Below, piece by piece: positions 1-64,000 of a DNA stretch of 64,000 bases. The notes under the pieces are model-generated. The model had not been told where the DNA came from and made no database searches. It saw nothing but the letters and a program-made list of their open reading frames with translations. Where the stretch lies: the NCBI GenBank assembly GCA_046262015.1, contig JBHENN010000097.1:1304-65303 (forward strand), read 5' to 3'. Source of the DNA: Actinomycetota bacterium. Lineage in GTDB: Bacteria > Actinomycetota > CADDZG01 > WHSQ01. The translations under genes were made by a program, and so were the position numbers. Each line of letters starts with the position of its first letter. The stretch's first letter is position 1.

Positions 1-1
1 C

Positions 2-376
2 GTGGGCGGGGAGACCCTCGGCGCGTTCAACGCCGACGGGGTGATCGTCGCCACCCCCACGGGCTCGACCGCATACGCGCTCAGCGCCGGCGGGCCGATC
101 GTGTCCCCGCGGGCGCAGTGCCTGGTGGTGGTCCCGGTCAACCCTCACATGATCCTGTCGCGTCCCTTCGTGCTCGCCCCCGACGAGACGGTGGACATCG
201 TCGTCGAGGAGGTCGAGCAGGGAGCGGCGCTGACGCTGGACGGCTCGATCGGCTGCGACCTCGAGGGCGGGGCCACGGTCGCGGTCGAGCGGCACCCCCG
301 CCCCCTCCGTCTCGTTCGCCTGTCCGGGCCCGTCTTTTTGGAACGCCTCCGGCAGAAGCTGAACCTCCCGCGCTGA
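2..376 (+). CDS. nadK: NAD kinase, C-terminal fragment (gene starts upstream of window)
   Basis: Translation contains GVIVATPTGSTAYALSAGGPIV, typical of NAD kinases. It lies directly upstream of recN, as in mycobacteria. Confidence 0.85.
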   Translation: MGGETLGAFNADGVIVATPTGSTAYALSAGGPIVSPRAQCLVVVPVNPHMILSRPFVLAPDETVDIVVEEVEQGAALTLDGSIGCDLEGGATVAVERHPRPLRLVRLSGPVFLERLRQKLNLPR

Positions 377-393
377 ACCGTAGGATTCGCCCG

Positions 394-2085
394 GTGCTTA
401 CCGAGCTCGTCGTCGAAGGCCTCGGCGTGATCGACCGCGCCGACGTCGTCCTGTCGCCGGGCTGTAGCGCACTCACGGGAGAGACGGGCGCCGGCAAGAC
501 CCTGCTGGTGGCGGCGCTGGGTCTTCTTGCCGGCGACCGGGCCGACCGCGCCATGATCCGCGGCGATCGGGACGGAGCCCGGGTCGAGGGCCGGTTCGAG
601 GTGCCCCTCTCTCACCCCGCGGTCGACTTCCTCGCGGCGCACGGGATCCTTGAAGACGGACCGTCGACAGAGCGCGTGGAGCTCGTCCTCGCTCGCACCA
701 TCCTCAAGGACGGCCGCGCCGGACAGGCCCGCGTCAACGGGCGTCTGGTGACGACGGCGATCCTGGCCGGCGCCGGACGCACGCTCGTCGAGATCGCCGG
801 CCAGCACGAACACCAGTTGCTGACGCGCCCGAGCCACCAGCGTCGTCTGCTGGACGCGTTCGCGGGACTGGAGGTCGAGGCCCTGGCGGCGCGCGTCTCG
901 GCCGCGGCGCGAGCCTCGGCCGCGGCGCGACGAGAGGCCGAGTCCCTGCAGGCCGCGGAACGAGAGCGCGAACGCGAGCTGGACGTCTTGCGCTACGAGA
1001 TCGCCGAGATCGAGGCCGCGGCTCCGGCGCCCGGCGAGGCCGAGGAGCTGCGCGCCGAGGTGACGAGGCTCGAGCACGCCGAGACGCTGGGGAAGGGTAC
1101 GGCCGCGACCGTGGCCGCACTGCGGGACGACGGTGGGGTCGTGGACGGCCTCTCCGGTGCGGCGTCACGCGTGGCCGAGCTGGCCGGCGTCGACCCCGGG
1201 TTGGCTCCGCTCGCGCTGCGGTTGGAGGCGGCCGCGTACGAGGCCGCCGACATCGCCGACGAGCTGACCGCGCGGAGCGTCGAGCCGGATCCCGATGCGC
1301 TCGAGACGGCGCGCACCAGGCTCGCTCTCCTGGCCCGCCTCCGCCGGAAGTACGGCGCCGAGGAGGACCACGTGCTCGCCTACCAGCAGCGCGCGCAAAA
1401 GCGCGCGGGAGAGCTCGACGGGGTGGCCGCCGACCTCGACCGCTGGATGGAGGAGGCGAGCCGCGCGGACCGGGAGGCCGCCGAGCTGGCGGCGCTGCTG
1501 TCGGACGCGCGCCGGGAAGCCGCCCCCCGTCTCGAGGTCGCGGTGGTCGAGCTCCTCGCGACCCTCGCGCTGGATCGAGCGGCGTTCCGAGTCGTGCTCG
1601 AGCCCCGCACCCTCTACGACGGCGGCGCCGAGACGGTCTCGTTCCTGGTCGCGGCCGACAAGGGTTCGTCCCCGGCACCGATCGCGAAGGTCGCGTCGGG
1701 AGGAGAGCTGTCGCGGATAGCTCTCGCGTTGCATCTGTTGACCGCAACGCGCTCGGTGCCGACCATGGTGTTCGACGAGGTCGACACGGGCGTCGGCGGC
1801 GAGGCCGCGCGCGCGGTCGGGGAGGCCCTCGCCCGCGTCGCGAAAGGCGGGGCTCAAGCACTCGTGGTCACGCATCTGCCGCAGGTCGCCGCGTTCGCCG
1901 ACCATCACTACCGGGTGCTGAAGCAGGAGGCCGCCGGACGCATGGTCGCCGTCGTCCAGGAGGTCGAGGGGCCGGAGCGCGTCGCGGAGCTGTCCCGGAT
2001 GCTCGCCGGTCTTCCCGAGAGCGAGCGCGCCCGCGAGCACGCCCAGGAGTTGCTCGAACTAGCCTCGGATACGGTGCCACCGTGA
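394..2085 (+). CDS. recN: DNA repair protein RecN
   Basis: GTG at 394 is in frame with ORF 118..2085. The N-terminal Walker A (LTGETGAGKT), long coiled-coil middle and C-terminal SGGELSRIALAL signature fit RecN. The ORF part upstream of 394 is Arg/Gly-rich and overlaps nadK. Confidence 0.9.
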   Translation: MLTELVVEGLGVIDRADVVLSPGCSALTGETGAGKTLLVAALGLLAGDRADRAMIRGDRDGARVEGRFEVPLSHPAVDFLAAHGILEDGPSTERVELVLARTILKDGRAGQARVNGRLVTTAILAGAGRTLVEIAGQHEHQLLTRPSHQRRLLDAFAGLEVEALAARVSAAARASAAARREAESLQAAERERERELDVLRYEIAEIEAAAPAPGEAEELRAEVTRLEHAETLGKGTAATVAALRDDGGVVDGLSGAASRVAELAGVDPGLAPLALRLEAAAYEAADIADELTARSVEPDPDALETARTRLALLARLRRKYGAEEDHVLAYQQRAQKRAGELDGVAADLDRWMEEASRADREAAELAALLSDARREAAPRLEVAVVELLATLALDRAAFRVVLEPRTLYDGGAETVSFLVAADKGSSPAPIAKVASGGELSRIALALHLLTATRSVPTMVFDEVDTGVGGEAARAVGEALARVAKGGAQALVVTHLPQVAAFADHHYRVLKQEAAGRMVAVVQEVEGPERVAELSRMLAGLPESERAREHAQELLELASDTVPP

Positions 2086-3281
2086 TCAAGCGGGGGAGAC
2101 GCCGGTCTCCGGCGCCGGCGTGGTCCTCGCCCGAAGGCATCGCGGGAGTGGCACGGGTGGACCGCCGCACGAAGAACCTGGTGGCGCGCATCGACCCGGG
2201 CGAGATCGCCGTGATCGACCATCGCGACATCGACCGGATCGCGGCCGAGGGGCTCGTCCAGCGACAGGTCAAGGCGGTCGTGAACGCATCGCCGTCCGCG
2301 TCGGGACGGTACCCGAACCTGGGTCCTCTGCTTCTGTGCTCCGCGGGCATCCCGGTCGTCGACGACGCGGGCGCGAACGTCATGGACCTCGACGACGGCA
2401 GTCACATCGCGATAGAGGCCGGCCGCGTCTTCAGGTGGAACGGCAAGGAGAGACAGCTCGTCGCCAAGGGGCGCGTTCTCACCCTTGCCGACGCGGAGCG
2501 GGTGCTGGATGCGTCCAAGGAGGGGATCGCCGAAGCGCTGGAGCGGTTCGCCGAGAACACGATCGGCTACATAAAGGAAGAGCGCGACGTCCTGCTGGAG
2601 GCGACACGCCTCCCCAAGGTCAAGACCGCGTTCCATGGACGGCACGTGCTACTGGTGGTGCGGGGCTCGGATTACAAGGACGACCTCGTCGCGCTGCGCT
2701 CCTACATCCGCGAGGTGCGTCCACTGTTGATCGGCGTGGACGGGGGGGCCGACGCGTTGATGGAGCGGGGGCTGCGCCCCGACATGATCATCGGGGACAT
2801 GGATTCGGTGACCACCGAAGCCCTCGTGAGCGGCGCAGAGCTGGTCGTCCACGCGTACCCCGGAGGCGGCGCGCCGGGGTTGGAGCGGATCGAGGCGCTG
2901 GGACTCGAAGCGGTCGTCTTCGAAGCGACCGGGACGTCCGAGGACATCACGATGCTGATGGCCCACGAAGGAGGCGCCGAGCTGATCGTCGCCGTCGGGA
3001 CGCATGCGAACCTCGTCGAGTTCCTCGACAAGGGCCGCAAGGGGATGGCGTCCACGTTCCTCACGCGCTTGCGGGTGGGTCCGATCCTGGTGGATGCCAA
3101 GGGCGTGAGCCGGCTGTACCGGCCGCGCATCCGACGGTCGGACCTGGCCCTGCTCGTGGCCGCCGCGCTGGTGACCCTGGTCGTCGCGGTCCAGATGTCC
3201 GCCGCCGCGAAGCTCCAGCTGCACCTCATATGGCTCGAGATCCAGAACGCGTGGTTCGCCGTGCGGCGGGCGATCTTCTAG
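2082..3281 (+). CDS. steA: SteA-like putative cytokinetic ring protein (thiamine pyrophosphokinase-like domain plus C-terminal TM)
   Basis: It sits downstream of recN with a GTGA overlap. The protein resembles the Rv1697/SteA family (IGDMDS motif, C-terminal hydrophobic helix). Confidence 0.7.
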   Translation: MIKRGRRRSPAPAWSSPEGIAGVARVDRRTKNLVARIDPGEIAVIDHRDIDRIAAEGLVQRQVKAVVNASPSASGRYPNLGPLLLCSAGIPVVDDAGANVMDLDDGSHIAIEAGRVFRWNGKERQLVAKGRVLTLADAERVLDASKEGIAEALERFAENTIGYIKEERDVLLEATRLPKVKTAFHGRHVLLVVRGSDYKDDLVALRSYIREVRPLLIGVDGGADALMERGLRPDMIIGDMDSVTTEALVSGAELVVHAYPGGGAPGLERIEALGLEAVVFEATGTSEDITMLMAHEGGAELIVAVGTHANLVEFLDKGRKGMASTFLTRLRVGPILVDAKGVSRLYRPRIRRSDLALLVAAALVTLVVAVQMSAAAKLQLHLIWLEIQNAWFAVRRAIF

Positions 3282-3283
3282 TT

Positions 3284-4243
3284 ATGGTCGACTTCCGCTA
3301 CCACCTGGTGTCCATCGTGGCCGTCCTGCTCGCGCTCGCGATCGGGCTGGTGCTCGGCTCCGCGATCCTCGGGGGCCCCTTCCTGGAGCGGCTCGATCGG
3401 CGGGTGGGCGCGCTCGAGGATGACAACGAAAGGCTCGAAGCCGAGATCCTCGAGCAGGACCGGATCGTCGATGAGGGACTGGCGTTCCAGCGAAGCGTCG
3501 AGCCCCACCTCGTCGCAGGGAGGCTCGACGGCCGGCGGGTGACGGTGTTCCAGTTCGACGGCACCGAGGGCGACGTGGTGGATGCGGTACGGGACGAGAT
3601 CGAGCTCGCCGGAGGAGCGGTGTCCTCGACCCTCACCTTGACCGACCGGTTCGCGCTGGTTGACGACGTCGACCGCGACCAGCTTGCGTTGGCCCTGGGC
3701 TCCGCCGCGGCCGGAAAGACCGAGCTGCTGGCGGAAGCGGGCCGGGCGATCGGGGCGGGGGCCGCTGCCGCGGGGGCCAAGCCGCTCGAGCTGGGGCCCG
3801 ATCGCCCGCTCCAGCCCGAAGCCTTCCAGGACCTCTTAGCGGAGCTCGAGGAGGTGGGGTTCATCGCGATCGACGGCGCCGACCCCGGCACCCCACCGGT
3901 GCCGCCGGACGCGTCCTTCGTCGTGGTCGGGGGGAGTGACGATCAGGCTGCGATCGGCATCGAGGCCCTGGCCCTCGGGCTGATCGACGGGCTCTCGGCG
4001 CGCGGTGCTGCCGTGGTCGCGGTGGAGAGATCCGAGAGCGCGTGGGGACTGGTAGCCGCCGTGAGGGACGACGCTGCTGCGCGCGAGATGGCGTCGACCG
4101 TCGATCACGGCGAGACGGTGACGGGACGGATCACCGTCGTCCTCGCGCTTGCACACGCATCCGAGGATGGGGCCGGCCACTACGGCACGGCCCCGGGGAC
4201 GACGGAGCTGCTTCCTGCTCCCCCCTCGGCGCCGGCCGGTTAG
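3284..4243 (+). CDS. MctB/SteB-like 'copper transporter' family membrane protein (DUF3186-like)
   Basis: ATG at 3284 is in frame with ORF 2120..4243. The N-terminus (MVDFRYHLVSIVAVLLALAIG) is a TM anchor followed by a coiled coil. The gene occupies the position of Rv1698 after steA. Confidence 0.6.
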   Translation: MVDFRYHLVSIVAVLLALAIGLVLGSAILGGPFLERLDRRVGALEDDNERLEAEILEQDRIVDEGLAFQRSVEPHLVAGRLDGRRVTVFQFDGTEGDVVDAVRDEIELAGGAVSSTLTLTDRFALVDDVDRDQLALALGSAAAGKTELLAEAGRAIGAGAAAAGAKPLELGPDRPLQPEAFQDLLAELEEVGFIAIDGADPGTPPVPPDASFVVVGGSDDQAAIGIEALALGLIDGLSARGAAVVAVERSESAWGLVAAVRDDAAAREMASTVDHGETVTGRITVVLALAHASEDGAGHYGTAPGTTELLPAPPSAPAG

Positions 4244-4244
4244 C

Positions 4245-5867
4245 GTGCCGTCGGGACCCGCCCCGGCATCTCTCGCACGCGGCGCCGCGGTCACCACGCT
4301 TGCGACCGCTGCGTCGCGGGTGACGGGCCTGGTGCGGGTGATCGTCGTAGCGGGTGCGATGGGGACGACGTTCCTGGCGAACACCTATCAGACCGCCAAC
4401 ACCGCGCCGAACATCCTCTTCGAGCTCCTCGCGGCCGGCGTCCTGACCTCGGTGTTCGTCCCTACCTTCGTGGGCTACCTCGTCGCCGGACGCAGCCGGG
4501 AGGGCTGGGACGCCGCGAACGCTCTTGCATCCGTGGCCCTCGCCGCGCTGCTCGGTCTCGCCGTCGTGCTGGCGCTCGCCGCGCCGGTCGTGATGCGCGT
4601 CCTCACCCTCGGCGTCGAGGACGACGTCCTGCGGGCGCGCGAGATAGCGCTGGGCTCGCAGCTCCTGAGGCTCTTCGCCCCGCAGGTCATCTTCTACGGG
4701 GCCGGGATGATCATGATGGGCGCGCTGCACGCGCACCGGCGCTTCGCTCTGCCGGCGCTGGCGCCGATATTCAACAACGTGGTCGTCATCGCCGTCTATC
4801 TCATCTACGCCGCGGTGCGAGCCGGGCGGCCGCCCGATATCGACCGGGTCACCGCGGGGGAAACGCTGTTGCTCGGCGCGGGAACCACCGCCGGCGTGGT
4901 GGCGATGACCGCCTGCTTGATGCCTCAGCTCACCCGGCTGGGCTGGAGGTTCCGTTTCCGGTTCGACCCTCACCATCCCGCGGTCCGCAAGGCGGGGCGC
5001 CTGGCCGTGTGGGCACTCGGATACGCAGGTGGCTACCAGGCCGGCCTCGTCGTGGTCCTCGTCCTCGCCAACCGCGTCGAGGGAGGAGTGGCCGCGTACC
5101 AATGGGCGTACACATTCTTCTATCTGCCGCACGCGTTCTTCGGAGTGCCCCTGTTCAACGTCTTGTTCACCGCCATGTCCGAGCACGCGGCGGCCGGAGA
5201 CCCGAACGCGTTCGCGCACCGCCTGCGCGACGGACTGGGCATGCTCGCCTTCCTGCTCGTCCCGGTGAGCCTCTTCCTCGTGGTGGCCGCCCATCCGCTC
5301 GCGCGCGTCACCTTGCAATACGGGGTCATGACCACCTCCGGCGCGGCACTGATCGCCCGGGTGCTCGCCGCGCTCGCACTCGGACTGCCGTTCTATTCCG
5401 CGTTCCTGGTGTTCACCCGGGCGTTCTACGCGCGCAGCGACGCACGGACCCCGGCGTTGGTCAATGCCGGGACGGTGCTGCTTGCGAGCGTCTCCGGTGC
5501 CGCGCTGTTCCTGGCGCTCCCGGCGCGCTGGGCGGTAGCGGGGCTCGCTCTGGGACATTCGTTCGCGTTCGCGGTCGGCGCGCTGTTCCTGGGATGGCTG
5601 TCGCTGCGGGCGGGGAGGCAGGAACCCCGGCTCGGCGCGCCGATCCGCCGGATCATCGCGGGCGCGGCGGTCTCTGGGGCGGCGATGAGCGCGGTGCGGC
5701 TCGGGCTCGCCGACGGCACGAGGTACGAGACCCTCGCGAACCTGCTGGCGACCGCGATCGCGGGCGCGATCGTCTACCTCGGCGCCATGCGCCTGCTGCG
5801 CGCGCCCGAGCTCGACCGGCTCGTCGGCCTCGTGAAGAGACCCGAAGGCGCGGGGACGGTGGGATGA
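4245..5867 (+). CDS. murJ: Lipid II flippase MurJ/MviN
   Basis: Polytopic membrane protein with MurJ-type N-terminus (ASRVTGLVRVIVVAGAMGTTFLANTYQTANTAPN). GTG at 4245 directly follows the upstream stop; the exact start is uncertain. Confidence 0.85.
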   Translation: MPSGPAPASLARGAAVTTLATAASRVTGLVRVIVVAGAMGTTFLANTYQTANTAPNILFELLAAGVLTSVFVPTFVGYLVAGRSREGWDAANALASVALAALLGLAVVLALAAPVVMRVLTLGVEDDVLRAREIALGSQLLRLFAPQVIFYGAGMIMMGALHAHRRFALPALAPIFNNVVVIAVYLIYAAVRAGRPPDIDRVTAGETLLLGAGTTAGVVAMTACLMPQLTRLGWRFRFRFDPHHPAVRKAGRLAVWALGYAGGYQAGLVVVLVLANRVEGGVAAYQWAYTFFYLPHAFFGVPLFNVLFTAMSEHAAAGDPNAFAHRLRDGLGMLAFLLVPVSLFLVVAAHPLARVTLQYGVMTTSGAALIARVLAALALGLPFYSAFLVFTRAFYARSDARTPALVNAGTVLLASVSGAALFLALPARWAVAGLALGHSFAFAVGALFLGWLSLRAGRQEPRLGAPIRRIIAGAAVSGAAMSAVRLGLADGTRYETLANLLATAIAGAIVYLGAMRLLRAPELDRLVGLVKRPEGAGTVG

Positions 5868-6970
5868 CCGCGCGGGTCCTGGAGGTCCTGGGGCAGTCGG
5901 CCGGAGGCGTGGGACGTCATGTCGCGCGGGTGACGAGCAGTCTGGACGGGATCGCCGGCCTGCACATCGACATCGCCGCGCCTTCCGACATCCGGGTGGC
6001 GATGCCCAAGAAGGTGGTGCCGCTGGAGGTGCCCACCGGCGCGTTGGTGGGTCATCGACGCACGATCCGCGCCCTTGCCTCGATCGTGGACCGGGGAGGG
6101 TACGAGGTGGTGCACGCGCACGGCCTGCGCGCCGGGATCGACGCCGCGCTGGCGCTGCGCTCCCGCCGTGTGCGGTTCCTCTACACCGTGCACAACGTGA
6201 TCCACCCACAGGTGTCCGGCCGTCTGCGCGCGTCCGTCTATGGGCGCGCCGAGCCTCTACCCGTGCGGATGAGCGATACGACCTTCGCCGCGTCCGAAGA
6301 GATCGCCCGGAACATCCTCAGACGCGCGCCGGACGCACGCGCCAAGGTAGAGGTCCTTCGGCTCGGTGTGGGCGAGCTCCCCGCCCCCACGCTCGGCCGC
6401 GTCGGGGTCCGCCGGGCCCTCGGGGTCGGTGACGAGCAGCCGCTCGTCGTGACCGTGGCCCGCCTCGCTCCGCAGAAGGCGCTGCACGTGCTGATCGAGG
6501 CTCTCGCCCTCCTGCCCGAGGAAGTCGTGCTCGTGCTGATCGGGGACGGGCCGCTGGAGGGGCGGCTGCGGTCCCTGGCGCGCGCACGCGGGGTCGCCGA
6601 ACGCGCCCTGTTCCTGGGCTATCGCGACGACATCGTCGATCATGTCGCCGCCGCGGACGTGTTCTGCCTGTCGTCGGTCTGGGAAGCCGTTGCCCTGGCG
6701 GCCCAGGAGGCGGTCCAGCTCGGCATACCGGTGGTGTCGACCGACGTCGGGGGCATGGGGGAGCTGATCGAGGACGGAGTCTCGGGCCGGCTGGTTCCAC
6801 CCGGAGATCCTCGGGCACTCGCCCGCGCCATCGCCGGCGTCCTCGCCGATCGCACCCGTGCCCGGGCCTACACCGTGGCGGCATCGGCAACGCTGACGGA
6901 GCGGTTCTCGACCGCGGCGATGCTGATCCGGCTCGAGCGCGCCTACCTGGAGGGAGAGGATGCCGGTTAG
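5864..6970 (+). CDS. GT-B fold glycosyltransferase (family 1/4 type)
   Basis: ATG at 5864 overlaps the murJ stop (ATGA). The C-terminal half carries a typical GT4 signature (EAVALAAQEAVQLGIPVVSTDVGGMGELIEDGVSGRLVPPGD). Confidence 0.8.
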   Translation: MTARVLEVLGQSAGGVGRHVARVTSSLDGIAGLHIDIAAPSDIRVAMPKKVVPLEVPTGALVGHRRTIRALASIVDRGGYEVVHAHGLRAGIDAALALRSRRVRFLYTVHNVIHPQVSGRLRASVYGRAEPLPVRMSDTTFAASEEIARNILRRAPDARAKVEVLRLGVGELPAPTLGRVGVRRALGVGDEQPLVVTVARLAPQKALHVLIEALALLPEEVVLVLIGDGPLEGRLRSLARARGVAERALFLGYRDDIVDHVAAADVFCLSSVWEAVALAAQEAVQLGIPVVSTDVGGMGELIEDGVSGRLVPPGDPRALARAIAGVLADRTRARAYTVAASATLTERFSTAAMLIRLERAYLEGEDAG

Positions 6971-9170
6971 GAGGCGCGCATCGGTCCTCGGGCTGGTTGC
7001 CGCCGCCGTCGCGCTGGGGCCCTTCGGCGCACCGGCCGCGCGCGCCCAGGTCCCCGACTGCGCCCGCGCGGTCGTCGTGACCGTGACCGGGATCACGTGG
7101 GCCGACGTCGCAAGGCTCCGACCCCCCGAGATCCTCGCGGCCGTCGCAGACGGTGCGGTGGGCTCGATGTCGGTGCGGACCGTCGGGTCCCACACCTCGT
7201 TCGCCTCCGGGTTCGCGACGATCGGGGCAGGCAACAGGCTCGAAGGCGGGCGGACGACCGGCGGCCCCGCGGATGTCGAGTCCGGGGCGGACCTGTTCCG
7301 CACGGTCGAGGTGGGAGGTCTCGCGGAGCTGGAGCTCCTCGCCGAGGAGGACCGCTACGGGGCCGTCCCCGGCGCACTCGGGGGCGCGCTGCGCGCCGCG
7401 AGCCGGAGCGTCCCGATCGCCATCGGCAACGCCGACCCGGGACGCCCTCCTCCCGCACCTGCCGGCTTCGGCCGCTGGAGCCTGCTGGCCGCGATGGACG
7501 ACCGCGGCATCGTCGAGCGTGCGGCGACGGGCCCCGAGCTGCTGATCGAGGACCCCGCTGCCCCCTTCGGCGTGCGCACGGATCCGCGCCGCATCGGCGC
7601 GGCGGTCGATAGCGCGCTCGGACGCTGCGGCGCGACGGTAGTGATCGACCCCGGCGACCTCGCCCGCGCCGAGAGGCTCCGGGCGATACAGGGGTCTCCG
7701 GCGTCCGAAGAGCTCTCTAGCGCGCTTGCCGCGGCCGATGCACTGATCGGGCGGGTGCGCACAGCTCTGTCAGGCGACGACCTGTTACTGATCGTGTCTC
7801 CGACCTCGCCGATGTGGGACCGCTCGACGCACTTCGGGATAGCGGTCGCGGTCGGCCCCGACATCGCTCCGGGGCGAAGCCTGGCATCTGCATCCACCCG
7901 GCGCGCCGGGATAGTCACGCTTCCGGACATCGCGCCGACGATCCTCGACCACTTCGGGGTCGCCCGTCCTGCCACCATGCAGGGCCGCCCGATGTACGAC
8001 GTCGACGCGTCCACGAGCGACCGCATCGGGGCGGCGATCGAGCTCGACCGCGAGGCGGTCTTCGTCGACCGCGTGCGCACGCCGGTGGTCACCAGCTTCG
8101 TGGTCCTCCAGGTGGTCGTCTACCTGCTGACCATCTGGCTGCTGGCGCGGCGGGAGCGTCGCGGAAGCCGGCCCGCGCCCAACCGCTGGCTAGAGCGATC
8201 CCCCGAGCTCGTGGCTCTCGCGTTGATCGCGTTCCCCGTCACCACCTATCTCGCCGGAGTGGTATCCGCTCACGATCTCGGCTTCGTCTGGTTCCCCGCG
8301 CTCCTCGGCGCGCTGGACCTCGCCATCGTGGCGGCGACCGTGGCTCTGGTGCCGCGTCCCCTCGACCGGCTCCTGGTCGTGACGGCCCTCACGACGCTGG
8401 TCATCGTCATCGACCTCATGACGGGATCGCGGTTGCAGCTCAACACGGTGTTCAGCTATTCGCCGCTCGTCGCAGGGCGCTTCGCCGGCCTGGGGAACAT
8501 CGGTTTCTCCGTGCTCGCGATCACCACGCTGATCGCGGGAGCGCTCATCGCCCACCGGTGGTCGGGATCGAGGATGGCGCTGGGTTCGATCGCCCTGCTG
8601 TTCCTCGTCGTGGTCGTCGTGGACGGCGCGCCGCAGTACGGCAGCGACGTGGGCGGCATCCTGGCTCTCGTCCCCGGACTGGGGATCACGTGGTTCCTGC
8701 TTGCCGGACGGCGACCGAACGTGAAGCTCGCGGCCGCGTCCGTGGTGGCTGCCCTCGCGTTCCTGGCCGCCTTCCTCGTGGTCGACCTACGCGGTCCCGT
8801 GGGGGATCGCACGCACCTCGCCCGGCTGTACGAAGACGTCCGCAGCGGGGGTTGGTCGGTCTTCGGGGACGCGATCGTCCGCAAGGTGCGGACCAACCTG
8901 CGCGTCTTCCGCTCGACGATATGGACCTATCTGGTGCCGCCGCTGGTCGGCGCGATGGCATGGCTCCTGCTGCGACCGCGCGGCCGCTGGAAGGTGGTCG
9001 CCTCCGCCTATCCCCGGCTCCACGCCGGCCTGGTCGGCGCGCTGGTGCTCGCCGCGCTGGGCTTCGCGGTCAACGACTCTGGCATCGTGATCCCCGCCGT
9101 GATCCTGTCCTACCTGGTGCCGATGGCGGTCGTGATGCACACCTCGCTCGAGCTCGGCACCGAGCGGTGA
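6960..9170 (+). CDS. Large membrane protein of unknown function (signal peptide, ~390 aa extracytoplasmic domain, polytopic C-terminal half)
   Basis: 736 aa ORF with high third-position GC. It has a signal-like N-terminus and many hydrophobic helices after residue ~400. I do not recognise a family. Confidence 0.6.
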   Translation: MPVRRRASVLGLVAAAVALGPFGAPAARAQVPDCARAVVVTVTGITWADVARLRPPEILAAVADGAVGSMSVRTVGSHTSFASGFATIGAGNRLEGGRTTGGPADVESGADLFRTVEVGGLAELELLAEEDRYGAVPGALGGALRAASRSVPIAIGNADPGRPPPAPAGFGRWSLLAAMDDRGIVERAATGPELLIEDPAAPFGVRTDPRRIGAAVDSALGRCGATVVIDPGDLARAERLRAIQGSPASEELSSALAAADALIGRVRTALSGDDLLLIVSPTSPMWDRSTHFGIAVAVGPDIAPGRSLASASTRRAGIVTLPDIAPTILDHFGVARPATMQGRPMYDVDASTSDRIGAAIELDREAVFVDRVRTPVVTSFVVLQVVVYLLTIWLLARRERRGSRPAPNRWLERSPELVALALIAFPVTTYLAGVVSAHDLGFVWFPALLGALDLAIVAATVALVPRPLDRLLVVTALTTLVIVIDLMTGSRLQLNTVFSYSPLVAGRFAGLGNIGFSVLAITTLIAGALIAHRWSGSRMALGSIALLFLVVVVVDGAPQYGSDVGGILALVPGLGITWFLLAGRRPNVKLAAASVVAALAFLAAFLVVDLRGPVGDRTHLARLYEDVRSGGWSVFGDAIVRKVRTNLRVFRSTIWTYLVPPLVGAMAWLLLRPRGRWKVVASAYPRLHAGLVGALVLAALGFAVNDSGIVIPAVILSYLVPMAVVMHTSLELGTER

Positions 9171-9994
9171 ACGGTCTCGCCGCGGCCATGGCCGGCGTCG
9201 GCGGGGGCGTCGCCGCGTGGGCGTGGTTGCGGACGGTTGCGCCCCGGCGCGCCGCGGGCTATCCGGTGCGGACGAACGTCGCCGGCGCCGACGTCCCGGT
9301 CGTGCTGGGCGAGGCCCTTCTCGCCGGCGGAGGCGCGGCCCTGTGCGGGGTCGCGGCGGCCGTAGCGGTGTACGGCGGGTCACTTTTGCCGGTCGCCGCG
9401 ACGATCGCGGTGCTGAGCCTCCTCGGCGCGGCCGGACGGTGGGACGACCGCCGGGGGGACGAGCGACCGCGCGGTTACTCGGGGCATCTCGGAGCGGCGC
9501 GTGCGGGCCGCCTTACCGGAGGGATCGTCAAGCTCGCCGCGGGGACCATAGCCGGCCTCGCCGCGGCCGCGCTGACCGCAGACGGGTGGCGCGCCGGGAT
9601 CGAGGTCGCGCTCCTGGTACCGCTCACCGCCAACCTCGTCAACCTGTTCGACCGCGCGCCGGGGCGTGCCGGCAAGGTCGCGCTCGTCGCCGCCGTCCCC
9701 CTGTTGCTGCTGGGCGACCCGGCGTGGCGGCCGGCCGGGGCGGGCGTCGCGGGCGCGCTCGTGGCCTGTATGCCGCGCGACCTCGCCGCGCGCGGGATGC
9801 TCGGGGACGAAGGTGCCAACGCCGTCGGCGGTGTGCTCGGCCTCGGCCTAGCCCTGTCGCTGGGGGAGCCGTGGCGTCTGGTCGCGCTAGCGGTGGTCGC
9901 GGCTCTCAATGCGGCATCCGAGCGGTGGTCGTTCGCCCGGGCGATCGAGCGGGTCCCGGCCCTGAGAGCGCTCGACCGGTTGGGACGCGAATGA
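9167..9994 (+). CDS. MraY/WecA-like (glycosyltransferase family 4) membrane protein, apparently degenerate
   Basis: GTG at 9167 overlaps the upstream stop (GTGA). NLVNLFDRAPGRAG and LGDEGANAVGG resemble the NxxNxxDGxDGL and GDxGS motifs of polyprenyl-phosphate sugar-phosphate transferases, but the acidic residues are partly replaced. Confidence 0.5.
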   Translation: MNGLAAAMAGVGGGVAAWAWLRTVAPRRAAGYPVRTNVAGADVPVVLGEALLAGGGAALCGVAAAVAVYGGSLLPVAATIAVLSLLGAAGRWDDRRGDERPRGYSGHLGAARAGRLTGGIVKLAAGTIAGLAAAALTADGWRAGIEVALLVPLTANLVNLFDRAPGRAGKVALVAAVPLLLLGDPAWRPAGAGVAGALVACMPRDLAARGMLGDEGANAVGGVLGLGLALSLGEPWRLVALAVVAALNAASERWSFARAIERVPALRALDRLGRE

Positions 9995-10026
9995 CGCGGC
10001 GCGGGCATACCCGCGTGCTACGGTGA

Positions 10027-11763
<1,737 letters not shown>

Positions 11764-11809
11764 CCTCGAACCGGGGCGGCCCGACGGCCGGCGGCCCGGA
11801 CCCTGCTTG

Positions 11810-11815
11810 TAGGGT
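11810..11815 (+). promoter_or_regulatory. -10 element TAGGGT placed 6 nt before the ald ATG (leaderless geometry)
   Basis: TAGGGT-cggggg-ATG. The same TANNNT-N6-ATG spacing is seen at four other genes in this window. Confidence 0.4.
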
Positions 11816-11821
11816 CGGGGG

Positions 11822-12934
11822 ATGAAGGTCGGGGTTCCTCGGGAGCTCAAGGACAACGAGTACCGGGTCGCGATCACCCCCGCAGGCGTACGCGAGCTGG
11901 TGGTTCACGGTCACGATGTCCTGGTCGAGGCGGACGCGGGGGTGGGCTCCAGCATCCCCAACTCGGACTTCGAGCGGGCCGGTGCGTCGATCGTGCCCGA
12001 CGCCGATGTCGTCTTCGGGGATGCCGACATGGTCCTCAAGGTCAAGGAGCCGGTCCCCGAGGAGTTCCACCGGCTGCGCGACGGCCTGGTCCTGTTCACC
12101 TACCTGCACCTCGCCGCGAGCGAGCCCGTCACGCGCGCTCTCATGGACGCGGGCACCGCGGCGGTGGCCTACGAGACGGTCGAAGCTGCCGACGGATCGC
12201 TCCCCCTGCTCGCTCCCATGAGCGAGGTCGCCGGCAGGATGGCGCCCCAGGCGGGAGCCACCTTCCTGGAGCGCCCGCACGGCGGCCGAGGCGTCCTCCT
12301 CGGCGGTGTCTCGGGCGTACGCCCGGGGCGGGTGGTGATCATCGGGGCGGGGATGTCGGGCATGAACGCGGCTTGGATCGCCCAGGGCATGGAGGCCGAG
12401 GTCGTGGTGCTCGACAAGAACATCAACAAGCTGCGCGACATCGACCGTATCCATCAAGGCAAGATCCTCACCCTGGCCTCGAACCGGCTCGCGGTCGAAG
12501 AGACGGTCGTCGAGGCCGACCTCGTGATCGGCGCCGTGCTCGTCCCCGGTGCGAAGGCGCCCCGACTGGTCAGCGAGGACGTGGTGCGTGCGATGAAGCC
12601 GGGCTCGGTCGTGGTCGACATCTCCATCGATCAAGGGGGGTGTTTCGCGACATCGCGGATGACGACCCATTCCGAGCCCACCTACGTTGTCCACGACATC
12701 GTCCACTACTGCGTCGGCAACATGCCCGGCGCGGTTCCGCACACGTCGACCTACGCGCTCACGAACGCAACCCTGCCCTACGTCGTAGCCCTCGCCGAGC
12801 ACGGCCTCGAGGACGCGGTGCGCGAAGACCCCCTCCTCGCTCGAGGGGTGAACGTCTTCAAGGGAGCTGTCGTATACGAGCCGGTCGCGGAGGCCCACTC
12901 GGTGCCGTACGTCGCGCTCTCCGACCTCCTCTGA
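11822..12934 (+). CDS. ald: Alanine dehydrogenase
   Basis: MKVGVPRELKDNEYRVAITPAGV start and Rossmann motif VVIIGAGMSGMNAA fit alanine dehydrogenase along the full length. Confidence 0.95.
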   Translation: MKVGVPRELKDNEYRVAITPAGVRELVVHGHDVLVEADAGVGSSIPNSDFERAGASIVPDADVVFGDADMVLKVKEPVPEEFHRLRDGLVLFTYLHLAASEPVTRALMDAGTAAVAYETVEAADGSLPLLAPMSEVAGRMAPQAGATFLERPHGGRGVLLGGVSGVRPGRVVIIGAGMSGMNAAWIAQGMEAEVVVLDKNINKLRDIDRIHQGKILTLASNRLAVEETVVEADLVIGAVLVPGAKAPRLVSEDVVRAMKPGSVVVDISIDQGGCFATSRMTTHSEPTYVVHDIVHYCVGNMPGAVPHTSTYALTNATLPYVVALAEHGLEDAVREDPLLARGVNVFKGAVVYEPVAEAHSVPYVALSDLL

Positions 12935-12940
12935 GGGTCG

Positions 12941-13915
12941 ATGACCCCGGCGCCTCGCTCGCCCGAAGCCCCGGCGGGTGCGAGCGGGCTGCCGAGACTG
13001 GACCGCTGGATCGACGAGTTTCTGGCCCACTGTGCCTACGAGCGCGGCCTGTCGAAGAACACGGTCGCGGCGTACCGCCGCGACCTCGCCGCGTGGCGCC
13101 GCTTCTGCCTCGACCGCCACGTGGACCCGGCGCGTGCCACCGCCGCCGAGGTCACCGCGTACCTCGAGAGCCTGCGCTCCGGGCGCGCCCCGGCCCCGCG
13201 CCGCTATCAGCCCGCCTCGGTGGCGCGCATGCTCGTCGCCCTACGCGCGCTCTATCGATTCCTGGTCCGTGAGGGCCATGTCGACCGTGACCCCACCGCC
13301 AAGGTGGGATCGCCGACACGTGGTCGGTCGCTCCCCAAGGCGATACCCGTGGCGGACGTCGAACGGCTGCTGACCGGCCCGCGCCCCGACCTGTTGGGCC
13401 GCCGCGACCGCGCGATCCTCGAGCTCCTATACGGCGCCGGTCTGCGGATCACCGAGCTGGTCGACCTCGACGTCGACGATCTGGATATCGACGACGGGAC
13501 GGTGGTGGTGCGGTCCGGCAAGGGGAGCAAGGCCCGCCGGCTGCCCTTGGGGCGAGCGGCGCGCCGGGCGCTGGCCGGCTACCTCACCGGTTCTCGTCCG
13601 GCGCTGGCTACGCGCGCGCGCGGAGGCGTCCATGGCGCCCTGTTCCTCAACGCCCGGGGCGGGCGCCTGACCCGGCAAGGGGCATGGAAGATCCTCCGGG
13701 GCCACGCCGAGCTGGCCGGGTTGGGGGCTCGAGTCTCGCCCCATACCCTGAGACACTCGTTCGCCACGCATATGCTCGACGGCGGCGCCGACATCCGGGT
13801 GGTACAGGAGCTGCTCGGGCACGCTAGCCTGGCAACGACCCAGGTATATACCTTGGTGACCGAGCGACGGCTCCGCGAGGCGTACCTGGCGGCCCACCCG
13901 AGGGCGCGCGGCTGA
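12941..13915 (+). CDS. xerD: Tyrosine recombinase XerD
   Basis: The C-terminal catalytic region (HTLRHSFATHMLDGGADIRVVQELLGHASLATTQVYT) is present. The position upstream of parA-like/scpAB matches mycobacteria. Confidence 0.9.
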   Translation: MTPAPRSPEAPAGASGLPRLDRWIDEFLAHCAYERGLSKNTVAAYRRDLAAWRRFCLDRHVDPARATAAEVTAYLESLRSGRAPAPRRYQPASVARMLVALRALYRFLVREGHVDRDPTAKVGSPTRGRSLPKAIPVADVERLLTGPRPDLLGRRDRAILELLYGAGLRITELVDLDVDDLDIDDGTVVVRSGKGSKARRLPLGRAARRALAGYLTGSRPALATRARGGVHGALFLNARGGRLTRQGAWKILRGHAELAGLGARVSPHTLRHSFATHMLDGGADIRVVQELLGHASLATTQVYTLVTERRLREAYLAAHPRARG

Positions 13916-13967
13916 ACGGCCGAGCGCCGGGGCGGGGCGGGGCAGCTCAACGACGAGAGGGAGTCCC

Positions 13968-14315
13968 ATGAACGAAGCACAGCTCAGCGTGATCCGCCGC
14001 CGTCTCGAAGAAGACCGGGCCTCGGTCCGCCTGCAGCTGCAGGAGTACGAGTCCCCGGAAGGCGGCCAGCACGTCGGAACGTCGCTCGCCGAGGGGTTCT
14101 CCGACGCCGCCGCGGCCACGACCGAGCGCTCCGAGGCGGTCGGGCACCTCGAGCAGCTCCAGACTCACCGCGACGAGGTGGAGGCGGCGCTGACCCGGCT
14201 CGACGACGGCACCTACGGCCGCTGCGAGCGATGCGGCGAGGAGATCCCCCTCGAGCGCCTCGAGGCGCTCCCCACCGCGACCCTCTGCGTCGCGTGCAAG
14301 CAGGCCGCGGGGTAA
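13968..14315 (+). CDS. TraR/DksA family C4-type zinc-finger protein
   Basis: C-terminal CERCGEEIPLERLEALPTATLCVACK follows a coiled-coil region. Confidence 0.8.
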   Translation: MNEAQLSVIRRRLEEDRASVRLQLQEYESPEGGQHVGTSLAEGFSDAAAATTERSEAVGHLEQLQTHRDEVEAALTRLDDGTYGRCERCGEEIPLERLEALPTATLCVACKQAAG

Positions 14316-14400
14316 GCCCACTGGCGCGATCGAGCCCGGAACGCGCGGGGGGTTGCCCCGCGGCGGTTCCTGCTGTAGCCTGCTCCGCCTACAAAGAGAT

Positions 14401-14411
14401 TTGTCTACAAG
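14401..14411 (+). promoter_or_regulatory. Motif copy TTGTCTACAAG, 20 nt upstream of the parA-like ATG
   Basis: Member of the ACTTGTC[G/T]ACA(AG) family (minus orientation). It is preceded by a second partial copy, CCTACAAAG. Confidence 0.5.
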
Positions 14412-14430
14412 TGGACGCAGGGGAGGGCCC

Positions 14431-15480
14431 ATGGAGCAACGCGTCGAGGCGGCCGACGGCCCCGAGGAGCGGTCCGCGACGCTCAGGTCGACCGACGCGC
14501 CGGTCCCGACCGACGATCCCGCCCTCGCCTCCGCGGACGGGGGAGCGCTGCCCACCATCCCCGGGCTGGCGACCTCGGGGGCCCACGACGGACCCGTTTC
14601 GGAGCCGGTCCCCATCGCGGTGGAGGAGCCGGCGGTGGAGGAGCGGCTCGACGCCCCCCTGCCGGAGGTCTCGTTCCCTCCCGGGCCCGACCCGGCCCGG
14701 ATCATCGCCTTCGCCAACCAGAAGGGCGGCGTCGGCAAGACCACCTCCACGATCAGTCTGGCGGCCGCCCTGGCGGAGCTGGAGCGGCGCGTCCTCGTGG
14801 TGGACTTCGACCCTCAGGGCGGCTGCTCGCTGGCTCTCGGCATCGAGCCGGGCACCCTGGACCTGTCGGTCTACAACGCGCTGCTGGACCGGGACTGCCG
14901 GCCCGAGGACGTCGTTCAGAAGACGAGCGTCCCCGGCGTCGACCTCCTGCCGTCCAACATCGACCTCGCCGCGGCCGAGCTCATGTTGGTCAACGAGGTC
15001 GCCCGGGAGCAGACCCTGATGAGGGTCCTCTCCCCTCTAAGGCTAAAGTATAACTTTATCCTTATCGACTGTCCGCCGTCCCTGGGACTGCTCACGATCA
15101 ACGCCCTCACCGCGGCCGACGGCGTCATCGTCCCGCTCGAGTGCGAGTACTACGCCTTGCGGGGCATGGGCCTCCTGATGGACTCGATCGAGCGCATCCG
15201 GGACCGCCTGAACCCCAGCCTGCATATCGACGGCATCGTCGCCACCATGTACGACGGCCGCACCCTGCACAGTCGCGAGGTCCTCGCCCGGGTACGCGAG
15301 GCGTTCGGCGGCCAGGTGTTCGACACGATGATCCGCAAGACGATCCGGTTCGCGGAAGCCCCCGTCGCGGGGGAGCCCATCCTGAGCTATGCCCCCAACT
15401 CCCCGGGGGCGATGTCCTATCGGAAACTCGCCAAGGAGGTGATGGAGCGTGTCACGTCGAGCCAGCCTTCCGGGCGCTGA
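14431..15480 (+). CDS. ParA/Soj-family ATPase with ~95 aa Pro/Ala/Glu-rich N-terminal extension (Rv1708/PldP-like position)
   Basis: Deviant Walker A (FANQKGGVGKTT). ATG at 14431 is preceded by GGGGAGGG. The gene sits between xerD and scpAB. Confidence 0.9.
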   Translation: MEQRVEAADGPEERSATLRSTDAPVPTDDPALASADGGALPTIPGLATSGAHDGPVSEPVPIAVEEPAVEERLDAPLPEVSFPPGPDPARIIAFANQKGGVGKTTSTISLAAALAELERRVLVVDFDPQGGCSLALGIEPGTLDLSVYNALLDRDCRPEDVVQKTSVPGVDLLPSNIDLAAAELMLVNEVAREQTLMRVLSPLRLKYNFILIDCPPSLGLLTINALTAADGVIVPLECEYYALRGMGLLMDSIERIRDRLNPSLHIDGIVATMYDGRTLHSREVLARVREAFGGQVFDTMIRKTIRFAEAPVAGEPILSYAPNSPGAMSYRKLAKEVMERVTSSQPSGR

Positions 15481-15814
15481 CGAGCTGTTCCGCAAGACGT
15501 CCGAGCGACCTTCGTCCGCGCGTCCGGACGATGCAGGTAGTCAAGCTAAGTCGATAAATCTACAAGTCGCCCCAGGGCCCACCCCTGACCCGGCCCCGGC
15601 CCCGCGCAAGGGCCCCAAGCACGACGAGAAGGTCACCTTCTACTGCACCGCGGACGACCTGATGGGACTCGAGCGGGCCCGGCTCCAGCTCCGCGCCGAG
15701 CACGGGATCGCAGCCGACCGCGGACGGATAGTCCGGGCCGCGCTTGCGTACGTCCTGGAGGACTTCGACGCCCGCGCCGACGACTCGATCCTCCTGAGGC
15801 GCCTCCAGAAGTAG
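15449..15814 (+). CDS. Small protein with a disordered basic N-terminus and a C-terminal ribbon-helix-helix-like domain; candidate ParG/omega-type partner of the ParA-like ATPase
   Basis: Third-position GC is very high in the C-terminal 70 codons. KVTFYCTADDLMGLERARLQLRAEHGIAADRGRIVRAALAYVLED has a strand-helix-helix pattern. The ORF overlaps the parA end by 32 nt; the start is uncertain. The RHH assignment is inference only. Confidence 0.6.
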   Translation: MSRRASLPGADELFRKTSERPSSARPDDAGSQAKSINLQVAPGPTPDPAPAPRKGPKHDEKVTFYCTADDLMGLERARLQLRAEHGIAADRGRIVRAALAYVLEDFDARADDSILLRRLQK

Positions 15815-16213
15815 GCGACCAGAGGCGTTGTAACCCTGTAGTTGAGGGTTAGTCGGTCGCGCGCGGTCCCGGGTACAGGAGCAGCCGGGAGATCGGGCGC
15901 ACACCGCGGACGCCGGCCCGCCGGCGGATACCGGGCGTGGCTCCGCGCGGACACGAGGCCCCCTGTCCCGCGAGGGCCCGGCGCCCGGTACCTGGAGCGG
16001 TTCCTCGTAGGGCAGGCAGCTCCGGTTCAGCCCCCCGATCGGGGGTGGGCTCTTCTTCCGGCGCCCGCCTGAGCCAGCCGCCGCCGGGGGATATTTATCC
16101 ACATGTCACCAAGTTGTCACCTCGATATAGGCGCTTAGCTGCTTGTCTACTCCTAACGATCGGCCTGGGTAGGGGCCCAGAACCGGCCTTCGCCTAGGGT
16201 GACTTAGTTATGT

Positions 16214-16236
16214 ATCGACATGTCTACATCGACATG
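16214..16236 (+). repeat. Direct repeat ATCGACATG x2 (14 bp period) flanking TGTCTACA in island Z1
   Basis: ATCGACATG occurs at 16214-16222 and 16228-16236. A TAGGGT hexamer lies just upstream at 16195-16200. Confidence 0.6.
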
Positions 16237-17442
16237 CCGGGGGGTCCCGAACGGCTCTGCGGCCGAGGCGGCCCCGCGCGACCACCCCTCGTGGCCGCCA
16301 GGGGCCGAGGGTCTTCAGGTGGGGTCGCCCGCGCCCTCCGGGGGCGATTCCCCGGGGCGACCTCCCCGATCGGGGACAGGGGGCCGGACCTTGCCCAGTG
16401 GCGGGCGGGTGTTCCCAGCGCACCGGTGACTGGGTGTCCCAGGCCCGCCTGGAGCGAAGAATAGAGCTTTAGGTAAGGGTTAGTCTCGGCCGCCACAGCC
16501 TCTCGGGCGAGGAGCTCCCAGGCGCAGAGCTCCCAGGTCAGCACCGCGCAGATCGCTCGAGGCGCGAGCCCCGGCGCGGATCTCCGCGGGCGGATCGGCC
16601 CGTGGGGGGTGCCAGACCGGCAGGCGACAGGCGTAGGCCGACAGGGAGCGTCCCTGCGGCGGCCGGGGAAGTGTGGGGCGGCCCGCCCCCTCAGTCCGGG
16701 CGCGCGGGGCTTCTCTACAAGTTCACTCAAACATATATCACTTTGTCGATATGTAGGCTGTGCCACCTAGGCGGGCTCCCCCAGGGCAGCCCCCACAGAC
16801 TTATCTGTTACTCTATAGGTAGACAAGTTGATATATCGCCCGAAGCCGGGATCGTCCCACCCCTGCCAGTTGACCGGGTTCCACCCCAGCGCCCCCCCTG
16901 CGGGGAGCTGCAACCGGCGGCCTGAGGGCCTAAGGCGCAGGCCACTCACTGTCGTGGCGCTTCTCGCCGACGATGTGCCGGCCGGATCTCTCGAGCCGGT
17001 TCAGTTCCGGCCCCGGTGTGGGGGCCCCGGGGGAGCGTGGCCCTCTACCCGAGGGACGGCGCCGCCGCGCCGAACCCAGCCTCACCCTTAAGTAGAGAGT
17101 TAGCTCGGGAGGACTGGGATCCGAGGTGGCGAGGGCCGCACGGGGCGGGCCGGTCCGCACCGCCGGTCGAGGCGACGCGTCGCTGCGTGGACGCTCCCCG
17201 TCGGGTGGGCCCCTCGGTGGCGGCCCCCTCGGGTCCGGCGCGGAACTATGACGAGCAGCCAGCAGGACTGAAGGAGCCCTAGCCCCGACTCCTGCCGGCG
17301 GATCCGGGCACCCAACCCGGGGATCGGCGGACGGTTCGGGGTTAAGGCCCCTACCCCGCAGGCACCCCGCCGACAGGAGCCTGCGGCTGGTCGGGTCGCG
17401 GAGGTTCGCGGATAGACTGTCTATGGATCTAGCGGCAAGACA

Positions 17443-17455
17443 CCTTGTCGACAAA
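17443..17455 (+). promoter_or_regulatory. Motif copy CCTTGTCGACAAA in island Y3
   Basis: Near-palindromic member of the motif family. It is followed by ACTTGTAC at 17459-17466 and preceded by the palindrome ATAGACTGTCTAT at 17412-17424. Confidence 0.5.
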
Positions 17456-17532
17456 TGTACTTGTACGCACGCGGCAAAGGCCCTGGCCGGCGCCCCGAGA
17501 AACCCTCGGATCGCGGGTGACTTATCGATATA

Positions 17533-18225
17533 TCAATAACCCGCCAGCCCGAGGACGCCGTCCTGCACCGCCCGGATCAGCGGGAACAGCACCGTGAAGC
17601 CTCCGAGGAACAGCAGCGCCAGCAAGATGAGGAAACCGTAGCGATCCAGGAAGAACACCACGTTCTGCTTGCTCGGCGGAAGGAAGATCGTGAGCAGCCG
17701 AGAGCCGTCCAGCGGGGGCAGCGGGATGAGGTTGAAGACCGCGAGGAGCACGTTGATGGCGAGGAAATGGGCGAGGAACTGCGCCGCCACGGGCAGCTCG
17801 AGGAGAAGGATCGGCCCCCCCTCGGGGCACGCGGGGGATCCCGCGGCGCGGCACAGCGGGACGAACAGGAAGGCCGCGACGACCGCGAGCAGGAGGTTCA
17901 TCAGGGGTCCGGCCAGGGCCACGATGGCGGCGCCGAAGCGCTTGGACGACAGCGCCTGGGGCCGGAACTCCACGGGCTTGGCCCAGCCGAACCCGACGAG
18001 CAGGATGCTGAGGGTGCCGAGGGGGTCGAGGTGCTTCGCCGGATTGAGCGTGAGGCGTCCCATCGCACGGGGGAGGCGATCGCCCTGGAGGTCGGCGGCA
18101 AGGGCGTGGGCGTACTCGTGCAGGGACAGCGCGCCGATGAGCGAGGCCGCCAGGAGGACGAAGACGAGGGGCTCTTCGCGCAGCAGCGTAAGGAGGCCTC
18201 CACCCACGGCCGGTATTGTAGCCAC
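17533..18225 (-). CDS. Site-2 protease (M50) family membrane metalloprotease
   Basis: HEYAHAL zinc motif and NLIPLPPLDG motif are present. GTG at 18225 is chosen as start; the longer ORF N-terminus (to 18357) is Arg/Pro-rich and overlaps trpS. Confidence 0.8.
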   Translation of the reverse strand: MATIPAVGGGLLTLLREEPLVFVLLAASLIGALSLHEYAHALAADLQGDRLPRAMGRLTLNPAKHLDPLGTLSILLVGFGWAKPVEFRPQALSSKRFGAAIVALAGPLMNLLLAVVAAFLFVPLCRAAGSPACPEGGPILLLELPVAAQFLAHFLAINVLLAVFNLIPLPPLDGSRLLTIFLPPSKQNVVFFLDRYGFLILLALLFLGGFTVLFPLIRAVQDGVLGLAGY

Positions 18226-18265
18226 GGCGTCACGTACCGGGGTGGGGCGGGCGAAGCGACGAACC

Positions 18266-19330
18266 GTGGAAAGGGTCGAGTTGGACTTGAAGGATGGAGC
18301 CGGGCCGCAGCGGGTCTTCAGCGGGATCAAGCCGACGGGCCAAGCGCACCTCGGCAACTACCTGGGCGCGATCCGCCACTGGGTGGCCCATCAGGAGGAG
18401 CACGAGTCGTTCTTCTGCATCGTCGACCTCCACGGGATGACGTTGCCGTGGGATCCCGCCGAGCTGCGGGAGCAGACGCTCGGCAAGGGGGCCGAGCTCC
18501 TCGCCTGCGGGATCGACCCGGAGCGCTCGGTCGTGTTCATCCAGTCACACGTCGCGGCGCATACCGAGCTCGCCTGGGTGCTGACCTGTCTGTCCCGGAT
18601 GGGGGAGCTGCGCCGGATGGTGCAGTTCAAGGAGAAGTCTAAAGGTGAGGTCGAGACCGTGGGGGTGGGGTTGTTCGCCTATCCGGTGCTCCAGGCGGCC
18701 GACGTCCTCCTCTACCAGGCCCACGGGGTCCCCGTCGGCGAGGACCAGCGCCAGCACGTCGAGCTGATGCGTACGCTCGCGACCCGCTTCAACCGGCGCT
18801 TCGGCCCCACGTTCGTCGTCCCCGAGGCCCGTGTCCCCCCGGAGGGTGCCCGGATCATGGCCCTCGACGATCCCGCTCAGAAGATGAGCAAGTCGGACGA
18901 GCGTCCCAAGGCGGCGATCCTGCTGGTCGATTCCGCCGACGCGATCGCGGCCAAGGTGCGTGCGGCGGTGACCGACTCGGGCACCGAGGTGCGGGCGGGG
19001 GCCGACAAGCCCGCTCTCACGAACCTGCTCACGATGTTCTCGCTTGTCGCAGAGGTCGCTCCCGGAGAGCTCGAGGGTCGCTACCGGGACCGTGGCTACG
19101 GCGACCTCAAGAGGGACCTCACGGCGGCGCTGGTGGAAGGTCTCCGGCCGATCCGCGAGCGCTACGAGGAGCTGATGGGCGATCCCGGTGAGCTCCGCCG
19201 GCTGCTGGCCCAGGGAGCCCTGCGAGCCGCCGAGGTCGCCGACGCCACGATGGCCGTGGTGCGCGACCGCGTCGGACTCTCCGGCCGTGCGGTCGAGGAA
19301 AGCCGCTGGAGCGGAGCGGTGCGCGGCTAG
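18266..19330 (+). CDS. trpS: Tryptophan--tRNA ligase
   Basis: RVFSGIKPTGQAHLGNYLGA (HIGH-type) and KMSKS motifs are present. Start is GTG 18266, or TTG 18281. Confidence 0.9.
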   Translation: MERVELDLKDGAGPQRVFSGIKPTGQAHLGNYLGAIRHWVAHQEEHESFFCIVDLHGMTLPWDPAELREQTLGKGAELLACGIDPERSVVFIQSHVAAHTELAWVLTCLSRMGELRRMVQFKEKSKGEVETVGVGLFAYPVLQAADVLLYQAHGVPVGEDQRQHVELMRTLATRFNRRFGPTFVVPEARVPPEGARIMALDDPAQKMSKSDERPKAAILLVDSADAIAAKVRAAVTDSGTEVRAGADKPALTNLLTMFSLVAEVAPGELEGRYRDRGYGDLKRDLTAALVEGLRPIRERYEELMGDPGELRRLLAQGALRAAEVADATMAVVRDRVGLSGRAVEESRWSGAVRG

Positions 19331-19375
19331 GCTGAGGGCGCCCGGTTGGCCGCGCCCCGGGGCGTAGGGGCGTGG

Positions 19376-19391
19376 ATGTCGACAAGTCGAT
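19376..19391 (+). promoter_or_regulatory. Motif copy ATGTCGACAAGTCGAT at the annotated scpA start
   Basis: The reverse complement shares the 15-mer ATCGACTTGTCGACA exactly with the copy at 29624-29638. Confidence 0.5.
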
Positions 19392-20188
19392 TTGGAGACG
19401 AAGTGACCTACGAGGTGAAGCTCGACGCCTTCCACGGGCCGATCGACCTGCTGCTCCACCTCATCACGCGCCAGCGCGTCGACATCTACGACATCTCACT
19501 CGCCACGATCACCGAGGAGTACCTCGCCGCGGCGGCAGAGATCGACGGGCTCGACCTGGAGCGGGCCACCGGCTTCCTGGTCGTCGCCGCGACCCTGCTG
19601 GAGCTCAAGTCGGCCCGGCTCCTCCCGGCCCCCGAGCGGGACGGGGGGGACGGCCACCTGCTCGAGGAGCGTGACCGCCTCCTGGCCCGCCTGGTGGAGT
19701 GCTCGACCTACCGTGAGGCCGGGGGATGGATCGCCGCCGCCCTCCGGGCGAGCGAGGACGTGCACGGGCGGAGCGTCTCGATGGAGCCGCCCTATCTCGA
19801 TCTCGTCCCGGATCTCCTTGCCCGGACGACGGCCGCCGACCTCGCTCGAGCCGCCGCCCGCCTCCTGGTGCCTCGTCCCGAGCCGACGCTCGACATGACG
19901 CACGTCGCCCCGATCGTGGCATCGGTTCGGGACGCCATCGTCGAGCTCGCCCAGCGCCTCCGGGGCGGCGAGGCCACGTCGTTCGAAGACCTGTGCGGCA
20001 CCTCCGAGCGGATCGAGGTGGTGGTCCGGTTCCTGGCCCTCCTGGAGCTGTTCAAGGCAGGGGCGGTGGACCTCGACCAGCGGGAGCGGTTCGGCGCGAT
20101 CGCGGTGTCGTGGACCGGCGAGGTCGACGCCCAGGAGGTCGCGCTCGAGGCCGAGGAGTACGCCGCGCTGCGAAAGGGAGCGGCGTGA
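19376..20188 (+). CDS. scpA: Segregation and condensation protein A
   Basis: FHGPIDLLLHLI motif near the N-terminus. It is followed by scpB with a GTGA overlap. The true start could be a downstream GTG. Confidence 0.85.
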   Translation: MSTSRFGDEVTYEVKLDAFHGPIDLLLHLITRQRVDIYDISLATITEEYLAAAAEIDGLDLERATGFLVVAATLLELKSARLLPAPERDGGDGHLLEERDRLLARLVECSTYREAGGWIAAALRASEDVHGRSVSMEPPYLDLVPDLLARTTAADLARAAARLLVPRPEPTLDMTHVAPIVASVRDAIVELAQRLRGGEATSFEDLCGTSERIEVVVRFLALLELFKAGAVDLDQRERFGAIAVSWTGEVDAQEVALEAEEYAALRKGAA

Positions 20189-20748
20189 CCGCGACCGACC
20201 GCAAAGTCATCGAGGCGATCCTGCTTCTCGCCGACGAGCCCGTGCCCGCGTCGCTGATCGGCGAGGTCCTCGAGCGCCCCCGGGCCGAGGTCGAGGCCGC
20301 CCTGGAGAGCCTGCGCGATTCCTACGAGGCGGACGACCGAGGCTTCCAGCTCCGGCGCGCCGCGGGGGGGTGGCGCCTCTACACGAGCCCGGACTGCGCC
20401 CCCTGGCTCGAGCGCTTCGTGACCCGCCACAGCCACAGCCGGCTCACCGGCGCCGCCCTGGAGGTTCTCGCGATCGTCGCCTACCGCCAGCCGATCTCAC
20501 GCGCCCAGATCGCCGAGATCCGCGGCGTCGACTCCGACGGGGTCGTGAAGACCCTGGCGCAGAGAGGGCTCCTGGCGCCCGTCGGGCGGGACGCGGGACC
20601 CGGCTTGCCGGTCCTGTTCGCGGTGACCGACGACCTCCTCGAGCGCCTGGGGCTCGATTCCCTCGCCGAGCTGCCCCCGCTGGCATCGTTCATGCCCGAC
20701 GCCGAGGCGGTCGAGGACATGGAGGCGAAGCTATCGCCGAACGCCTGA
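20185..20748 (+). CDS. scpB: Segregation and condensation protein B
   Basis: IEAILLLADEPV, ISRAQIAEIRGVDSDGVVKTL and winged-helix repeats fit ScpB. GTG at 20185. Confidence 0.85.
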   Translation: MTATDRKVIEAILLLADEPVPASLIGEVLERPRAEVEAALESLRDSYEADDRGFQLRRAAGGWRLYTSPDCAPWLERFVTRHSHSRLTGAALEVLAIVAYRQPISRAQIAEIRGVDSDGVVKTLAQRGLLAPVGRDAGPGLPVLFAVTDDLLERLGLDSLAELPPLASFMPDAEAVEDMEAKLSPNA

Positions 20749-21530
20749 CGGGCTCGACCGAGCCCCGGGGCGAGCGTCTCCAGAAGGTCCTGGCCCAGGC
20801 CGGGGTCGGGTCCCGTCGTCACGTCGAGGAGATGATCGAGCGGGGCCGGGTACGGGTGAACGGGCGGCGCGCCGAGCTCGGCCGCAGGATCGACCCGGAC
20901 AACGATGAAGTGGAGGTCGATGGTTCGCGCGTGCCGCTGCGGGCGGACCTGGTGTACTACCTGCTCAACAAGCCGGTCGGGGTGGTCACGACCGCGGACG
21001 ACCCCGAGGGCCGAGAGACCGTCCTCGACCTGATGGACGCTCCTACCCGGGTGTGGCCGGTGGGCCGGCTCGACATCGAGACCGAAGGGGCCCTGGTGGT
21101 CACCAACGACGGCGACCTCACGCTGCGCCTCACCCATCCCCGCTATCACGTGCCCAAGACCTACCTCGTGGAGGTCCGCGGTGGCCTCCCGGCCCGGTCC
21201 GTCAAGCTGCTGGCGCGGGGGATCGAGCTCGACGACGGCGTCACCGCGCCGGCCGAGGTGGCGGTCGTGGACCGCCGCCCCCGATCCACGCTGGTGCGGA
21301 TCACCCTGCACGAGGGCCGCTATCGCCAGGTGCGGAGGATGTTCGAGGCGCTGGACCACCCGGTCGTCCGTCTCGTCCGTACCGGCATCGGCCCCCTTAT
21401 GCTGGGGCGCTTGAAGCCGGGGACGGTCAGGCGGCTGACGGCCGACGAGGTGCGGGCCCTGTACCGCGCCGCCGGGGCGGGAACGGCCACTCGGGAGACA
21501 AGAGGATATGTCGACAAGGAAACAAGATGA
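20745..21530 (+). CDS. rluB: Pseudouridine synthase RluB family (S4 domain plus RsuA/RluB catalytic domain); start codon unresolved
   Basis: S4 domain (ERLQKVLAQAGVGSRRHVEEMI) and catalytic GRLDIETEG motif are present. No in-frame ATG/GTG/TTG was found between 20580 and the S4 domain; CTG at 20745 is the only start-like codon. Confidence 0.75.
   Translation: MTGSTEPRGERLQKVLAQAGVGSRRHVEEMIERGRVRVNGRRAELGRRIDPDNDEVEVDGSRVPLRADLVYYLLNKPVGVVTTADDPEGRETVLDLMDAPTRVWPVGRLDIETEGALVVTNDGDLTLRLTHPRYHVPKTYLVEVRGGLPARSVKLLARGIELDDGVTAPAEVAVVDRRPRSTLVRITLHEGRYRQVRRMFEALDHPVVRLVRTGIGPLMLGRLKPGTVRRLTADEVRALYRAAGAGTATRETRGYVDKETR
21508..21519 (+). promoter_or_regulatory. Motif copy ATGTCGACAAGG at the aroH start
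   Basis: The 11-mer ATGTCGACAAG is identical to the copy at 19376. Confidence 0.5.
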
Positions 21531-21900
21531 CCCGCCGTCCCGCGTGCGCGCCGTGCGGGGGGCAACGGTCGTGCCCGCCGACGACCCCGGGGCGATCGTG
21601 GCGGCGACCGCGGAGCTGCTGCGGGCGATGCTGGCCCGCAACGACCTCGCGGTCGACGACCTCGTCAGCGTCATCTTCACCAGCACCGAGGACCTGACCG
21701 CCGAGTTCCCCGCCAGCGCGGCTCGAACGCTCGGGATCGCCGACATCCCTCTCCTGTGCGCCCGGGAGATCCCCGTCCCCGGGGCGCTCGCCCGGTGCGT
21801 GCGCGTCCTGCTGCACTGCTACACCGCCAAGGAGCGCGGCGCGCTCCGCCACGTCTACGTCGGCGAGGCCCAGCGCCTGCGCGACGACCTCCCGCAGTGA
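21508..21900 (+). CDS. aroH: AroH-type chorismate mutase
   Basis: VRAVRGATVV and DLVSVIFTSTEDL motifs are typical of monofunctional AroH chorismate mutase. It overlaps the rluB end. Confidence 0.85.
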   Translation: MSTRKQDDPPSRVRAVRGATVVPADDPGAIVAATAELLRAMLARNDLAVDDLVSVIFTSTEDLTAEFPASAARTLGIADIPLLCAREIPVPGALARCVRVLLHCYTAKERGALRHVYVGEAQRLRDDLPQ

Positions 21901-21925
21901 GTCTTGACCTCAGCTCGAGCCTTAG

Positions 21926-23008
21926 ATGAGCCGCGTGGCGATCCTGGGCACGGGCCTCATAGGAGGGTCCATCGGGTTCGACCTCGTCGCGCGGGGCCGC
22001 GAGGTCGTGGGCTTCGACCGGGACCCGACCGCGGTCCGGCGGGCGGTGGACCGCGGCGCGGTCACCACGGCGGCGGACGGCCCGGCAGACGCGGTCGAGG
22101 GCGCCGCCCTCGTGATCGCCGCGGTGCCGCCCCACGACTTCGGGTCGGTGGCCCGGGGCCTCGCCGCCCACCTGGCCCCGGACGCGGTCGTGACCGACGT
22201 CGGCAGCGCCAAGTTCGACGTGGTCCGGGCCGGGGAGGCGGCCTTGGGGGCGCGCTTCGTCGGCGGCCATCCCATGGCCGGCTCGGAACGGCACGGCATC
22301 GACGGCGCTCGTCCGGGCTTGTTCGAGGACGCGTGGTGGATCCTGACCCCCACGGCCACCACCTCCCCCGGCGCCTATCAGCAGGTCGCCGAGCTGGCCG
22401 CCAGCCTGGGCGCCCGGCCCGTGGCGCTCGACGCAGCCGAGCACGACAGCCTCGTGGCCCGGGTCAGCCATCTCCCTCAGGTCGTCGCGAGCGCCTTGGT
22501 AGACCTGGCCGTCGGGGACATCCCCGATGACCCGCGCCTGCGGTTCGCCGGCGGAGGGTTCCGCGACACCACCCGCATCGCGGCCAGCGATCCCGACCTC
22601 TGGGTGTCCATCGCACGCGCCAACCGCGCCGCGATCGGGCGCTCCATCGCAGCCCTCCAGGAACGACTCGGCGACGTCGCGGGATGGCTTGCCTCCGCCG
22701 ACTGGGAGGCGCTTCGAACGTTCTTCGAACGGGCGCGCGGCGCGCGCGTGGAGCTCTTCGACAAGCCCGTCTACGGGGGTGCTCCGGTGACCCTGCAGAT
22801 GCTGATCCCGGACCGCCCGGGGGTGCTGGCGGAGGTCACCACCGCGGCGGGCCAGCTGGGCGCCAACATCGAGGACCTCCGGATCATGCATTCGGCCGAG
22901 GGGGGACGGGGGACCCTCGAGCTCGTCGTGCCCGAAGGCCCCCACCTGGCCCGGCTCGTCGCCGTCCTCGAGGACCTCGGCTACGACGTCGACTCGTCAT
23001 CGTCCTAA
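21926..23008 (+). CDS. tyrA: Prephenate dehydrogenase with C-terminal ACT domain
   Basis: VAILGTGLIGGS Rossmann motif, GGHPMAG motif and ACT-like C-terminus are present. Confidence 0.85.
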   Translation: MSRVAILGTGLIGGSIGFDLVARGREVVGFDRDPTAVRRAVDRGAVTTAADGPADAVEGAALVIAAVPPHDFGSVARGLAAHLAPDAVVTDVGSAKFDVVRAGEAALGARFVGGHPMAGSERHGIDGARPGLFEDAWWILTPTATTSPGAYQQVAELAASLGARPVALDAAEHDSLVARVSHLPQVVASALVDLAVGDIPDDPRLRFAGGGFRDTTRIAASDPDLWVSIARANRAAIGRSIAALQERLGDVAGWLASADWEALRTFFERARGARVELFDKPVYGGAPVTLQMLIPDRPGVLAEVTTAAGQLGANIEDLRIMHSAEGGRGTLELVVPEGPHLARLVAVLEDLGYDVDSSSS

Positions 23009-23037
23009 GGGGGAGAGAGACAACTCGATATGATGAT

Positions 23038-23049
23038 ATGTAGACAAGG
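23038..23049 (+). promoter_or_regulatory. Motif copy ATGTAGACAAGG, 7 nt upstream of the aroA GTG
   Basis: One mismatch to ATGTCGACAAGG. It is preceded by TCGATATGATGATATG, with a TATGAT -10 candidate at 23029-23034. Confidence 0.45.
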
Positions 23050-23055
23050 GGACCG

Positions 23056-24354
23056 GTGAAGCGGACACGGTCCCGGCCCGACGCCCCGCTGGTGGGGGAG
23101 GTGCGCGTCCCGGGCGACAAGTCGATCTCCCATCGGGCTCTGCTCCTGGCGGTGCTGGCCCCGGGTTCCTCGGCGATCGACGGCATCAACCTGGGCGCGG
23201 ACGTGCGCGCGACGATCGCGTGTCTGCGGGCCCTCGGGGCCCGCTGCGTGCTCGACGAGGATAACCTTCGGGTAGAGGTTGAGTCTTCCGGGCAGGGCAG
23301 CTTGCAGGAGCCCGCCGTGGTTCTCGACGCCGCCAACTCCGGTACCACGCTCCGGTGCCTCGTGGGGGTGTGCGCGGGGATCGACGGCGTGAGCGTCCTC
23401 ACCGGGGACGAGAGCCTCCGGCGACGTCCCATGCTCCGGGTCGTCGCTCCTCTGCGTCAGATGGGAGCCACGATCGACGGCCGGGCGCACGCCGACCGCG
23501 CCCCTCTGGTGGTGCGCGGGGGATCGCTGCACCCGGTCGACCTCGAGCTGCAGGTGGCCAGCGCTCAGGTCAAGACGGCGGTGCTGCTCGCCGCCCTGGG
23601 CGCTACCGGAACGACCTCGGTCGCGGAGCCGGGGGCGAGCCGGGACCATACCGAGCGGATGCTGCGCGCCGCCGGCGTGCCCGTCGCCGGCGACGGCCGC
23701 ACGGTGGCGGTGACCGGGCCGGCACGGCCGCGCGCGCGGTCGTGGGCCGTCCCGGGCGACCTCTCGTCGGCGATGTTCCTCGTGGTGGGCGCTCTCCTGC
23801 TGCCGGGATCCGAGCTCACCATCAGGGACGTCGGCCTGAACCCGACACGCACCCCGGCCCTCGATGTCCTGCGCGCGATGGGCGCCGACGTGAGCGCGGA
23901 GATCGAGCGCAGCGACGGGGGCGAGCCGGTCGGGCACGTAACCGTCCGGCATTCGCCACTGGCCGGGGTCGCGGTTGACCCCGAGCTGGTTCCCGGCCTG
24001 ATCGACGAGATCCCCGCGCTGGCGATCGCGGCGAGCCGGGCCGAGGGTGAGACCCTGATCACCGGCGCGGCCGAGCTGCGAGCCAAGGAATCCGACCGGA
24101 TCGACGCGCTGGTCGCGGGCTTGCGGGCCCTCGGCGTCGACGCCGAGCCGCGCCCCGACGGGATGCTCATCCGGGGTCCGGCCCCCCTGACGGGCGGAGC
24201 GGTCGACGCCCGAGGCGACCACCGGGTCGCTCTGGCGTTCGGGATCGCCGGCCTCGTCGCGACCGGCAACGTCCGGATCAAAGGCTGGAGCAGCGTGGAT
24301 ACCTCGTTCCCAGGTTTCCTCGACGTCCTCGCCGGCGCCCGGCGACGGTCGTGA
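23056..24354 (+). CDS. aroA: 3-phosphoshikimate 1-carboxyvinyltransferase (EPSP synthase)
   Basis: VPGDKSISHRA, NSGTTLR and AELRAKESDRI motifs are present. Confidence 0.95.
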   Translation: MKRTRSRPDAPLVGEVRVPGDKSISHRALLLAVLAPGSSAIDGINLGADVRATIACLRALGARCVLDEDNLRVEVESSGQGSLQEPAVVLDAANSGTTLRCLVGVCAGIDGVSVLTGDESLRRRPMLRVVAPLRQMGATIDGRAHADRAPLVVRGGSLHPVDLELQVASAQVKTAVLLAALGATGTTSVAEPGASRDHTERMLRAAGVPVAGDGRTVAVTGPARPRARSWAVPGDLSSAMFLVVGALLLPGSELTIRDVGLNPTRTPALDVLRAMGADVSAEIERSDGGEPVGHVTVRHSPLAGVAVDPELVPGLIDEIPALAIAASRAEGETLITGAAELRAKESDRIDALVAGLRALGVDAEPRPDGMLIRGPAPLTGGAVDARGDHRVALAFGIAGLVATGNVRIKGWSSVDTSFPGFLDVLAGARRRS

Positions 24355-25004
24355 CCGTCATCGCGATCGACGGCCCGGCCGGAGCCGGGAAGAGCAGCGC
24401 GGCACGCGCCCTCGCACGCGCGCTCGGCTTCTTCTACCTCGACACCGGTGCGATGTATCGGGCGGTGGCGGCCGCGGCGCTCGAGCGTGGCGTCCCGGCC
24501 GGTGACGAAGGGCGCCTGGCGGAGATCGCGCGCAGCGTCGACGTCGACGTGAGCGGCAACCGGATCCTCGTGGGAGGTGGGGACCCCTCGGGCCGCTTGC
24601 GGGCGCCGGAGGTGACCGCCGTGGTCTCCCAGGTGGCCGCGCTGCCCGACGTGCGCGCCGCCCTGGCCGAGCGCCAGCGAGCGATCGCGCGGCAGCACGA
24701 CGTGGTGATCGAAGGGCGCGACATCGGCACCGCCGTCGCTCCCGACGCCGAGGTCAAGATCTTCCTCACCGCGTCGCTTCCCGAACGCGCCCGCCGCAGA
24801 GGACGCCAGCTCGGGGTGGCCGACGACGCTCTCGGGGGGGTGGCCGAGGCGCTCGGCGAGCGCGACGCCGCCGACTCCACGAGGGCGGCGTCGCCGCTCG
24901 CCCGGCCGCCGGACGCCGTCGTCATCGACTCCACGGACCGGCCGCTCGAGGACGTCGTCAGGGCCCTCCTCGACATCGTCGAGAAGCGCCTCGATGGCTT
25001 TTAG
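24351..25004 (+). CDS. cmk: Cytidylate kinase
   Basis: IAIDGPAGAGKSS P-loop and GRDIGT motif are present. It overlaps the aroA stop. Confidence 0.9.
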   Translation: MTVIAIDGPAGAGKSSAARALARALGFFYLDTGAMYRAVAAAALERGVPAGDEGRLAEIARSVDVDVSGNRILVGGGDPSGRLRAPEVTAVVSQVAALPDVRAALAERQRAIARQHDVVIEGRDIGTAVAPDAEVKIFLTASLPERARRRGRQLGVADDALGGVAEALGERDAADSTRAASPLARPPDAVVIDSTDRPLEDVVRALLDIVEKRLDGF

Positions 25005-26340
25005 CGGCCGCTCCGGCCTTCCCCTGGTGGCCGTGGTCGGGCGGCCCAACGTCGGCAAGTCGTCGCTGGTCAACCGGGTGTTGGGGCGCAGGGAGGCGAT
25101 CGTCGAGGAGATGCCCGGGGTGACGCGCGACCGGACCGGCTTCGTCGCCGCGTGGAACGCCCGCGACTTCGAGATCATGGACACCGGAGGCCTCGAACCC
25201 GGGGCCGAGGGTCTCGAGGCTCACGTTAGGGACCAGGCCCGGGTCGCCATCGAGATCGCCGACGTGATCGTGCTGGTCGTGGACGCGGCCGCCGGCCCGA
25301 TAGAGGACGACCTCGCCGTCGCCGACGTCCTGCGTCGCTCGGGCAAGCCCGTCGTGGTCGCGGCCAACAAGGTGGACGATCCCGCCGACGAGGCCGACGC
25401 CGCGCGGTTCTACGGCCTGGGTCTGGGCGAGCCCCACCCGCTATCCGCGCTGCACGGGCGGGGATCGGGGGACTTCCTCGACGCCGTCGTCCGTGTCCTT
25501 CCGGCGGCCCCCGGCGAGACCCAACAGGCGTGGGCGTCGCTCGCGATCGTCGGGCGGCCCAACGTCGGCAAGTCCTCGATGCTCAACTCTCTCCTCGGCG
25601 AGCAGCGTGCGATCGTCGACGCGGCCCCCGGGACGACCCGCGACCCGGTCGACTCCTACCTACCGCTGGCGGGGGACCGCACCCTGCGCATCATCGACAC
25701 GGCCGGCATGAGGCGCCAGGCGCACATCACGGACCCGGTGGAGTACTTCGGCTTCCTGCGATCGCGCCGGACGATCCCCCGAGCGGATGCGGTGCTGCTC
25801 GTGGTCGACGTCGCGGAAGGCGTCGCCGGGCTCGACCAGCGGATCGCTCAGGAGGTCGTCGACGAGGGGCGAGCGTGCGTGGTCGCACTGAACAAGTGGG
25901 ACCTCGTGACGTCCGAGGAAACGGACCGCGCGCGACTCGAACGAGACGTGAAGAAGAAGCTGCGCTTCCTCGACTGGGCCACGGTGGTACGGACGTCGGC
26001 GCGGACCGGCCGAGGGGTCGACCGCCTGCTGCCCGCGGTCGAGAGCGCGATCGAGACTCACCGGAGAAGGCTCCCAACGGCGCTCGTGAACCGGCTCGTG
26101 ACCGATGCTCAGCAGCGGGCGCCTCACCCACGGGCGCGGGCCCGCACGCCACGCGTCCTGTACGCGGTCCAGGCGGACGTCGCGCCTCCTACCTTCGTCT
26201 TGTTCGCGAGCGCCCGGTTGGAGACGAACTACGTGCGCTACATCGAGAACGCCATCCGGGCGGTTCACCCGTTCGCGGGTACGCCCATCCAGATCCGGGT
26301 TCGGTTGAAGACCGCGCGCGAGCGAGAAGACGACGTATGA
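24994..26340 (+). CDS. der: Ribosome biogenesis GTPase Der (EngA), two GTPase domains plus KH-like domain
   Basis: Two G1 motifs (GRPNVGKSS twice), DTGG/DTAG motifs and a KH-like C-terminus are present. Confidence 0.95.
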   Translation: MAFSGRSGLPLVAVVGRPNVGKSSLVNRVLGRREAIVEEMPGVTRDRTGFVAAWNARDFEIMDTGGLEPGAEGLEAHVRDQARVAIEIADVIVLVVDAAAGPIEDDLAVADVLRRSGKPVVVAANKVDDPADEADAARFYGLGLGEPHPLSALHGRGSGDFLDAVVRVLPAAPGETQQAWASLAIVGRPNVGKSSMLNSLLGEQRAIVDAAPGTTRDPVDSYLPLAGDRTLRIIDTAGMRRQAHITDPVEYFGFLRSRRTIPRADAVLLVVDVAEGVAGLDQRIAQEVVDEGRACVVALNKWDLVTSEETDRARLERDVKKKLRFLDWATVVRTSARTGRGVDRLLPAVESAIETHRRRLPTALVNRLVTDAQQRAPHPRARARTPRVLYAVQADVAPPTFVLFASARLETNYVRYIENAIRAVHPFAGTPIQIRVRLKTAREREDDV

Positions 26341-26389
26341 GCAGCTCGCCGGACGGCGCGCCGAGGCCGCCGGGTATGATCCGCGCGTC

Positions 26390-26463
26390 CGGGACGTGGC
26401 GCAGCTTGGCAGCGCACTGGTCTGGGGGACCAGGGGTCGCCGGTTCAAATCCGGCCGTCCCGA
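26390..26463 (+). tRNA. tRNA-Pro (anticodon GGG), 74 nt, CCA not encoded
   Basis: Hand-folded cloverleaf. Acceptor CGGGACG pairs with CGTCCCG. D stem is GCGC/GCGC. Anticodon stem is CTGGT/ACCAG with loop CTGGGGG. T arm is GCCGG-TTCAAAT-CCGGC. Confidence 0.85.
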
Positions 26464-26483
26464 CTGAAGAAGCACGCAGAGGA

Positions 26484-27101
26484 ATGAGGCCCTCCGGCAT
26501 GTCCGCGACTACCGATCGGCCCGTCGCGTCGGAGCGCGTGCTCACGATCCCCAACATCCTCTCGCTCCTCCGGCTGGCGACCGTACCGGTGTTCTTGTGG
26601 CTGTTCGTGACCGGGCGTGAGGATGTCGCCGTCATCGTCTACGGGATCGCGGCGTGGACCGACTTCTTCGACGGCTACATCGCCCGCCGCACGGGGACCG
26701 TCACCGAGCTGGGCAAGCTGCTCGACCCCGCGTCGGATCGAATATTCATCCTGGCGCTGGTGGTGATGCTGTTGGCCCGGGGGGCCCTGTCGTGGTGGCT
26801 GGCGGCCGCGATCATCGCGCGCGACCTCGTGGTGCTGAGCGTGTTCCCCGCGCTGGAGCGCAAGAAGGTCGCGCGGATCCCCGTGAACCGGGTGGGGAAG
26901 CTTGCGACCGCGGCGCTCCTGTTCGGGCTCACCTGCCTGGCGCTGGCCGAGACCAGCTTCGCCGAGTGGTGGCCGGCGCGCCCTATCGGCCTTGCCGTCG
27001 CAATCTCCGGCGCCGGGTTGTACTGGATCGCCGGAGCTCTCTACGCGCGCGTGGCGTGGCAGCGTTTCAGGTCACTCGATGCAGGTAGGACCCTGCCGTG
27101 A
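26484..27101 (+). CDS. CDP-alcohol phosphatidyltransferase family protein
   Basis: DFFDGYIARRTGTVTELGKLLDPASDRI matches the D(x)2DG(x)2AR...G(x)3D(x)3D motif. An alternative ATG lies at 26499. Confidence 0.8.
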   Translation: MRPSGMSATTDRPVASERVLTIPNILSLLRLATVPVFLWLFVTGREDVAVIVYGIAAWTDFFDGYIARRTGTVTELGKLLDPASDRIFILALVVMLLARGALSWWLAAAIIARDLVVLSVFPALERKKVARIPVNRVGKLATAALLFGLTCLALAETSFAEWWPARPIGLAVAISGAGLYWIAGALYARVAWQRFRSLDAGRTLP

Positions 27102-29644
27102 CGCTTCGGGACATCCAAGCTGTGATCATGGCCGGAGGCGAGGGGTCGCGGCTTCGGCCGCTCACCAGCAACACCCCCAAACCCATGCTGCCCGTGGCCA
27201 ACCGGCCCTTGATGGAGCACATCATCACGCTGCTGGGTAGGCACGGGATCACCGACGTCGTAGCCACCGTGCAGTTCCTGTCGTCGGTGATCCGCAACTA
27301 CTTCCGCGATGGCTCCGACGTGGGGGTGTCGCTCTCGTACGCAACCGAAGAGGTCCCGCTCGGGACCGCGGGGTCCGTTTTCGGCGCCCGCGACCTCCTA
27401 TCGGGCACCTTCATCGTCATCTCCGGCGATGCGCTCACGGACCTCGACCTCGACGAGGCGGTCGACTTCCACCGCGCGAAGGGAGCGATGGCCACGCTCG
27501 TCCTCAAGCGGATGCAGGACCCGCTGGAGTTCGGGATCGTGATGACCTCCGAGGACGGCCGGATCGAGCGCTTCCTCGAGAAACCGAGCTGGGGGCAGGT
27601 CTTCACGGACACGATAAACACCGGCATCTACGTACTCGAGCCGGACGTCCTCGACCTGATCCCTCCCGACGAGGCACACGACTTCTCGTCCCAGCTCTTC
27701 CCCACGATGCTCGACAAGGGCCTGCCGCTGTACGGGTTCGTCACCGACGCCTACTGGACGGATGTGGGCACCACCGATGCGTACCTGCAGGCACACTCCG
27801 ACATCCTGGCGGGCAAGGTCACCCAGGAGATCCCCGGGTTCGAGCTGCGGCCGCGGGTCTGGGCCGGGGAAGACGTGGACGTGCACCCCACCGCCGTCAT
27901 AGAAGGTCCCGTCCTCATCGGTGACAACACCCGCATCGGCGCTGGCGCCGTCGTGGGGCCCTACGCCGTCCTGGGGCCGAACACGATCATCGGCGACGAC
28001 GCTCGGGTAGGCAATGGGAGCGTCGTGATGGACGGCAGCTACGTTGGCTCCTACGCGCGCGTGTGGGGGAGCGTGCTCGGCCGCGGTGTGACGCTCGAGA
28101 AGGGGTCCTCGGTGGAAGAGGGGGCCGTACTCGGGGACGAGGTCGTGGTGGGCGCGGGCGCGTTCATCAAGCCCCGCGTCCAGATCTATCCGGCGAGGAG
28201 CGTGGAAGCGGGCGCCATCGTCACTCAGAGTGTCGTCAAGGAGAAGCGAGCGACCCGCAACCTGTTCGGCGCGCGCGGCATGTCGGGCATGATCAACGTC
28301 GGCATCACTCCCGTCGCCGCGGTCCGCCTGGGCATGGCGTACGGAAGCACGCTAAAACGGGGCAGCGTGGTGGTGACCGGCCGCGACGCGAGCCGGGCCG
28401 CGCGCACGATCAAGCGCGCGGTCGTGGCCGGCCTCAACTCGACCGGGGTCACCTGCCACGACCTCGAGCTGGTCCCCACCCCCCTCACGCGCTTCACCGT
28501 CTCGAGCGAGCAAGCTTCCGGAGGGATCAGCGTCCGGACCTCACCGCGCGACCCCGAGATCCTCGAGATCCACCTCTTCGACGGCGACGGAGGCGACATC
28601 GCGGAGGCCGACCAGCGCAAGATCGAGCGGATGTTCTTCCGGGAGGACTACCGGCGACCCGGACCGTCCAAGCTGGGAGAGCTCGAGTTCCCCCCGCGGG
28701 CGCTGGAGCAGTACACGACCGGTCTCCTGGGCGCTCTCGACCTCGAGAGCATCCGGGCGAGCCGGTCGAAGGTGGTGGTGGATTACGCCTACGGTCCCTT
28801 CGCCACGATCGGACCCTCGATCCTCGGCAGGCTCGGCTGCGACGTGCTCTCGGTGAACGCGTTCACGGACGAGCACCGGCCCGTGCTCGTCGCCGCCGAC
28901 GTGGAGCGCCTCCTCGAGCAGCTGTCGGAGCACGTCATGAAGTCGGGCTCCGACCTGGGGGTCCTGATCGAGCCGGGAGGCGAGATCGCGCACCTCATCG
29001 ACGACCAGGGCCGGCGGGTCGAGCACGAGCGCGCCCTGGTGGCCTTCGTGCGTTACGGGTCCATGCTGGGAGCCACCGCGATCGCGCTGCCCGTCTCGGT
29101 ATCGAGCGTGTGCGAGACGGTGGCTGCGGGCAACGGAGCCCGGGTCCAGTGGGTCCCGAACACCCTGGCGGCGCTGATGGAGCGGGCGGCCCGGCCGAGC
29201 GTGGGCTTCGCCGGCAACGCCGAGGGCGCGCTGCTCTTCCCCGACTTCATGCCGGCGCCCGACGCGCTGATGACCTTCTGCAAGACGCTCGAGCTGATGG
29301 CCTCGGTGGAGCGCCCGCTCTCGATCATCGTGGACGACCTCCCCCCCGCGCACGTGGTCACGCGCGACGTCCGCACCCCGTGGGACCTCAAGGGCACGGT
29401 GATGAGAGAGCTCGCCGCGCAAGGCGCCCGGACCCCGGGGGCCGAGCTGCGCCTCCTCGACGGCGTGAAGGTCATCGAGGACGGGGCATGGACCCTGGTG
29501 ATCCCATATCCGGACCAGCCGGCGTGCCGCATCTGGGCCGAAGCGCCCACCCGGGCCGAGGCCGAGGCGCGCGCCGAGGGCCACGCCGAGCTCGTCGAGC
29601 GGATCGTGACCGCAGCCGGAAACATCGACTTGTCGACAACATGA
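27098..29644 (+). CDS. Fusion protein: sugar-1-phosphate nucleotidyltransferase (mannose-1-P guanylyltransferase-like) plus left-handed beta-helix plus phosphomannomutase/phosphoglucomutase-like domains
   Basis: The N-terminus has VIMAGGEGSRLRPLT. Hexapeptide repeats occupy the middle. The C-terminal ~450 aa have alpha-D-phosphohexomutase-like architecture. Confidence 0.8.
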   Translation: MTLRDIQAVIMAGGEGSRLRPLTSNTPKPMLPVANRPLMEHIITLLGRHGITDVVATVQFLSSVIRNYFRDGSDVGVSLSYATEEVPLGTAGSVFGARDLLSGTFIVISGDALTDLDLDEAVDFHRAKGAMATLVLKRMQDPLEFGIVMTSEDGRIERFLEKPSWGQVFTDTINTGIYVLEPDVLDLIPPDEAHDFSSQLFPTMLDKGLPLYGFVTDAYWTDVGTTDAYLQAHSDILAGKVTQEIPGFELRPRVWAGEDVDVHPTAVIEGPVLIGDNTRIGAGAVVGPYAVLGPNTIIGDDARVGNGSVVMDGSYVGSYARVWGSVLGRGVTLEKGSSVEEGAVLGDEVVVGAGAFIKPRVQIYPARSVEAGAIVTQSVVKEKRATRNLFGARGMSGMINVGITPVAAVRLGMAYGSTLKRGSVVVTGRDASRAARTIKRAVVAGLNSTGVTCHDLELVPTPLTRFTVSSEQASGGISVRTSPRDPEILEIHLFDGDGGDIAEADQRKIERMFFREDYRRPGPSKLGELEFPPRALEQYTTGLLGALDLESIRASRSKVVVDYAYGPFATIGPSILGRLGCDVLSVNAFTDEHRPVLVAADVERLLEQLSEHVMKSGSDLGVLIEPGGEIAHLIDDQGRRVEHERALVAFVRYGSMLGATAIALPVSVSSVCETVAAGNGARVQWVPNTLAALMERAARPSVGFAGNAEGALLFPDFMPAPDALMTFCKTLELMASVERPLSIIVDDLPPAHVVTRDVRTPWDLKGTVMRELAAQGARTPGAELRLLDGVKVIEDGAWTLVIPYPDQPACRIWAEAPTRAEAEARAEGHAELVERIVTAAGNIDLSTT
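29624..29640 (+). promoter_or_regulatory. Motif copy ATCGACTTGTCGACAAC spanning the stop codon of the upstream gene, 32 nt before the gcvH GTG
   Basis: It is followed by TATCGACATCGAG at 29647-29659 and an SD-like GAGAGAGGAG. Confidence 0.5.
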
Positions 29645-29671
29645 CCTATCGACATCGAGAGAGGAGCCGAG

Positions 29672-30058
29672 GTGGCCGACACCCCCGCTGACCGCCGCTA
29701 TACCAAGGAGCACGAGTGGGCTCGACCCGAGGACGGCCGTGTCGTCGTGGGGATCACCGACTTCGCCCAGGACCAGCTCGGCGACGTCGTGTTCGTGGGG
29801 CTGCCGGAGCCCGGGACCGCGGTCACCGCGGGCCGGCCCATGGGCGAGGTCGAGTCGACCAAGTCCGTGGCCGACCTCTACAGCCCGGTCACGGGCACCG
29901 TCGCCGCCAAGAACGACGCGGTCGAGCTGAATCCCGAGCTCGTCAACGCCGACCCCTACGGCGCCGGCTGGCTGGTTGCGATCGAGGGGGCCGGCGAGCT
30001 CGATGGGCTGCTCGACGCCGACGGCTATACCGCCTTCGTCGCGGCGCAGGGGGAGTGA
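29672..30058 (+). CDS. gcvH: Glycine cleavage system H protein
   Basis: The lipoyl-lysine motif context (GEVESTKSVADLYSPV) is present, with a full-length match. Confidence 0.95.
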   Translation: MADTPADRRYTKEHEWARPEDGRVVVGITDFAQDQLGDVVFVGLPEPGTAVTAGRPMGEVESTKSVADLYSPVTGTVAAKNDAVELNPELVNADPYGAGWLVAIEGAGELDGLLDADGYTAFVAAQGE

Positions 30059-30067
30059 CGACCGCCC

Positions 30068-30097
30068 TTGACCAACCCTAAACGTGCGGTATAGGGT
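30068..30097 (+). promoter_or_regulatory. Sigma-70-type promoter: TTGACC-N18-TAGGGT, with the -10 element 6 nt before ATG (leaderless)
   Basis: TTGACC at 30068-30073, TAGGGT at 30092-30097, ATG at 30104. Confidence 0.45.
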
Positions 30098-30103
30098 CAC
30101 GCC

Positions 30104-30571
30104 ATGTTCTGCACCAACTGCGGTCACAAGAACCCCGAGGGCTCGAACTTCTGCTCGTCCTGCGGCGCCGCCCTGGCAGCCGCCGGTAGCGGCGAGTCCA
30201 CGATCACCTTCGCCCCGGCGGAGCTCGAGACCGACCTCGATGAAGAGATCCACATCAGCCCCGAGGAGCTCGAGGGGGGCCGGGCGGTCCTGATCGTGAA
30301 GCGGGGCCCCAACGCCGGCAGCAAGTTCTTCCTGGATGCCGATTCGACCGACGTGGGCCGGCACCCGGACAGCAGCATCTTCCTCGACGACATCACGGTA
30401 TCGCGGCGGCACGCGGAGATCCGCCGTTCAGACCACGGCTTCTCGCTCCACGACATCGGCAGCCTCAACGGGACCTACGTGAACCGGGAGCGGGTCGAGA
30501 CCGCCGAGCTGCGCTCCGGCGACGAGATCCAGGTCGGGAAGTTCAAGCTCGTGTTCCTGTCGGGGAGCTGA
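30104..30571 (+). CDS. FHA-domain protein with N-terminal zinc-ribbon (GarA/OdhI-position homologue)
   Basis: MFCTNCGHKNPEGSNFCSSCG zinc ribbon. FHA core (GRHPDSSIFLDDITVSRRHAEI...SLNGTYVNRERV). It follows gcvH, as Rv1827 does. Confidence 0.85.
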   Translation: MFCTNCGHKNPEGSNFCSSCGAALAAAGSGESTITFAPAELETDLDEEIHISPEELEGGRAVLIVKRGPNAGSKFFLDADSTDVGRHPDSSIFLDDITVSRRHAEIRRSDHGFSLHDIGSLNGTYVNRERVETAELRSGDEIQVGKFKLVFLSGS

Positions 30572-30573
30572 CG

Positions 30574-31296
30574 ATGCCTCTGTCTCGCACGCGCGACTAC
30601 CTCAGCATCGGCGAGGTGCTCGACGAGGTCCGGTCCGACTTCCCCGACGTCAGCATCTCCAAGATCCGCTTCCTCGAGGCCGAAGGTCTCCTCACGCCGG
30701 AGAGGACCGCCTCCGGGTACCGCAAGTTCTTCCCCGACGACGTCGCCCGCCTCCGCTACATCCTGGCCCTGCAGCGTGACCAGTTCCTGCCGCTCAAGGT
30801 CATCCGCGAGCGTCTCGCCGGTGCCGATGCAGCGGGCGCGTACCCCGACGCGGGCCCCGCCGCGTCATCGGCGGCGACCAACGGGGGAGCGCGCCCCCCC
30901 AGCCCGGTGGTCGGCAGCGATCTCACCGCGGCCCAGCTCACGCGCCGCGAGCTCGTGGCCGCCGCAGGTCTGACCGACGCCCAGCTCGCGGATCTCGAAG
31001 AGTTCGGGATACTGGCGCGCCGTGACGGAGACCTCTACGACGAGAACGACCTGGCCGCATGTTCGGCGGCAGCCGGGATGCTCGAGTTCGGCCTGCAGGC
31101 GCGCCACCTGCGCATGTTCCGTCAGTTCGCCGACCGGGAAACGGGAACCTACGAGCAGCTCGTCGCCCCCGGGGCGCTGCGCAAGAACCGGGAGGAGGCG
31201 CGCGCCCGCACGGCCCAGTCCCTGGCGCAGCTGGTCGCGCACGCCCGGCGGCTGCACGACGCCCTCGTGCGGTCGAACCTCCGCGCCCTTCTCTGA
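30574..31296 (+). CDS. MerR-family transcriptional regulator (Rv1828/FtsR-like)
   Basis: The N-terminal HTH (LSIGEVLDEV...ISKIRFLEAEGLLTPERTASGYRKF) is present. Synteny places it after the FHA gene. Confidence 0.8.
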   Translation: MPLSRTRDYLSIGEVLDEVRSDFPDVSISKIRFLEAEGLLTPERTASGYRKFFPDDVARLRYILALQRDQFLPLKVIRERLAGADAAGAYPDAGPAASSAATNGGARPPSPVVGSDLTAAQLTRRELVAAAGLTDAQLADLEEFGILARRDGDLYDENDLAACSAAAGMLEFGLQARHLRMFRQFADRETGTYEQLVAPGALRKNREEARARTAQSLAQLVAHARRLHDALVRSNLRALL

Positions 31297-31312
31297 CGCC
31301 CCGCCCGCGCGG

Positions 31313-32449
31313 GTGAACTTGTCGACAAGGCGACTTATCGCCGCAACCCTGCTGGCTCTCTGCTGGGTCGCGCCCGCCGCCCCGGGGACCACGGCCGGCC
31401 GTCGGCCGACCCTGTCGTGTGAGGCGTGCATCGTGGTCGACGACACCGGCCGCACCCTGTTCGCCCGGCGCGCCGGCCGGCCGCTGGCCATCGCCAGCAC
31501 GACCAAGATGATGACCGCCCTGCTCGCCGACGCCGCCCTCGCCCGGGACGAGCGGGTCACCGTATCGCCGACCGCGGCCGCCACGGGGGGCGGGGGGCTC
31601 GATCTCGAGGCGGGGGAGAGCTACCCGGTGGACACCCTCCTGAAGGCGTTGCTGATGACCTCGTCGAACGACGCCGCCGTCGCGCTGGCCGAGGCGGTGG
31701 CCGGCACGGAGGCCGCGTTCGTGCGGGCGATGAACCGGCGTGCCGCGGAGCTGGGGGCGCGCGGCACGATGTTCGTGACCGCGCACGGGCTCGACCGGCC
31801 CGGGCACGTCTCCACCGCCCGCGACCTCGCACGGATCGCCGCGGAGCTGCTTTCGGACCCGGAGCTGGCGGCGATCGCGGCGGCGCCGTCCACCACCGCC
31901 GCCGGGCCGGAGGGGAGCATCCTGCTGGAGAACCGTAACCTTCTACTGGAGAGTTATCCGGGGGCGATCGGCGTCAAGACCGGGTACACCGCCGAGGCCG
32001 GCAACGTGTTGGTCGCTGCGGCCCGTCGTCACGGGCGCCGTGTGATCACCGTCGCGCTCGGGTCCGACGACTCATTCGCCGACTCCACCGCGCTTCTCGA
32101 CCTCGGGTTCGCGCGCCTCCGCCGGGGGCTGGTGCTGCGCGCCGGTCGACCGGTCGGTGCCCTGGTGTTCGCGGCGGGAGGCGCGTCCCCGATCGTGGCG
32201 GCCGAGACCGTGCGCGGCATCGTGCGGCCCGATCGGGTGGAGGTATCCGTGGCGGCCACCTCCGGCGCCGCGGCGTTGCCGCTCGCGCCCGGGGACCGCG
32301 TCGGCACGATCGTGCTGAGCACCCGCTCGGGCCGCGTCATCGCCGAGGTCGCGGCGGTCGCCGCCGCGCCGGTCGATGCGCCCTCCGGCGGGTGGCTGGC
32401 CGGCCTCCTCGGGGGTCTGCTGCGCGGCGCGTGGCAGGTAGCCGGGTGA
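31313..32449 (+). CDS. D-alanyl-D-alanine carboxypeptidase (S11 family, low-MW PBP)
   Basis: SxxK (ASTTK), SxN (SSND) and KTG (KTGYT) motifs and a signal-like N-terminus are present. Start is GTG 31313 or TTG 31319. Confidence 0.85.
   Translation: MNLSTRRLIAATLLALCWVAPAAPGTTAGRRPTLSCEACIVVDDTGRTLFARRAGRPLAIASTTKMMTALLADAALARDERVTVSPTAAATGGGGLDLEAGESYPVDTLLKALLMTSSNDAAVALAEAVAGTEAAFVRAMNRRAAELGARGTMFVTAHGLDRPGHVSTARDLARIAAELLSDPELAAIAAAPSTTAAGPEGSILLENRNLLLESYPGAIGVKTGYTAEAGNVLVAAARRHGRRVITVALGSDDSFADSTALLDLGFARLRRGLVLRAGRPVGALVFAAGGASPIVAAETVRGIVRPDRVEVSVAATSGAAALPLAPGDRVGTIVLSTRSGRVIAEVAAVAAAPVDAPSGGWLAGLLGGLLRGAWQVAG
31318..31329 (+). promoter_or_regulatory. Perfect 12-bp palindrome CTTGTCGACAAG at the start of the dacB-like gene
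   Basis: It is seen directly in the sequence and is followed by GCGACTTATCG (Z-island-like GACTTATCG). Confidence 0.55.
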
Positions 32450-33135
32450 CCGACGCCCCGCCCGCCGTGCCCGCCGTGCCCGCCGCCGAGAGAGCCCCGC
32501 ACCCCGTGCTGCAACCGCTGCTGTCTCGGTCCGCCCTGGCAACCCGGGCGACCGAGCTCGGGACGGCGCTTGCCGACGACCTCGGCGACGCGCCCGAGCC
32601 CCCGATCCTCATCGGGGTGCTCAAGGGATCGACGTTCTTCCTCGCCGACCTCGTTCGGGCCGTCCCGATCGACGTCGAGGTCGACTTCATGTCCATCTCG
32701 ACCTACGCGGAGACGAGCGAGGCGTCGGGGGTCGTGCGGATCGTCAAGGACCTCGAGCTGGACATCGGGGGACGCGACGTCGTGTTGGTGGAGGACATCG
32801 TCGACACCGGCCTCACCTTGACCTACCTCCGCAGGAGCCTCGGGAGCCGTGGTCCGCGCTCGCTCCGAACGGTGACGCTGCTCGACAAGGCGGCGCGCCG
32901 CATCGTCCCGGTGCCGGTGGAGTACGTCGGCTTCGAGATCCCCGACGTCTTCGTCGTGGGTTATGGGTTGGACTTCCAGTTCCGGTATCGAAACCTCCCG
33001 GACGTCTTCGCGGTAACCGACCTGCCCGCCCTGATGGGGGACCCGCGCATGCTCGAGAGCGCGTTCTTCCAGACCGGCAAGGACCGCTCCGCGCGGAGCA
33101 CGAACGCGCCGCGACCGGGGTCCCCGGGCCGGTAG
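32446..33135 (+). CDS. hpt: Hypoxanthine phosphoribosyltransferase
   Basis: The PRPP-binding motif (VVLVEDIVDTGLTL) is present. GTG at 32446 overlaps the upstream stop. The N- and C-terminal extensions are low complexity. Confidence 0.9.
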   Translation: MTDAPPAVPAVPAAERAPHPVLQPLLSRSALATRATELGTALADDLGDAPEPPILIGVLKGSTFFLADLVRAVPIDVEVDFMSISTYAETSEASGVVRIVKDLELDIGGRDVVLVEDIVDTGLTLTYLRRSLGSRGPRSLRTVTLLDKAARRIVPVPVEYVGFEIPDVFVVGYGLDFQFRYRNLPDVFAVTDLPALMGDPRMLESAFFQTGKDRSARSTNAPRPGSPGR

Positions 33136-33166
33136 GGGGCGCGAGTAACGATGTTAGTTTCGTGCG

Positions 33167-33643
33167 ATGGTCGAGGTCTCACTGGTGGGGGTCCGGGTCG
33201 AGCTCCCCTCCAACCAGCCGATCGTCCTCCTCAAGGAGGTGGACGGCGACCGCTACCTCCCCATCTGGATCGGCGCGGTCGAGGCCACCGCGATCGCGTT
33301 CGCGCTGCAGGGCATCCAGACCCCCCGGCCGATGACCCACGACCTGCTGCGTGACATCCTGCGCGAGACCGGCCAAGAGGTGGAACGCATCATCATCAGC
33401 GACCTGACGGAATCCACGTTCTACGCGTTGATCCGGATGAGCTCCGACGGCAAGACCACCGAGGTGTCGTCCCGTCCCAGCGATGCGATCGCGCTCGCGG
33501 TGCGGACGCACACGCCGATATTCGCCTCCGAGGAGGTGCTCGACCAGGCGGGGATCGAGCTCAAGGACGAAGAGGAGAGCGAGGTGGAGAAGTTCCGGGA
33601 GTTCCTCGACCAGGTCACGCCCGAGGACTTCGCCGAGCAGTAA
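33167..33643 (+). CDS. Bifunctional nuclease family protein (DUF151, Rv1829-like)
   Basis: LLKEVDGDRYLPIWIG...RPMTHDL is typical of the BFN/DUF151 family. Confidence 0.85.
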   Translation: MVEVSLVGVRVELPSNQPIVLLKEVDGDRYLPIWIGAVEATAIAFALQGIQTPRPMTHDLLRDILRETGQEVERIIISDLTESTFYALIRMSSDGKTTEVSSRPSDAIALAVRTHTPIFASEEVLDQAGIELKDEEESEVEKFREFLDQVTPEDFAEQ

Positions 33644-33683
33644 GACGATAGCCGCCGCCTGTGGATAACCCCGCGAGGCGTCG

Positions 33684-33712
33684 TTGACTTCGCATCCCTC
33701 GCCGCCTAGGAT
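33684..33712 (+). promoter_or_regulatory. Sigma-70-type promoter TTGACT-N17-TAGGAT upstream of the second MerR gene
   Basis: TTGACT at 33684-33689, a 17 nt spacer, and TAGGAT at 33707-33712. Confidence 0.4.
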
Positions 33713-33805
33713 TCCATCCCCGTAGTTACGGAGGTGTTAGTCGTGGCTGCGGCCCGCGTCTTTAGATGCACCACGGCGCGGACGGACGACACGGGGAGGA
33801 ACGCC

Positions 33806-34288
33806 ATGGTCGAGACGGGGTACCGCGGGCCGCAGACCTGCAAGATCGTCGGCATCACGTACCGCCAGCTCGATTACTGGACCCGTACCGGGCTCGTGCA
33901 GCCGTCGGTGCAGGAAGCCAGGGGCTCGGGGACGCAGCGCCTGTACTCCTTCAACGATCTCTTGCAGCTCAAGGTGGTGAAGAGCCTCACCGATGCCGGC
34001 GCGAGCCTCCAGAAGATCCGCCAGGCGATCGACTACGTGCGGGGCAATCTCGCGGACGACTGGTCGACGTTGACCATCGCGACGGACGGCGCCGGCGTCT
34101 ACGCGTGCACCTCGGATGCAGAGGTGGTCGACCTGCTGAGATCGGGGCAGGGAGTGCTCGGCGCGATCGTCGCGGTCGACAAGATCAAGGACCAGCTGCA
34201 GGGAACCTTGCGCGAGCTCCGGCCTGTCGGGGTCGAGGGGGAGTACGTTCCCCAGGAGGCAAGCAAGCAACGAGTCGAGGAGGGTTAG
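33806..34288 (+). CDS. MerR-family transcriptional regulator (Rv1830-like)
   Basis: ATG at 33806 is preceded by GGGGAGGA. HTH (CKIVGITYRQLDYWTRTGLVQPS...GTQRLYSFNDLLQL) is present. Confidence 0.8.
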   Translation: MVETGYRGPQTCKIVGITYRQLDYWTRTGLVQPSVQEARGSGTQRLYSFNDLLQLKVVKSLTDAGASLQKIRQAIDYVRGNLADDWSTLTIATDGAGVYACTSDAEVVDLLRSGQGVLGAIVAVDKIKDQLQGTLRELRPVGVEGEYVPQEASKQRVEEG

Positions 34289-34744
34289 GCGATAGCGGAG
34301 GGAAACGGCCCCGGGGCCGACCTCCGTCCGTCCCTTCCGCACGAGGCCGTCCAGTTCGCGCACAACAGCGAGCGGCAGTTCGCGAAGCTGCTGGACTTCT
34401 ACGAGATCGAATGGCGCTATGAGCCGACCACATTCGACATCGAATGGGACGCGCACGGCGATGCAACGCAGCGGTTCTCGCCCGATTTCTACCTGCCGGA
34501 GTTCGACCTCTACATAGAGATCACGACCCTCAACCAGAAGCTCGTGACCAAGAAGAACCGCAAGGCGCGCCGACTGATGGCGTTGTATCCCGATGTGAGG
34601 TGCCGGATCCTCTACCAGAAGGACTACCTCAACCTCCTCGTCAAGTACGGCCTCGAGGAGCCTTCACAAGGCCCTCTCCTGCCGCTCGAGCCGCCCGGAC
34701 CGAGAGGGATGGGCGAGCTCCTCGGCGGGCCACTGGCCGGTTGA
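34289..34744 (+). CDS. Conserved-looking ORF (possible PD-(D/E)xK-like fold) with no canonical start codon, in frame immediately after the MerR TAG stop
   Basis: Coding-type third-position GC runs from ~34340 onward (HEAVQFAHNSERQFAKLLDFYEIEWRYEPTTFDIEWDAHGDATQRFSPDFYLPEFDLYIEITT...). The first in-frame ATG/GTG/TTG is GTG at 34544, well inside the coding signal. Confidence 0.5.
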   Translation, partial: AIAEGNGPGADLRPSLPHEAVQFAHNSERQFAKLLDFYEIEWRYEPTTFDIEWDAHGDATQRFSPDFYLPEFDLYIEITTLNQKLVTKKNRKARRLMALYPDVRCRILYQKDYLNLLVKYGLEEPSQGPLLPLEPPGPRGMGELLGGPLAG

Positions 34745-34749
34745 CGCCG

Positions 34750-35865
34750 GTGAGCGAACGCCGCGCGACGCACCTCCTCGATATCCATCGCCGGCTCGGC
34801 GCCAAGCTGACCGAGTTCGGCGGGTGGGAGATGCCGCTCCAGTACTCGGGCGTGATCGCGGAGCACAACGCGGTGCGCAACCACGCCGGGGTCTTCGACG
34901 TGTCGCATCTGGGCAAGCTCCGCGTCACCGGACCCGGGGCGGGGGACGCGTTGCAGCGCGCGTTGACGTGCGACGCCACCGGCCTCGCGCCGGGACGGGC
35001 GACCTACTCGCTCGTCCTGACCGACGGCGGCGGCTGCATCGACGACGTCTTCCTTTACCGCATCGCCGAGACCGAGTGGCTGGTCGTACCCAACGCATCC
35101 AACGTCGCCCCGGTGGCCGCGGCCATCGCGGAACAGGGGGCCGGCCCGGTGGACGAGTGGGATCGGTTCGCGATCCTTGCGATCCAGGGCCCGGCGTCGT
35201 TCGAGGTCATGGAGAGCGCGTTCCCCGGCTCGGGAGCGACCGAGCTGGGGCTCCATGGATGGTGCGAGCTCGACGTCTTCGGCTCGCCGGGCTTCGTCGC
35301 ACGCACCGGCTACACGGGCGAGCGGGGGTTCGAGCTGTATGCGCCGGCGGCGACCGCGGCGGCAACGTTCGGCGCGGTGCTCGACGCCGGGGCCGCCCCC
35401 GTAGGTCTCGGCGCGCGCGACACCCTCCGCCTCGAGATGGGCTACGCGCTGTACGGCCACGAGCTCTCGCTCGACATCAACCCACTCGAAGCCGGACTGG
35501 GCTGGGCGCTCGCGTGGGACACCCCGTTCCGGGGCCGCCCCGCCCTCGAGAAGGTGCGCAAGAAGGGCCCCGCCCGCGCCCTGGTGGGCGTGAGGTGCAA
35601 CGGGCGAGGCGTGCCTCGCCAGGGCTACCCCGTCCTCCAGGACGGACGCACCCTCGGCGAGCTCACGAGCGGGAACCACTCTCCCACCCTGGGCACGGGC
35701 ATCGGGCTCGCGCTCGTTCCCCGGGACGACGCCCCCGCGCCGGGGGACGCGGTCGAGGTCGATGCACGGGGGCGGCGCATCCCAGGCGCTATCGTCAAGC
35801 CGCCCTTCGTGACCGGGGGAAGCTCGAAGAAGGCGCCCGGCAGCCTGACAGACGGAGCCCCGTGA
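34750..35865 (+). CDS. gcvT: Glycine cleavage system aminomethyltransferase T protein
   Basis: GGWEMPLQYSGVIAEHNAVRNHAGVFDVSHLGK and TGYTGERGFEL motifs are present. Confidence 0.9.
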   Translation: MSERRATHLLDIHRRLGAKLTEFGGWEMPLQYSGVIAEHNAVRNHAGVFDVSHLGKLRVTGPGAGDALQRALTCDATGLAPGRATYSLVLTDGGGCIDDVFLYRIAETEWLVVPNASNVAPVAAAIAEQGAGPVDEWDRFAILAIQGPASFEVMESAFPGSGATELGLHGWCELDVFGSPGFVARTGYTGERGFELYAPAATAAATFGAVLDAGAAPVGLGARDTLRLEMGYALYGHELSLDINPLEAGLGWALAWDTPFRGRPALEKVRKKGPARALVGVRCNGRGVPRQGYPVLQDGRTLGELTSGNHSPTLGTGIGLALVPRDDAPAPGDAVEVDARGRRIPGAIVKPPFVTGGSSKKAPGSLTDGAP

Positions 35866-37202
35866 TGGACTTCATCCCGCACACCAGCCAGGACGAGCAC
35901 GAGATGCTCCAGCTCGTCGGGCTCGACTCGCTCGACGAGCTGTTCTCGTCGATCCCGTCCGACCTCCGCCTCGACGGCCCGTTGGACGTTCCCGCGTCGC
36001 TCAGCGAGCCGGAGCTGCTCGAGCACATGGCCGCGCTGGCGGGGCGTTCGCAGGGCGACCTGATCTGCTTCGCCGGGGGCGGGGCGTACGACCATCACGT
36101 CCCCTCGGCGGTGCGCGCCCTGGCGTCGCGCGCCGAGTTCGCGACCTCCTACACGCCGTACCAGCCGGAGCTGTCCCAGGGGGTCCTTCAGGCGATCTTC
36201 GAGTTCCAGACCCTTGTGTGCGAGATCTACGGGATGGAGGTTGCCAACGCGTCGCTGTATGACGGGGCGAACGCGCTCGTCGAAGCGGTCAACCTCGCGG
36301 TCCGTACTACCGGGCGCGACCGGGTCCTCGTCGGAGGGACGCTTAACCCTCACTACCTCGACGTGCTGACGACCTACACGTCCGGGCTCGGGCTCGACAT
36401 CGAGACGATCCCGTTCGGCGACGACGGCACGGTCGCGTGGGGAGAGGTCGACGCCGCGGGCGCCGCCGCGGTCGTCACTTGCCATCCCAACTTCTTCGGC
36501 CGTCTCGAAGACCTGGCCGGCGCATCGGACATGGCACACGCCGCCGGCGCGCTGTCCATCGCGGTGACCGACCCGATCGCCATGGGCGTGCTCGAGGCAC
36601 CGGGCCGGATGGGCGCGGACGTGGCCGTCGGCGAAGGCCATGCACTCGGGAATCCGATGTCCTATGGAGGCCCCTACGTGGGGCTGTTCGCCACCACGCT
36701 GCAGCACGTCCGCCAGGTTCCCGGGCGGATCGCCGGCGAGACCGTGGACGTCGACGGGCGCCGCGCCTACGTCCTGACGCTCCAGGCACGCGAGCAGCAC
36801 ATCCGTCGTGCCCGGGCGACCTCCAACGTGTGCACGAACCAGACCCTGATGGCGATCGCCGCCGCGATCTACCTCTCCTGGCTCGGTCCTCACGGCCACG
36901 CCCGCCTCGGCGAGGTGTGCGTGCGCCGGACCGCATATCTGGCGCGCAGGGTCGGCGAGCTGCGCGATTGCCGCGTGCGGTTCCCCGGGCCGAGCTTCAA
37001 GGAGATCGTGATCGAGACCCCCGTGGAGGCGGGCGAGCTCGCGCGCCGGCTGGCGCGCCGGGGCTTCGTCGTCGGCCCCGCCCTGGGGAGGTGGTTCCCG
37101 GAGCTGGCAACCTGCCTGTTGTTCGCCGTCACCGAGCGCCGGACGCGCGCCGACATAGATGCCCTGGTGGAAGCGCTCGAGAAGGAGCTGGCCGAGCTAT
37201 GA
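35865..37202 (+). CDS. gcvPA: Glycine dehydrogenase (decarboxylating) subunit 1
   Basis: MDFIPHT start overlaps the gcvT stop (TGATG). SYTPYQPELSQG motif is present. Confidence 0.9.
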   Translation: MDFIPHTSQDEHEMLQLVGLDSLDELFSSIPSDLRLDGPLDVPASLSEPELLEHMAALAGRSQGDLICFAGGGAYDHHVPSAVRALASRAEFATSYTPYQPELSQGVLQAIFEFQTLVCEIYGMEVANASLYDGANALVEAVNLAVRTTGRDRVLVGGTLNPHYLDVLTTYTSGLGLDIETIPFGDDGTVAWGEVDAAGAAAVVTCHPNFFGRLEDLAGASDMAHAAGALSIAVTDPIAMGVLEAPGRMGADVAVGEGHALGNPMSYGGPYVGLFATTLQHVRQVPGRIAGETVDVDGRRAYVLTLQAREQHIRRARATSNVCTNQTLMAIAAAIYLSWLGPHGHARLGEVCVRRTAYLARRVGELRDCRVRFPGPSFKEIVIETPVEAGELARRLARRGFVVGPALGRWFPELATCLLFAVTERRTRADIDALVEALEKELAEL

Positions 37203-38716
37203 CCGCGCCCATCGGTTCGCTCGAGCGCTCCGCCGGCACCCGCGGCGACGGCCCCTTCCCACTCGTGTTCGAGCTGTCGCGGCCCGGCCGACGCGCGTGG
37301 TCGCTGCCCGAGTCCGGGGTCGATGGCCCGCCGCTCGAGGAGCTGATCCCGGCCGAACACCGGCGCGCGGCGGCCCCTGGGCTTCCTGAGGTCGGCGAGC
37401 TCGACCTGGTTCGGCACTACACGCGTCTGTCGCAACGGAACTGGGCGATCGACGTCGGTCCCTATCCGCTCGGTTCGTGCACGATGAAGTACAACCCCAA
37501 GGTCGCCGAAGACGCCGCTGCGCTACCCGGCTTCGCGGGGCTCCACCCCATGGCCGACGAGGAGTTGGTGCAAGGCGCCCTGGAGCTCCTCGGCGAGCTC
37601 GAGCGCGCCTTGTGCGCGGCGACCGGCATGGCGCGCCTGACCTTCCAGCCCGCAGCCGGCGCCCAGGGGGAGCTCACGGGGTTGCTGATGATGCGCGCGT
37701 TCCACCGCGCCCAGGGCGACGTCCGCACGCGCGTCATCATCCCGGACTCGGCGCACGGGACGAACCCTGCGAGCGTGAGCCTCGCCGGGTACCAGGCGCA
37801 GGAGGTCCCGTCCGATGCCCGCGGCCTCGTGGACCTGGGCGCCTTGCGATCGGTGCTCGACGAGCAGGTGGCGGGGCTGATGCTGACCAATCCCAACACG
37901 CTCGGCTTGTTCGAGACCGACATAGAAGAGATCGCCGCGGCGATGCACGAGGTCGGCGCTCTCCTCTATTACGACGGCGCCAACTTCAACTCGATCGTCG
38001 GCGTGACGCGACCGGGGGACATGGGCTTCGACATCGTCCACATGAACCTGCACAAGACCTTCGCCACGCCTCACGGCGGCGGAGGCCCCGGCTCCGGGCC
38101 GGTGGCGGTCTCCCAGAGGCTCGAACGGTTCCTCCCGGCGCCCGTGCTGGAGCACGACCCCGACGCGGGGCGGTGGCGGTGGGACCACGACCGCCCCGAC
38201 GCGATCGGGCGGATCCACTCGTTCTACGGGAACTTCGGGATCAACGTCCGCGCCTACGCTTACCTTCGCTCGCTGGGGCCGGAGGGGCTCCGCCGCGTGG
38301 CCGAGCTCGCCGTCCTCAACGCGAACTACCTGCGCACGCTGGTGAAGGACGCGTTCCCGACCGCGTACCCCGGCGCGTGCATGCACGAGTTCGTCTGCAC
38401 GGCCAAACCGCTCAAGAAACATGGCGTGAAGGCCATGGACGTCGCCAAACGTCTGATCGACCTCGGCTATCACCCTCCGACGGTGTACTTCCCGCTGGTC
38501 GTGGAGGAGGCCCTGATGGTCGAGCCCACCGAAACCGAGTCCAAGGAGACGATCGACGGGCTTGCCGCCGCCCTCAACCAGATCGCCCGCGAGGCCGCGG
38601 ACGATCCCGATCTCGTCCGCTCGGCGCCGACGACGACCCCGGTGCGCCGCCCCGACGAGGCGCGCGCGGCCCGCGCCCTGAAGTTGCGATGGACGGGCGG
38701 CAGCGCCGTCGGCTGA
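37199..38716 (+). CDS. gcvPB: Glycine dehydrogenase (decarboxylating) subunit 2
   Basis: PLGSCTMKYNP and the PLP-lysine context NLHKTF are present. ATG at 37199 overlaps the gcvPA stop. Confidence 0.9.
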   Translation: MTAPIGSLERSAGTRGDGPFPLVFELSRPGRRAWSLPESGVDGPPLEELIPAEHRRAAAPGLPEVGELDLVRHYTRLSQRNWAIDVGPYPLGSCTMKYNPKVAEDAAALPGFAGLHPMADEELVQGALELLGELERALCAATGMARLTFQPAAGAQGELTGLLMMRAFHRAQGDVRTRVIIPDSAHGTNPASVSLAGYQAQEVPSDARGLVDLGALRSVLDEQVAGLMLTNPNTLGLFETDIEEIAAAMHEVGALLYYDGANFNSIVGVTRPGDMGFDIVHMNLHKTFATPHGGGGPGSGPVAVSQRLERFLPAPVLEHDPDAGRWRWDHDRPDAIGRIHSFYGNFGINVRAYAYLRSLGPEGLRRVAELAVLNANYLRTLVKDAFPTAYPGACMHEFVCTAKPLKKHGVKAMDVAKRLIDLGYHPPTVYFPLVVEEALMVEPTETESKETIDGLAAALNQIAREAADDPDLVRSAPTTTPVRRPDEARAARALKLRWTGGSAVG

Positions 38717-38756
38717 GCCCGTCCGGCGTCGGCCTCGTCCGGAACTTCTCCGGGGT

Positions 38757-38770
38757 GCTACAGTCGTAGC
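38757..38770 (+). promoter_or_regulatory. Palindrome GCTACAGTCGTAGC abutting the antitoxin ATG; contains TACAGT placed 6 nt before ATG
   Basis: 5-bp inverted arms GCTAC/GTAGC. TACAGT at 38759-38764, ATG at 38771. Candidate autoregulatory operator plus leaderless promoter. Confidence 0.4.
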
Positions 38771-39028
38771 ATGTCTGAGCCACGCCGCGAGATCCCCCAG
38801 CGAGAGCTCCGGAACGACATCTCCCGCATCCTCCGGGAGGTGGCGGGAGGAAGCAGCCTGCGGGTGACGGTCAGGGGTCGCCCGGTGGCCGACCTTGTAC
38901 CGGTCGCCGAAGGCCGCCGCTTCGTTCCCCGTGCCGACGTCGAGCGCCTGGTGGATGATGCGCCGCTGGACGGCGGGTTCGCCCGCGCTATCGCCGGCGT
39001 TGTCGGAGCAACGATCGACGAGCTGTGA
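38771..39028 (+). CDS. Type II antitoxin (Phd/YefM- or VapB-type)
   Basis: 85 aa with RELRNDISRILREVAGGSSLRVTVRGRPVADLVPV. It overlaps the downstream PIN toxin gene by 4 nt. Confidence 0.75.
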   Translation: MSEPRREIPQRELRNDISRILREVAGGSSLRVTVRGRPVADLVPVAEGRRFVPRADVERLVDDAPLDGGFARAIAGVVGATIDEL

Positions 39029-39405
39029 AAGGCCTCCTCGACACTAGCGTTCTGATCGCCCGCGAGGACGGCGGTCGCCCGGGAGCGCTTCCGGAGGAGT
39101 CCGCGATCTCTGTGGTGACGCTAGCCGAGCTGCACATCGGGGTGCTGGTAGCAGACGACCCACGGGTCAGGGCGCGACGGATGCGCTCGTTGTCCGAGGT
39201 CGAGCGCAGCTTCGATGCCTTACCGATCGACAAGGACGTCGCCCGTAGCTTCGCGACGATCGTCGCGGATGCCCGAAACCACGGGAGGAAGCCGAAGATC
39301 ATGGACGCGTGGATCGCCGCCACCGCGGTCGCCCACGACCTGCCGGTCTACACGCGCGACGCGGACTTCGATCGCCTCGCCGATGTCCGGGTGATCCGGG
39401 TCTGA
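39025..39405 (+). CDS. vapC: PIN-domain ribonuclease toxin VapC
   Basis: LLDTSVLI start and conserved acidic residues (D5, E in LAELH, D near the C-terminus YTRDADF) are present. Confidence 0.85.
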   Translation: MKGLLDTSVLIAREDGGRPGALPEESAISVVTLAELHIGVLVADDPRVRARRMRSLSEVERSFDALPIDKDVARSFATIVADARNHGRKPKIMDAWIAATAVAHDLPVYTRDADFDRLADVRVIRV

Positions 39406-39464
39406 CGGAGGCCCGAACCCAACCCGCTGCTCCGGCGCGCGCCGAGCACGTCGACCGGCGCTTC

Positions 39465-40658
39465 GTGCTCCTCGCCGTGGTGGTCGCCTTCGCCGCTACC
39501 CGGGCGCTCCTGTTCGCCGGCGCGCACGGCGAGGTGAGCTTCCGCAACAGCTACGACGTCGAGATCTACGCGGGCTGGGGGAGCGAGGTCGTCGACCGCG
39601 GGCGCACCCCGTACTCGGAGGTGGCCATCGAATACCCCCCGGGGATGCTGCCGTTCGTGGCCGCCCCCGCGTTGGGCGAGGACGCCGCGTCCTACCGAGA
39701 CCGCTTCATCGTGATGATGGTGCTGGTCGACGTGCTCGCCTTCATCGGCCTCGTCTCGACCTCGTTGCGCTGGGGCTCGCTCCTGGGACCGGCGCTATGG
39801 GTGGCCGGGACCCTCCTGCTGGGGCCGGTGATCTACCTGCGGCTCGACCTCGTCCCGGCAGCGCTGACCGTCTGGGCGGTCGAACGCGCCGCGGCCGGGG
39901 GTTGGGCCGGGACGGGAGTCGCACTGGGCGCGGGGCTGATGGCGAAGGTCTATCCGATCGTGCTCCTTCCGGCCGCGCTCGCGGCCTCGGCGCGCCGGGC
40001 GCGCACCGCGCTCGGCGCCGCGACCGCGACGGTCCTCTTCTCGCTGCCCTTCGCCGGGTCGGCGGCAGAGCTGTGGCGCAGCGTGCTGGGCTACCACTCG
40101 GCGCGCGGGATCCACGCGGAGAGCTCCTGGGGGATCGGGCTCGCCATCGCGCGCTACCTCGGCTATCCGAGCGTCCCCAGCTACTCCTACGGCGCGATGC
40201 ACGTGGAGTCGACGGTCTCGTCCGCGCTCAAGGGTCCCGCTATGGCCGTCTCGATGGTGGTCCTGGTGGGAGCATCCGCCTGGGTGCTACGGCAACTTCG
40301 CCCGGGCGACGCGACCCTGATGCCGGTGGCGGCGTTCGGGACGCTCGCTCTGGTCATGGCGGCCGGGACGGTGTTCTCGCCCCAGTTCGTCGTGTGGCTG
40401 GTCGCGTTGGGGGCCGCGGGCCTGTGCAGCGGCGCCAACCTGCGGCGCGCCGGATGGTGGCTCGGCGCGGTGCTGGCGATCGCGGCTCTCACGCAGCTGC
40501 TGTTCCCCTACCTGATCGGGCGCTTCCTCGAGGGCGATCCGGCCGCGGTCTCGGTCGCCCTCGCCCGCAACCTGCTGGTGGCGATCGCCGGGGTGGGGGC
40601 GCTGGCGAGCCTGCGGCCCACGCCCGCCGGCACGGCCGGTCCGGGGGGGGAGGGCTAG
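39465..40658 (+). CDS. Polytopic membrane glycosyltransferase-like protein (DUF2029/GT87-like)
   Basis: IEYPPGMLP motif in the first loop and ~10 TM helices are present. The start (GTG 39465) is uncertain. Confidence 0.6.
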   Translation: MLLAVVVAFAATRALLFAGAHGEVSFRNSYDVEIYAGWGSEVVDRGRTPYSEVAIEYPPGMLPFVAAPALGEDAASYRDRFIVMMVLVDVLAFIGLVSTSLRWGSLLGPALWVAGTLLLGPVIYLRLDLVPAALTVWAVERAAAGGWAGTGVALGAGLMAKVYPIVLLPAALAASARRARTALGAATATVLFSLPFAGSAAELWRSVLGYHSARGIHAESSWGIGLAIARYLGYPSVPSYSYGAMHVESTVSSALKGPAMAVSMVVLVGASAWVLRQLRPGDATLMPVAAFGTLALVMAAGTVFSPQFVVWLVALGAAGLCSGANLRRAGWWLGAVLAIAALTQLLFPYLIGRFLEGDPAAVSVALARNLLVAIAGVGALASLRPTPAGTAGPGGEG

Positions 40659-40726
40659 GCCCGGGCGGCGTCGTCCGCCCACCCGTGGTGCAGGGGCGGA
40701 GGCGTCGAAGTCTAAAGTTATTCCCT

Positions 40727-41716
40727 ATGGCATCCCCCCGGAGGTCGGTGCTCGCCGCCCTCGTCGCGCTCGTCGCGGTCCTCCTCGGATCGATCCCGTC
40801 GGGCGCCCAGGTCGCCGACGTCGGCGCGGCCCAAACCCAGATATGCGACAACCCGGCGCGGACCGTGTCGCTCTTCGCCACGAGGATCGGTCCCCGCAAG
40901 GTCGGCTACGGGCTCACCCCCGGCAACCCCACCGTTCCGGGCCCCACGATCGAGATGACCGAGGGCGAATGCATCGCCATCAACCTCGTCAACGACAGCA
41001 ACATCCGGGTGGGGATCCATGCCCACGGGGTGGAATACACGGTGTTCAGCGACGGCACGCCGGTGAACGCGTCGTGCGTCCCACCGGGGCGGTCCCGTAC
41101 CTATCTGTTCTCGAGCCACCTCCCCGTCGTGCGGACCGACGGGACTATCGACCCCGGCAACGCCGGCTACTGGCACTACCACGACCACTGCGCCGGCACT
41201 CCGCACGGCACGCTCGGCCTCAAGAGGGGGCTCTTCGGCGCGCTGATCGTCCGCCGGCCCGGAGACCCCGTCCCCGACCGCCCTCCGTTCGTGGTCGTGA
41301 TGGGCCCGGGCCAGAAGATCAACCTGCAGAAGGCTCCCAACATCCGCATGTTCAAGGCGAACCAGGGCCAGCGAATCGAGTTCGTGGTGATCGGCCACGG
41401 CGACGAGTTCCACACCTTCCATCTCCACGGCCACCGCTGGGCGAACACCCGCACCGGCTACATCACCGACCTGAAGGACACCGCGCGCCTGATCGACAAC
41501 CGCACCGTCGGGCCCGCGGACTCCTTCGGCTTCCAGGTGGTCGCCGGCGAGCGGGTCGGGCCGGGCGCGTGGATGTTCCACTGCCACGTCCAGTTCCACT
41601 CGGACGGCGGCATGGTGAGCCTGCTACTCGTGCGCACCCCCGACGGTCGGGTGACGCCGCAAGAGAAGGCCGCGGTCCGGCGCTTCAAGAAACAAGAGGG
41701 TCACGGCGGTCACTGA
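40727..41716 (+). CDS. Two-domain multicopper oxidase (small laccase-like)
   Basis: Four copper-ligand motifs are present: HAHG, WHYHDH, HTFHLHGH and HCHVQFH. It has a signal peptide. About 330 aa fits the two-domain type. Confidence 0.85.
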   Translation: MASPRRSVLAALVALVAVLLGSIPSGAQVADVGAAQTQICDNPARTVSLFATRIGPRKVGYGLTPGNPTVPGPTIEMTEGECIAINLVNDSNIRVGIHAHGVEYTVFSDGTPVNASCVPPGRSRTYLFSSHLPVVRTDGTIDPGNAGYWHYHDHCAGTPHGTLGLKRGLFGALIVRRPGDPVPDRPPFVVVMGPGQKINLQKAPNIRMFKANQGQRIEFVVIGHGDEFHTFHLHGHRWANTRTGYITDLKDTARLIDNRTVGPADSFGFQVVAGERVGPGAWMFHCHVQFHSDGGMVSLLLVRTPDGRVTPQEKAAVRRFKKQEGHGGH

Positions 41717-41717
41717 G

Positions 41718-43232
41718 GTGGGCCGCTCTCGCTCCGTGGGACCCGTGCGACGCGCCCTGCGCGTGCTCCCGGTCCTCGGACTGGTCGCTTCGGCGCTCGC
41801 GGGGACCACCTCCCCGGCGCGCGCCGCCACGGCTGCGGTCGCCATACGTGACAACTTCTTCTCACCCCGGGAGGTACGGATCGATCCGGGCGACCGGGTC
41901 GTCTGGACCAACGAGACCACTAACGACCACACGGTCACGTCCGACGAACGCCTCTTCGACTCGAGGAGGCTCGAGCCGGGCGAGACCTTCGCGCGCACCT
42001 TCCGCAAGGAGGGCTACTACTTCTATCACTGCAAGCTGCACGGGGCGAAGGACCGGGTGGGGATGTGGGGAGTGGTGATCGTCGGAGATCCGCCGGTTCC
42101 GCCCGAGCTGCGGAAGCGGGGCAACGTCCGCCCGAAGATGGTGGTTCCGCGTGACTTCCCCACGATCCAGGCCGCGGTCGACCGCGCCAGCCCTCGCACC
42201 CGCATCCTGATCCGCCCCGGCGTCTACCGCGAGGACGTGGTAGTCACGACACGCGGCCTGATCCTGCAAGGGGTCGACCGGTTCCGGACCGTGATCCACG
42301 GGGGGGACAAGAAGTACAACGGGATCCTCGTCGACGGTGCGAACAACGTGACGGTCAGGAACCTCACGGTGCGCAACTACCTGACCAACGGCATCTTCTT
42401 CAACAACGTCACCGGCTACACGGTGAACCGCGTCGATGCGATCAAGGGGCGCACCTACGGGATCTACGCATTCGACTCCTACGACGGCGTCATCAAGAAC
42501 TCGTTCGCATGGGGCAGCGGGGACGGTGGGATCTACGTCGGCCAGTGCTTCGGGTGCGGGGCGGTGATCGAGAACGTGACCTCCCAATACAGCTACCTCG
42601 GCTACTCGGGCACGAATGCCACGGGCGTCACCATCCGCGACTCGGTGTTCAAGCACAACGGCGCCGGCATCGTCCCCAACACGCTTCCGACCGAGGACCT
42701 CGGACCCGGGCGCGGCACCTTCATCTACAACAACCTCGTCGTGAAGAACAACTACGAGACCGTCCCGGCGGCCGGGTTCTCCGAGGACGCCGGCATCCCC
42801 TTCGGGACGGGGGTCTGGCTGGCCGGTGTGTCCAACAACGTCGTCCGCGACAACGACATCAGGAACCACAAGCGCTATGGGGTGCTCGTCTCCCAGAGCC
42901 TCGACGAGAGCCTGCCGATGAACAACACCGTGGTCGGCAACCGGGTCCGCAACTCAGATTCGGACGGGAACGGCTACGGCTACGACCTCGCGTGGGACGG
43001 GACCGGCGCGAACAACTGCTTCACCCGCAACAAGGTCCGCGGCCCCACCGGACCACCCCGTATCCAGCTGCTGTTCGCGTGCGCCAATCGACCGTTCGTC
43101 GGCGCACCGTTCCCACCGGTGCAAGCCGACCTCGCGGTGTCGCTGACGGCCGTGGCGACGCGCCCCCAGAAGGAGCCGCCCGAGCCCAACCGCCCACGCT
43201 GCCAGCGAGGGCGCGCCGGGTGCTCGAGGTGA
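41718..43232 (+). CDS. Secreted cupredoxin domain fused to right-handed parallel beta-helix (NosD-like) domain
   Basis: Type-1 Cu ligand pattern (NDHTV ... YHCKLHG...GMWG). This is followed by repetitive beta-helix segments (NGIFFNN, GIYAFDS, GIYVGQC, GYSGTN). Confidence 0.7.
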   Translation: MGRSRSVGPVRRALRVLPVLGLVASALAGTTSPARAATAAVAIRDNFFSPREVRIDPGDRVVWTNETTNDHTVTSDERLFDSRRLEPGETFARTFRKEGYYFYHCKLHGAKDRVGMWGVVIVGDPPVPPELRKRGNVRPKMVVPRDFPTIQAAVDRASPRTRILIRPGVYREDVVVTTRGLILQGVDRFRTVIHGGDKKYNGILVDGANNVTVRNLTVRNYLTNGIFFNNVTGYTVNRVDAIKGRTYGIYAFDSYDGVIKNSFAWGSGDGGIYVGQCFGCGAVIENVTSQYSYLGYSGTNATGVTIRDSVFKHNGAGIVPNTLPTEDLGPGRGTFIYNNLVVKNNYETVPAAGFSEDAGIPFGTGVWLAGVSNNVVRDNDIRNHKRYGVLVSQSLDESLPMNNTVVGNRVRNSDSDGNGYGYDLAWDGTGANNCFTRNKVRGPTGPPRIQLLFACANRPFVGAPFPPVQADLAVSLTAVATRPQKEPPEPNRPRCQRGRAGCSR

Positions 43233-44986
43233 GGACGCCGGCGAGGCGCGTCCTCGCCGGTGGGGGAGCGGGGCTGGCGCTGCTAGCGGCTGCGGCGTGG
43301 CCGTCTCCGCAAGCGCCGCCCGCGCGTGCGGCCACGGCGGCCGCCCAGGGGCCAACGACGCTCGACCGCACGATCGTCGCGAAAGGCGAGCGGGACCTCG
43401 CGTACGGCGGGGGGGAGCCGCGTATCACGCGCCATCTCGACTGGCCCCACGGACGCGGCGGAGGCCGGGCGCTCGCCGGCTTCAAGCACCTCAGCGACGT
43501 CCACGTGATCGACGAGGAGTCCCCGGCGAGGGTCGAATGGATGGACGCATGCACCGTGCCGGAACTGGGGACCCAGGACGAGGCGGACAAGGGCGTTACG
43601 GGCGCGTACCGCGTTCACGAGTCGCTCTCGACCCAGGTGGGCGACGCCATGCTTCGGCGCCTGGCGGCCATCACCCGCGGGCCCGCCACGAACGTCCCGC
43701 TGAGCTTCGCTATCTCGACCGGGGACAACGCCGATAACAATCAGGTCAACGAGACCCGCTGGTTCGTCGACCTGCTCGACGGGGAGGTGGTCGACCCGAA
43801 CTCGGGTGCGAGGAGCTACGACGGCTACACGCGCGAGCAGTTCGCGGACGCGCTCGATCTCGAGACCCTCGAGCTCGCCCAGCAGCCGTTCGACGCGATC
43901 GGAACCAAGATCCCGTGGTACGCGGTCCTCGGCAACCACGACGGCCTCGCCCAGGGCAACGCGCCCGGCTTCCCGTTCGAGAGCATCGCCGTCGGCGGCC
44001 GCAAGGTCTTCATCGCGATCGAGGGTTACTCGAACTGCCCCGACGGGCCCGACGACCTCCAGGGCCTCCAGGACATCGTGACCGCCGCCCTGAGCAACTC
44101 GTCGCGCGAGGTGCCGGCCGATCCCGCGCGTCACTTCATGACCCACGATGAGCTCGTGGAGCAATATTTCGACACGACCGGTAAGCCCGTCGGCCACGGC
44201 CTCGCGCGGGCGCCCCAGGACCCGATGTTCGGGTCGCGCGCCGGGTACTACAGCTTCCCGATCGCCCCGAAGATCCGCGGGATCAGCCTGGATACGATCG
44301 CCTACGCCGGGGGCGACGACGGTCACATACCCGATCCTCAGTTCCGCTGGCTGGAGGAGGAGCTGCTGAAGTGGTCGCGAGTGTACCTCGACCCGACGGG
44401 CGCGCACGCCCGCAACCCGGGCGGGAAGGACCGCATGATCGTGCTGTTCTCACACCACTCCTCGCCGAAGCTGGCGAATCCCGGGGTCGACCCGGCGGGT
44501 GCGCCCTACCACTGCTTCCGGCGGACCGACCAGCCCGAGTGCGCGGACGGCGAGGGTCTGGACGGCCTGCTGAAGCGCTTCCCCAACGTGATCGCATGGG
44601 TCAACGGCCACGAGCACAACAACGCCGTCCGCCGCTTCCCCGCGGCCGCGGGCCAAGACCCCGACCGAGGCTACTGGGAGCTGAACACCGCGGCGCACAT
44701 CGACTGGCCCCAGCAGGCCCGGCTGATCGAGATCGCGTGGAAGCCGGGACGAGGGCGACGCGCGGACACGGTCTTCATCTACGGGACGGTGGTCGACCAC
44801 GCCGCGGCGCCCGATCCGGATCGTGCACGGCAATCACCGATCGCATATCTCGCCTCGCTCTCACGCGTCGAGGCCTACTACGACGCGTGCGTGCGGACGG
44901 CCCAGGCCAAGTGCATCGCGAGCGGAAGACCGAAGGACAGGAACGTGAAGCTCGTGCAGAAAGCGCCTTTCGACCTCGGGCGCTGA
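43229..44986 (+). CDS. Secreted calcineurin-like metallophosphoesterase (Tat/signal-type N-terminus)
   Basis: DVHVIDEES, STGDNADN and LGNHDG metallophosphoesterase motifs are present. GTG at 43229 overlaps the upstream stop. Confidence 0.7.
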   Translation: MRTPARRVLAGGGAGLALLAAAAWPSPQAPPARAATAAAQGPTTLDRTIVAKGERDLAYGGGEPRITRHLDWPHGRGGGRALAGFKHLSDVHVIDEESPARVEWMDACTVPELGTQDEADKGVTGAYRVHESLSTQVGDAMLRRLAAITRGPATNVPLSFAISTGDNADNNQVNETRWFVDLLDGEVVDPNSGARSYDGYTREQFADALDLETLELAQQPFDAIGTKIPWYAVLGNHDGLAQGNAPGFPFESIAVGGRKVFIAIEGYSNCPDGPDDLQGLQDIVTAALSNSSREVPADPARHFMTHDELVEQYFDTTGKPVGHGLARAPQDPMFGSRAGYYSFPIAPKIRGISLDTIAYAGGDDGHIPDPQFRWLEEELLKWSRVYLDPTGAHARNPGGKDRMIVLFSHHSSPKLANPGVDPAGAPYHCFRRTDQPECADGEGLDGLLKRFPNVIAWVNGHEHNNAVRRFPAAAGQDPDRGYWELNTAAHIDWPQQARLIEIAWKPGRGRRADTVFIYGTVVDHAAAPDPDRARQSPIAYLASLSRVEAYYDACVRTAQAKCIASGRPKDRNVKLVQKAPFDLGR

Positions 44987-45048
44987 CCCCGTCGCCGGGC
45001 GATGACGCGCTCTCATGCGCGGCTGCGCCCGTATAGTCGATGAGAGAC

Positions 45049-46071
45049 ATGGCCACCTCCCCGGCCGTCGCCACACCGATCGCGACCCGGCGCGCGCCCG
45101 TGCTCGTCGGCGCGGCGGTGGTGGCCGCGCTCGTCGCTGCCCGTCTCCTCGACCTCGGCGAAACCGCGGTCGCTCCGATGTTCGTCATCATCTTCACCGC
45201 GATCTTCACCGAGGCACTGCCGTTCGTCCTCCTCGGCGCGATCGCCGCCGCGGCGATCGAGGTCTACGTCTCCGACACCGCGTTCGCGCGCGTCGCACGC
45301 CTGCCGGTTGCGCTCCAGCTCCCCGCGGCGGCTCTGGGGGGATTCGCCTTCCCCGTCTGTGAATGCGGGTCGGTGCCGGTGGCGCGCCGGCTGATCCGCC
45401 GCGGCATCCATCCCTCTGCGGGGCTCGCGTTCATGCTCGCGTCGCCGATCTTCAATCCGATCGTCCTGGCATCGACCTACATCGCGTACCAACAGCGACT
45501 GCTCGGCATGCAGATGGTTGTGGCCCGAGCGGCGCTGGGATTCGGTGTCGCGCTGGTCGTCGCGTGGGCGTTGGGATCCGATGGAGCCAAGGAGCTGCTG
45601 CGATCGCGTCCCGACGATGTCGTCGAGCCCGCGTCCGGCGAAACGGACGGTACCTCGCGCTCCCGGGGGAGGGACTTCGTCGGGCATCTGACCGCCGACC
45701 TCTTCTTCATGGGCAGGTTCCTCTTGCTCGGGGCCGCGATCTCGGCCGCGCTGCAGACCGCGCTCCCGCAGAGCCTCATCGCGGGTATCGCACGCACGCC
45801 GCTCGTCGCCGGCCTGGCGCTGATGGCGGTGGCGTACGTCTCGTCGCTGTGCTCCGAAGCCGACGCGTTCGTGGCCGTCTCGTTCAGCCAGTTCCCGTTG
45901 AGCTCGCAGCTCGCCTTCCTCGTGTTCGGGCCCATCCTCGACCTCAAGCTGACACTGCTGTACGGCGCGACCTTCCGCCGGAGGTTCGCGCTGCGGCTGG
46001 CACTGACCGCGGTGCCGGTGGTGCTTGCCGGCACGCTCTGGTTCGAAGTCTTGATCGGAGCCCCCGCGTGA
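45049..46071 (+). CDS. Permease (PF03773/DUF318-type) with CxC motif
   Basis: Polytopic protein with FPVCECGSVPVARRL. TATAGT at 45032-45037 lies 2 nt before the first ATG (45040), so ATG 45049 is preferred. Confidence 0.7.
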   Translation: MATSPAVATPIATRRAPVLVGAAVVAALVAARLLDLGETAVAPMFVIIFTAIFTEALPFVLLGAIAAAAIEVYVSDTAFARVARLPVALQLPAAALGGFAFPVCECGSVPVARRLIRRGIHPSAGLAFMLASPIFNPIVLASTYIAYQQRLLGMQMVVARAALGFGVALVVAWALGSDGAKELLRSRPDDVVEPASGETDGTSRSRGRDFVGHLTADLFFMGRFLLLGAAISAALQTALPQSLIAGIARTPLVAGLALMAVAYVSSLCSEADAFVAVSFSQFPLSSQLAFLVFGPILDLKLTLLYGATFRRRFALRLALTAVPVVLAGTLWFEVLIGAPA

Positions 46072-46775
46072 CCAGGCAGCGCCTCCACCTCGTCGTGGTA
46101 GCAGCCTGGGCCGTGTTCTTCGTGTGGTTGATCGCCACCGGAGAGATCGTGCGCTACATCGGCCCCCGAACGAAGTGGGTCGTGTGGTTCGGAGCCGCCG
46201 CACTGATCGCCACGGGGATCGCACTCGCCGTGGTGGCGCGCCGCCCGGATCCTCGGCGCGCCGCGCCGCTTGGGGTGGGGGAGACGATCGGCATACTGGC
46301 CCTGCTGCTTCCGATCGTCGCGGTCGTCGTGGTGCCCCAACCGAACCTGGGGGCCCTGGGAGCTTCCCGCAAGCTGATCGGAGGGCTGGCCGCGACCGGC
46401 GGGTTCGTCCCGGTACCGGATGGCGGAGCGGTCTCGTTCCAGGAGATCAGCTTCGCCTCCCGGTCCCCGGGATACGCAGCGTCCCTCGGGGTGAGCGAGG
46501 GCGTCCCGGTCGACCTCACCGGGTTCGTGACGCACCCGGCCGGATCGCCGCCCGGGACGTTCGCGCTGACCCGTTTCGCGATCTTCTGCTGCGCCGCCGA
46601 CGCGACCCCTTACTCGGTCGCGGTCGATCCCACGGGTGCCGCGGGGAACGATGACTTCCCCGACGACACCTGGCTCACGGTGAAGGGAGCTCTCGCGCGC
46701 GTGGACGGCTCGTTCGTGCTGCTCGCCGACGACATCATCGCTGTCGACGAGCCCAAAGACCCGTACGTCTACTGA
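46068..46775 (+). CDS. TIGR03943-like putative permease subunit
   Basis: Two N-terminal TM helices plus a C-terminal domain (FAIFCCAADA). It overlaps the upstream permease stop, which is the usual pairing. Confidence 0.6.
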   Translation: MTRQRLHLVVVAAWAVFFVWLIATGEIVRYIGPRTKWVVWFGAAALIATGIALAVVARRPDPRRAAPLGVGETIGILALLLPIVAVVVVPQPNLGALGASRKLIGGLAATGGFVPVPDGGAVSFQEISFASRSPGYAASLGVSEGVPVDLTGFVTHPAGSPPGTFALTRFAIFCCAADATPYSVAVDPTGAAGNDDFPDDTWLTVKGALARVDGSFVLLADDIIAVDEPKDPYVY

Positions 46776-46782
46776 GGTCCGG

Positions 46783-48252
46783 TTACGCCTCGATCCCGTG
46801 CCACGGCGCGGCCACCGCGGTGCGCGCCCCCGGCTCGCCCCCCAGGAAGAACATGCGTTGTTCGACATCGTTGCCGGGGTCGGCGTCGAGGAGGAGCCCG
46901 GTCGGGTTGGCATGGACCCGGATGTAGTACCAGCCGTTGGGCAGCCCGGTGACCTCGAGCGACTGACCCGGGATCCCCTGGTAGTAGGTGTCGCCCCAGC
47001 CCGGCTCGAGGTGCTCGCGCACCCACACCGAGCTCGAACCACCGCACTGGGTGTGGAGGCCGTCCTCGCTGTAGCCGGTCCAGGTCGCGCCTTTAAGGGT
47101 CAGGTCGACGGCGTCGGTCGGAACGATGCAGAACGCCTGCTTGCCGCTCCGCACGACCTCGGCGCTCTCCCGATCGACCAGGGAGTACTGCGCGAACTGC
47201 TCGAAGTGCCAGTGGTGGTGACGGCGGCGGTCGTCGTACTCGAACGTGCCCGACGGCGCCCGCCCGACGACGTTGCCGTCAGGATCGTAGAAGTACTGGT
47301 ACGCGTCCATCGTGTCGGTGCCCGAGCGCCGGAACCCTTCGACCACCAAGGGGCCGGGCCCGGCGTTCCAGACATTCGCCGCGAAGTCGACATAGTCGCG
47401 CTCGTTGCGGCTCGACGTCGCGAGCGACCAGGCAGGCAGGGCGGCGAGGTCGGGGAGCGCGCTCGGGTCCGGTGATGTGGTGGTGGGCACACCTTCGGTG
47501 GGTCCGGCGCCGTAGATGTCGGAGCCATCCCGGTGGTAGTAGACCTCCTTGCCCCGGTGGCCTCCCTTCTCGATCGTGACCTTCAGGGTGACCAGGCGGT
47601 CGGCCTCGGCGATCGCGAACAGGTCGGCGTAGGTGCGGGTGATGGCCACCGTCGTGGTGTAGGTCCCTGCGGGGACGCGCATCGTGGCCGACCCGCCTTC
47701 GTAGTCGCCGCCGCCCAGAGCCGGGACCGCCCAGTGATCCTCGATGCCCCAGACCATCCCGCGCAGGAAGGGGAACCCGGTAGCGCAGAAGTAGGGATAG
47801 CGAACCACGTCCGATCCCTGGTCGCTGAGCCGCTGGCGTTCGTAGCTGTTGGGACAGAGGGTGAAGCGCCGGCGCGCCACCTTCTCGCCGTCCGCGTCCC
47901 GGAAGGTCACTACCAGGGCCCTCCTCAGGCCGGAGAAGCCGTCGAGCAGCTCGGCCGGGAGCGTGCGGATCACATCACCGGTGGCGGCGTCGACCTGGGC
48001 CGCCTGGATCGGCTCGCCGAAGCTGGACCGACCCACCCGGATCTCGAAGTCACCCCCGACGGGCGTCATCAGGACCCCGAGGTCGAGGTAGACACGCCGG
48101 TCGTAGCGCTGCAGAGTGACCTCGCCCTTACTCGTCAGCAGGCGCAGCGACGGGGTCTCTGCGCTGCGGGCCGGAAGCGCTCCCGCCAGCGACGCCCCCA
48201 CGACGGCAACGATGGCTCCGATGCTCACGCGACGCCGGTTGCTCGGTTTCAC
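46783..48252 (-). CDS. Secreted lysyl-oxidase-like (LOX family) copper amine oxidase homologue
   Basis: The C-terminal region aligns by eye with animal LOX. HHHWHFEQF corresponds to the Cu-site WHSCHQHYH. KQAFCIVPTD corresponds to HKASFCLEDT (LTQ Lys). GWGDTYYQGIPGQSLEVTGLPNGWYYIRVHANP corresponds to GCYDTY..DCQWIDITDV.PGNYILKV.VNP (LTQ Tyr). GTG start at 48252. Confidence 0.7.
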   Translation of the reverse strand: MKPSNRRRVSIGAIVAVVGASLAGALPARSAETPSLRLLTSKGEVTLQRYDRRVYLDLGVLMTPVGGDFEIRVGRSSFGEPIQAAQVDAATGDVIRTLPAELLDGFSGLRRALVVTFRDADGEKVARRRFTLCPNSYERQRLSDQGSDVVRYPYFCATGFPFLRGMVWGIEDHWAVPALGGGDYEGGSATMRVPAGTYTTTVAITRTYADLFAIAEADRLVTLKVTIEKGGHRGKEVYYHRDGSDIYGAGPTEGVPTTTSPDPSALPDLAALPAWSLATSSRNERDYVDFAANVWNAGPGPLVVEGFRRSGTDTMDAYQYFYDPDGNVVGRAPSGTFEYDDRRRHHHWHFEQFAQYSLVDRESAEVVRSGKQAFCIVPTDAVDLTLKGATWTGYSEDGLHTQCGGSSSVWVREHLEPGWGDTYYQGIPGQSLEVTGLPNGWYYIRVHANPTGLLLDADPGNDVEQRMFFLGGEPGARTAVAAPWHGIEA

Positions 48253-48511
48253 GGTCCACCCACTTTCCCTGGTCCACGAGGTACGTACGTCCACAAGACG
48301 CCCGAGCGGCTCCGGAGGTTCCCCGCGCACAGGAACCCGCACCAACCCCGGGTTCGAGGTCGTCACCGTAGGTATCGTCCGGGGGGTGCCGTTCTTGAAC
48401 GGGGCCGATAGTCTGGCCCGGATCCCATGCGCTTCCGGAGACGGCTGCAGACGGCCGCAGACCGCCGGACAGAGGGCGTGGGGCGAGCGCGCGACGAGAG
48501 AGCCGGGGGAT

Positions 48512-50041
48512 ATGAGGGGCCGAGTGATCCAGAGAGCGGTGGAGCGCGCCCGCGGGGCGGGCCCGCGGCGAGGCCGCACGCCGAGGCTGGCGGCCGCCCT
48601 CAGCGCGACCCTCCTGGCCGCCAGCGTCGTCGCGGCGGCATCGCCCGGCCGCGGGGCGACCTCGTGGGTGGATCTCGCCACCGAGCCGGTGATCGCCTTC
48701 GAGGACGTGCCGCGCATGGTCCCCGGAGGGGACGTCAACGGGGACGGCCGGGCGGACATCGTGGGGACGCGCTGCTCCGCCGGGGCGGGCGCCGGGGTCG
48801 TGCTGGTCTACCTCGGACCGTTCGAGCGCACCGCGGACGGGACGACGAGGACGGGCGGTGAAGGCTTCCGGATCACCGGGAGCCGGCCGGCCGACTACGC
48901 GTGCTCCGCCGCGCCGGCAGGCGACGTGAACGGCGACGGGCTCGACGACCTCCTGGTCGGTGCGCCCTATGCCGACAACAACAATCGAAGGGCCTCCGGA
49001 GCCGTCTACGTGGTGTTCGGCAGCGCGTCGCCCGAAGACGTCGACCTCGCCGACTTCGATGCAGGTCTCCAGGGGAGCCGCGGCTTCCGCATCGGCGGAG
49101 CGCAGGCCGCCGACTACGTCGGCAAGCAACTCGCAGGCGTCAAGGACGTCAACTCGGACGGGCTCCACGACGTGGTCGTGGGCGCGGCTCGCGCCGGCTC
49201 CGCGTACGTGGTCTTCGGCCGGCCCGGCCCTGCGCCCGTCGACCTCCTCACCTTCGAGCTGGGGATCCAGGGGCCCATGGGGTACCGGATCGACTTCGAG
49301 CCACCCACGATCGACGCCAACCTCTCGCTCGCCGGCGCCGGCGACGTGAACGGGGATCGGGTGCCCGACATCCTCCTGGGGCTCGTCCCCACCCGCCTGG
49401 CGGCGGGCTATGCGTACGTCGTGTACGGCAAGGCGGACGGGGTCGCGGTGCACGTGCGCGACCTGCGCGGCAAGGGGTTCAGGATCATGGGCCCGAAGCG
49501 TCGCGCCACCGCCGGCCGTGCCGTTGCGGGGGTCGGTGACGTCAACGGGGACGGCCTCGCCGACGTCGTGGTCGGCGCGCCCTACCTCGACTGCTGCCCC
49601 CGAGGGGGTGCCTACGTCGTGTTCGGCACGAGGAGTGGGGCCCCGGTCCAGCTGTCCGATCTCGGTCGCTCCGGGTTCCGGATCAGGGGCGCGACCAAGG
49701 GGCCGCGCGCCTACTACCACGACGAGGCCGGCTCGTCGGTGGCCCGCGCCGGAGACGTCAACGGGGATGGGCTGGCCGACGTCCTGCTCGGCGCGCCGTT
49801 CGCCGACCACCACCGCCGGTTCGACTCGGGGTCCGCCTACGTCGTCTTCGGCAAGAAGGGGAGCGGGGCGGTCGATCTCGGCTCCCTCGAGCACCGAGGG
49901 TTCAGGATCGACGGCGCACGGGCGCAGGGCTTCGCCGGACGTCACGTCGCGGGAGCGGGGGACCTCGACGGCGACGGGCTGGCCGACGTGCTGGTATCGG
50001 CGTCGACCGCCGGCCTGAGCTATCTCGTCTGGGGCCGTTGA
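48512..50041 (+). CDS. Secreted FG-GAP / integrin-alpha-like repeat protein
   Basis: About seven repeats of GDVNGDGxxDxxVGAP...G.AYVVFG are present. Confidence 0.8.
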   Translation: MRGRVIQRAVERARGAGPRRGRTPRLAAALSATLLAASVVAAASPGRGATSWVDLATEPVIAFEDVPRMVPGGDVNGDGRADIVGTRCSAGAGAGVVLVYLGPFERTADGTTRTGGEGFRITGSRPADYACSAAPAGDVNGDGLDDLLVGAPYADNNNRRASGAVYVVFGSASPEDVDLADFDAGLQGSRGFRIGGAQAADYVGKQLAGVKDVNSDGLHDVVVGAARAGSAYVVFGRPGPAPVDLLTFELGIQGPMGYRIDFEPPTIDANLSLAGAGDVNGDRVPDILLGLVPTRLAAGYAYVVYGKADGVAVHVRDLRGKGFRIMGPKRRATAGRAVAGVGDVNGDGLADVVVGAPYLDCCPRGGAYVVFGTRSGAPVQLSDLGRSGFRIRGATKGPRAYYHDEAGSSVARAGDVNGDGLADVLLGAPFADHHRRFDSGSAYVVFGKKGSGAVDLGSLEHRGFRIDGARAQGFAGRHVAGAGDLDGDGLADVLVSASTAGLSYLVWGR

Positions 50042-50065
50042 CACATCGGACCCGATCGTGGCCGC

Positions 50066-50602
50066 TTACCTGAGGGCGGCGGATCCCCGCGCGACGTCGT
50101 GCAGATGGTGGGCGGGATCGTGCATCAGATAGCGCGCCAGCGACTCGACCGTGAAACGTGCGCCGTCGCTCCGCTCCCCAGGGCGGGCCCACTGCTCTTC
50201 TTGCAGGGCATCGAACCGATCGGCGAGCCGCCCCGCGGCCTCCTCGAGCTCCGTGGCAACCTGGGGCGGGTCCTGCTCACCGTAGCGCTCCCGGACGGCG
50301 GTCTCGTCTTGATCCCAGTTGGGATACGCGGGCCCGTCCTGCTCCAGCATCATCTGTACGCGCTCATCGTAGAGACGGAAGACGTCCCGGACGTGACATC
50401 CGTACTCCAGCGCGGACCACACGCTCGCCAAGGGACGTGACCGGGCGGTGGGATCCGAGAGCACCTTGCGCCACTGGGCGGCGTTGGCGCGGATCATCGC
50501 CCCCACCTCCTCCCGGGGGAACGACCGGACGTCGAACCCGCACTCCGGACAGACCCGCTGGAGGACCCACGTCCAGTCCTTGGTGTCCGGTGTGATCGCC
50601 AT
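50066..50602 (-). CDS. DinB-family protein with N-terminal CxxC motif
   Basis: The C-terminal HDPAHHLHDV and four-helix DinB-like pattern are present. CPECGF lies near the N-terminus. Confidence 0.7.
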   Translation of the reverse strand: MAITPDTKDWTWVLQRVCPECGFDVRSFPREEVGAMIRANAAQWRKVLSDPTARSRPLASVWSALEYGCHVRDVFRLYDERVQMMLEQDGPAYPNWDQDETAVRERYGEQDPPQVATELEEAAGRLADRFDALQEEQWARPGERSDGARFTVESLARYLMHDPAHHLHDVARGSAALR

Positions 50603-50767
50603 GGCTACGTGCTACCACGACCCAGGCAGGCGACGCGACCCAGGCAAGGAAGGCCGGCGCGCCGGGGGATCGTCTCGAACTGGTCGGGGACCATCTCTTG
50701 GGCCTAGCTTTACATAATCGATATTATGGGAGATAGCTCCGGGCTGCGATCTGCCCGGAAGAGCTCG

Positions 50768-50998
50768 CTAGGTCTCGGTGCCGCGGCCCGTCTCGTTCTG
50801 GAGCTCCTCGATGCGCTTCGACGCGGCGGCCTTGGTGAGCGAGAGATCGACCTCTTCGCCGGCTTCCTGGGCGAGCGTTTGGAGGTAGCTCGCCTGGGCG
50901 CCCGTCATCGGCTCGTCGCCGGTGGTCCAGTCCTCGGGGTCTTTCCGGGTGCCCGATCCTGCCGCGTCGTTCGGGCCGCGCTGCGTCTCCTCGGTCAT
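50768..50998 (-). CDS. DUF3072-like small protein
   Basis: MTGAQASYLQTLAQEAGEEV...LTKAAASKRIEELQ. ATG at 50998 is preceded by AAGGAGG; the longer ORF start at 51064 is rejected. Confidence 0.6.
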   Translation of the reverse strand: MTEETQRGPNDAAGSGTRKDPEDWTTGDEPMTGAQASYLQTLAQEAGEEVDLSLTKAAASKRIEELQNETGRGTET

Positions 50999-51075
50999 CC
51001 CGCCTCCTTGCCTCGCGGACGTCCCTGAAGGCTCTATACCCCATGCGGGTGGTAGCGAACACACGTTCGCCCCCC

Positions 51076-51081
51076 TAAGCT
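51076..51081 (+). promoter_or_regulatory. -10 element TAAGCT placed 6 nt before ATG 51088 (leaderless geometry)
   Basis: TAAGCT-ggggcc-ATG. Confidence 0.4.
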
Positions 51082-51087
51082 GGGGCC

Positions 51088-51993
51088 ATGCGGGCGCTCA
51101 GCCGGACCGTGACCTCGCCTCACCCCGTCCATCTGCCGCTGACGCTCGCGCCGCTCCGCCATGGCCCGGGCGACCCGACGATCCGCCTCGAGCGCGCCGG
51201 CGGCGTGTGGCGGGCAACGCGCACACCCGAAGGCCCGGCGACGATGCACCTGACCGGCACCGGATACCGGGTGGACGCGGACGCGTGGGGACCGGGGGCG
51301 TCGTGGGCGCTCGAGCACCTGACCGACCTGGTGGGGTGCGAGGACGATCCGCGCGGCTTCCCGACGCCACACCCGCTCGTGCGGTCGCTGCACCGCCGGT
51401 TCGCCGGCGTTCGCTTCGGGCGCTCCCGGGCGGTCGTCGAGTCCCTCGTCCCGGTCGTGCTGGAGCAGAAGGTGACCAGCGGCGAGGCGCACGGCTCGTA
51501 TGCCGCGTTCGTGCGCCGGTTCGGCGAGCCCGCACCCGGGCCCGGCGGGCTGATGGTGCAACCGAGCCCCGAGCGGGTGGCGCGACTCCCCTACTGGGAG
51601 CTGCACCCTCTGGGGATCGAACGGCGCCGCGCCACCGTCATCCGGGCAGCTTGCGCTCGGGCGGCGCGCCTGGAGGAGGCCGGTGCGATGGCGCCCTCCG
51701 ACGCGCGCCGGCGCCTCATGGCGTTGCCGGGCGTCGGGGCCTGGACCGCGGCCGAGGTCGCCCGGAGCGCCTTCGGCGACGTCGACGCGGTCTCCGTGGG
51801 CGACTTCCACCTTCCGCACACGGTGGCATGGGCGCTGGCCGGCGAGCCCCGCGCCGACGACGAGCGCATGCTGGAGCTGCTCGAGCCTTATGGGGACCAG
51901 CGGGCGCGCGCGGTGCGCTTGATCGAGATCGGCGGCTTCAGGGCGCCTCGTTACGGTCCGCGCTACGCGCCGCGCTCGATCAGCGCGATCTAA
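51088..51993 (+). CDS. HhH-GPD DNA glycosylase (3-methyladenine DNA glycosylase II / AlkA-like)
   Basis: Helix-hairpin-helix (LPGVGAWTAAEV) is followed by a conserved Asp (VGDFHL). Confidence 0.75.
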   Translation: MRALSRTVTSPHPVHLPLTLAPLRHGPGDPTIRLERAGGVWRATRTPEGPATMHLTGTGYRVDADAWGPGASWALEHLTDLVGCEDDPRGFPTPHPLVRSLHRRFAGVRFGRSRAVVESLVPVVLEQKVTSGEAHGSYAAFVRRFGEPAPGPGGLMVQPSPERVARLPYWELHPLGIERRRATVIRAACARAARLEEAGAMAPSDARRRLMALPGVGAWTAAEVARSAFGDVDAVSVGDFHLPHTVAWALAGEPRADDERMLELLEPYGDQRARAVRLIEIGGFRAPRYGPRYAPRSISAI

Positions 51994-52006
51994 GGGACGA
52001 GACCCG

Positions 52007-52771
52007 TCATCCCGCTCCCCCACCGCGCGCTCGGCGGTCCGTGAGCGCCCACCGCGGGACCGCGGTGAGGGCTTCGACGACGATGCGCTTGCTCATCTTG
52101 GACCGGCCGTGCGCCCGTTCCACGAAGACGATCGGAACCTCGGCCACCCGGCCGCCGGCGCGGTAGATCCTCCACGCCATCTCTATCTGGAACGCGTAAC
52201 CCTCGGACCGCACGTCACTCAGGTCCTGGCTCCGGAGAGCGTCGGCCCGGTACGCGCGGAAGCCGCTGGTGGAGTCGCGCACCCCGAACCGCAGCCAGGC
52301 TCGCGCGTACAGGTTGCCCCCGCCGGACAGTGCCCGGCGCGTCTTGCTCCAGTTCTCCACGCGGCCGTCCGGCACGTAGCGCGATCCGATCGCGAGGTCG
52401 GCGTCCTCCAATGCACGGAGCAAGCGCGGCACGTCGGCGGGGTCGTGCGAGAGGTCCGCATCCATCTCCACCAGGGCGCGGTAGCCCCGCTCGATCCCCC
52501 ACCGGAAGCCGGCCAGGTAGGCGCTGCCCAGGCCCTGCTTCCCGGCTCGCTCGAGGAGATGCACCCGATGTGGTCCGCGAGCGACGGCCCGCACCACGTC
52601 GGCCGTCCCGTCGGGCGAGCCATCATCGATGACCAGGAGGTCGGCGGAGTCACCGGTGGCGGCGAACAACCGGCGCGCGACCTCCTCGATGTTCGCGCTC
52701 TCGTTGTAGGTCGGCACGATGACCAGAGCGCGCGCCTGTGCGTCCGCTCTCTCGGAGCCGGCCGGCGTCAT
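52007..52771 (-). CDS. ppm1: Polyprenol-phosphate mannosyltransferase (GT2, Ppm1 D2-like)
   Basis: VIVPTYNESANI, VIDDGSPDGT and EMDADLSHDP motifs are present. It lies immediately downstream of lnt, as in actinobacteria. Confidence 0.85.
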   Translation of the reverse strand: MTPAGSERADAQARALVIVPTYNESANIEEVARRLFAATGDSADLLVIDDGSPDGTADVVRAVARGPHRVHLLERAGKQGLGSAYLAGFRWGIERGYRALVEMDADLSHDPADVPRLLRALEDADLAIGSRYVPDGRVENWSKTRRALSGGGNLYARAWLRFGVRDSTSGFRAYRADALRSQDLSDVRSEGYAFQIEMAWRIYRAGGRVAEVPIVFVERAHGRSKMSKRIVVEALTAVPRWALTDRRARGGGAG

Positions 52772-54297
52772 CGCTCGACGCTACCTTGGTCCTGCCGCCG
52801 GAGACCGCCGACCAGCCCGGCTGCGCACACGACCGCACACAGGAACGGGAACCAGTCCCCGGTACGCGCGTAGAACGAGATAGCGCGGGCGAAGTGGACG
52901 TCGGCGACGAGCGTCCGGGCCTCCCAGAGAGACGTCGCACCCACGACCTCTCCATCCGGCGCGACGAAGGCCGAGATCCCGCTCAGAGCCGCGTGCGCGA
53001 CCCACACGCCGTTCTCGACCGCGCGCACCTCGCTCATCGCGACGTGCTGGGCCGACGCCCATGATGTCTCCCACGTCGACGTATTCGTGGCAACGACCAG
53101 CAAGCGCCCTCCGCGTTCGATCCGCTCTCGCACCAGCGACCCGAAGTCGCCCTCGAAGGAGATCACGGGGGCGACCGGGCCCGGGAGAGAGGGAACGTCG
53201 AACACCTTCGGGTCACGTCCGGCGATGGCATCGCGCGGCACCTGGGCGAGCATCGGCACCCAGCCGATCAACCCGCGCGCCGGCACGTACTCACCGAATG
53301 GGACGAGATGGGTCTTCTGGTAGCGGTCGACGATCTCCCCGGTGGGAGCCACCTGGAACGCCATGACCAGGTAACGATCGGCGTCGATGTCGGAGTCACC
53401 GCCTGCGATGACCGGCGCGCCGACCGCGCGCGCTGCCTGCGCGAGGAACCGCTCCGTGCCCGGCAGCACGCGCCGGGCGCCCGGGGTCGGGACCTCCACC
53501 GAGCTCTCGGGCCACACCACGAGATCGGGCTCCTCGGTGGCCACGGAACGTGACAACCGCAGGTGGCTGCGGGCGATCACTTTCCTCTTCTCCGCGAACG
53601 TGCCGTCGAACGAACGCGGGACGTTGCCCTGGACGATGGCAACCCGCACCGGCGGCCCGCCTGATGCCGCCGCGGGTACCGCAGCCGGGAGCGCGATCAG
53701 AAGGGCCGCCGCGGCCACTGGGACGAGCGCCGCGCGGGGCGTGCCCCCCTGCAGGCGTGACCACGCTTCCCCGAGGGCGGCCGCGGCCGCGACCACCACG
53801 AACGCGACGAGCCACGCACCTCCGACGCTCGCCCCCTTGAGCGTCCAGAGGTCGTGCTGACCTTGAGCCAGCTGCCCCCACGTGAACCCACCCAGCGGGA
53901 CCCGGGCGCGCAGGTACTCGAGGACCACCCAGTCCGAGGCGGCGTACAGCACCCGCTCGAAGGCGCGGGGCCGGCGCGAGGCGATCGCCCAGAGCACTCC
54001 GAACAGCCCGAGGAACACCGACTGAAGCAGGACCAGCATCGCCCACGCGATCCAGCCCACGATGCTGATCCACACGAGCAGCGCGCCGAAGAACCCGATC
54101 CCGAACGCACATCCGAGAGCGAACCCGCGGCGCGCCGGGGCGCCGGCCGCGAGAACGAGCAAGGGCATAGGAGCGACCCACGCCAGCGGACCGAGATCGG
54201 GCTCCGGAAAGGCGAGGGACAAAAGAGCGCCGGCCACGAGCGCGATCCCGTACGCGCCCACGCGCGCGGCGAAGGTCTCTACACGCAGTCCCGGCAC
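52768..54297 (-). CDS. lnt: Apolipoprotein N-acyltransferase homologue (Lnt; Ser at the expected catalytic Cys position)
   Basis: Eight-TM N-terminal half plus a CN-hydrolase domain. VVWPESS (Glu) and YQKTHLVPFGEYVP (Lys) are conserved. The expected xICYE motif reads PVISFE. Confidence 0.8.
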   Translation of the reverse strand: MPGLRVETFAARVGAYGIALVAGALLSLAFPEPDLGPLAWVAPMPLLVLAAGAPARRGFALGCAFGIGFFGALLVWISIVGWIAWAMLVLLQSVFLGLFGVLWAIASRRPRAFERVLYAASDWVVLEYLRARVPLGGFTWGQLAQGQHDLWTLKGASVGGAWLVAFVVVAAAAALGEAWSRLQGGTPRAALVPVAAAALLIALPAAVPAAASGGPPVRVAIVQGNVPRSFDGTFAEKRKVIARSHLRLSRSVATEEPDLVVWPESSVEVPTPGARRVLPGTERFLAQAARAVGAPVIAGGDSDIDADRYLVMAFQVAPTGEIVDRYQKTHLVPFGEYVPARGLIGWVPMLAQVPRDAIAGRDPKVFDVPSLPGPVAPVISFEGDFGSLVRERIERGGRLLVVATNTSTWETSWASAQHVAMSEVRAVENGVWVAHAALSGISAFVAPDGEVVGATSLWEARTLVADVHFARAISFYARTGDWFPFLCAVVCAAGLVGGLRRQDQGSVER

Positions 54298-54689
54298 AAC
54301 GTGCGCTGCTCGTCGACGAGCTGGCTCTTCAGCTTGACCAGCCTGCAGCGCGCACAGACGAACTCGGCGCGGTCCTTGATCGGGACGACCTTCGTCGGCA
54401 GAGGCTCGTTCAGGGGGATGTCGCGCTCGCTGGCGAGCGCCATGATGTCGTCGTCCTCCTCGGCCTCGTCGGCTACCCGGCGCGCCGGGGTACGTTGCGT
54501 CAGCAGCTCCTCGACGCTCGGATCCTCACCGTCCTCGTCGTCGGTCGCCGCGACCGGCAGCGCGTCGGCATCCGGGTCGTCGTCCGCCGGCTCGAGATCT
54601 TCGTCGTCCTCCACCGCGAGCTCGTCGTCGCCGAGCGCCGTCAGCTCGTCCTCGTCGTTGGCGACCACCACATCTCCTCGCTCCAGCAT
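54279..54689 (-). CDS. DUF4193-like acidic protein with C-terminal CxxC...CxxC
   Basis: Asp/Glu-rich N-terminal part and C-terminal FVCARCRLVKLKSQLVDEQRTLCRDCV are present. ATG at 54689. TAGGGTTAGC lies 10 nt upstream on the minus strand. Confidence 0.7.
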   Translation of the reverse strand: MLERGDVVVANDEDELTALGDDELAVEDDEDLEPADDDPDADALPVAATDDEDGEDPSVEELLTQRTPARRVADEAEEDDDIMALASERDIPLNEPLPTKVVPIKDRAEFVCARCRLVKLKSQLVDEQRTLCRDCV

Positions 54690-55010
54690 CGGTCCGCTAA
54701 CCCTATGCCCCGGCCTCCGCACCGCAAACGCGCCGAGGGCGGGCGTCGACGCCGGACGAAAGGCACGAACGACGACAGAAAGGGAGACCCGAGGGCCACC
54801 GGGGGCCGCTCCTTAGCCGGCGAGCCGGTTATCGGAACGTTGTCCCGGGGCCTCTCGGGTCTGCCAAGACAAGTCCCAAGCAACCTCGTGCTGCTGCACC
54901 CTTCGAACGGGCCGGCACCACAGACCCGAAGGTCCGTCGAACCGTCCGGCTCCTTGCGCGATCTGCTCGGAGACCGAGCACACCGCACAGTCTGCCGGCG
55001 AAGTCGGGCA

Positions 55011-55038
55011 CCGGTCCGGCTGAGCCGGTCCGGCTGAG
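55011..55038 (+). repeat. Tandem duplication of 14 bp (CCGGTCCGGCTGAG x2)
   Basis: Two exact adjacent copies lie inside the 630 bp non-coding spacer. Confidence 0.8.
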
Positions 55039-55310
55039 CCGCTCGGGTTTGACCCCGACCGACTCCGTCCTTCTTCGCCCGCTCTCCCTTCAGACCTCCG
55101 AGGAGATCTTCCGGGCGGCGCTGCCGCCGGTTTGCTGCTTGGGACGTTCCGCACGATATGCAAGCCGGCAGGGCTCGTCAATGCCTCGCAGCCAGTCGAT
55201 CGCCAGCACGCGAAACAATCTCGCCCGTCACCACACGGTGCACATCATGTCCACAGGATGTCCCCCGAACCGTTGCCGACCGGCGCCACTGGCAGGCCCG
55301 AACGCGCCTC

Positions 55311-55316
55311 TATAGT
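55311..55316 (+). promoter_or_regulatory. -10 element TATAGT placed 6 nt before the proS ATG (leaderless geometry)
   Basis: TATAGT-gtggcg-ATG. Confidence 0.45.
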
Positions 55317-55322
55317 GTGGCG

Positions 55323-56762
55323 ATGAGCAGCAAGAACCCGCTCCCACGTCAGAGCGAGGACTTCCCCGCGTGGTACGCGGAGGTCGTCAAGCGCTCGGGG
55401 ATGGCGGAGCATGGGCTCGCCAAGGGCAGCCAGATCATCAAACCCCACGGCTACGCGATCTGGGAGCACACGCAGCGGGCGCTGGACGATCGCTTCAAGG
55501 CCACCGGCCACGAGAACCTGATGTTCCCTCTGTTGTTCCCGGAGAAGCTGTTCGCCCGTGAGGCTGCGCACGTCGAGGGCTTCGCCCCGGAGGTCGCCGT
55601 GGTGACGCACGGCGGCGGGGAGAAGCTCGAAGAGCCGCTCGTCATCCGCCCCACGTCGGAGGCGGTGATCTGGGCGGCGTACGGGAGCTGGATCCAGAGC
55701 TACCGCGACCTCCCTCTCCTCTACAACCAGTGGTGCAACGTGCTCCGGTGGGAGATGAGGACCAGACTCCTCCTCAGGACCAGTGAGTTCTGGTGGAACG
55801 AGGGCCACACCGCCCATGCGACCGAGGCCGAGGCCGGCGAGGAGGCCTTGCGGATGCACGAGGTCTACCGCGAGGTGTGCGAGGACGTCCTCGCCGTGCC
55901 GGTCCTCGGCGGCCGGAAGTCGGAGTCCGAGCGCTTCCCCGGCGCCGTCGAGACCTACACGAACGAGGCGTTGATGCGCGACCGCAAGGCCTTGCAGTGC
56001 AACACGTCCCATTTCCTCGGGCAGAACTTCTCGAAGGCGTACGACGTCCAGTTCCTCAACCGCGCCGGAGAGCAGGAATACGCATGGGGGACCTCGTGGG
56101 GCTTCAGCACCCGCATGGTGGGCGGGGTGGTGATGGCCCACGGGGACGACTCGGGCTTGCGGCTCCCGCCGGCCGTGGCGCCCGTGCAGGTGGTGATCGT
56201 CCCCATCTACCGGACCGAGGACGAGCGAGCGGCCGTCCTCGAGGTCTGCGGCAAGCTCCACGATGCCCTCGCCGGCGGCACGATCCGCGTGCGTGTGGAC
56301 GACCGCGACCAGCACCGCCCCGGCTTCAAGTTCAGCGAATGGGAGCTCAAGGGGGTCCCGGTCAGGGTCGAGGTCGGACCCAAGGATGTGGCCGCCGATC
56401 AGGTCACGATCGCCGAGCGGGTAACCGGCACGAAGGACCCATCGCCGATCGCGACCGCCGTCTCGCAGATGCCGGCGCTGCTCGACGATCTGCAGCGCAG
56501 GCTGTTCGACGACGCGCACGCGTTCCTAACGGCGAACACGCACGACGTTTCGGGACTCAGCGAGCTGTCCGAGAGACTCGATGCCGAGGCAGGATTCTGG
56601 GTCGGTGCGTGGTGCGGGGACCATGTCTGCGAAGCGAGGGTCACGGAGGAGACGAAAGCCACGATAAGGACCCTGCCGGTCGAGAGAGAGGACCCCGGCG
56701 CGCCGTGCATCGTGTGCGAGCGGCCCGGCCTCGAGCGAGCGACCTGGGCGAGATCGTACTAA
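55323..56762 (+). CDS. proS: Proline--tRNA ligase (archaeal/eukaryotic-like short type)
   Basis: FPAWYAEVVKRSGM..., class II motifs (FRDE-type region, GTSWGFSTR) and the C-terminal zinc-type domain ending in Y are present. Confidence 0.9.
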   Translation: MSSKNPLPRQSEDFPAWYAEVVKRSGMAEHGLAKGSQIIKPHGYAIWEHTQRALDDRFKATGHENLMFPLLFPEKLFAREAAHVEGFAPEVAVVTHGGGEKLEEPLVIRPTSEAVIWAAYGSWIQSYRDLPLLYNQWCNVLRWEMRTRLLLRTSEFWWNEGHTAHATEAEAGEEALRMHEVYREVCEDVLAVPVLGGRKSESERFPGAVETYTNEALMRDRKALQCNTSHFLGQNFSKAYDVQFLNRAGEQEYAWGTSWGFSTRMVGGVVMAHGDDSGLRLPPAVAPVQVVIVPIYRTEDERAAVLEVCGKLHDALAGGTIRVRVDDRDQHRPGFKFSEWELKGVPVRVEVGPKDVAADQVTIAERVTGTKDPSPIATAVSQMPALLDDLQRRLFDDAHAFLTANTHDVSGLSELSERLDAEAGFWVGAWCGDHVCEARVTEETKATIRTLPVEREDPGAPCIVCERPGLERATWARSY

Positions 56763-56770
56763 CCACGGCC

Positions 56771-59473
56771 ATGCCACCACCCCCCCAGGAAACGCCCGTG
56801 GACGCGCCGAGCGCGCCGGTCGACCAGCCTGCGGACAAGAGGCTCGCGGCGCAGTACGCGGTCATCGAGGCTCTCGCCGAAGCGACGACCCTCGAGGAGG
56901 CCGCGCCCCGGGTGCTGGGGGCGATCTGCGATTGTCTCGATTGGGAGCTCGCGTCCTTGTGGGTCATCGACGAACGGGCGGACGTCCTCAGGTGCCGGTA
57001 CACGTGGCACTCGGAGGGTGCGCCGACCACGGAGATGGAGCGCGCCACCGCCGGGATGACCCTGGCGAAGGGGCAAGGGTTGCCGGGGCGCGTGTGGGAG
57101 ACGGGACAACCGTTATGGGTGAGCGATATCACCGCCGACCCCAGCTTCCCCCGCGCGCGGCTGGCGCGCAAAGAAGGGTTGCACGCCGGCTTCGGATCGC
57201 TGCTGGAAGGCAAGCAGGTCGTAGGCGTCATCGAGACGTTCAGCCCCCACGTCCTCGCGCCCGACGAGAAGATGGCCGAGGCGCTGCAAGCGTTCGGCCG
57301 CCAGCTGGGACAACTCATCGAGCGGACCCGTGCCGAGGAGTCCCTGCGCCGGAGCGAAGCTCGCAAGGGGGCGATGATCCAATCGGCGTTGGACTGCGTC
57401 ATCGGGATGGATCACGAGGGGCGGATCATCGAGTTCAATCCGGCGGCCGAGGCCACGTTCGGACACCGGAGCGAGGAGGTCCTCGGGGAGCGCCTGGGCG
57501 ACGTGCTCATCCCCCTCCCTTACCGAGAGCTGCACTATCGCGGCCTCGCGCGCTACCTCGCGACAGGCGAGCACGAGGTCCTCAACCGTCGGATCCAGAT
57601 CAGCGGCTTGCGCGCCGACGGCTCCGAGTTCCCGGTCGAGCTGGCGATCACGCCGGTCACGATCCCGGGCGAGCCACCCGTGTTCACCGCGTTCTTGAGA
57701 GACATCACGGATCGGGTAGCGGCCGAGGAGGAGCACGCGCGCCTCCTGATCAGCGAGCAGGCCGCACGGGCCCAAGCCGAGATCGCACAGCGACGCATGG
57801 CGTTCCTCGCCGACGTGAACACCCGGCTGTCGACCGAGCTCGACTTCCAGGCCGCTCTCGGCACGCTCGCCGAGATGGCGGTCCCGCGCATGGCCGACTG
57901 GTGCCTGGTCGACGTCGCATCCGAGGATGGTCGCGTGCTGCGCGTCGCGATCGCGCACGCGGATCCCACCAAAGCCGCACTCGCAGATGAGCTTCGGACG
58001 AGACTGCCACATGCCGACTTCAAGGCGATCCAGACTGCGCTGAACACGGGTGAGTCCATCATGACCGCCGACATCTCCCAGTCGCTTGCCGATCTCGCAG
58101 ACGAGCCTGAGCACGCCAGGCTGTTGCGCGAGATCGGGGCCACTTCTTCGCTCGTGGTTCCCCTCGTCGCTCGCGGGAAGACGCTCGGCACGCTGACCTT
58201 CCTGTTGGCGGAGAGCGGTCGGCGCTACTCCTCCGACGACCTGTCCCTCGCCGAAGAGCTGGCTCGGCGCGCCGCCGTCTCCATCGACAACGCCCGCCTC
58301 TTCCAGGAGCGCAGCCATGTCGCCCGCGTTCTACAGCGGAGCTTGCTGCCCCCGCGTCCTCCGTCCATCCCCGGCATCGACGTTGCGGCCCGCTACGAGG
58401 CCGCAGGCGAGGGCAATCAGGTCGGCGGCGACTTTTACGACGTCTTCCGCTGCGGCCGTCACCGGTGGGCGATCGTGATGGGCGACGTTTGCGGGAAGGG
58501 GCCGGACGCGGCTGCGGTCACCGGCCTGGCCCGCTACACCTTGAGGGCCGCGCAGTTCGAGAAGAACGCTCCAAGCCAGGTCCTCCCCGCCCTGAACCGC
58601 GCCATCCTGGAGCAGGCCGGTGGCGAGAGATTCGCCACCGTCGTCCTCGCGCTCCTCGAGACGGGCCGGCGGGGTCCGCGCCTCACGGTGTGCTCGGCCG
58701 GGCATCCTCTCCCGCTCCTTCGGCGCCGGGACGGCACCGTGGAAGAGCTCGGTACCCCGGGGACCGTGCTCGGGCTGTTCGACGAGGTCGAGCTGACCGA
58801 CGCCACGATGCAGCTCCTTCCGGGCGAGGCCGTCCTCTTCTACACCGACGGCGTGACCGACATCGGGATGGCTGAGAGCGACCCCGCTGTCGTGGACCTC
58901 GAGTCGCTGCTGGGTTCCTTCACCGGCGACGAGGCGGCCCTCCTGGCCGATCGGGTCCGGGACGGGGCACTGAGCGCGCAGGGTGGGACCGCCCGCGACG
59001 ACATCGCGGTCCTGGTCGTCCGGGTGCCCGACACCGCCGAACCCGGCCAACCCTCGCCGGGGGTGCGTCTGGATGCGCCAATCACCGGCGGTTTCAAGGC
59101 TCCATCCGAGGCACGCCGGCTACTCGACGCGCTGGCGCGCGAGCTGGAGCCGGAGCTGCTCGAAGATCTCCGCTTCCTGGTCAACGAGCTCGTGACCAAC
59201 AGCGTCCGTCACGCTCCCGTGGGTGCCGCCGGCAAGCTCCGCGTGCGGGTCCTGACTTCGGCGGAGGTCGTTCGTGTCGAGGTCTCAGACGCCGGCGAGG
59301 GTTTCGTCCCCGAGCCCACTCCCCCGCGCGCGGATCAGGACTCTGGCTGGGGCATGTACCTGCTCGACCAGCTGTCCGACCGCTGGGGCACCGATCGCGC
59401 CGGTGACCGCTTCACGATGTGGTTCGAGCTCGATCGCGCGCCGAGCGCGCGTCCGGCCGCAGCCGGTCGGTGA
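56771..59473 (+). CDS. Multidomain sensor: GAF-PAS-GAF-PP2C (SpoIIE/RsbU-type phosphatase)-HATPase_c (RsbW-type anti-sigma kinase-like)
   Basis: PP2C motifs are present (GGDFYDV, MGDVCGKGPDAA, FYTDGV, RDDIAVLVVR). The C-terminal region ELVTNSVRHA...DAGEGF...GWGMYLL resembles HATPase N and G boxes. Confidence 0.8.
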   Translation: MPPPPQETPVDAPSAPVDQPADKRLAAQYAVIEALAEATTLEEAAPRVLGAICDCLDWELASLWVIDERADVLRCRYTWHSEGAPTTEMERATAGMTLAKGQGLPGRVWETGQPLWVSDITADPSFPRARLARKEGLHAGFGSLLEGKQVVGVIETFSPHVLAPDEKMAEALQAFGRQLGQLIERTRAEESLRRSEARKGAMIQSALDCVIGMDHEGRIIEFNPAAEATFGHRSEEVLGERLGDVLIPLPYRELHYRGLARYLATGEHEVLNRRIQISGLRADGSEFPVELAITPVTIPGEPPVFTAFLRDITDRVAAEEEHARLLISEQAARAQAEIAQRRMAFLADVNTRLSTELDFQAALGTLAEMAVPRMADWCLVDVASEDGRVLRVAIAHADPTKAALADELRTRLPHADFKAIQTALNTGESIMTADISQSLADLADEPEHARLLREIGATSSLVVPLVARGKTLGTLTFLLAESGRRYSSDDLSLAEELARRAAVSIDNARLFQERSHVARVLQRSLLPPRPPSIPGIDVAARYEAAGEGNQVGGDFYDVFRCGRHRWAIVMGDVCGKGPDAAAVTGLARYTLRAAQFEKNAPSQVLPALNRAILEQAGGERFATVVLALLETGRRGPRLTVCSAGHPLPLLRRRDGTVEELGTPGTVLGLFDEVELTDATMQLLPGEAVLFYTDGVTDIGMAESDPAVVDLESLLGSFTGDEAALLADRVRDGALSAQGGTARDDIAVLVVRVPDTAEPGQPSPGVRLDAPITGGFKAPSEARRLLDALARELEPELLEDLRFLVNELVTNSVRHAPVGAAGKLRVRVLTSAEVVRVEVSDAGEGFVPEPTPPRADQDSGWGMYLLDQLSDRWGTDRAGDRFTMWFELDRAPSARPAAAGR

Positions 59474-60989
59474 CGTCGGTGAAGTCGTAGAGGTCCCGGA
59501 CGCCCTCGTAGACCCACGCCCTGTCGTAAAGGAGCGGGAGATCGGCTCCGAAGTAGAGATCGAATATCAGCCGGAACGTGTTCACCGGGGTGATCGAAGG
59601 ATACAGCCGGTCACGGTCCACTCCGGGCAGGAAGTAGGCGTTGAGGATGCGCATCTTCTCCGCCAGCTGGATGTCGCTGGCCTCGGTCCACTTGAACCCC
59701 TCGATGTCGCGCTCGAACTCGAGCGGATGCGGACCCTCGTCCGACTGGATGACGATGATCGGCCGGTCCTCCTCGGATACCGCGAGGAGCTCGGTCACTA
59801 GCTCCTGGATCCGGGTATTGGCGTAGGCGAGCTGCTGCAGGTAGTTGTAGGCGCGCGGATGCGCGCTCGCCTCCTCCCTGGTCACGTAGTCGCCGTCCGC
59901 GTCGACCACGTACGGCGGATGCGGCAGGGTGAAGTGCGCGAACGCGAACGTAGGGCGGTCGTCCTGCGCGATGCGGGCGAGGCTCTCGAACTGGAAGTTG
60001 ATCCGGCCGAGATGGTCGGCGCGGAGGTCGAAGCTCCGGTCCAACCTCCCCAACCAGTCCGAGATCGGCTCCCACACCGTCGTGTCGAGTAGCACGCTGG
60101 AGAACTCGGACAAGGCTCCGTAGGACAGGTTCTCGTCCGCCGAGGGGTCCTTCGAGGTCGGCCCCCAGAACGAGCCGATGTGGACGTACCGGTAACCCAT
60201 CGCCTGGAGGTAGCGAGCGACCTTGGAGCCTCTCAGCAGGTCGTATATGGGTCCGTGCTCGGACGGGTCGTCCTTCATCTGCTCGCTCAGGTAGTCGAGC
60301 GTTGTCATGTTCAAGGACGATGCCAGCGAATGTGCGGTTCGCGGATAGTTGGCCACGCTGTCGGACGCGACGAAGAACCCCTCGCGCTCGAGGAACGTGA
60401 GCATCTCGGTGTTGTCGAAGTCGTACAGCTCGGCCAGGGTGTCGGCACGCGCGTAGCGGTCGAACACCAGGTAGTAGATGTCTCGCTTCGCGCCGTCGAA
60501 GGAGGTCCACGCCGGCAGTCCACCCGCGCGGCGCGCCGGCGCCGGTGCCGGCGGCTCCCGAACAGCGTAGGCGACGATCGGGACGACGTTGAGCGCTACG
60601 AGCACGGCGGCGATCAGATTCAGGACCGAGCTGAGCCGGCGGCCCCCCTCTCCGGACCGCACGGCCAGCACCACGCCGATCACCGCAACCACCGCCCATA
60701 TCGCCACCAGGGTGGCGGGACCGACCGCCATGCCGCTGTTGGCCAGGAGATCCGCGACGGGTCCATACGCGAAGAACAAAAAGACGAGCAGCGATGTGAC
60801 GAGTCCCGCTCGCACCCAGTCGCCGGCGACCACGCGTGCGACCACGAGCAGCCCGGCCGTCCCGGCGAGAACGGCCACCAACGGTGCCACGACCGTGCCG
60901 AGGGTCACCTGCTTCTCGATGTTCTGGGCGAACAGGAACAGGACCGGATATGCCGCGATCAGGAAAGGATGGACGACGAGACGCTTCAC
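59412..60989 (-). CDS. Membrane-anchored alkaline-phosphatase-superfamily (sulfatase / LTA-synthase-like) protein
   Basis: About 5 N-terminal TM helices are followed by an extracytoplasmic domain (YYLVFDRY..., FAHFTLPHPPYV, VIQSDEGP). GTG at 60989. The last 62 nt overlap the convergent sensor gene. Confidence 0.7.
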   Translation of the reverse strand: MKRLVVHPFLIAAYPVLFLFAQNIEKQVTLGTVVAPLVAVLAGTAGLLVVARVVAGDWVRAGLVTSLLVFLFFAYGPVADLLANSGMAVGPATLVAIWAVVAVIGVVLAVRSGEGGRRLSSVLNLIAAVLVALNVVPIVAYAVREPPAPAPARRAGGLPAWTSFDGAKRDIYYLVFDRYARADTLAELYDFDNTEMLTFLEREGFFVASDSVANYPRTAHSLASSLNMTTLDYLSEQMKDDPSEHGPIYDLLRGSKVARYLQAMGYRYVHIGSFWGPTSKDPSADENLSYGALSEFSSVLLDTTVWEPISDWLGRLDRSFDLRADHLGRINFQFESLARIAQDDRPTFAFAHFTLPHPPYVVDADGDYVTREEASAHPRAYNYLQQLAYANTRIQELVTELLAVSEEDRPIIVIQSDEGPHPLEFERDIEGFKWTEASDIQLAEKMRILNAYFLPGVDRDRLYPSITPVNTFRLIFDLYFGADLPLLYDRAWVYEGVRDLYDFTDVTDRLRPDARSARDRARTTS

Positions 60990-60991
60990 GC

Positions 60992-62380
60992 CTAGCGGCG
61001 CGTGGTGAGCAGGTACAGGACCCGGCCCGAGTCCTCGATCGGCTCCACGGCGGCGATGTCGAACGAGCTCTTGAAAGCTCGCTCGAACCCGTCCTGCGTG
61101 TAGTCGGGGAAGACATCCTCCCGGTTGTGCAACAGACGCCGGACCATCTCGTCCTCCTTGGGGACGAACTCGATCAACAACCGCGGGCCCAACCGGGCGA
61201 GGAATCCGGCGACCCGCGCCAGCGGGACGTTGTTCCCTATCGCCAGGTGGTGGACGAGCGCCAGCGCGAGCACTAGATCGGCCGGGCCTCGCTCCGCGAT
61301 GGTCATGCGCTCTTCGTTCGCCCAGCCCAGCGCGGGGCTGGGGTTGACGAGGTCGACCACGAGGGGGAGCAGGTGTTCCTCGCGGCCTGCTCGCGCCCGC
61401 CGGTAGCTCTCTTCGACGCATGCTGCGTCCATCTCCAGGCAGACGGCCGGTATCCCACGATCGGCCGCGAGACGCCCGAACAGCCCGGTGTTGCTGCCGA
61501 GGTCCCACACCGACGCCGGTGCGAGCTCCTCGATGTAGCGCTCCACCAGCGCCTTCTTGCTCTCCATCGCCCGCGTCGAGTAATGGGATGCCCGAGCGTA
61601 GTACTCGACCCAGTGACGTGCGGCCCTCCCGAGCCTCATGCCCGTCACGGCTTTCTCCAGGCTGCCGATGAGACCTTCGAAGGCCCGTCTGGTGAACCTG
61701 CCCGCACCGGGACGGATGGCCGCGTCGTCGTCCTGGTGGCGGCGCTGGCTCCGCGCGTGCAGAAAGATGTGGACGAGCATCCCCACCCGAAGGCGCGCCC
61801 GCGCCGGGAGCAGGCGCGCGGCGAGGTCCAGGGGGATGCCGTCGATGTGCAGCGCGGCGAGCCTGCCGAGGCGCAGGTCCCCGTAGCCCATCAGCGCGAG
61901 AGGCGCGAGGAGATGCTGGCAGAACTGTCGGTAAGCGACCCAGGGTTCGCCCGCACGCAGGACCTCGAACGACAAAGTGTCGATCAGTACCGGGTCGGGA
62001 CCGCGGAACTGGACGTTGTAGGCGCTGGCGTCCCGCAGCGACATCCCGTGGTCGAGCGCCAGACGCTGCACCTTCAAAGTGGCCAGCGCGGCTTCCTTCA
62101 GCTGCGAGAACGCCCACTCGTAGGGATACGACACGAACCCGATCGGCTCCGGGCGGATCACCTTGTAAGCGTCGGACGTCAGAGCGAGGCTGAGGCCCAC
62201 CTCCTCGTGCGGCACCAGAAGGCGCGCCTTCACGAGGGCGTCGTAGAGGCCGGACTCACCGAGACGGTCGTAGTGGGGTGCGTGAACCGCGTTGACCTGC
62301 CGGTAGAGGATCCCGTCGCGGCGGAACACCACCCCGCTGGGATCCCGGAACGACCCCGCCAGCGGTTGTGGCCGGCTCAC
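60992..62380 (-). CDS. Class I SAM-dependent methyltransferase with ~250 aa N-terminal domain of unknown function
   Basis: SAM motif I (VWDLGSNTGLFG) lies in the C-terminal half. GTG at 62380 is chosen to avoid overlap with the upstream small ORF. Confidence 0.7.
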   Translation of the reverse strand: MSRPQPLAGSFRDPSGVVFRRDGILYRQVNAVHAPHYDRLGESGLYDALVKARLLVPHEEVGLSLALTSDAYKVIRPEPIGFVSYPYEWAFSQLKEAALATLKVQRLALDHGMSLRDASAYNVQFRGPDPVLIDTLSFEVLRAGEPWVAYRQFCQHLLAPLALMGYGDLRLGRLAALHIDGIPLDLAARLLPARARLRVGMLVHIFLHARSQRRHQDDDAAIRPGAGRFTRRAFEGLIGSLEKAVTGMRLGRAARHWVEYYARASHYSTRAMESKKALVERYIEELAPASVWDLGSNTGLFGRLAADRGIPAVCLEMDAACVEESYRRARAGREEHLLPLVVDLVNPSPALGWANEERMTIAERGPADLVLALALVHHLAIGNNVPLARVAGFLARLGPRLLIEFVPKEDEMVRRLLHNREDVFPDYTQDGFERAFKSSFDIAAVEPIEDSGRVLYLLTTRR

Positions 62381-62390
62381 TCCTGCCGCG

Positions 62391-62612
62391 TCATTCCTCG
62401 GGAGAGGAGCGGTCCCGCCGGAAGACGTTCGCGATGCGATGCCAGAAGACCTTGAGGCCGACCCCCACGCCCAGAGCCGCTCCGACAAGGAGCTGGAAGA
62501 TATAGCTGCCCGAGCCCGGGTCGATGTAGGCATTGGCCACGGGGAGCGCAGTGAACGAGAACGCGGCGACGAGCATCGCCAGCGCCACCAGATCGATCCT
62601 GGGTCGCCTCAT
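62391..62612 (-). CDS. Small two-TM membrane protein
   Basis: 73 aa with two hydrophobic helices. It lies immediately upstream of the methyltransferase on the same strand. Confidence 0.5.
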   Translation of the reverse strand: MRRPRIDLVALAMLVAAFSFTALPVANAYIDPGSGSYIFQLLVGAALGVGVGLKVFWHRIANVFRRDRSSPEE

Positions 62613-62735
62613 CGTGATCTGCCCCTCGCCTCCAGGGCCACGAACCTCGCGTTGTGGCCGGTTCGTGAATCCTATCTGAACGGGGGATGAACCCCGCGGA
62701 CAGGGCGTGGGACGCCGGCGTGGGGTACGACAACC

Positions 62736-63485
62736 TCAGGCGATCCCGAGGAGCTCGAGCATCTGCTCGTGCCGGTCGATCACCACGGCCGCCTCGGGGG
62801 CGTCGCTGCGATCATCGTGCACCCCGCGGAAGCGCACCGCGTGCATCCCGACGTCGCGCGCTCCGGCGATATCGGTCCTGCGAAGGTCGCCCACGTGGAC
62901 CGCCTCGGGCGGGCGCACTCCCAGCTCGGCGAGAGCCTTGGCGAAGATCTCGTTCCCGGGCTTCGGAACGCCGACCTCGTCCGAGAAGCACAGGACCTCG
63001 AGGTGCTCGAGCAGGCCGTGCTGGTCCAGCAGCTCGCGGACGACGCGGCCGGGCGTGATCCCCGTGTCGCACACCAGCGCGAGGCCGATGCTCGCACCGC
63101 TCAGCGCGGCCAGGGTCGCGCACGCTCCGTCGACGGCATCGACGCCGGTCTCGAGGCTCGCTTCTTCGAACGCACGCGTCAAGCGCGCGATGGCGTCGTC
63201 GTCGTCGACCCCCCGGGCTTCCAGGCAGTACGCGGCCATGCGTCCCGGACCGAAGGTCTCGACCTGCTTCCACGCCTCGTCGTGCTTCGACCAGGCCTCC
63301 GTTAGGAGGGCGTCCGCCTCGCTCTCGGACAGGTCCAGGAAACCAAGAAGGGCGCTCCTGCGTTGCCGCATCGCGCCCTCCCAGTCACGGTCCTTCAGAA
63401 GCGTCCCCCAGCAGTCGTAAGTGCCCGCTCGGATGCCGTCGACCCTCTTCACCCGATCACTCCCCTCACGCGCCGTCCCCGGCAC
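62736..63485 (-). CDS. HAD-superfamily hydrolase
   Basis: Motif I variant (YDCWGTLL) and motif IV (HVGDLRRTDIAGA) are present. An alternative start is GTG 63452. Confidence 0.75.
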   Translation of the reverse strand: MPGTAREGSDRVKRVDGIRAGTYDCWGTLLKDRDWEGAMRQRRSALLGFLDLSESEADALLTEAWSKHDEAWKQVETFGPGRMAAYCLEARGVDDDDAIARLTRAFEEASLETGVDAVDGACATLAALSGASIGLALVCDTGITPGRVVRELLDQHGLLEHLEVLCFSDEVGVPKPGNEIFAKALAELGVRPPEAVHVGDLRRTDIAGARDVGMHAVRFRGVHDDRSDAPEAAVVIDRHEQMLELLGIA

Positions 63486-63873
63486 GCCGTTGACGATCCT
63501 TCTTCACCACGCACGTCCCGATCGCCCGAGCCACCACCTCGGGTGCCTGGAGCAGGTCGGCGGCCGACCCGGACACCTCCGGACGGGGACGAGCGTACCT
63601 GACGGCCTCGAACACGATCTCGCGGGAGGAGGCACCCATCCGCGTGATCGTCCCCCGAACCTCGACGAAGTCGCCGGCGTGCACGGGCAGCAGCAGCTCG
63701 ATCGAGGAGTATCCCGCGAACAGTCCTTCATCCCCGTCGGAGCGGATGCACAGCTCGGTGGCGACGTCCCCGAACAGCTCGATCAACCGGGCGCCGGCTA
63801 CCAGACCTCCGCCGTAGTGCGTGTCGACCTGCGACAGACGGACGCGATGGAACGTGCTGATCTGTTCGGTCAT
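63466..63873 (-). CDS. Hotdog-fold protein resembling 3-aminobutyryl-CoA ammonia-lyase (Kal)
   Basis: 135 aa with HYGGGLVAGARLIELFGDVATEL...VHAGDFVEV. The family call is from memory of lysine-fermentation clusters and is moderately uncertain. Confidence 0.55.
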   Translation of the reverse strand: MTEQISTFHRVRLSQVDTHYGGGLVAGARLIELFGDVATELCIRSDGDEGLFAGYSSIELLLPVHAGDFVEVRGTITRMGASSREIVFEAVRYARPRPEVSGSAADLLQAPEVVARAIGTCVVKKDRQRRAGDGA

Positions 63874-63881
63874 GAGCGGTC

Positions 63882-64000
63882 CTACTCTCGCACGCGATCG
63901 AGCCCCGAGGCGCCGCGCCGGGCGACCGCCCAGACCAGGTACGAGGCGACCTCGGACGGCGTGGTGCCGCGCCCGAACACTCGGTCGTAACCCAGCTCGG
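63882..64000 (-). CDS. C-terminal end of a B12-binding-domain protein (aminomutase/mutase small subunit-like); gene continues beyond window
   Basis: Translation is ELGYDRVFGRGTTPSEVASYLVWAV. This resembles the end of cobalamin-binding Rossmann domains. Only 39 codons are visible. Confidence 0.4.
   Translation of the reverse strand, partial: ELGYDRVFGRGTTPSEVASYLVWAVARRGASGLDRVRE

Follow-up and report, generated by a model that had tools for sequence, protein, structure and literature searches.

Arrays of a tandem 8-bp repeat around a parA-like operon in Actinomycetota: candidate operator or centromere-like sites of a small ParA partner

A 3-unit lattice scan of the window (the whole 64-kb stretch of actinobacterial DNA analyzed here) revealed 13 arrays, all between positions 14391 and 31338 and composed of 3–5 units of ACWWGT plus 2 nt, repeated in either orientation with a period of 8 bp; the lattice reads ..GTCGAC-AA-GTCGAC... 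The 12-bp palindrome at gene starts, which an initial annotation of the window had taken as the motif, is real, but this definition misses the periodic arrays: the 12–14 bp palindrome is merely the strongest portion of a larger structure. We consider it moderately probable that the arrays are iterated double-stranded DNA sites for one symmetric (dimeric) protein, most likely the 121-aa partner of the ParA-like ATPase, and the operator and/or centromere-like function suggested previously is still, in our judgment, the best reading.

The motif was enriched approximately 10-fold over chance in the window: TGTCKACA was present 13 times against 2.0 expected, TTGTCGACAA with up to 1 mismatch 6 times against 0.64, and 10 sites matched ACTTGTCKACAAGT with up to 3 mismatches, for a total of 18 strand-hits where 2.1 were expected, each count being reached in none of 100 shuffles. 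The enriched sites were confined to 14.4–31.3 kb, in agreement with the clustering reported earlier (14.39–31.34 kb); the rest of the genome, beyond these 64 kb, may carry further clusters. All 14 motif strings quoted then were found exactly at their coordinates, as was the 11-mer ATGTCGACAAG shared by 19376 and 21508; the shared 15-mer also exists, with a one-base shift in its coordinates (29624–29638 is the reverse complement of 19377–19391). The arrays scored 15–26 bits versus a maximum of 13.6 bits across 30 Markov simulations, and 27 positions in the window reached 14 bits or more at period 8 versus 0–2 at periods 5–7 and 9–12. The same preference was evident in 1.22 Mb of related loci, with 646 positions at period 8 versus 0–34 for other periods. 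The "weak relatives" of the motif listed at 48288 and 54865 had no score on the lattice. One array was located in the parA leader, one inside the small gene, six in the non-coding gap, four in front of scpA, aroH, aroA and gcvH, and one at the dacB start:

14353–14381, + strand: predicted parA-operon promoter, TTGCCC, 17 nt, TAGCCT
14391–14420: array 1, parA leader, ACAAAG ag ATTTGT ct ACAAGT gg ACGCAG, 24.6 bits
14431–15480, + strand: parA-like Walker ATPase, 349 aa, Pfam AAA_31 (2.4e-59), also CbiA
15449–15814, + strand: small gene, 121-aa protein, candidate array binder
15546–15575: array 2, small-gene linker, CTAAGT cg ATAAAT ct ACAAGT cg, 23.4 bits
15815–17532: non-coding gap of 1.7 kb from the small gene to the M50 peptidase gene (minus strand), with arrays 3–8
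16085–16114: array 3, gap, ATTTAT cc ACATGT ca CCAAGT, including TTATCCACA, 24.6 bits
16202–16231: array 4, gap, ACTTAG tt ATGTAT cg ACATGT ct ACATCG, 18.2 bits
16717–16754: array 5, gap, ACAAGT tc ACTCAA ac ATATAT ca CTTTGT cg ATATGT, 22.3 bits
16807–16844: array 6, gap, ..ATAGGT ag ACAAGT tg ATATAT cg.., 23.6 bits
17435–17472: array 7, gap, ..CCTTGT cg ACAAAT gt ACTTGT ac.., 25.8 bits
17512–17541: array 8, 3' end of the M50 gene, ..ACTTAT cg ATATAT ca ATAACC, 17.0 bits
19374–19403: array 9, 5' of scpA, GGATGT cg ACAAGT cg ATTTGG ag ACGAAG, 15.1 bits
21498–21527: array 10, rluB/aroH junction, ACAAGA gg ATATGT cg ACAAGG aa ACAAGA, 21.7 bits
23020–23057: array 11, 5' of aroA (GTG 23056), overlapping its RBS, 20.5 bits
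29620–29661: array 12, 5' of gcvH (GTG 29672), TCGACTTG TCGACAAC ATGACCTA TCGACATC, 16.5 bits
31317–31338: array 13, start of the dacB-like gene, ACTTGT cg ACAAGG cg ACTTAT, 25.8 bits

The positions relative to gene starts required some correction. ScpA begins at GTG 19403 according to Pfam, and array 9 occupies the 30 nt preceding it rather than the start itself. The aroH start, where another copy had been placed, is ambiguous (ATG 21508 or GTG 21544), and array 10 also falls within a 17-codon C-terminal extension of rluB which is missing in relatives. The location at the dacB start held, since array 13 overlaps it with either GTG 31313 or TTG 31319. An AT-rich, intergenic motif adjoining gene starts might represent a generic promoter or leaderless-start feature of the lineage, by chance dense here, and ATGTCGACAAG reads Met-Ser-Thr-Lys/Arg at some predicted starts (21508 in the window and parA of locus L166). 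We find this extremely improbable, and locally it is already contradicted: no arrays were detected in the remaining 47 kb of the window, as expected for the local clustered system favored in the initial annotation, nor in roughly 9 kb 5' of parA in about 60 loci, nor in ~500 kb of more distant FtsR loci, where the gcvH and dacB sites were absent as well. Furthermore, promoter architecture has no counterpart of the 8-bp periodicity, and the parA array is preceded by a distinct, conserved -35/-10 pair, which also speaks against the TSS-proximal promoter element considered before.

Array 1 is placed downstream of this conserved promoter-like pair, where it would span approximately nucleotides +3 to +32 of the predicted transcript; 11 nt separate its end from the parA ATG at 14431. 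A TANNNT element ended 14–18 nt before the 14-mer in 56 of 63 related loci, with the complete TTGNNN-N16–19-TANNNT pattern in 51 of them; similarly, TAnnnT was conserved ~45 nt upstream of array 9 (TAGGCT at 19328–19333 in the window). The ParA-like ATPase has a low-complexity N-terminal extension of ~85 aa. The small gene starts within the parA 3' end (32 nt overlap), preceded 9 nt upstream by AAGGAGG, and is predicted to be translationally coupled to the parA-like gene. The following 1.7 kb gap had no ORF with coding-like GC3 and no Rfam matches; apart from the arrays, it contained three FtsR-box-like islands.

The arrays were found at the same places, sites before the orthologous genes included, in ~80 related uncultured Actinomycetota loci. 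The co-occurrence of the small protein with the arrays is partly built into this set, because the loci were collected either through the small protein or through FtsR. Counted by the 14-mer and by the lattice, respectively, the site classes comprised 72 and 67 sites in the parA leader (63 related loci had the 14-mer with up to 2 mismatches 5' of parA), 7 and 58 in the small-gene linker, 45 and 103 in the gap, 29 and 47 at trpS|scpA, 33 and 55 at rluB|aroH and 11 and 31 at tyrA|aroA. The rluB|aroH class was the most widely conserved, with TRTCGAYA boxes kept in Ca. Planktophila, Frankiales and Mycobacteriales MAGs. The gcvH array was kept in the nearest FtsR-anchored relatives (L087 and L088), and an array between ftsR and dacB in L085, L086 and L088. 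The gap measured 0.35–2.8 kb in 49 relatives, and its conservation was limited to short motifs. In most other clades examined the parA leader carried a box of the form TCGACAAAG or TGTCGACA. The "ACCAC" clade had it at 4 of 5 loci, with none found in L084, and it was also seen at L074, L079, L083, L165 and L166; the leader of L081 had just the 6–7-mers TATCGA and TGTCGAC, and that of L080 no box. The KVTFYCT clade, with the same predicted DNA-reading strand in its small protein, has additional, different palindromes ACCACGGAGCGTGGT 5' of parA, which were counted against binding by the small protein.

Selection on the arrays acts at the nucleotide level. Array 2 lies within the coding sequence of the small gene (..AKSINLQVA.. 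in the window) and was found in 55 loci with rare codons. In the linker, Leu was encoded by CTA in 47/56 cases (2.9% elsewhere), Gln by CAA in 51/55 (16% elsewhere) and Thr by ACA in 47/48 (3.6% elsewhere), so that these codons make up 84–98% in the peptide KSTKLQVA versus 3–16% in other places; a sister clade has DLST (GACTTGTCGAC) instead of this peptide. Such rare codons preserve the array and thus indicate that the DNA letters themselves are selected. It would be very improbable, in our estimate, that the arrays act in RNA, as a 5'-UTR hairpin or as repeats for an RNA-binding protein gating downstream translation, even though they adjoin or overlap RBS and start codons (scpA 0 nt, aroA -1 nt, dacB overlap), sense-strand ACAAGT is favored 2–3 to 1 upstream of scpA, aroH and aroA, and the 14-mer can form a 5-bp hairpin. 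AA and TT orientations of the units occurred at similar frequency in the gap (112:94) and the parA leader (96:75), and the would-be paired positions did not covary (C-A 27 versus T-A 10, Fisher p = 0.56), which together point to double-stranded DNA read by a symmetric protein. In addition, many arrays consist purely of direct repeats and could form no hairpin, and six are located in the gap, which has no known transcript.

The best candidate for the array binder is, most likely, the 121-aa protein, and the array word is probably its docking and operator site. In the protein, a variable linker separates the N-terminal peptide MSRRASLPGADELFR from a conserved C-terminal domain; homologs of the protein numbered 6887 and at least 7998 in two counts, while no family was found in Pfam or NCBIfam and no sequence match among RHH families and PDB entries. 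The first full-length model had a pLDDT of 56. The AF2 model of the C-domain (pLDDT 85) contained an extended segment, in which the invariant K10, T12 and Y14 alternate with hydrophobic residues, followed by helices 17–34 and 40–57, i.e., 18 + 18 residues compared to 18 and 20 in ParB of pCXC100 (PMC3074162). In Foldseek, chains of this RHH protein ranked 2 and 8 of 9 matches (TM 0.50–0.57), a weak similarity without statistical significance (E 3.5). Of the binders proposed in the initial annotation, the RHH-like protein is the preferred candidate, with the model weakly suggesting the RHH fold itself.

Another possibility, which we regard as rather unlikely, is that an ordinary transcription factor other than the small protein, perhaps encoded elsewhere, uses the arrays as operators and controls a local regulon with no role in DNA positioning. 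The regulon would include the parA operon, scpAB, aroH-tyrA-aroA, gcvH and dacB. The location of most arrays outside the gap just 5' of start codons, the sites before housekeeping genes, the broadest conservation in the phylum of the boxes upstream of aroH and the RHH assignment having no statistical support would all fit. On the other hand, these targets share position, not a pathway; eight arrays lie in or beside the small gene, one being maintained inside its coding sequence; the parA-operon leader has a box in most clades examined; and tandem 8-bp lattices of 3–5 units are unusual for HTH factors. The two neighboring MerR regulators, also named previously as candidates, are unlikely binders: one is an FtsR equivalog and the other is in the McdR position, and the known sites of the FtsR ortholog, AACCCTAAAGTAAAGGTTGAGGGTA (PMC6683498), and of mycobacterial McdR, AATnACAnnnnTGTnATT (PMC9040748), are both unlike the lattice.

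DnaA-box clusters came into consideration through the similarity of TTGTCGACA to the actinobacterial box TTGTCCACA, from which it differs by one base. A perfect TTATCCACA is present within array 3 (16095–16103), some distant loci have TTGTCCACA or TTATCCACA plus four TCCACAG repeats 5' of parA, and an annotation of Rv1708 calls it an initiation inhibitor. Still, we give this option hardly any credence: the central dinucleotide is CG, not CC, in about 80–88% of sites, and the sites are palindromic and 8-bp periodic, in contrast to the asymmetric 9-mers of DnaA.

For the small ParA partner as binder, we infer the following scheme of parA-operon and neighbor repression and of a positioning or segregation role. 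The predicted C-terminal strand-helix-helix domain would read the boxes, with the 8-bp spacing allowing successive dimers to bind side by side, and would be connected by the disordered linker to the invariant N-terminal peptide contacting the ParA-like ATPase. Occupancy of array 1 would cover the parA transcript start and lead to autorepression of the operon. On array 2 and the six gap arrays, the bound protein would assemble into a large nucleoprotein complex adjacent to the operon, which the ATPase may use as a centromere-like cargo or landmark. Through the arrays at scpA, aroH, aroA, gcvH and dacB, this complex would stretch across ~17 kb, and binding there may in addition lower the expression of these genes.

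Among known partition systems, the type Ib modules of plasmids resemble this organization. Their centromere-binding proteins autoregulate and occupy unspaced repeats of 7–9 bp, in the form of 7-bp heptads, 4+4-bp boxes or 9-bp repeats (PMC3074162, PMC3130281). Compared to ParF/ParG-parH of TP228, delta/omega of pSM19035 and ParA/ParB of pCXC100, the shared features are a Walker ParA without an N-terminal HTH followed directly by a small protein, a flexible tail at the N terminus of this protein and a dimeric DNA-binding domain at its C terminus (here predicted), unspaced short repeats as cis sites, one array at the operon promoter suggesting autoregulation, and pCXC100 ParB being among the best compact structural matches to the C-domain. 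In contrast to type Ib, the present system is chromosomal, in a conserved xerD-parA-scpAB neighborhood, and no homolog was found in a search of 72,556 plasmids and 50,697 phages; its 13 arrays are dispersed across 17 kb, several before housekeeping genes and one embedded within the partner's own coding sequence, and no similarity of the 121-aa protein to ParG, omega or ParB of pCXC100 was detectable at the sequence level. Tandem 8-bp near-palindromic units are also typical of the metboxes of MetJ, which are repeated head to tail 2–5 times and occupied by one RHH dimer per unit with cooperative neighbors. However, MetJ is a repressor of metabolism that works with a co-repressor and without an ATPase partner, and its box AGACGTCT is unrelated to the sequence found here. 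Chromosomal ParB-parS systems likewise have palindromic sites clustered around partition genes, some inside genes, and their clusters span tens of kb and are the sites from which a large complex for the ParA ATPase nucleates, as proposed here. In these systems a spreading HTH/CTPase ParB recognizes parS, a 16-bp site of the GTTTCACGTGAAAC type, in contrast to the 8-bp lattices, the small protein lacking ParB domains and the "orphan" ParA locus, not parAB, described above. The synteny xerD-parA-x-scpA-scpB-rluB-..-cmk-der was also found in Frankiales and Mycobacteriales MAGs, and by this synteny the ATPase appears to hold the position of PldP (C. glutamicum Cg1610), Rv1708 and MSMEG_3743, i.e., pyrG-..-xerD-parA-like-scpA-scpB-rluB-..-cmk-der, with the orthology deduced from synteny only and the gene neighbors of Rv1708 taken from the M. 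tuberculosis map. These three ATPases have been described as orphans with an unknown activating partner (10.1101/2025.07.02.662783; PMC10482377; PMC3989709), in contrast to the ATPase studied here, which is accompanied by a conserved partner-like gene and cis arrays. If the proposed scheme is true, it could explain how the "orphan" ParA ATPases of actinobacteria find their targets.

The strings quoted in the initial annotation were all found in place by direct check, and the two long exact repeats noted there were borne out, the 15-mer at 29624-29638 recurring as the reverse complement of 19377-19391. The over-representation of the motif in this window of about 70% GC also held against a composition-matched background of 100 dinucleotide-preserving shuffles per pattern search, none of which (0/100) reached the observed counts: TTGTCGACAA with at most one mismatch occurred 6 times against 0.64 expected, ACTTGTCKACAAGT with at most three mismatches occupied 10 sites against about 1, and TGTCKACA occurred 13 times against 2.0. 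The sites of these enriched patterns were confined to 14.4-31.3 kb, where the motif occupies the short spacers ahead of parA, scpA, aroH, aroA and gcvH, the start of dacB, the interior of the gene of a conserved 121-aa protein and, repeatedly, a non-coding gap.

Genes and other features around the motif sites, as assigned by Pfam and NCBIfam
12941-13915, xerD-like recombinase
13968-14315, DksA-like protein
14431-15480, ParA-like ATPase (parA)
15449-15814, conserved 121-aa protein without family (small protein)
15815-17532, non-coding gap of 1.7 kb
17533 to ~18210, minus strand, M50 peptidase
18281-19330, trpS
19403-20188, scpA
20185-20748, scpB
20760-21530, rluB
21508 or 21544 to 21900, aroH
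21926-23008, tyrA
23056-24354, aroA
24351-25004, cmk
24994-26340, der
26390, tRNA-Pro
27098-29644, nucleotidyltransferase-phosphomutase fusion
29672-30058, gcvH
30104-30571, FHA protein (GarA/OdhI position)
30574-31296, FtsR (MerR family, equivalog)
31313-32449, D-Ala-D-Ala carboxypeptidase (dacB-like)
32392-33135, phosphoribosyltransferase
33167-33643, bifunctional nuclease
33734-34288, second MerR regulator

The Rfam scan of the whole window returned tRNA-Pro alone. In the 848-aa fusion, a sugar-nucleotidyltransferase with hexapeptide repeats is linked to a phosphoglucomutase/phosphomannomutase; this fusion also follows der in the Mycobacteriales MAG locus L166. The FHA protein has an N-terminal zinc ribbon. 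At 30104-34288, the dacB-like carboxypeptidase and the phosphoribosyltransferase are inserted between ftsR and the nuclease gene and break up a cluster conserved in actinobacteria, odhI/garA-ftsR-nuclease-merR (PMC6683498). Genes are mostly on the plus strand up to ~46 kb and mostly on the minus strand beyond (window 1-64000), and the cumulative GC skew, a weak one, has its maximum near 26-30 kb; the strand switch and the skew peak hint at a replication terminus nearby, the skew over 64 kb being too weak to place it, and a search of the window for a dif-like 28-bp site (ATAA-N6-TTATG core) gave one chance-level match with 2 mismatches.

The sites in relatives yielded the consensus ACTTGTCGACAAGT and were often simple tandem repeats, e.g. 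TAGACAAGTAGACAAGTAG, ACAAGTCGACAAGTCGACAAGT and AGACAAGAAGACAAGAAGACAAGT; in a position profile of 210 sites, weaker ACAAG-like units stood on both sides of the 14-mer forming the strongest palindromic part, at -8, +16 and +24. Each repeat unit consists of ACWWGT and two further bases, mostly CG; the repeats can equally be read as GTCGAC hexamers spaced by AA or TT. Since ACAAGT is the reverse complement of ACTTGT, the lattice is preserved whichever way a unit points. The palindrome initially described as the core of the motif is real, but it is one inverted pair inside this larger 8-bp lattice and not the whole motif. Scored as the sum over three consecutive units, the lattice formed 13 arrays of 15-26 bits in the window, all inside 14391-31338, against a best score of 13.6 bits among 30 Markov-simulated windows. 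As an internal control, period 8 gave 27 positions of at least 14 bits in the window versus 0-2 at periods 5-7 and 9-12, and in 1.22 Mb of related loci it gave 646 positions versus 0-34 at other periods. The arrays, numbered along the window, lie in the parA leader (1), the small-gene linker (2), the gap (3-8) and at scpA (9), aroH (10), aroA (11), gcvH (12) and dacB (13). In the window, rluB does not stop at the ..GL* that is usual in its relatives and has 17 extra codons running through array 10 to TGA 21528-21530 (window 21480-21530), so that array 10 is nominally coding in rluB here, and possibly in aroH as well, if the latter starts at ATG 21508.

Related loci were collected via homologs of the 121-aa protein (84 loci from uncultured Actinomycetota, including one labelled Ca. 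Planktophila, with the exception of one short contig binned as Gemmatimonadetes) and via FtsR (80 metagenome loci), with at most 10 kb of flank seen on each side compared to 64 kb in the own genome. The arrays recurred at the same places. Co-occurrence of the protein with the arrays is no independent test in loci chosen through the small protein or FtsR.

Counts of the 14-mer and of the lattice by place in the relatives
parA leader: 14-mer 72, lattice 67
gap after the small gene: 14-mer 45, lattice 103
small-gene linker: 14-mer 7, lattice 58
trpS/scpA junction: 14-mer 29, lattice 47
rluB/aroH junction: 14-mer 33, lattice 55
tyrA/aroA junction: 14-mer 11, lattice 31
after der: 14-mer 6, lattice ~16

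No arrays were present in the ~9 kb upstream of parA in any related locus, and almost none inside the other genes of relatives. The gcvH and dacB arrays were kept in the nearest FtsR-anchored relatives (L085-L088), in one of which, L088, arrays run from aroH to 4.4 kb past ftsR; the more distant FtsR loci (~500 kb) had none. This positional conservation, together with the absence from the other stretches covered, marks the element as a conserved one of local distribution, as opposed to a word common to promoters in general. The feature is real, conserved and more structured than was seen initially. When the gap was compared with all relatives by blastn, its conserved non-coding sequence was limited to the short motifs.

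In more distant lineages (loci with the small protein 40-55% identical, a Ca. Planktophila MAG, Frankiales and Mycobacteriales MAGs) a simpler TRTCGAYA box was retained, above all in the rluB-aroH spacer and also in the parA leader of most loci; GC-rich words dominated a k-mer recurrence scan of the distant, high-GC loci. The Frankiales and Mycobacteriales MAGs have their large non-coding region (700-880 bp) between rluB and aroH and not after the small gene, with scattered TGTCGACA boxes at L165:13363-14061 and L166:13338-14215. In one distant clade (L073, L075, L077, L082, L084), one or two ACCACGGAGCGTGGT-type palindromes stand ~150-250 nt upstream of parA, upstream of its promoter and additional to the leader TCGACAAAG box, the latter being present in four of the five loci.

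Array 2 encodes the sole conserved stretch of the otherwise variable linker of the small protein, K-S-T-K/N-L-Q-V-A, as AAG TCG ACA AAG CTA CAA GTC GCC. In a comparison of 55 loci with their neighbouring genes as reference, Leu was encoded by CTA in 47/56 cases in the array versus 2.9% in the neighbouring genes, Gln by CAA in 51/55 versus 16%, and Thr by ACA in 47/48 versus 3.6%. Where the CAA was lost (L010, L040), extra units stood just upstream, and a sister clade has another peptide, D-L-S-T, encoded by GACTTGTCGAC. The rare codons, the extra units and the sister-clade peptide show that selection acts on the nucleotides and, judging from these codons, the conservation of the linker block is really one at the DNA level, making array 2 a clear case of a putative binding array kept within a disordered coding linker by rare codons. 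An RNA element was contradicted by two observations: unit orientations were balanced in non-coding DNA (112 AA versus 94 TT in the gap, 96 versus 75 in the parA leader), and the would-be hairpin pairs varied independently instead of covarying (C-G 109, T-G 54, C-A 27, T-A 10; Fisher p=0.56). Both observations fit a symmetric protein on duplex DNA.

Upstream of parA, a TANNNT hexamer ended 14-18 nt before the 14-mer in 56/63 loci, with TTGNNN 16-19 nt further up in 51/63; the corresponding predicted promoter in the window is TTGCCC at 14353-14358 and TAGCCT at 14376-14381. Assuming a start ~7 nt after the predicted -10, array 1 would cover about +3 to +32, which would be a classic repressor position. 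The scpA array is located in the leader and adjoins the ribosome-binding site, with a conserved TAnnnT ~45 nt further upstream, and at the other genes the arrays take up nearly all the intergenic space. At this GC content, matches to sigma-70 and terminator consensus sequences over 14.2-19.5 kb carried no information. The generic promoter element also considered initially was contradicted by the lattice periodicity, the local conservation and the separate upstream promoter-like pair.

Control by another transcription factor with a local regulon is an alternative explanation, to which a low probability was assigned. The two neighbouring MerR regulators, named initially among the possible binders, are unlikely in this role because the published sites of FtsR, a 25-bp inverted repeat AACCCT-N13-AGGGTA, AACCCTAAAGTAAAGGTTGAGGGTA (PMC6683498), and of mycobacterial McdR (MerR, Rv1830), AATnACAnnnnTGTnATT (PMC9040748), differ from the lattice, the latter in half-site order and spacing; the second MerR of the window occupies the McdR position. 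A ParB-parS system was rejected, the motif not being the 16-bp parS consensus and no ParB-type (HTH/CTPase) domain occurring among the neighbouring genes. A cluster of DnaA boxes (asymmetric 9-mer TT(A/G)TCCACA) was rejected as well: the equivalent positions 6-7 are CG, TA or CT and rarely CC, and the window has one perfect DnaA-box-like word, TTATCCACA, at 16095-16103 within array 3. In the distant clade, L073, L077 and L082 carry TTGTCCACA or TTATCCACA upstream of parA, and the Mycobacteriales MAG has four TCCACAG direct repeats there (L166:8830-8920). In the literature, the motif strings turned up in cloning primers only, and the Streptomyces DAP-seq atlas preprint did not mention this locus.

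A second AT-rich conserved element of the gap, TAACCCT-N7..13-(A)GGTTGA/AGGGTTA, is close to the published FtsR site AACCCTAAAGTAAAGGTTGAGGGTA (PMC6683498); AGGGTTA/TAACCCT occurred 29 times in the gaps versus 3.8 expected. Its three islands in the window (15829-15853, 16465-16485 and 17083-17105; in relatives, e.g. L035:4385 and L012:10399/10794/11335) alternate with pairs of lattice arrays at ~620 bp spacing, and FtsR itself is encoded at 30574-31296. Boxes resembling the FtsR site also occur within the parA coding sequence of ~25 loci, ~600 nt ahead of the small gene's end (e.g. L052:9762), where the rare codons TTA and CCT are used in cTTAACCCTCAACTAGAGGTTGATGG, read as L N P Q L E V D G. 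In ~15 loci such a box, GGAGGcTAACCCTGAACCAGAGCTTGAG, stands where trpS begins (e.g. L032:2195). The window has neither of these. The window parA contains at 15037-15070 another sequence, CTAAGGCTAAAGTATAACTTTATCCTTATCGAC, which forms a 25-bp inverted repeat (AAGGCTAAAGT-ATA-ACTTTATCCTT) using AT-rich rare codons in a gene of ~90% GC3, with similar sequences in L008, L020 and L053.

The candidate binder of the arrays is the small protein, whose gene starts with GTG 15449, overlaps the 3' end of parA by 32 nt, is preceded by AAGGAGG (a good Shine-Dalgarno sequence) and lies directly downstream of parA in all loci fetched. It has three conserved parts: an N-terminal peptide, the linker block and a C-terminal domain. 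The peptide, MSRRASLPGA(D/E)ELFR (MSRRASLPGADELFRRT), is invariant. ParB, ParG and omega activate their ATPases through basic, Gly/Leu-rich N-terminal peptides, which we take the peptide of the small protein to resemble. The family is large (6887 and at least 7998 matches) and named "hypothetical" by the sources, some of which borrow the name of the neighbouring ParA gene; the exact sequence had no record in the contig index. No match was found in Pfam (to E 10), NCBIfam or a PDB sequence search, nor by tblastn against plasmid and phage collections.

AF2 gave a poor model of the full-length protein (pLDDT 56), and the Foldseek matches obtained with it carried no meaning. The model of the C-terminal 70 residues (105-sequence alignment) reached pLDDT 85 and consisted of an extended segment (8-16), two 18-residue helices (17-34 and 40-57) and a short third helix. 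Invariant K10, T12 and Y14 alternate with hydrophobic residues in the extended segment, as in the sequences of beta-ribbons that read DNA. With this domain, no Foldseek match was significant; matches 2 and 8 were chains of the RHH protein ParB of pCXC100 (TM 0.50-0.57, E 3.5-8.7). In this centromere-binding protein of an actinobacterial plasmid, a 65-residue flexible tail and a short strand precede two helices, of 18 and 20 residues, and the protein binds nine unspaced 9-bp repeats (PMC3074162). In hhalign comparisons with RHH sequences (ParG, omega, Arc, CopG, Mnt and MetJ) the probability was <1%, with the strand in register with CopG and MetJ. From the model, the K/T/Y pattern and the non-significant Foldseek matches the fold was called RHH-like, an assignment that is unproven.

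By synteny, the ParA-like ATPase occupies the PldP/Rv1708 slot, Rv1708 having the corresponding neighbours in the M. tuberculosis gene order. Where the division site is placed depends in part on PldP in Corynebacterium and on Rv1708/MSMEG_3743 in mycobacteria. In the literature these proteins still count as orphans in need of an activator (PMC3989709; PMC10482377; 10.1101/2025.07.02.662783), and no DNA target is known for them (10.1101/2025.07.02.662783; PMC10482377). The reported Rv1708-ScpA interaction (PMC10482377) is compatible with arrays around scpAB and proves nothing here. Across many Actinomycetota (MAGs of Frankiales, Mycobacteriales and Nanopelagicales among them), this slot holds an unannotated partner-like gene together with conserved cis arrays. 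It is possible, if still doubtful, that the small protein is the sought partner of such "orphan" ATPases, forming with the arrays a chromosomal non-ParB segrosome that marks ~17 kb around scpAB and is coupled to the ATPase for positioning of this chromosome region or of the division/SMC machinery, with tuning of the flanking genes in addition. The locus thereby offers a concrete testable hypothesis comprising a protein, a peptide and a DNA site.

In the proposed mechanism, dimers of the small protein would bind cooperatively to successive 8-bp units. Occupancy of array 1 would repress the parA operon, array 2 and the six gap arrays would nucleate a large complex adjoining it, and the other five arrays would let this complex extend across 17 kb and might thereby modulate scpAB, aroH-tyrA-aroA, gcvH and dacB, with the N-terminal peptide linking the complex to the nucleoid-bound ParA-like ATPase.

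Several traits of type Ib partition systems are matched. The Walker/deviant Walker ATPase lacks the N-terminal HTH of type Ia and shows Pfam AAA_31 and CbiA only, with no domain match in its N-terminal 85 residues and NCBIfam ParA-family partial matches below cut-off. The small partner gene is directly downstream in the same operon, and the iterated centromere beside the operon, which also acts as operator in type Ib, has its counterpart in the 8-bp arrays of the promoter-proximal leader and those inside and downstream of the partner gene. In type Ib systems the partner also binds the repeats and stimulates the ATPase, and the module stabilises a replicon. In contrast to the plasmid or mobile carriage of type Ib systems, the neighbourhood here is a conserved chromosomal housekeeping one. 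Among known systems, the feature would come closest in function to the partition and operator modules of type Ib, here with a candidate binder, differing from them in being chromosomal, dispersed and tied to the actinobacterial "orphan" ParA locus.

What the first reader, a model, noticed from the sequence alone, without database searches (positions are those of the whole stretch)
15815..17532. 1.7 kb gene-free, GC-rich interval built from three ~600-630 bp units that share only their AT-rich islands
Elsewhere in this window genes abut or overlap, yet 1718 bp here have no credible ORF. Every ORF in the track for this interval is Arg/Pro/Gly-rich. My hand counts of third-position GC give roughly 75-80% in all three frames, against about 86% for the ald stretch I counted. 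The interval has a clear periodic architecture. Island X (GAGGGTTAGTC 15844, AAGGGTTAGTC 16475, GAGAGTTAGC 17095) is followed by ~230-300 bp of GC-rich sequence. Then comes island Y (16091-16160, 16711-16760, 17411-17470), which carries CTTGTC[G/T]AC and TCGATAT elements. Y is followed by a short GC hairpin (e.g. CTGGG-TAGGGG-CCCAG, CCGAG-AAACC-CTCGG) and then island Z, beginning GACTTA (16201, 16798, 17519). Finally ~220-250 bp of GC-rich sequence lead to the next X. The GC-rich segments show no obvious mutual sequence similarity, so selection seems to act on the islands and/or on RNA structure. X resembles the TAGGGTTAGC element upstream of the DUF4193 gene (54696-54705, minus strand). Z1 contains a canonical TAGGGT (16195). 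I see three hypotheses. (a) It is a centromere-like loading region for the adjacent ParA/RHH pair. (b) It is three tandem promoter plus structured-ncRNA units. (c) It is a decayed tandem triplication. I cannot match it to any described RNA or repeat family.
Basis: partly seen in the sequence, partly recalled or inferred. Interest (0 to 1): 0.8.

Follow-up and report, generated by a model that had tools for sequence, protein, structure and literature searches.

The report
Binding-site arrays beside a chromosomal ParA operon
The 1.7 kb gene-free stretch is three duplicated modules of short AT-rich protein-binding repeats (core TTGTCGACAA, 8-bp phase) separated by apparently unconstrained GC-rich filler. 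It most likely acts as a centromere-like landing pad for the neighbouring ParA ATPase and its small, previously unrecognised partner protein.

Summary

The Y and Z islands are arrays of an iteron, TC[G/T]AC every 8 bp, with palindromic form TTGTCGACAA. The same motif occurs:
- just upstream of parA;
- inside the small gene 15449-15814, where it forces rare codons;
- at five further intergenic spots up to 31.3 kb.

About 40 related loci carry it at the same syntenic places. High-GC actinobacterial loci that lack the small gene have none. More distant relatives carry the palindrome only upstream of parA and just after the small gene.

The GC-rich spacers show no conservation, no RNA-family match and no excess folding energy. 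The number of array pairs grows with gap length (0 to 4). One relative (L015) preserves an 82%-identical tandem duplication that includes a frameshifted copy of the small gene's 3' part.

Best reading: a chromosomal, type-Ib-like partition or operator module, built from a PldP/ParA2-type ParA, a ribbon-helix-helix-like adaptor and iterons, and enlarged by tandem duplication. Who binds the iterons is inferred, not shown. I classify it as a new variant of a known kind.

The parts
14389..14416 (.). Iteron site (CTACAAAGAGATTTGTCTACAAGTGGAC), 15-40 bp upstream of the parA start codon. Putative operator.
   Evidence: PWM 21.6 bits at 14398. Sequence and the ATG at 14431 with a GGGGAGGG RBS. Relatives have a site at the same place, as do distant family members L163, L165 and L166.
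14431..15480 (+). parA. A Walker-type ParA ATPase, syntenic with the 'second' actinobacterial ParA (PldP/ParA2) in the xerD-parA-scpA cluster.
   Evidence: Pfam AAA_31 2.8e-59 and CbiA. NCBIfam ParA_partition, below cutoff. Synteny xerD-parA-scpA in Micrococcales and in Friedmanniella. The start was chosen from the sequence.
15449..15814 (+). Small gene (121 aa) overlapping the parA stop by 32 nt. It has an invariant N-terminal peptide VSRRASLPGA[DE]ELFR, a disordered linker and a C-terminal strand-helix-helix domain (KVTFYCT plus two helices). Candidate ParA adaptor and iteron-binding protein.
   Evidence: Family of 6887 'hypothetical' proteins with no Pfam domain. 574 clusters at 50% identity. 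AF2 model of the C-domain has pLDDT 82.8. The best PDB TM-score is to the RHH centromere-binding ParB of pCXC100, 3no7 (TM 0.57/0.65, E 4.7, not significant). One family member gives a weak RHH_3 hit, E 0.0046. ParA lies immediately upstream in every context retrieved starting from the small protein.
15540..15575 (.). Iteron array inside the small gene's linker-coding region (CTAAGTCGATAAATCTACAAGTCGCC).
   Evidence: PWM 23.4 and 17.4 bits. Across 37 relatives the synonymous sites are fixed to the motif: Thr ACA 31/33 against 3.4% in parA, Leu CTA 26/37 against 4%, Gln CAA 31/37 against 18%, Val GTA 12/35 against 3.6%.
15829..15854 (.). Island X1. Partial palindrome GTAACCCT-GTAGTTG-AGGGTTAG, just after the small gene's stop. 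Function unknown.
   Evidence: Sequence. 84% identical to X2 over 19 nt (D13). Loosely similar islands after the stop codon in relatives.
15855..16087 (.). GC-rich spacer 1 (79% GC).
   Evidence: No periodicity. MFE z +0.30/-0.60. No similarity to the other spacers or to relatives.
16088..16155 (.). Island Y1. Iteron array that includes a perfect TTATCCACA and CTTGTCTAC.
   Evidence: PWM 22.7 bits at 16092 and 13.6 at 16140.
16166..16181 (.). Short GC hairpin CTGGG-TAGGGG-CCCAG between Y1 and Z1.
   Evidence: Sequence. Not tested further.
16195..16240 (.). Island Z1. Iteron array GGGTGACTTAGTTATGTATCGACATGTCTACATCGACATG.
   Evidence: PWM 19.8, 16.7 and 12.4 bits at 16209-16223.
16241..16459 (.). 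GC-rich spacer 2 (Z1 to X2). It has the same length as the small gene's 3' part and may be a copy decayed beyond recognition.
   Evidence: Geometry: in-gene array to X1 is 299 bp, Z1 to X2 is 274 bp, Z2 to X3 is 297 bp. No remnant detectable by tblastn or nhmmer. z -0.75/-0.42.
16460..16485 (.). Island X2 (AATAGAGCTTTAGGTAAGGGTTAGTC).
   Evidence: D13.
16486..16707 (.). GC-rich spacer 3.
   Evidence: z +0.74/-1.32.
16708..16756 (.). Island Y2. Iteron array (CTCTACAAGTTCACTCAAACATATATCACTTTGTCGATATGTAG).
   Evidence: PWM 11.0, 11.2 and 20.3 bits. Inverted-repeat partner of Z2 (I7).
16798..16840 (.). Island Z2. Iteron array (GACTTATCTGTTACTCTATAGGTAGACAAGTTGATATATCG).
   Evidence: PWM 12.9, 19.6 and 21.6 bits.
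16841..17082 (.). GC-rich spacer 4 (Z2 to X3).
   Evidence: z +0.18/-0.30.
17083..17104 (.). Island X3 (CACCCTTAAGTAGAGAGTTAGC).
17105..17419 (.). GC-rich spacer 5.
   Evidence: z +0.53/+0.17.
17420..17466 (.). Island Y3, with a perfect palindrome CCTTGTCGACAAATG.
   Evidence: PWM 18.9 bits. Exact TTGTCGACAA.
17495..17509 (.). GC hairpin CCGAG-AAACC-CTCGG between Y3 and Z3.
17515..17545 (.). Island Z3 (GGGTGACTTATCGATATATCAATAACCC). It overlaps the last four codons and the stop of the M50 gene.
   Evidence: PWM 24.9 and 14.3 bits. Stop codon at 17533-17535.
17533..18357 (-). M50-family membrane metalloprotease gene, convergent with the small gene. It bounds the gap.
   Evidence: Pfam Peptidase_M50 5.2e-16. 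Syntenic in relatives.
19373..19396 (.). Outlying iteron site at the trpS/tyrS-scpA junction.
   Evidence: PWM 16.9 bits. Same position in relatives.
21497..21520 (.). Outlying iteron site at the rluB end and aroH start.
   Evidence: PWM 22.7 bits. Gene identities. Same position in relatives.
23019..23050 (.). Outlying iteron array between tyrA and aroA.
   Evidence: PWM 20.7 bits. Relatives.
29619..29658 (.). Outlying iteron array upstream of gcvH.
   Evidence: PWM 16.7 and 15.5 bits. Exact TTGTCGACAA.
31316..31340 (.). Outlying iteron site downstream of ftsR.
   Evidence: PWM 19.7 bits. Exact TTGTCGACAA.

Best explanation
The interval is a modular array of protein-binding sites.

Shown: each module holds a pair of AT-rich iteron arrays (Y and Z). 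The arrays are TC[G/T]AC cores phased every 8 bp, with palindromic form TTGTCGACAA, and they are kept by selection. The X islands and the roughly 230-310 bp GC-rich stretches between islands are the remainder of each module. The GC-rich stretches evolve without detectable constraint.

Shown in a relative, inferred for this window: the modules arose by tandem duplication. The endpoints lay in iteron arrays, namely the in-gene array and a downstream array. Each round copied the small gene's 3' part plus its downstream sites. The gene copy then decayed while the sites were retained.

Inferred function: the iterons are the cis sites of the adjacent two-gene operon, which encodes a PldP/ParA2-type ParA and a 121-aa protein. 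That protein has a flexible N-terminal tail, with an invariant Arg-rich peptide that would contact ParA, and a C-terminal ribbon-helix-helix-like domain. Dimers of the small protein would bind the phased repeats cooperatively, as in type Ib partition systems.

On this reading the site just upstream of parA serves as an autoregulatory operator. The in-gene and downstream arrays, and in this lineage further sites over about 17 kb, would form a centromere-like nucleoprotein complex. That complex would recruit and stimulate ParA on this part of the chromosome.
For: Non-coding status, and islands far above chance.

The motif and its 8-bp phase come from 100 instances in 13 loci and from k-mer enrichment (GATAAGT 34x, TTGTCTA 17x).

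DNA-level selection: rare A-ending codons are fixed in the in-gene array across 37 relatives.

Conserved placement: sites lie upstream of parA, in the small gene, in the gap and upstream of scpA in about 12 examined relatives, including those with no gap. The 10 kb upstream of parA has essentially none.

Co-occurrence: every locus with the small gene has 2-16 strong hits. All high-GC loci without it have 0.

More distant members (L163, L165, L166) have the palindrome only 20-40 bp upstream of the parA start and 2-3 times between the small gene and M50. It occurs nowhere else in 10-14 kb. That is the layout of a partition cassette.

Small protein:
- The gene overlaps parA by 32 nt and has its own RBS.
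- The first 17 residues are invariant and the linker is disordered.
- The C-domain model has pLDDT 82.8 with two long helices after KVTFYCT.
- The best TM-score in the PDB is the RHH centromere-binding ParB of the actinobacterial plasmid pCXC100. That protein also has a long flexible N-tail, an 18-residue helix 1, and binds unspaced direct repeats cooperatively (PMC3074162).
- One family member gives a weak RHH_3 hit.

Spacers look neutral.

Duplication origin.
Against: - No experiment links the small protein, or any protein, to the iterons.
- The RHH assignment is not significant by Foldseek (E 4.7), by PDB profile search or by Pfam.
- The predicted DNA-facing strand residues (K, T, Y) are the same in the Friedmanniella homologue, yet that locus shows no iterons within 10 kb either side.
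- Co-occurrence cannot separate the small protein from other lineage-specific neighbours, namely the DksA/TraR-like gene and the M50 gene.
- Several relatives have no gap arrays at all, so the arrays in this interval are dispensable.
- The outlying sites sit just upstream of start codons, which would also suit a plain transcription factor.
- The X islands and the hairpins between Y and Z are unexplained.
Confidence: 0.55

Rival explanations
1. The iterons are operators of an ordinary transcription factor, either the small protein or another lineage-specific regulator. That factor controls parA-small, scpAB, aroH, aroA, gcvH and other genes. The gap arrays would be a duplicated decoy or titration region, or simply tolerated duplicates, with no role in DNA positioning.
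For: Outlying sites lie 0-50 bp upstream of start codons. Some relatives lack gap arrays altogether. RHH proteins are commonly repressors (established knowledge).
Against: The genes next to the sites have unrelated functions. Sites are confined to about 17 kb next to the operon, with none in 1-12.6 kb and only two weak hits beyond 32 kb. In distant relatives only the operon's own flanks carry sites. Arrays between two convergent genes, and inside a coding region, are not promoter positions. The partner gene is a ParA.
Confidence: 0.2
2. The iterons are bound by a different protein, and the adjacency to parA-small is incidental. Candidates are a nucleoid-associated protein that prefers AT-rich DNA (Lsr2-like), DnaA (TTGTCGACA is one mismatch from the actinobacterial DnaA box TTGTCCACA), or XerD (the Frankia dif arm ends in GTCAAGT).
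For: One perfect TTATCCACA lies in Y1, and the core is one mismatch from TTGTCCACA. The window may be terminus-proximal and xerD is two genes upstream. AT-rich islands in a 70% GC genome are typical NAP targets (established knowledge).
Against: Position 6 of the box is C in only 12 of 100 instances. The palindromic and 8-bp tandem arrangement is not how DnaA boxes or dif arms are organised. DnaA, XerD and Lsr2 are present across Actinobacteria, yet the motif is absent from all high-GC loci lacking the small gene. Conservation is sequence-specific, including synonymous sites, which argues against a composition-driven NAP. The flanking genes converge on the gap, and no dnaA or dnaN was noticed near it.
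Confidence: 0.12
3. Three tandem promoter plus structured-ncRNA units: the islands are promoters or terminators, and the GC-rich segments are functional RNAs.
For: GC-rich non-coding DNA folds stably in absolute terms (MFE about -115 to -167 kcal/mol). TANNNT-like hexamers such as TAGGGT occur in some islands.
Against: No Rfam family matches, even at E up to 10. MFE z-scores are -1.3 to +0.7 on both strands. The spacers share no similarity with one another or with any relative. In the L019/L094 pair, spacer identity falls to 54-68% while the flanking genes are 94-96% identical. No sigma-70-like promoters or intrinsic terminators exceed the shuffle expectation.
Confidence: 0.05
4. The whole interval, islands included, is functionless debris of past duplications.
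For: L015 shows the duplication process, with a frameshifted gene copy. Relatives without a gap are evidently viable.
Against: The islands keep the motif while the DNA between them has lost all similarity. Islands are better conserved than spacers between L019 and L094, with motif-preserving substitutions. The number of arrays scales regularly with gap length across lineages.
Confidence: 0.06

Closest known systems
Type Ib plasmid partition systems. Examples are ParA/ParB of pCXC100 from Leifsonia xyli, ParF/ParG-parH of TP228 and delta/omega of pSM19035.
   Same: - A small Walker ParA with no N-terminal HTH.
- A small partner gene immediately downstream, with a flexible N-tail and a C-terminal strand-helix-helix domain.
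- Cis sites made of short, contiguous, phased repeats (9 bp unspaced in pCXC100, PMC3074162; 8 bp here).
- A site upstream of the operon, in operator position.
   Different: - It is chromosomal. It is embedded in the conserved actinobacterial xerD-parA-scpAB cluster, and its ParA is the orthologue, by synteny, of the 'orphan' ParA2/PldP.
- Its main arrays lie downstream of the operon and inside the partner gene, not upstream.
- Further sites are scattered over about 17 kb.
- There is no detectable sequence homology of the partner to ParG, omega or pCXC100 ParB.
- Binding and ATPase stimulation are untested.
Chromosomal ParABS (ParA/Soj, ParB/Spo0J, parS).
   Same: It is a chromosomal ParA with several dispersed cis sites in a limited region, one of them inside the gene for the presumed DNA-binding partner. 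From my own knowledge, one B. subtilis parS lies within spo0J. The N-terminal basic peptide of the partner is reminiscent of the ParA-stimulating N-terminus of ParB; this is recalled from memory and was not tested.
   Different: The partner is 121 aa and has no ParB/CTPase or HTH domain. No parS-like sequence occurs in the window. The sites are tandem 8-bp iterons rather than single 16-bp palindromes.
PldP (Cg1610) / ParA2 (SCO1772) / Rv1708, the second ParA of Actinobacteria.
   Same: The gene position between xerD and scpA is the same. Identity to Micrococcales orthologues is 55-62%.
   Different: PldP is described as an orphan whose partner 'has yet to be identified' (bioRxiv 10.1101/2025.07.02.662783). 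Here, and in Friedmanniella, a translationally coupled small gene follows it. The Micrococcales loci examined have no room for such a gene.
MetJ and met boxes, and other RHH repressors that bind tandem 8-bp boxes.
   Same: Tandem 8-bp repeats with a palindromic core could each be bound by one RHH dimer with cooperativity (established knowledge).
   Different: There is no sequence relationship. The genomic context here is a ParA operon rather than a metabolic regulon.

Membership tests
Type Ib partition system | Walker-type (deviant Walker A) ParA without an N-terminal HTH domain | tested here: met
   AAA_31 2.8e-59 and CbiA 2.5e-24. The roughly 75-residue N-extension is low-complexity with no domain hit.
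Type Ib partition system | Small centromere-binding-protein gene directly downstream of parA in one operon | tested here: met
   15449-15814 overlaps the parA stop by 32 nt, with AAGGAGG 9 nt upstream of its GTG. The arrangement is the same in all relatives and in contexts retrieved from the small protein.
Type Ib partition system | The partner has a dimeric ribbon-helix-helix DNA-binding domain preceded by a flexible tail | tested here: inconclusive
   The tail is disordered in AF2. The C-domain model has pLDDT 82.8 and two helices, but no strand is called in the monomer. The top TM-score is to RHH ParB 3no7, but E is 4.7. RHH_3 scores E 0.0046, below cutoff, for one family member only. The PDB profile search found nothing.
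Type Ib partition system | Centromere made of multiple short direct or inverted repeats next to the operon | tested here: met
   8-bp phased TC[G/T]AC iterons lie upstream, inside and downstream of the operon.
Type Ib partition system | The partner binds the repeats, represses the operon and stimulates the ParA ATPase | not testable with these tools
   Needs EMSA or footprinting, reporter assays and ATPase assays.
Type Ib partition system | Carried by the replicon it stabilises (typically a low-copy plasmid) | tested here: not met
   The synteny is chromosomal: xerD-dksA-like-parA-small-...-scpA-scpB-rluB-aroH-tyrA-aroA-cmk-der. There is no match in the plasmid collection.
Chromosomal ParABS | ParB with a ParB/Srx N-domain and HTH, and a parS palindrome TGTTNCACGTGAAACA | tested here: not met
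   The small protein has no Pfam domain. No parS occurs within 3 mismatches in the window.
Described structured RNA (Rfam) | Match to a covariance model, or evidence of conserved structure | tested here: not met
   No Rfam hit reaches gathering threshold. The best E-values in the interval are about 5. MFE z-scores are near 0. No conservation.
oriC / DnaA-box cluster | Multiple DnaA boxes TT[A/G]TCCACA, usually next to dnaA/dnaN, with divergent gene orientation and a skew minimum | tested here: not met
   The gap holds one perfect box. Position 6 is G or T in 78 of 100 iterons. The flanking genes converge. There is no window-scale skew switch at the gap.
Tandem repeat / MITE / REP family | Copies alignable to each other along their length | tested here: not met
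   Only the short islands match between units.

The most novel reading that the evidence does not exclude
The 'orphan' second ParA of Actinobacteria (PldP/ParA2) is not an orphan in many lineages. It would work with a previously unrecognised small RHH-type adaptor, a family of at least 574 clusters at 50% identity that is always encoded directly after it, and with dedicated chromosomal iteron arrays. Together these would form a second, ParB-independent, type-Ib-like positioning system on the chromosome. It sits beside scpAB, and in this window about 35 kb from a dif-like site. It might mark or position a terminus-proximal domain, or couple it to condensin or to the division site. The arrays expand and contract by duplication between iteron blocks.
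Probability: 0.3. Interest if true: 0.8.

Novelty: new variant of a known kind. Interest (0 to 1): 0.62.

Why it matters
A 2025 preprint states that the cargo and partner of PldP, the second ParA of Actinobacteria, are still unidentified.

This locus gives a concrete, testable candidate for both. The candidate partner is a conserved small protein translationally coupled to that ParA. The candidate cargo site is a well-defined DNA motif, TTGTCGACAA in 8-bp phased arrays, that flanks the operon. Homologues of the small protein exist in cultivable genera (Friedmanniella, Microlunatus), so biochemistry is feasible.

The interval also illustrates three general points:
- Binding-site arrays can grow by tandem duplication.
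- In a high-GC genome, selected sites stand out as AT-rich islands in GC-rich filler that shows no detectable constraint.
- A DNA motif can dictate the peptide sequence of a disordered linker.

Tried and rejected
- Rfam at gathering and permissive thresholds found nothing.
- The plasmid collection (blastn, distant mode) gave no match.
- I searched the gap for remnants of the small gene with tblastn and with an nhmmer DNA profile. Only the iteron block matched weakly, while the positive control in L015 scored E 1e-69.
- A MAFFT alignment of the three units gave no alignment better than expected for 75-80% GC sequence.
- blastn of the gap against 80 loci found only iteron-sized matches.
- A metagenome scan for closer relatives found none above about 82% ParA identity. 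The window's own small protein is not in the gene-position index. Fine-scale phylogenetic footprinting and covariation analysis were therefore not possible.
- The sigma-70 promoter and intrinsic-terminator scan gave nothing above shuffle expectation.
- Full-length AF2 plus Foldseek was uninformative (pLDDT 60).
- PDB profile search and Pfam on 34 family members found no RHH.
- The strict palindrome TAACC-N11-GGTTA as a definition of X fits only some relatives. GGTTAG elsewhere in the window looks coincidental.
- I considered a DnaA-box cluster or origin, a dif/XerD arm and a MITE, and rejected all three.
- Friedmanniella luteola has the small gene but no detectable iterons or other local repeats.
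- Cluster look-ups to name the taxa of distant family members returned no names.
- 'orf304' on the minus strand, which I first used as a synteny marker, is a spurious antisense ORF of a TrpS/TyrS gene.
Full report
**1. The observation**

The window is 70% GC. Between the stop of a small plus-strand gene (15814) and the stop of a minus-strand M50 peptidase gene (17533) lie 1718 bp without codon periodicity. In 150-nt windows the GC difference between the three codon positions stays at or below 0.22 from 15800 to 17450. It is 0.4-0.6 in parA, the small gene and the M50 gene.

The AT-rich islands recur three times with spacings of about 600-720 bp. The GC-rich segments between them (74-79% GC) have no similarity to each other.

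**2. What the islands are**

The Y and Z islands share a short motif with an AT-rich patch inside the small gene (15523-15574) and with several other AT-rich patches in the window. I took 100 instances from the window and 12 related loci. They give the pattern GACTT[G/A]TC[G/T]AC[W][W][R]TC, which is a TC[G/T]AC core every 8 bp joined by A/T-rich triplets. Head-to-head it reads as the palindrome TTGTCGACAA. Head-to-tail it reads as CGACAAGT repeats, for example in L005: CGACAAGCCGACAAGTCGACAAATCTACAAGT.

- 7-mers of the motif are 5- to 34-fold enriched in the gaps relative to 372 kb of flanking DNA.
- A weight matrix finds 48 hits of at least 10 bits in the window, against 3-10 in Markov simulations.
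- Exact TTGTCKACAA occurs 7 times against 0.05 expected.
- 26 of the 48 hits lie in 15545-17542.
- The rest lie at 14398 (15-40 bp upstream of the parA ATG at 14431), 19373 (before scpA), 21497 (rluB end and aroH start), 23019 (before aroA), 29619 (before gcvH) and 31316 (after ftsR).
- Only two weak hits lie beyond 32 kb, and none lie in 1-12.6 kb.

**3. Relatives**

A genome scan with the ParA found 23 species-level relatives, all uncultured Actinomycetota, at 69-81% ParA identity. A metagenome scan added about 20 more. All keep the order xerD, (DksA/TraR-like gene), parA, small gene, [gap], M50(-), TrpS/TyrS, scpA, scpB, rluB.

Gap lengths are about 4-90 bp in seven loci and 192 bp in one. 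Others fall in the ranges 340-433, 633-1027, 1236-1479 and 2796 bp. A sub-clade has real genes inserted. The number of iteron-array pairs follows the length:
- none below 210 bp;
- one pair at 340-770 bp;
- two at 850-1500 bp;
- three in this window;
- four in L015.

The motif clusters occupy the same syntenic places in the roughly 12 relatives examined: upstream of parA, in the small gene, in the gap, before scpA, after rluB and about 1.5 kb further on. This includes relatives with no gap. The 10 kb upstream of parA is essentially free of them.

Every locus with the small gene has 2-16 hits of at least 16 bits. All high-GC loci without it (Micrococcales, Solirubrobacterales and others) have zero.

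**4. Selection acts on DNA**

In the small gene the array encodes the linker peptide KST[K/N]LQVA. Across 37 relatives the synonymous positions are fixed to the motif, compared with codon usage in parA of the same loci:
- Thr ACA 31/33 against 3.4%;
- Leu CTA 26/37 against 4%;
- Gln CAA 31/37 against 18%;
- Val GTA 12/35 against 3.6%.

More distant family members lack this peptide and the in-gene array. So the DNA element dictates the peptide, not the reverse.

**5. The spacers**

- No Rfam family matches, even permissively.
- Minimum-free-energy z-scores of the five spacers against dinucleotide shuffles are -1.3 to +0.7 on both strands, no different from coding controls.
- The spacers have no similarity to any relative.
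- In the one informative pair (L019/L094, flanking genes 94-96% identical) the gap is 54-88% identical. The islands are conserved, often through motif-preserving substitutions such as TCTAC to TCGAC. The main spacer drops to 54-68%.

The GC-rich segments therefore behave as unconstrained DNA drifting to the genome's high GC, and the AT-rich islands are what selection holds. The ncRNA hypothesis has no support.

**6. Origin**

L015 contains a tandem duplication of about 920 bp at 82% identity. Its left boundary is the in-gene iteron array. It includes a copy of the small gene's 3' two-thirds that is now frameshifted.

In the window the geometry is the same three times:
- in-gene array to X1, 299 bp;
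- Z1 to X2, 274 bp;
- Z2 to X3, 297 bp.

The Z-to-X segments are thus plausibly older copies of the gene's 3' part, although no remnant is detectable.

**7. Who uses the sites**

The ParA is, by synteny, the 'second' ParA of Actinobacteria. In cultured Micrococcales the order is xerD-parA-scpA with no gene between parA and scpA. This protein is PldP in Corynebacterium and ParA2/SCO1772 in Streptomyces (PMC4255298). Its partner is reported as still unidentified (bioRxiv 10.1101/2025.07.02.662783).

Here it is followed by a 121-aa gene that overlaps it by 32 nt. The product belongs to a large unannotated family:
- 6887 hits, none with a Pfam domain;
- 574 clusters at 50% identity;
- homologues in Friedmanniella and Microlunatus;
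- in F. luteola the order is parA-small-scpA-scpB with overlapping stops and starts.

The protein has three parts. The N-terminal 17 residues are invariant (VSRRASLPGA[DE]ELFR.T). The linker is variable and disordered. The C-terminal domain reads HDEK[V/I]T[F/V]Y followed by two helices.

The C-domain model (pLDDT 82.8) has as its best TM-score in the PDB the ribbon-helix-helix centromere-binding ParB of the actinobacterial plasmid pCXC100 (3no7; TM 0.57/0.65). Foldseek's E-value, 4.7, is not significant. That protein also has a long flexible tail and an 18-residue first helix. [quoted passage not shown] One family member gives a sub-threshold RHH_3 hit. The RHH assignment is therefore suggestive, not established.

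The most telling evidence comes from three more distant members that keep the KVTFYCT strand (L163, L165, L166). In each, TTGTC[G/T]ACAA palindromes occur only 20-40 bp upstream of the parA start and 2-3 times between the small gene and M50. They occur nowhere else in 10-14 kb. Sites that flank just this operon are what a partition cassette, with an operator and a centromere, looks like.

**8. Caveats**

- Binding is inferred.
- The Friedmanniella homologue has the same predicted DNA-facing residues but no iterons nearby.
- Other lineage-specific neighbours (the DksA/TraR-like gene and the M50 gene) co-occur with the motif just as well.
- The outlying sites sit close to start codons, which suits a plain repressor.
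- Some relatives do without gap arrays.
- The core is one mismatch from the actinobacterial DnaA box. However, C at the critical position is found in only 12% of instances, and the arrangement is unlike DnaA boxes.
- The X islands (partial palindrome TAACCCT-N7-AGGGTTA in X1, loosely conserved) and the GC hairpins between Y and Z remain unexplained.

**9. Verdict**

The finding is real and non-trivial. It is best described as a chromosomal, type-Ib-like ParA/small-adaptor/iteron module whose downstream site array has been tripled by tandem duplication. It is not a member of any described RNA or repeat family. It fails the 'plasmid-borne' feature of type Ib systems and lacks ParB and parS. I classify it as a new variant of a known kind. 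It has added interest because it nominates a partner and a DNA target for the hitherto orphan ParA2/PldP.

Noticed in passing
window 50708-50735: There is a dif-like sequence, GCTTTACATAATCGATATTATGGGAGAT, with a CATAA-N6-TTATG core; 15 of 22 arm positions match E. coli dif. It lies in an intergenic AT island. Confident genes are almost all on the + strand up to about 48 kb and mostly on the - strand from about 50 kb. The window may span the replication terminus, about 35 kb from the parA locus. For comparison, the predicted Frankia dif is CACGCCGATAATGCACATTATGTCAAGT (PMC3025954).
   Followed up: partly
window 15036-15075 (inside parA): The parA coding sequence has an AT-rich patch, CCTCTAAGGCTAAAGTATAACTTTATCCTTATCGACTG, that uses rare codons (CTA, AGG, CTT, TTT). 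The same codons are kept in 12 of 19 relatives (CCCCTAAGGGTCAAGTACGACTTTATCCTTATCGA). It looks like an X-type island plus one iteron embedded in a CDS. It may be an internal promoter or a further binding site.
   Followed up: partly
window 18329-19330 (+) versus 18545-19459 (-): The 304-aa minus-strand ORF is a spurious antisense ORF. The real gene is a class-Ib aminoacyl-tRNA synthetase (TrpS/TyrS; PF00579, E 6.5e-65) on the + strand. M50 is therefore the only minus-strand gene between xerD and about 46 kb.
   Followed up: yes
window 13968-14315 (+): A DksA/TraR-type zinc-finger protein gene sits between xerD and the parA operator. The same gene is present in relatives that carry the iterons (L161, L163, L165, L166). 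It is absent in Friedmanniella (L162) and in L167.
   Followed up: partly
L015 2940-3862: This is a tandem duplicate (82% identity) of the small gene's 3' part plus its downstream 616 bp. The gene copy is frameshifted. The duplication boundary lies in the iteron array.
   Followed up: yes
L013, L016, L069, L091, L092 (gap between small gene and M50): In this sub-clade the gap (1.6-3.3 kb) shows codon periodicity and is 80-92% conserved among the members. Protein-coding genes of unknown identity have been inserted there.
   Followed up: no
L162 (Friedmanniella luteola LT629749.1, 1487352-1507702): A homologue of the small protein lies between parA and scpA, with overlapping stop and start codons on both sides (parA-small-scpA-scpB). 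No iterons occur within 10 kb either side. tatA and tatC lie 9.5 kb downstream, which is of interest given the reported PldP-TatA link.
   Followed up: partly
L004 and L161 (contig coordinates): The locus sits at 0.51 of a 3.15 Mb contig and at 0.53 of a 2.48 Mb contig. If these contigs start near oriC, that fits a terminus-proximal position. In F. luteola it sits at 0.32.
   Followed up: no
window 16095-16103 and 33660-33668: These are the only two perfect E. coli-type DnaA boxes (TTATCCACA) in the window. The first lies in island Y1.
   Followed up: partly
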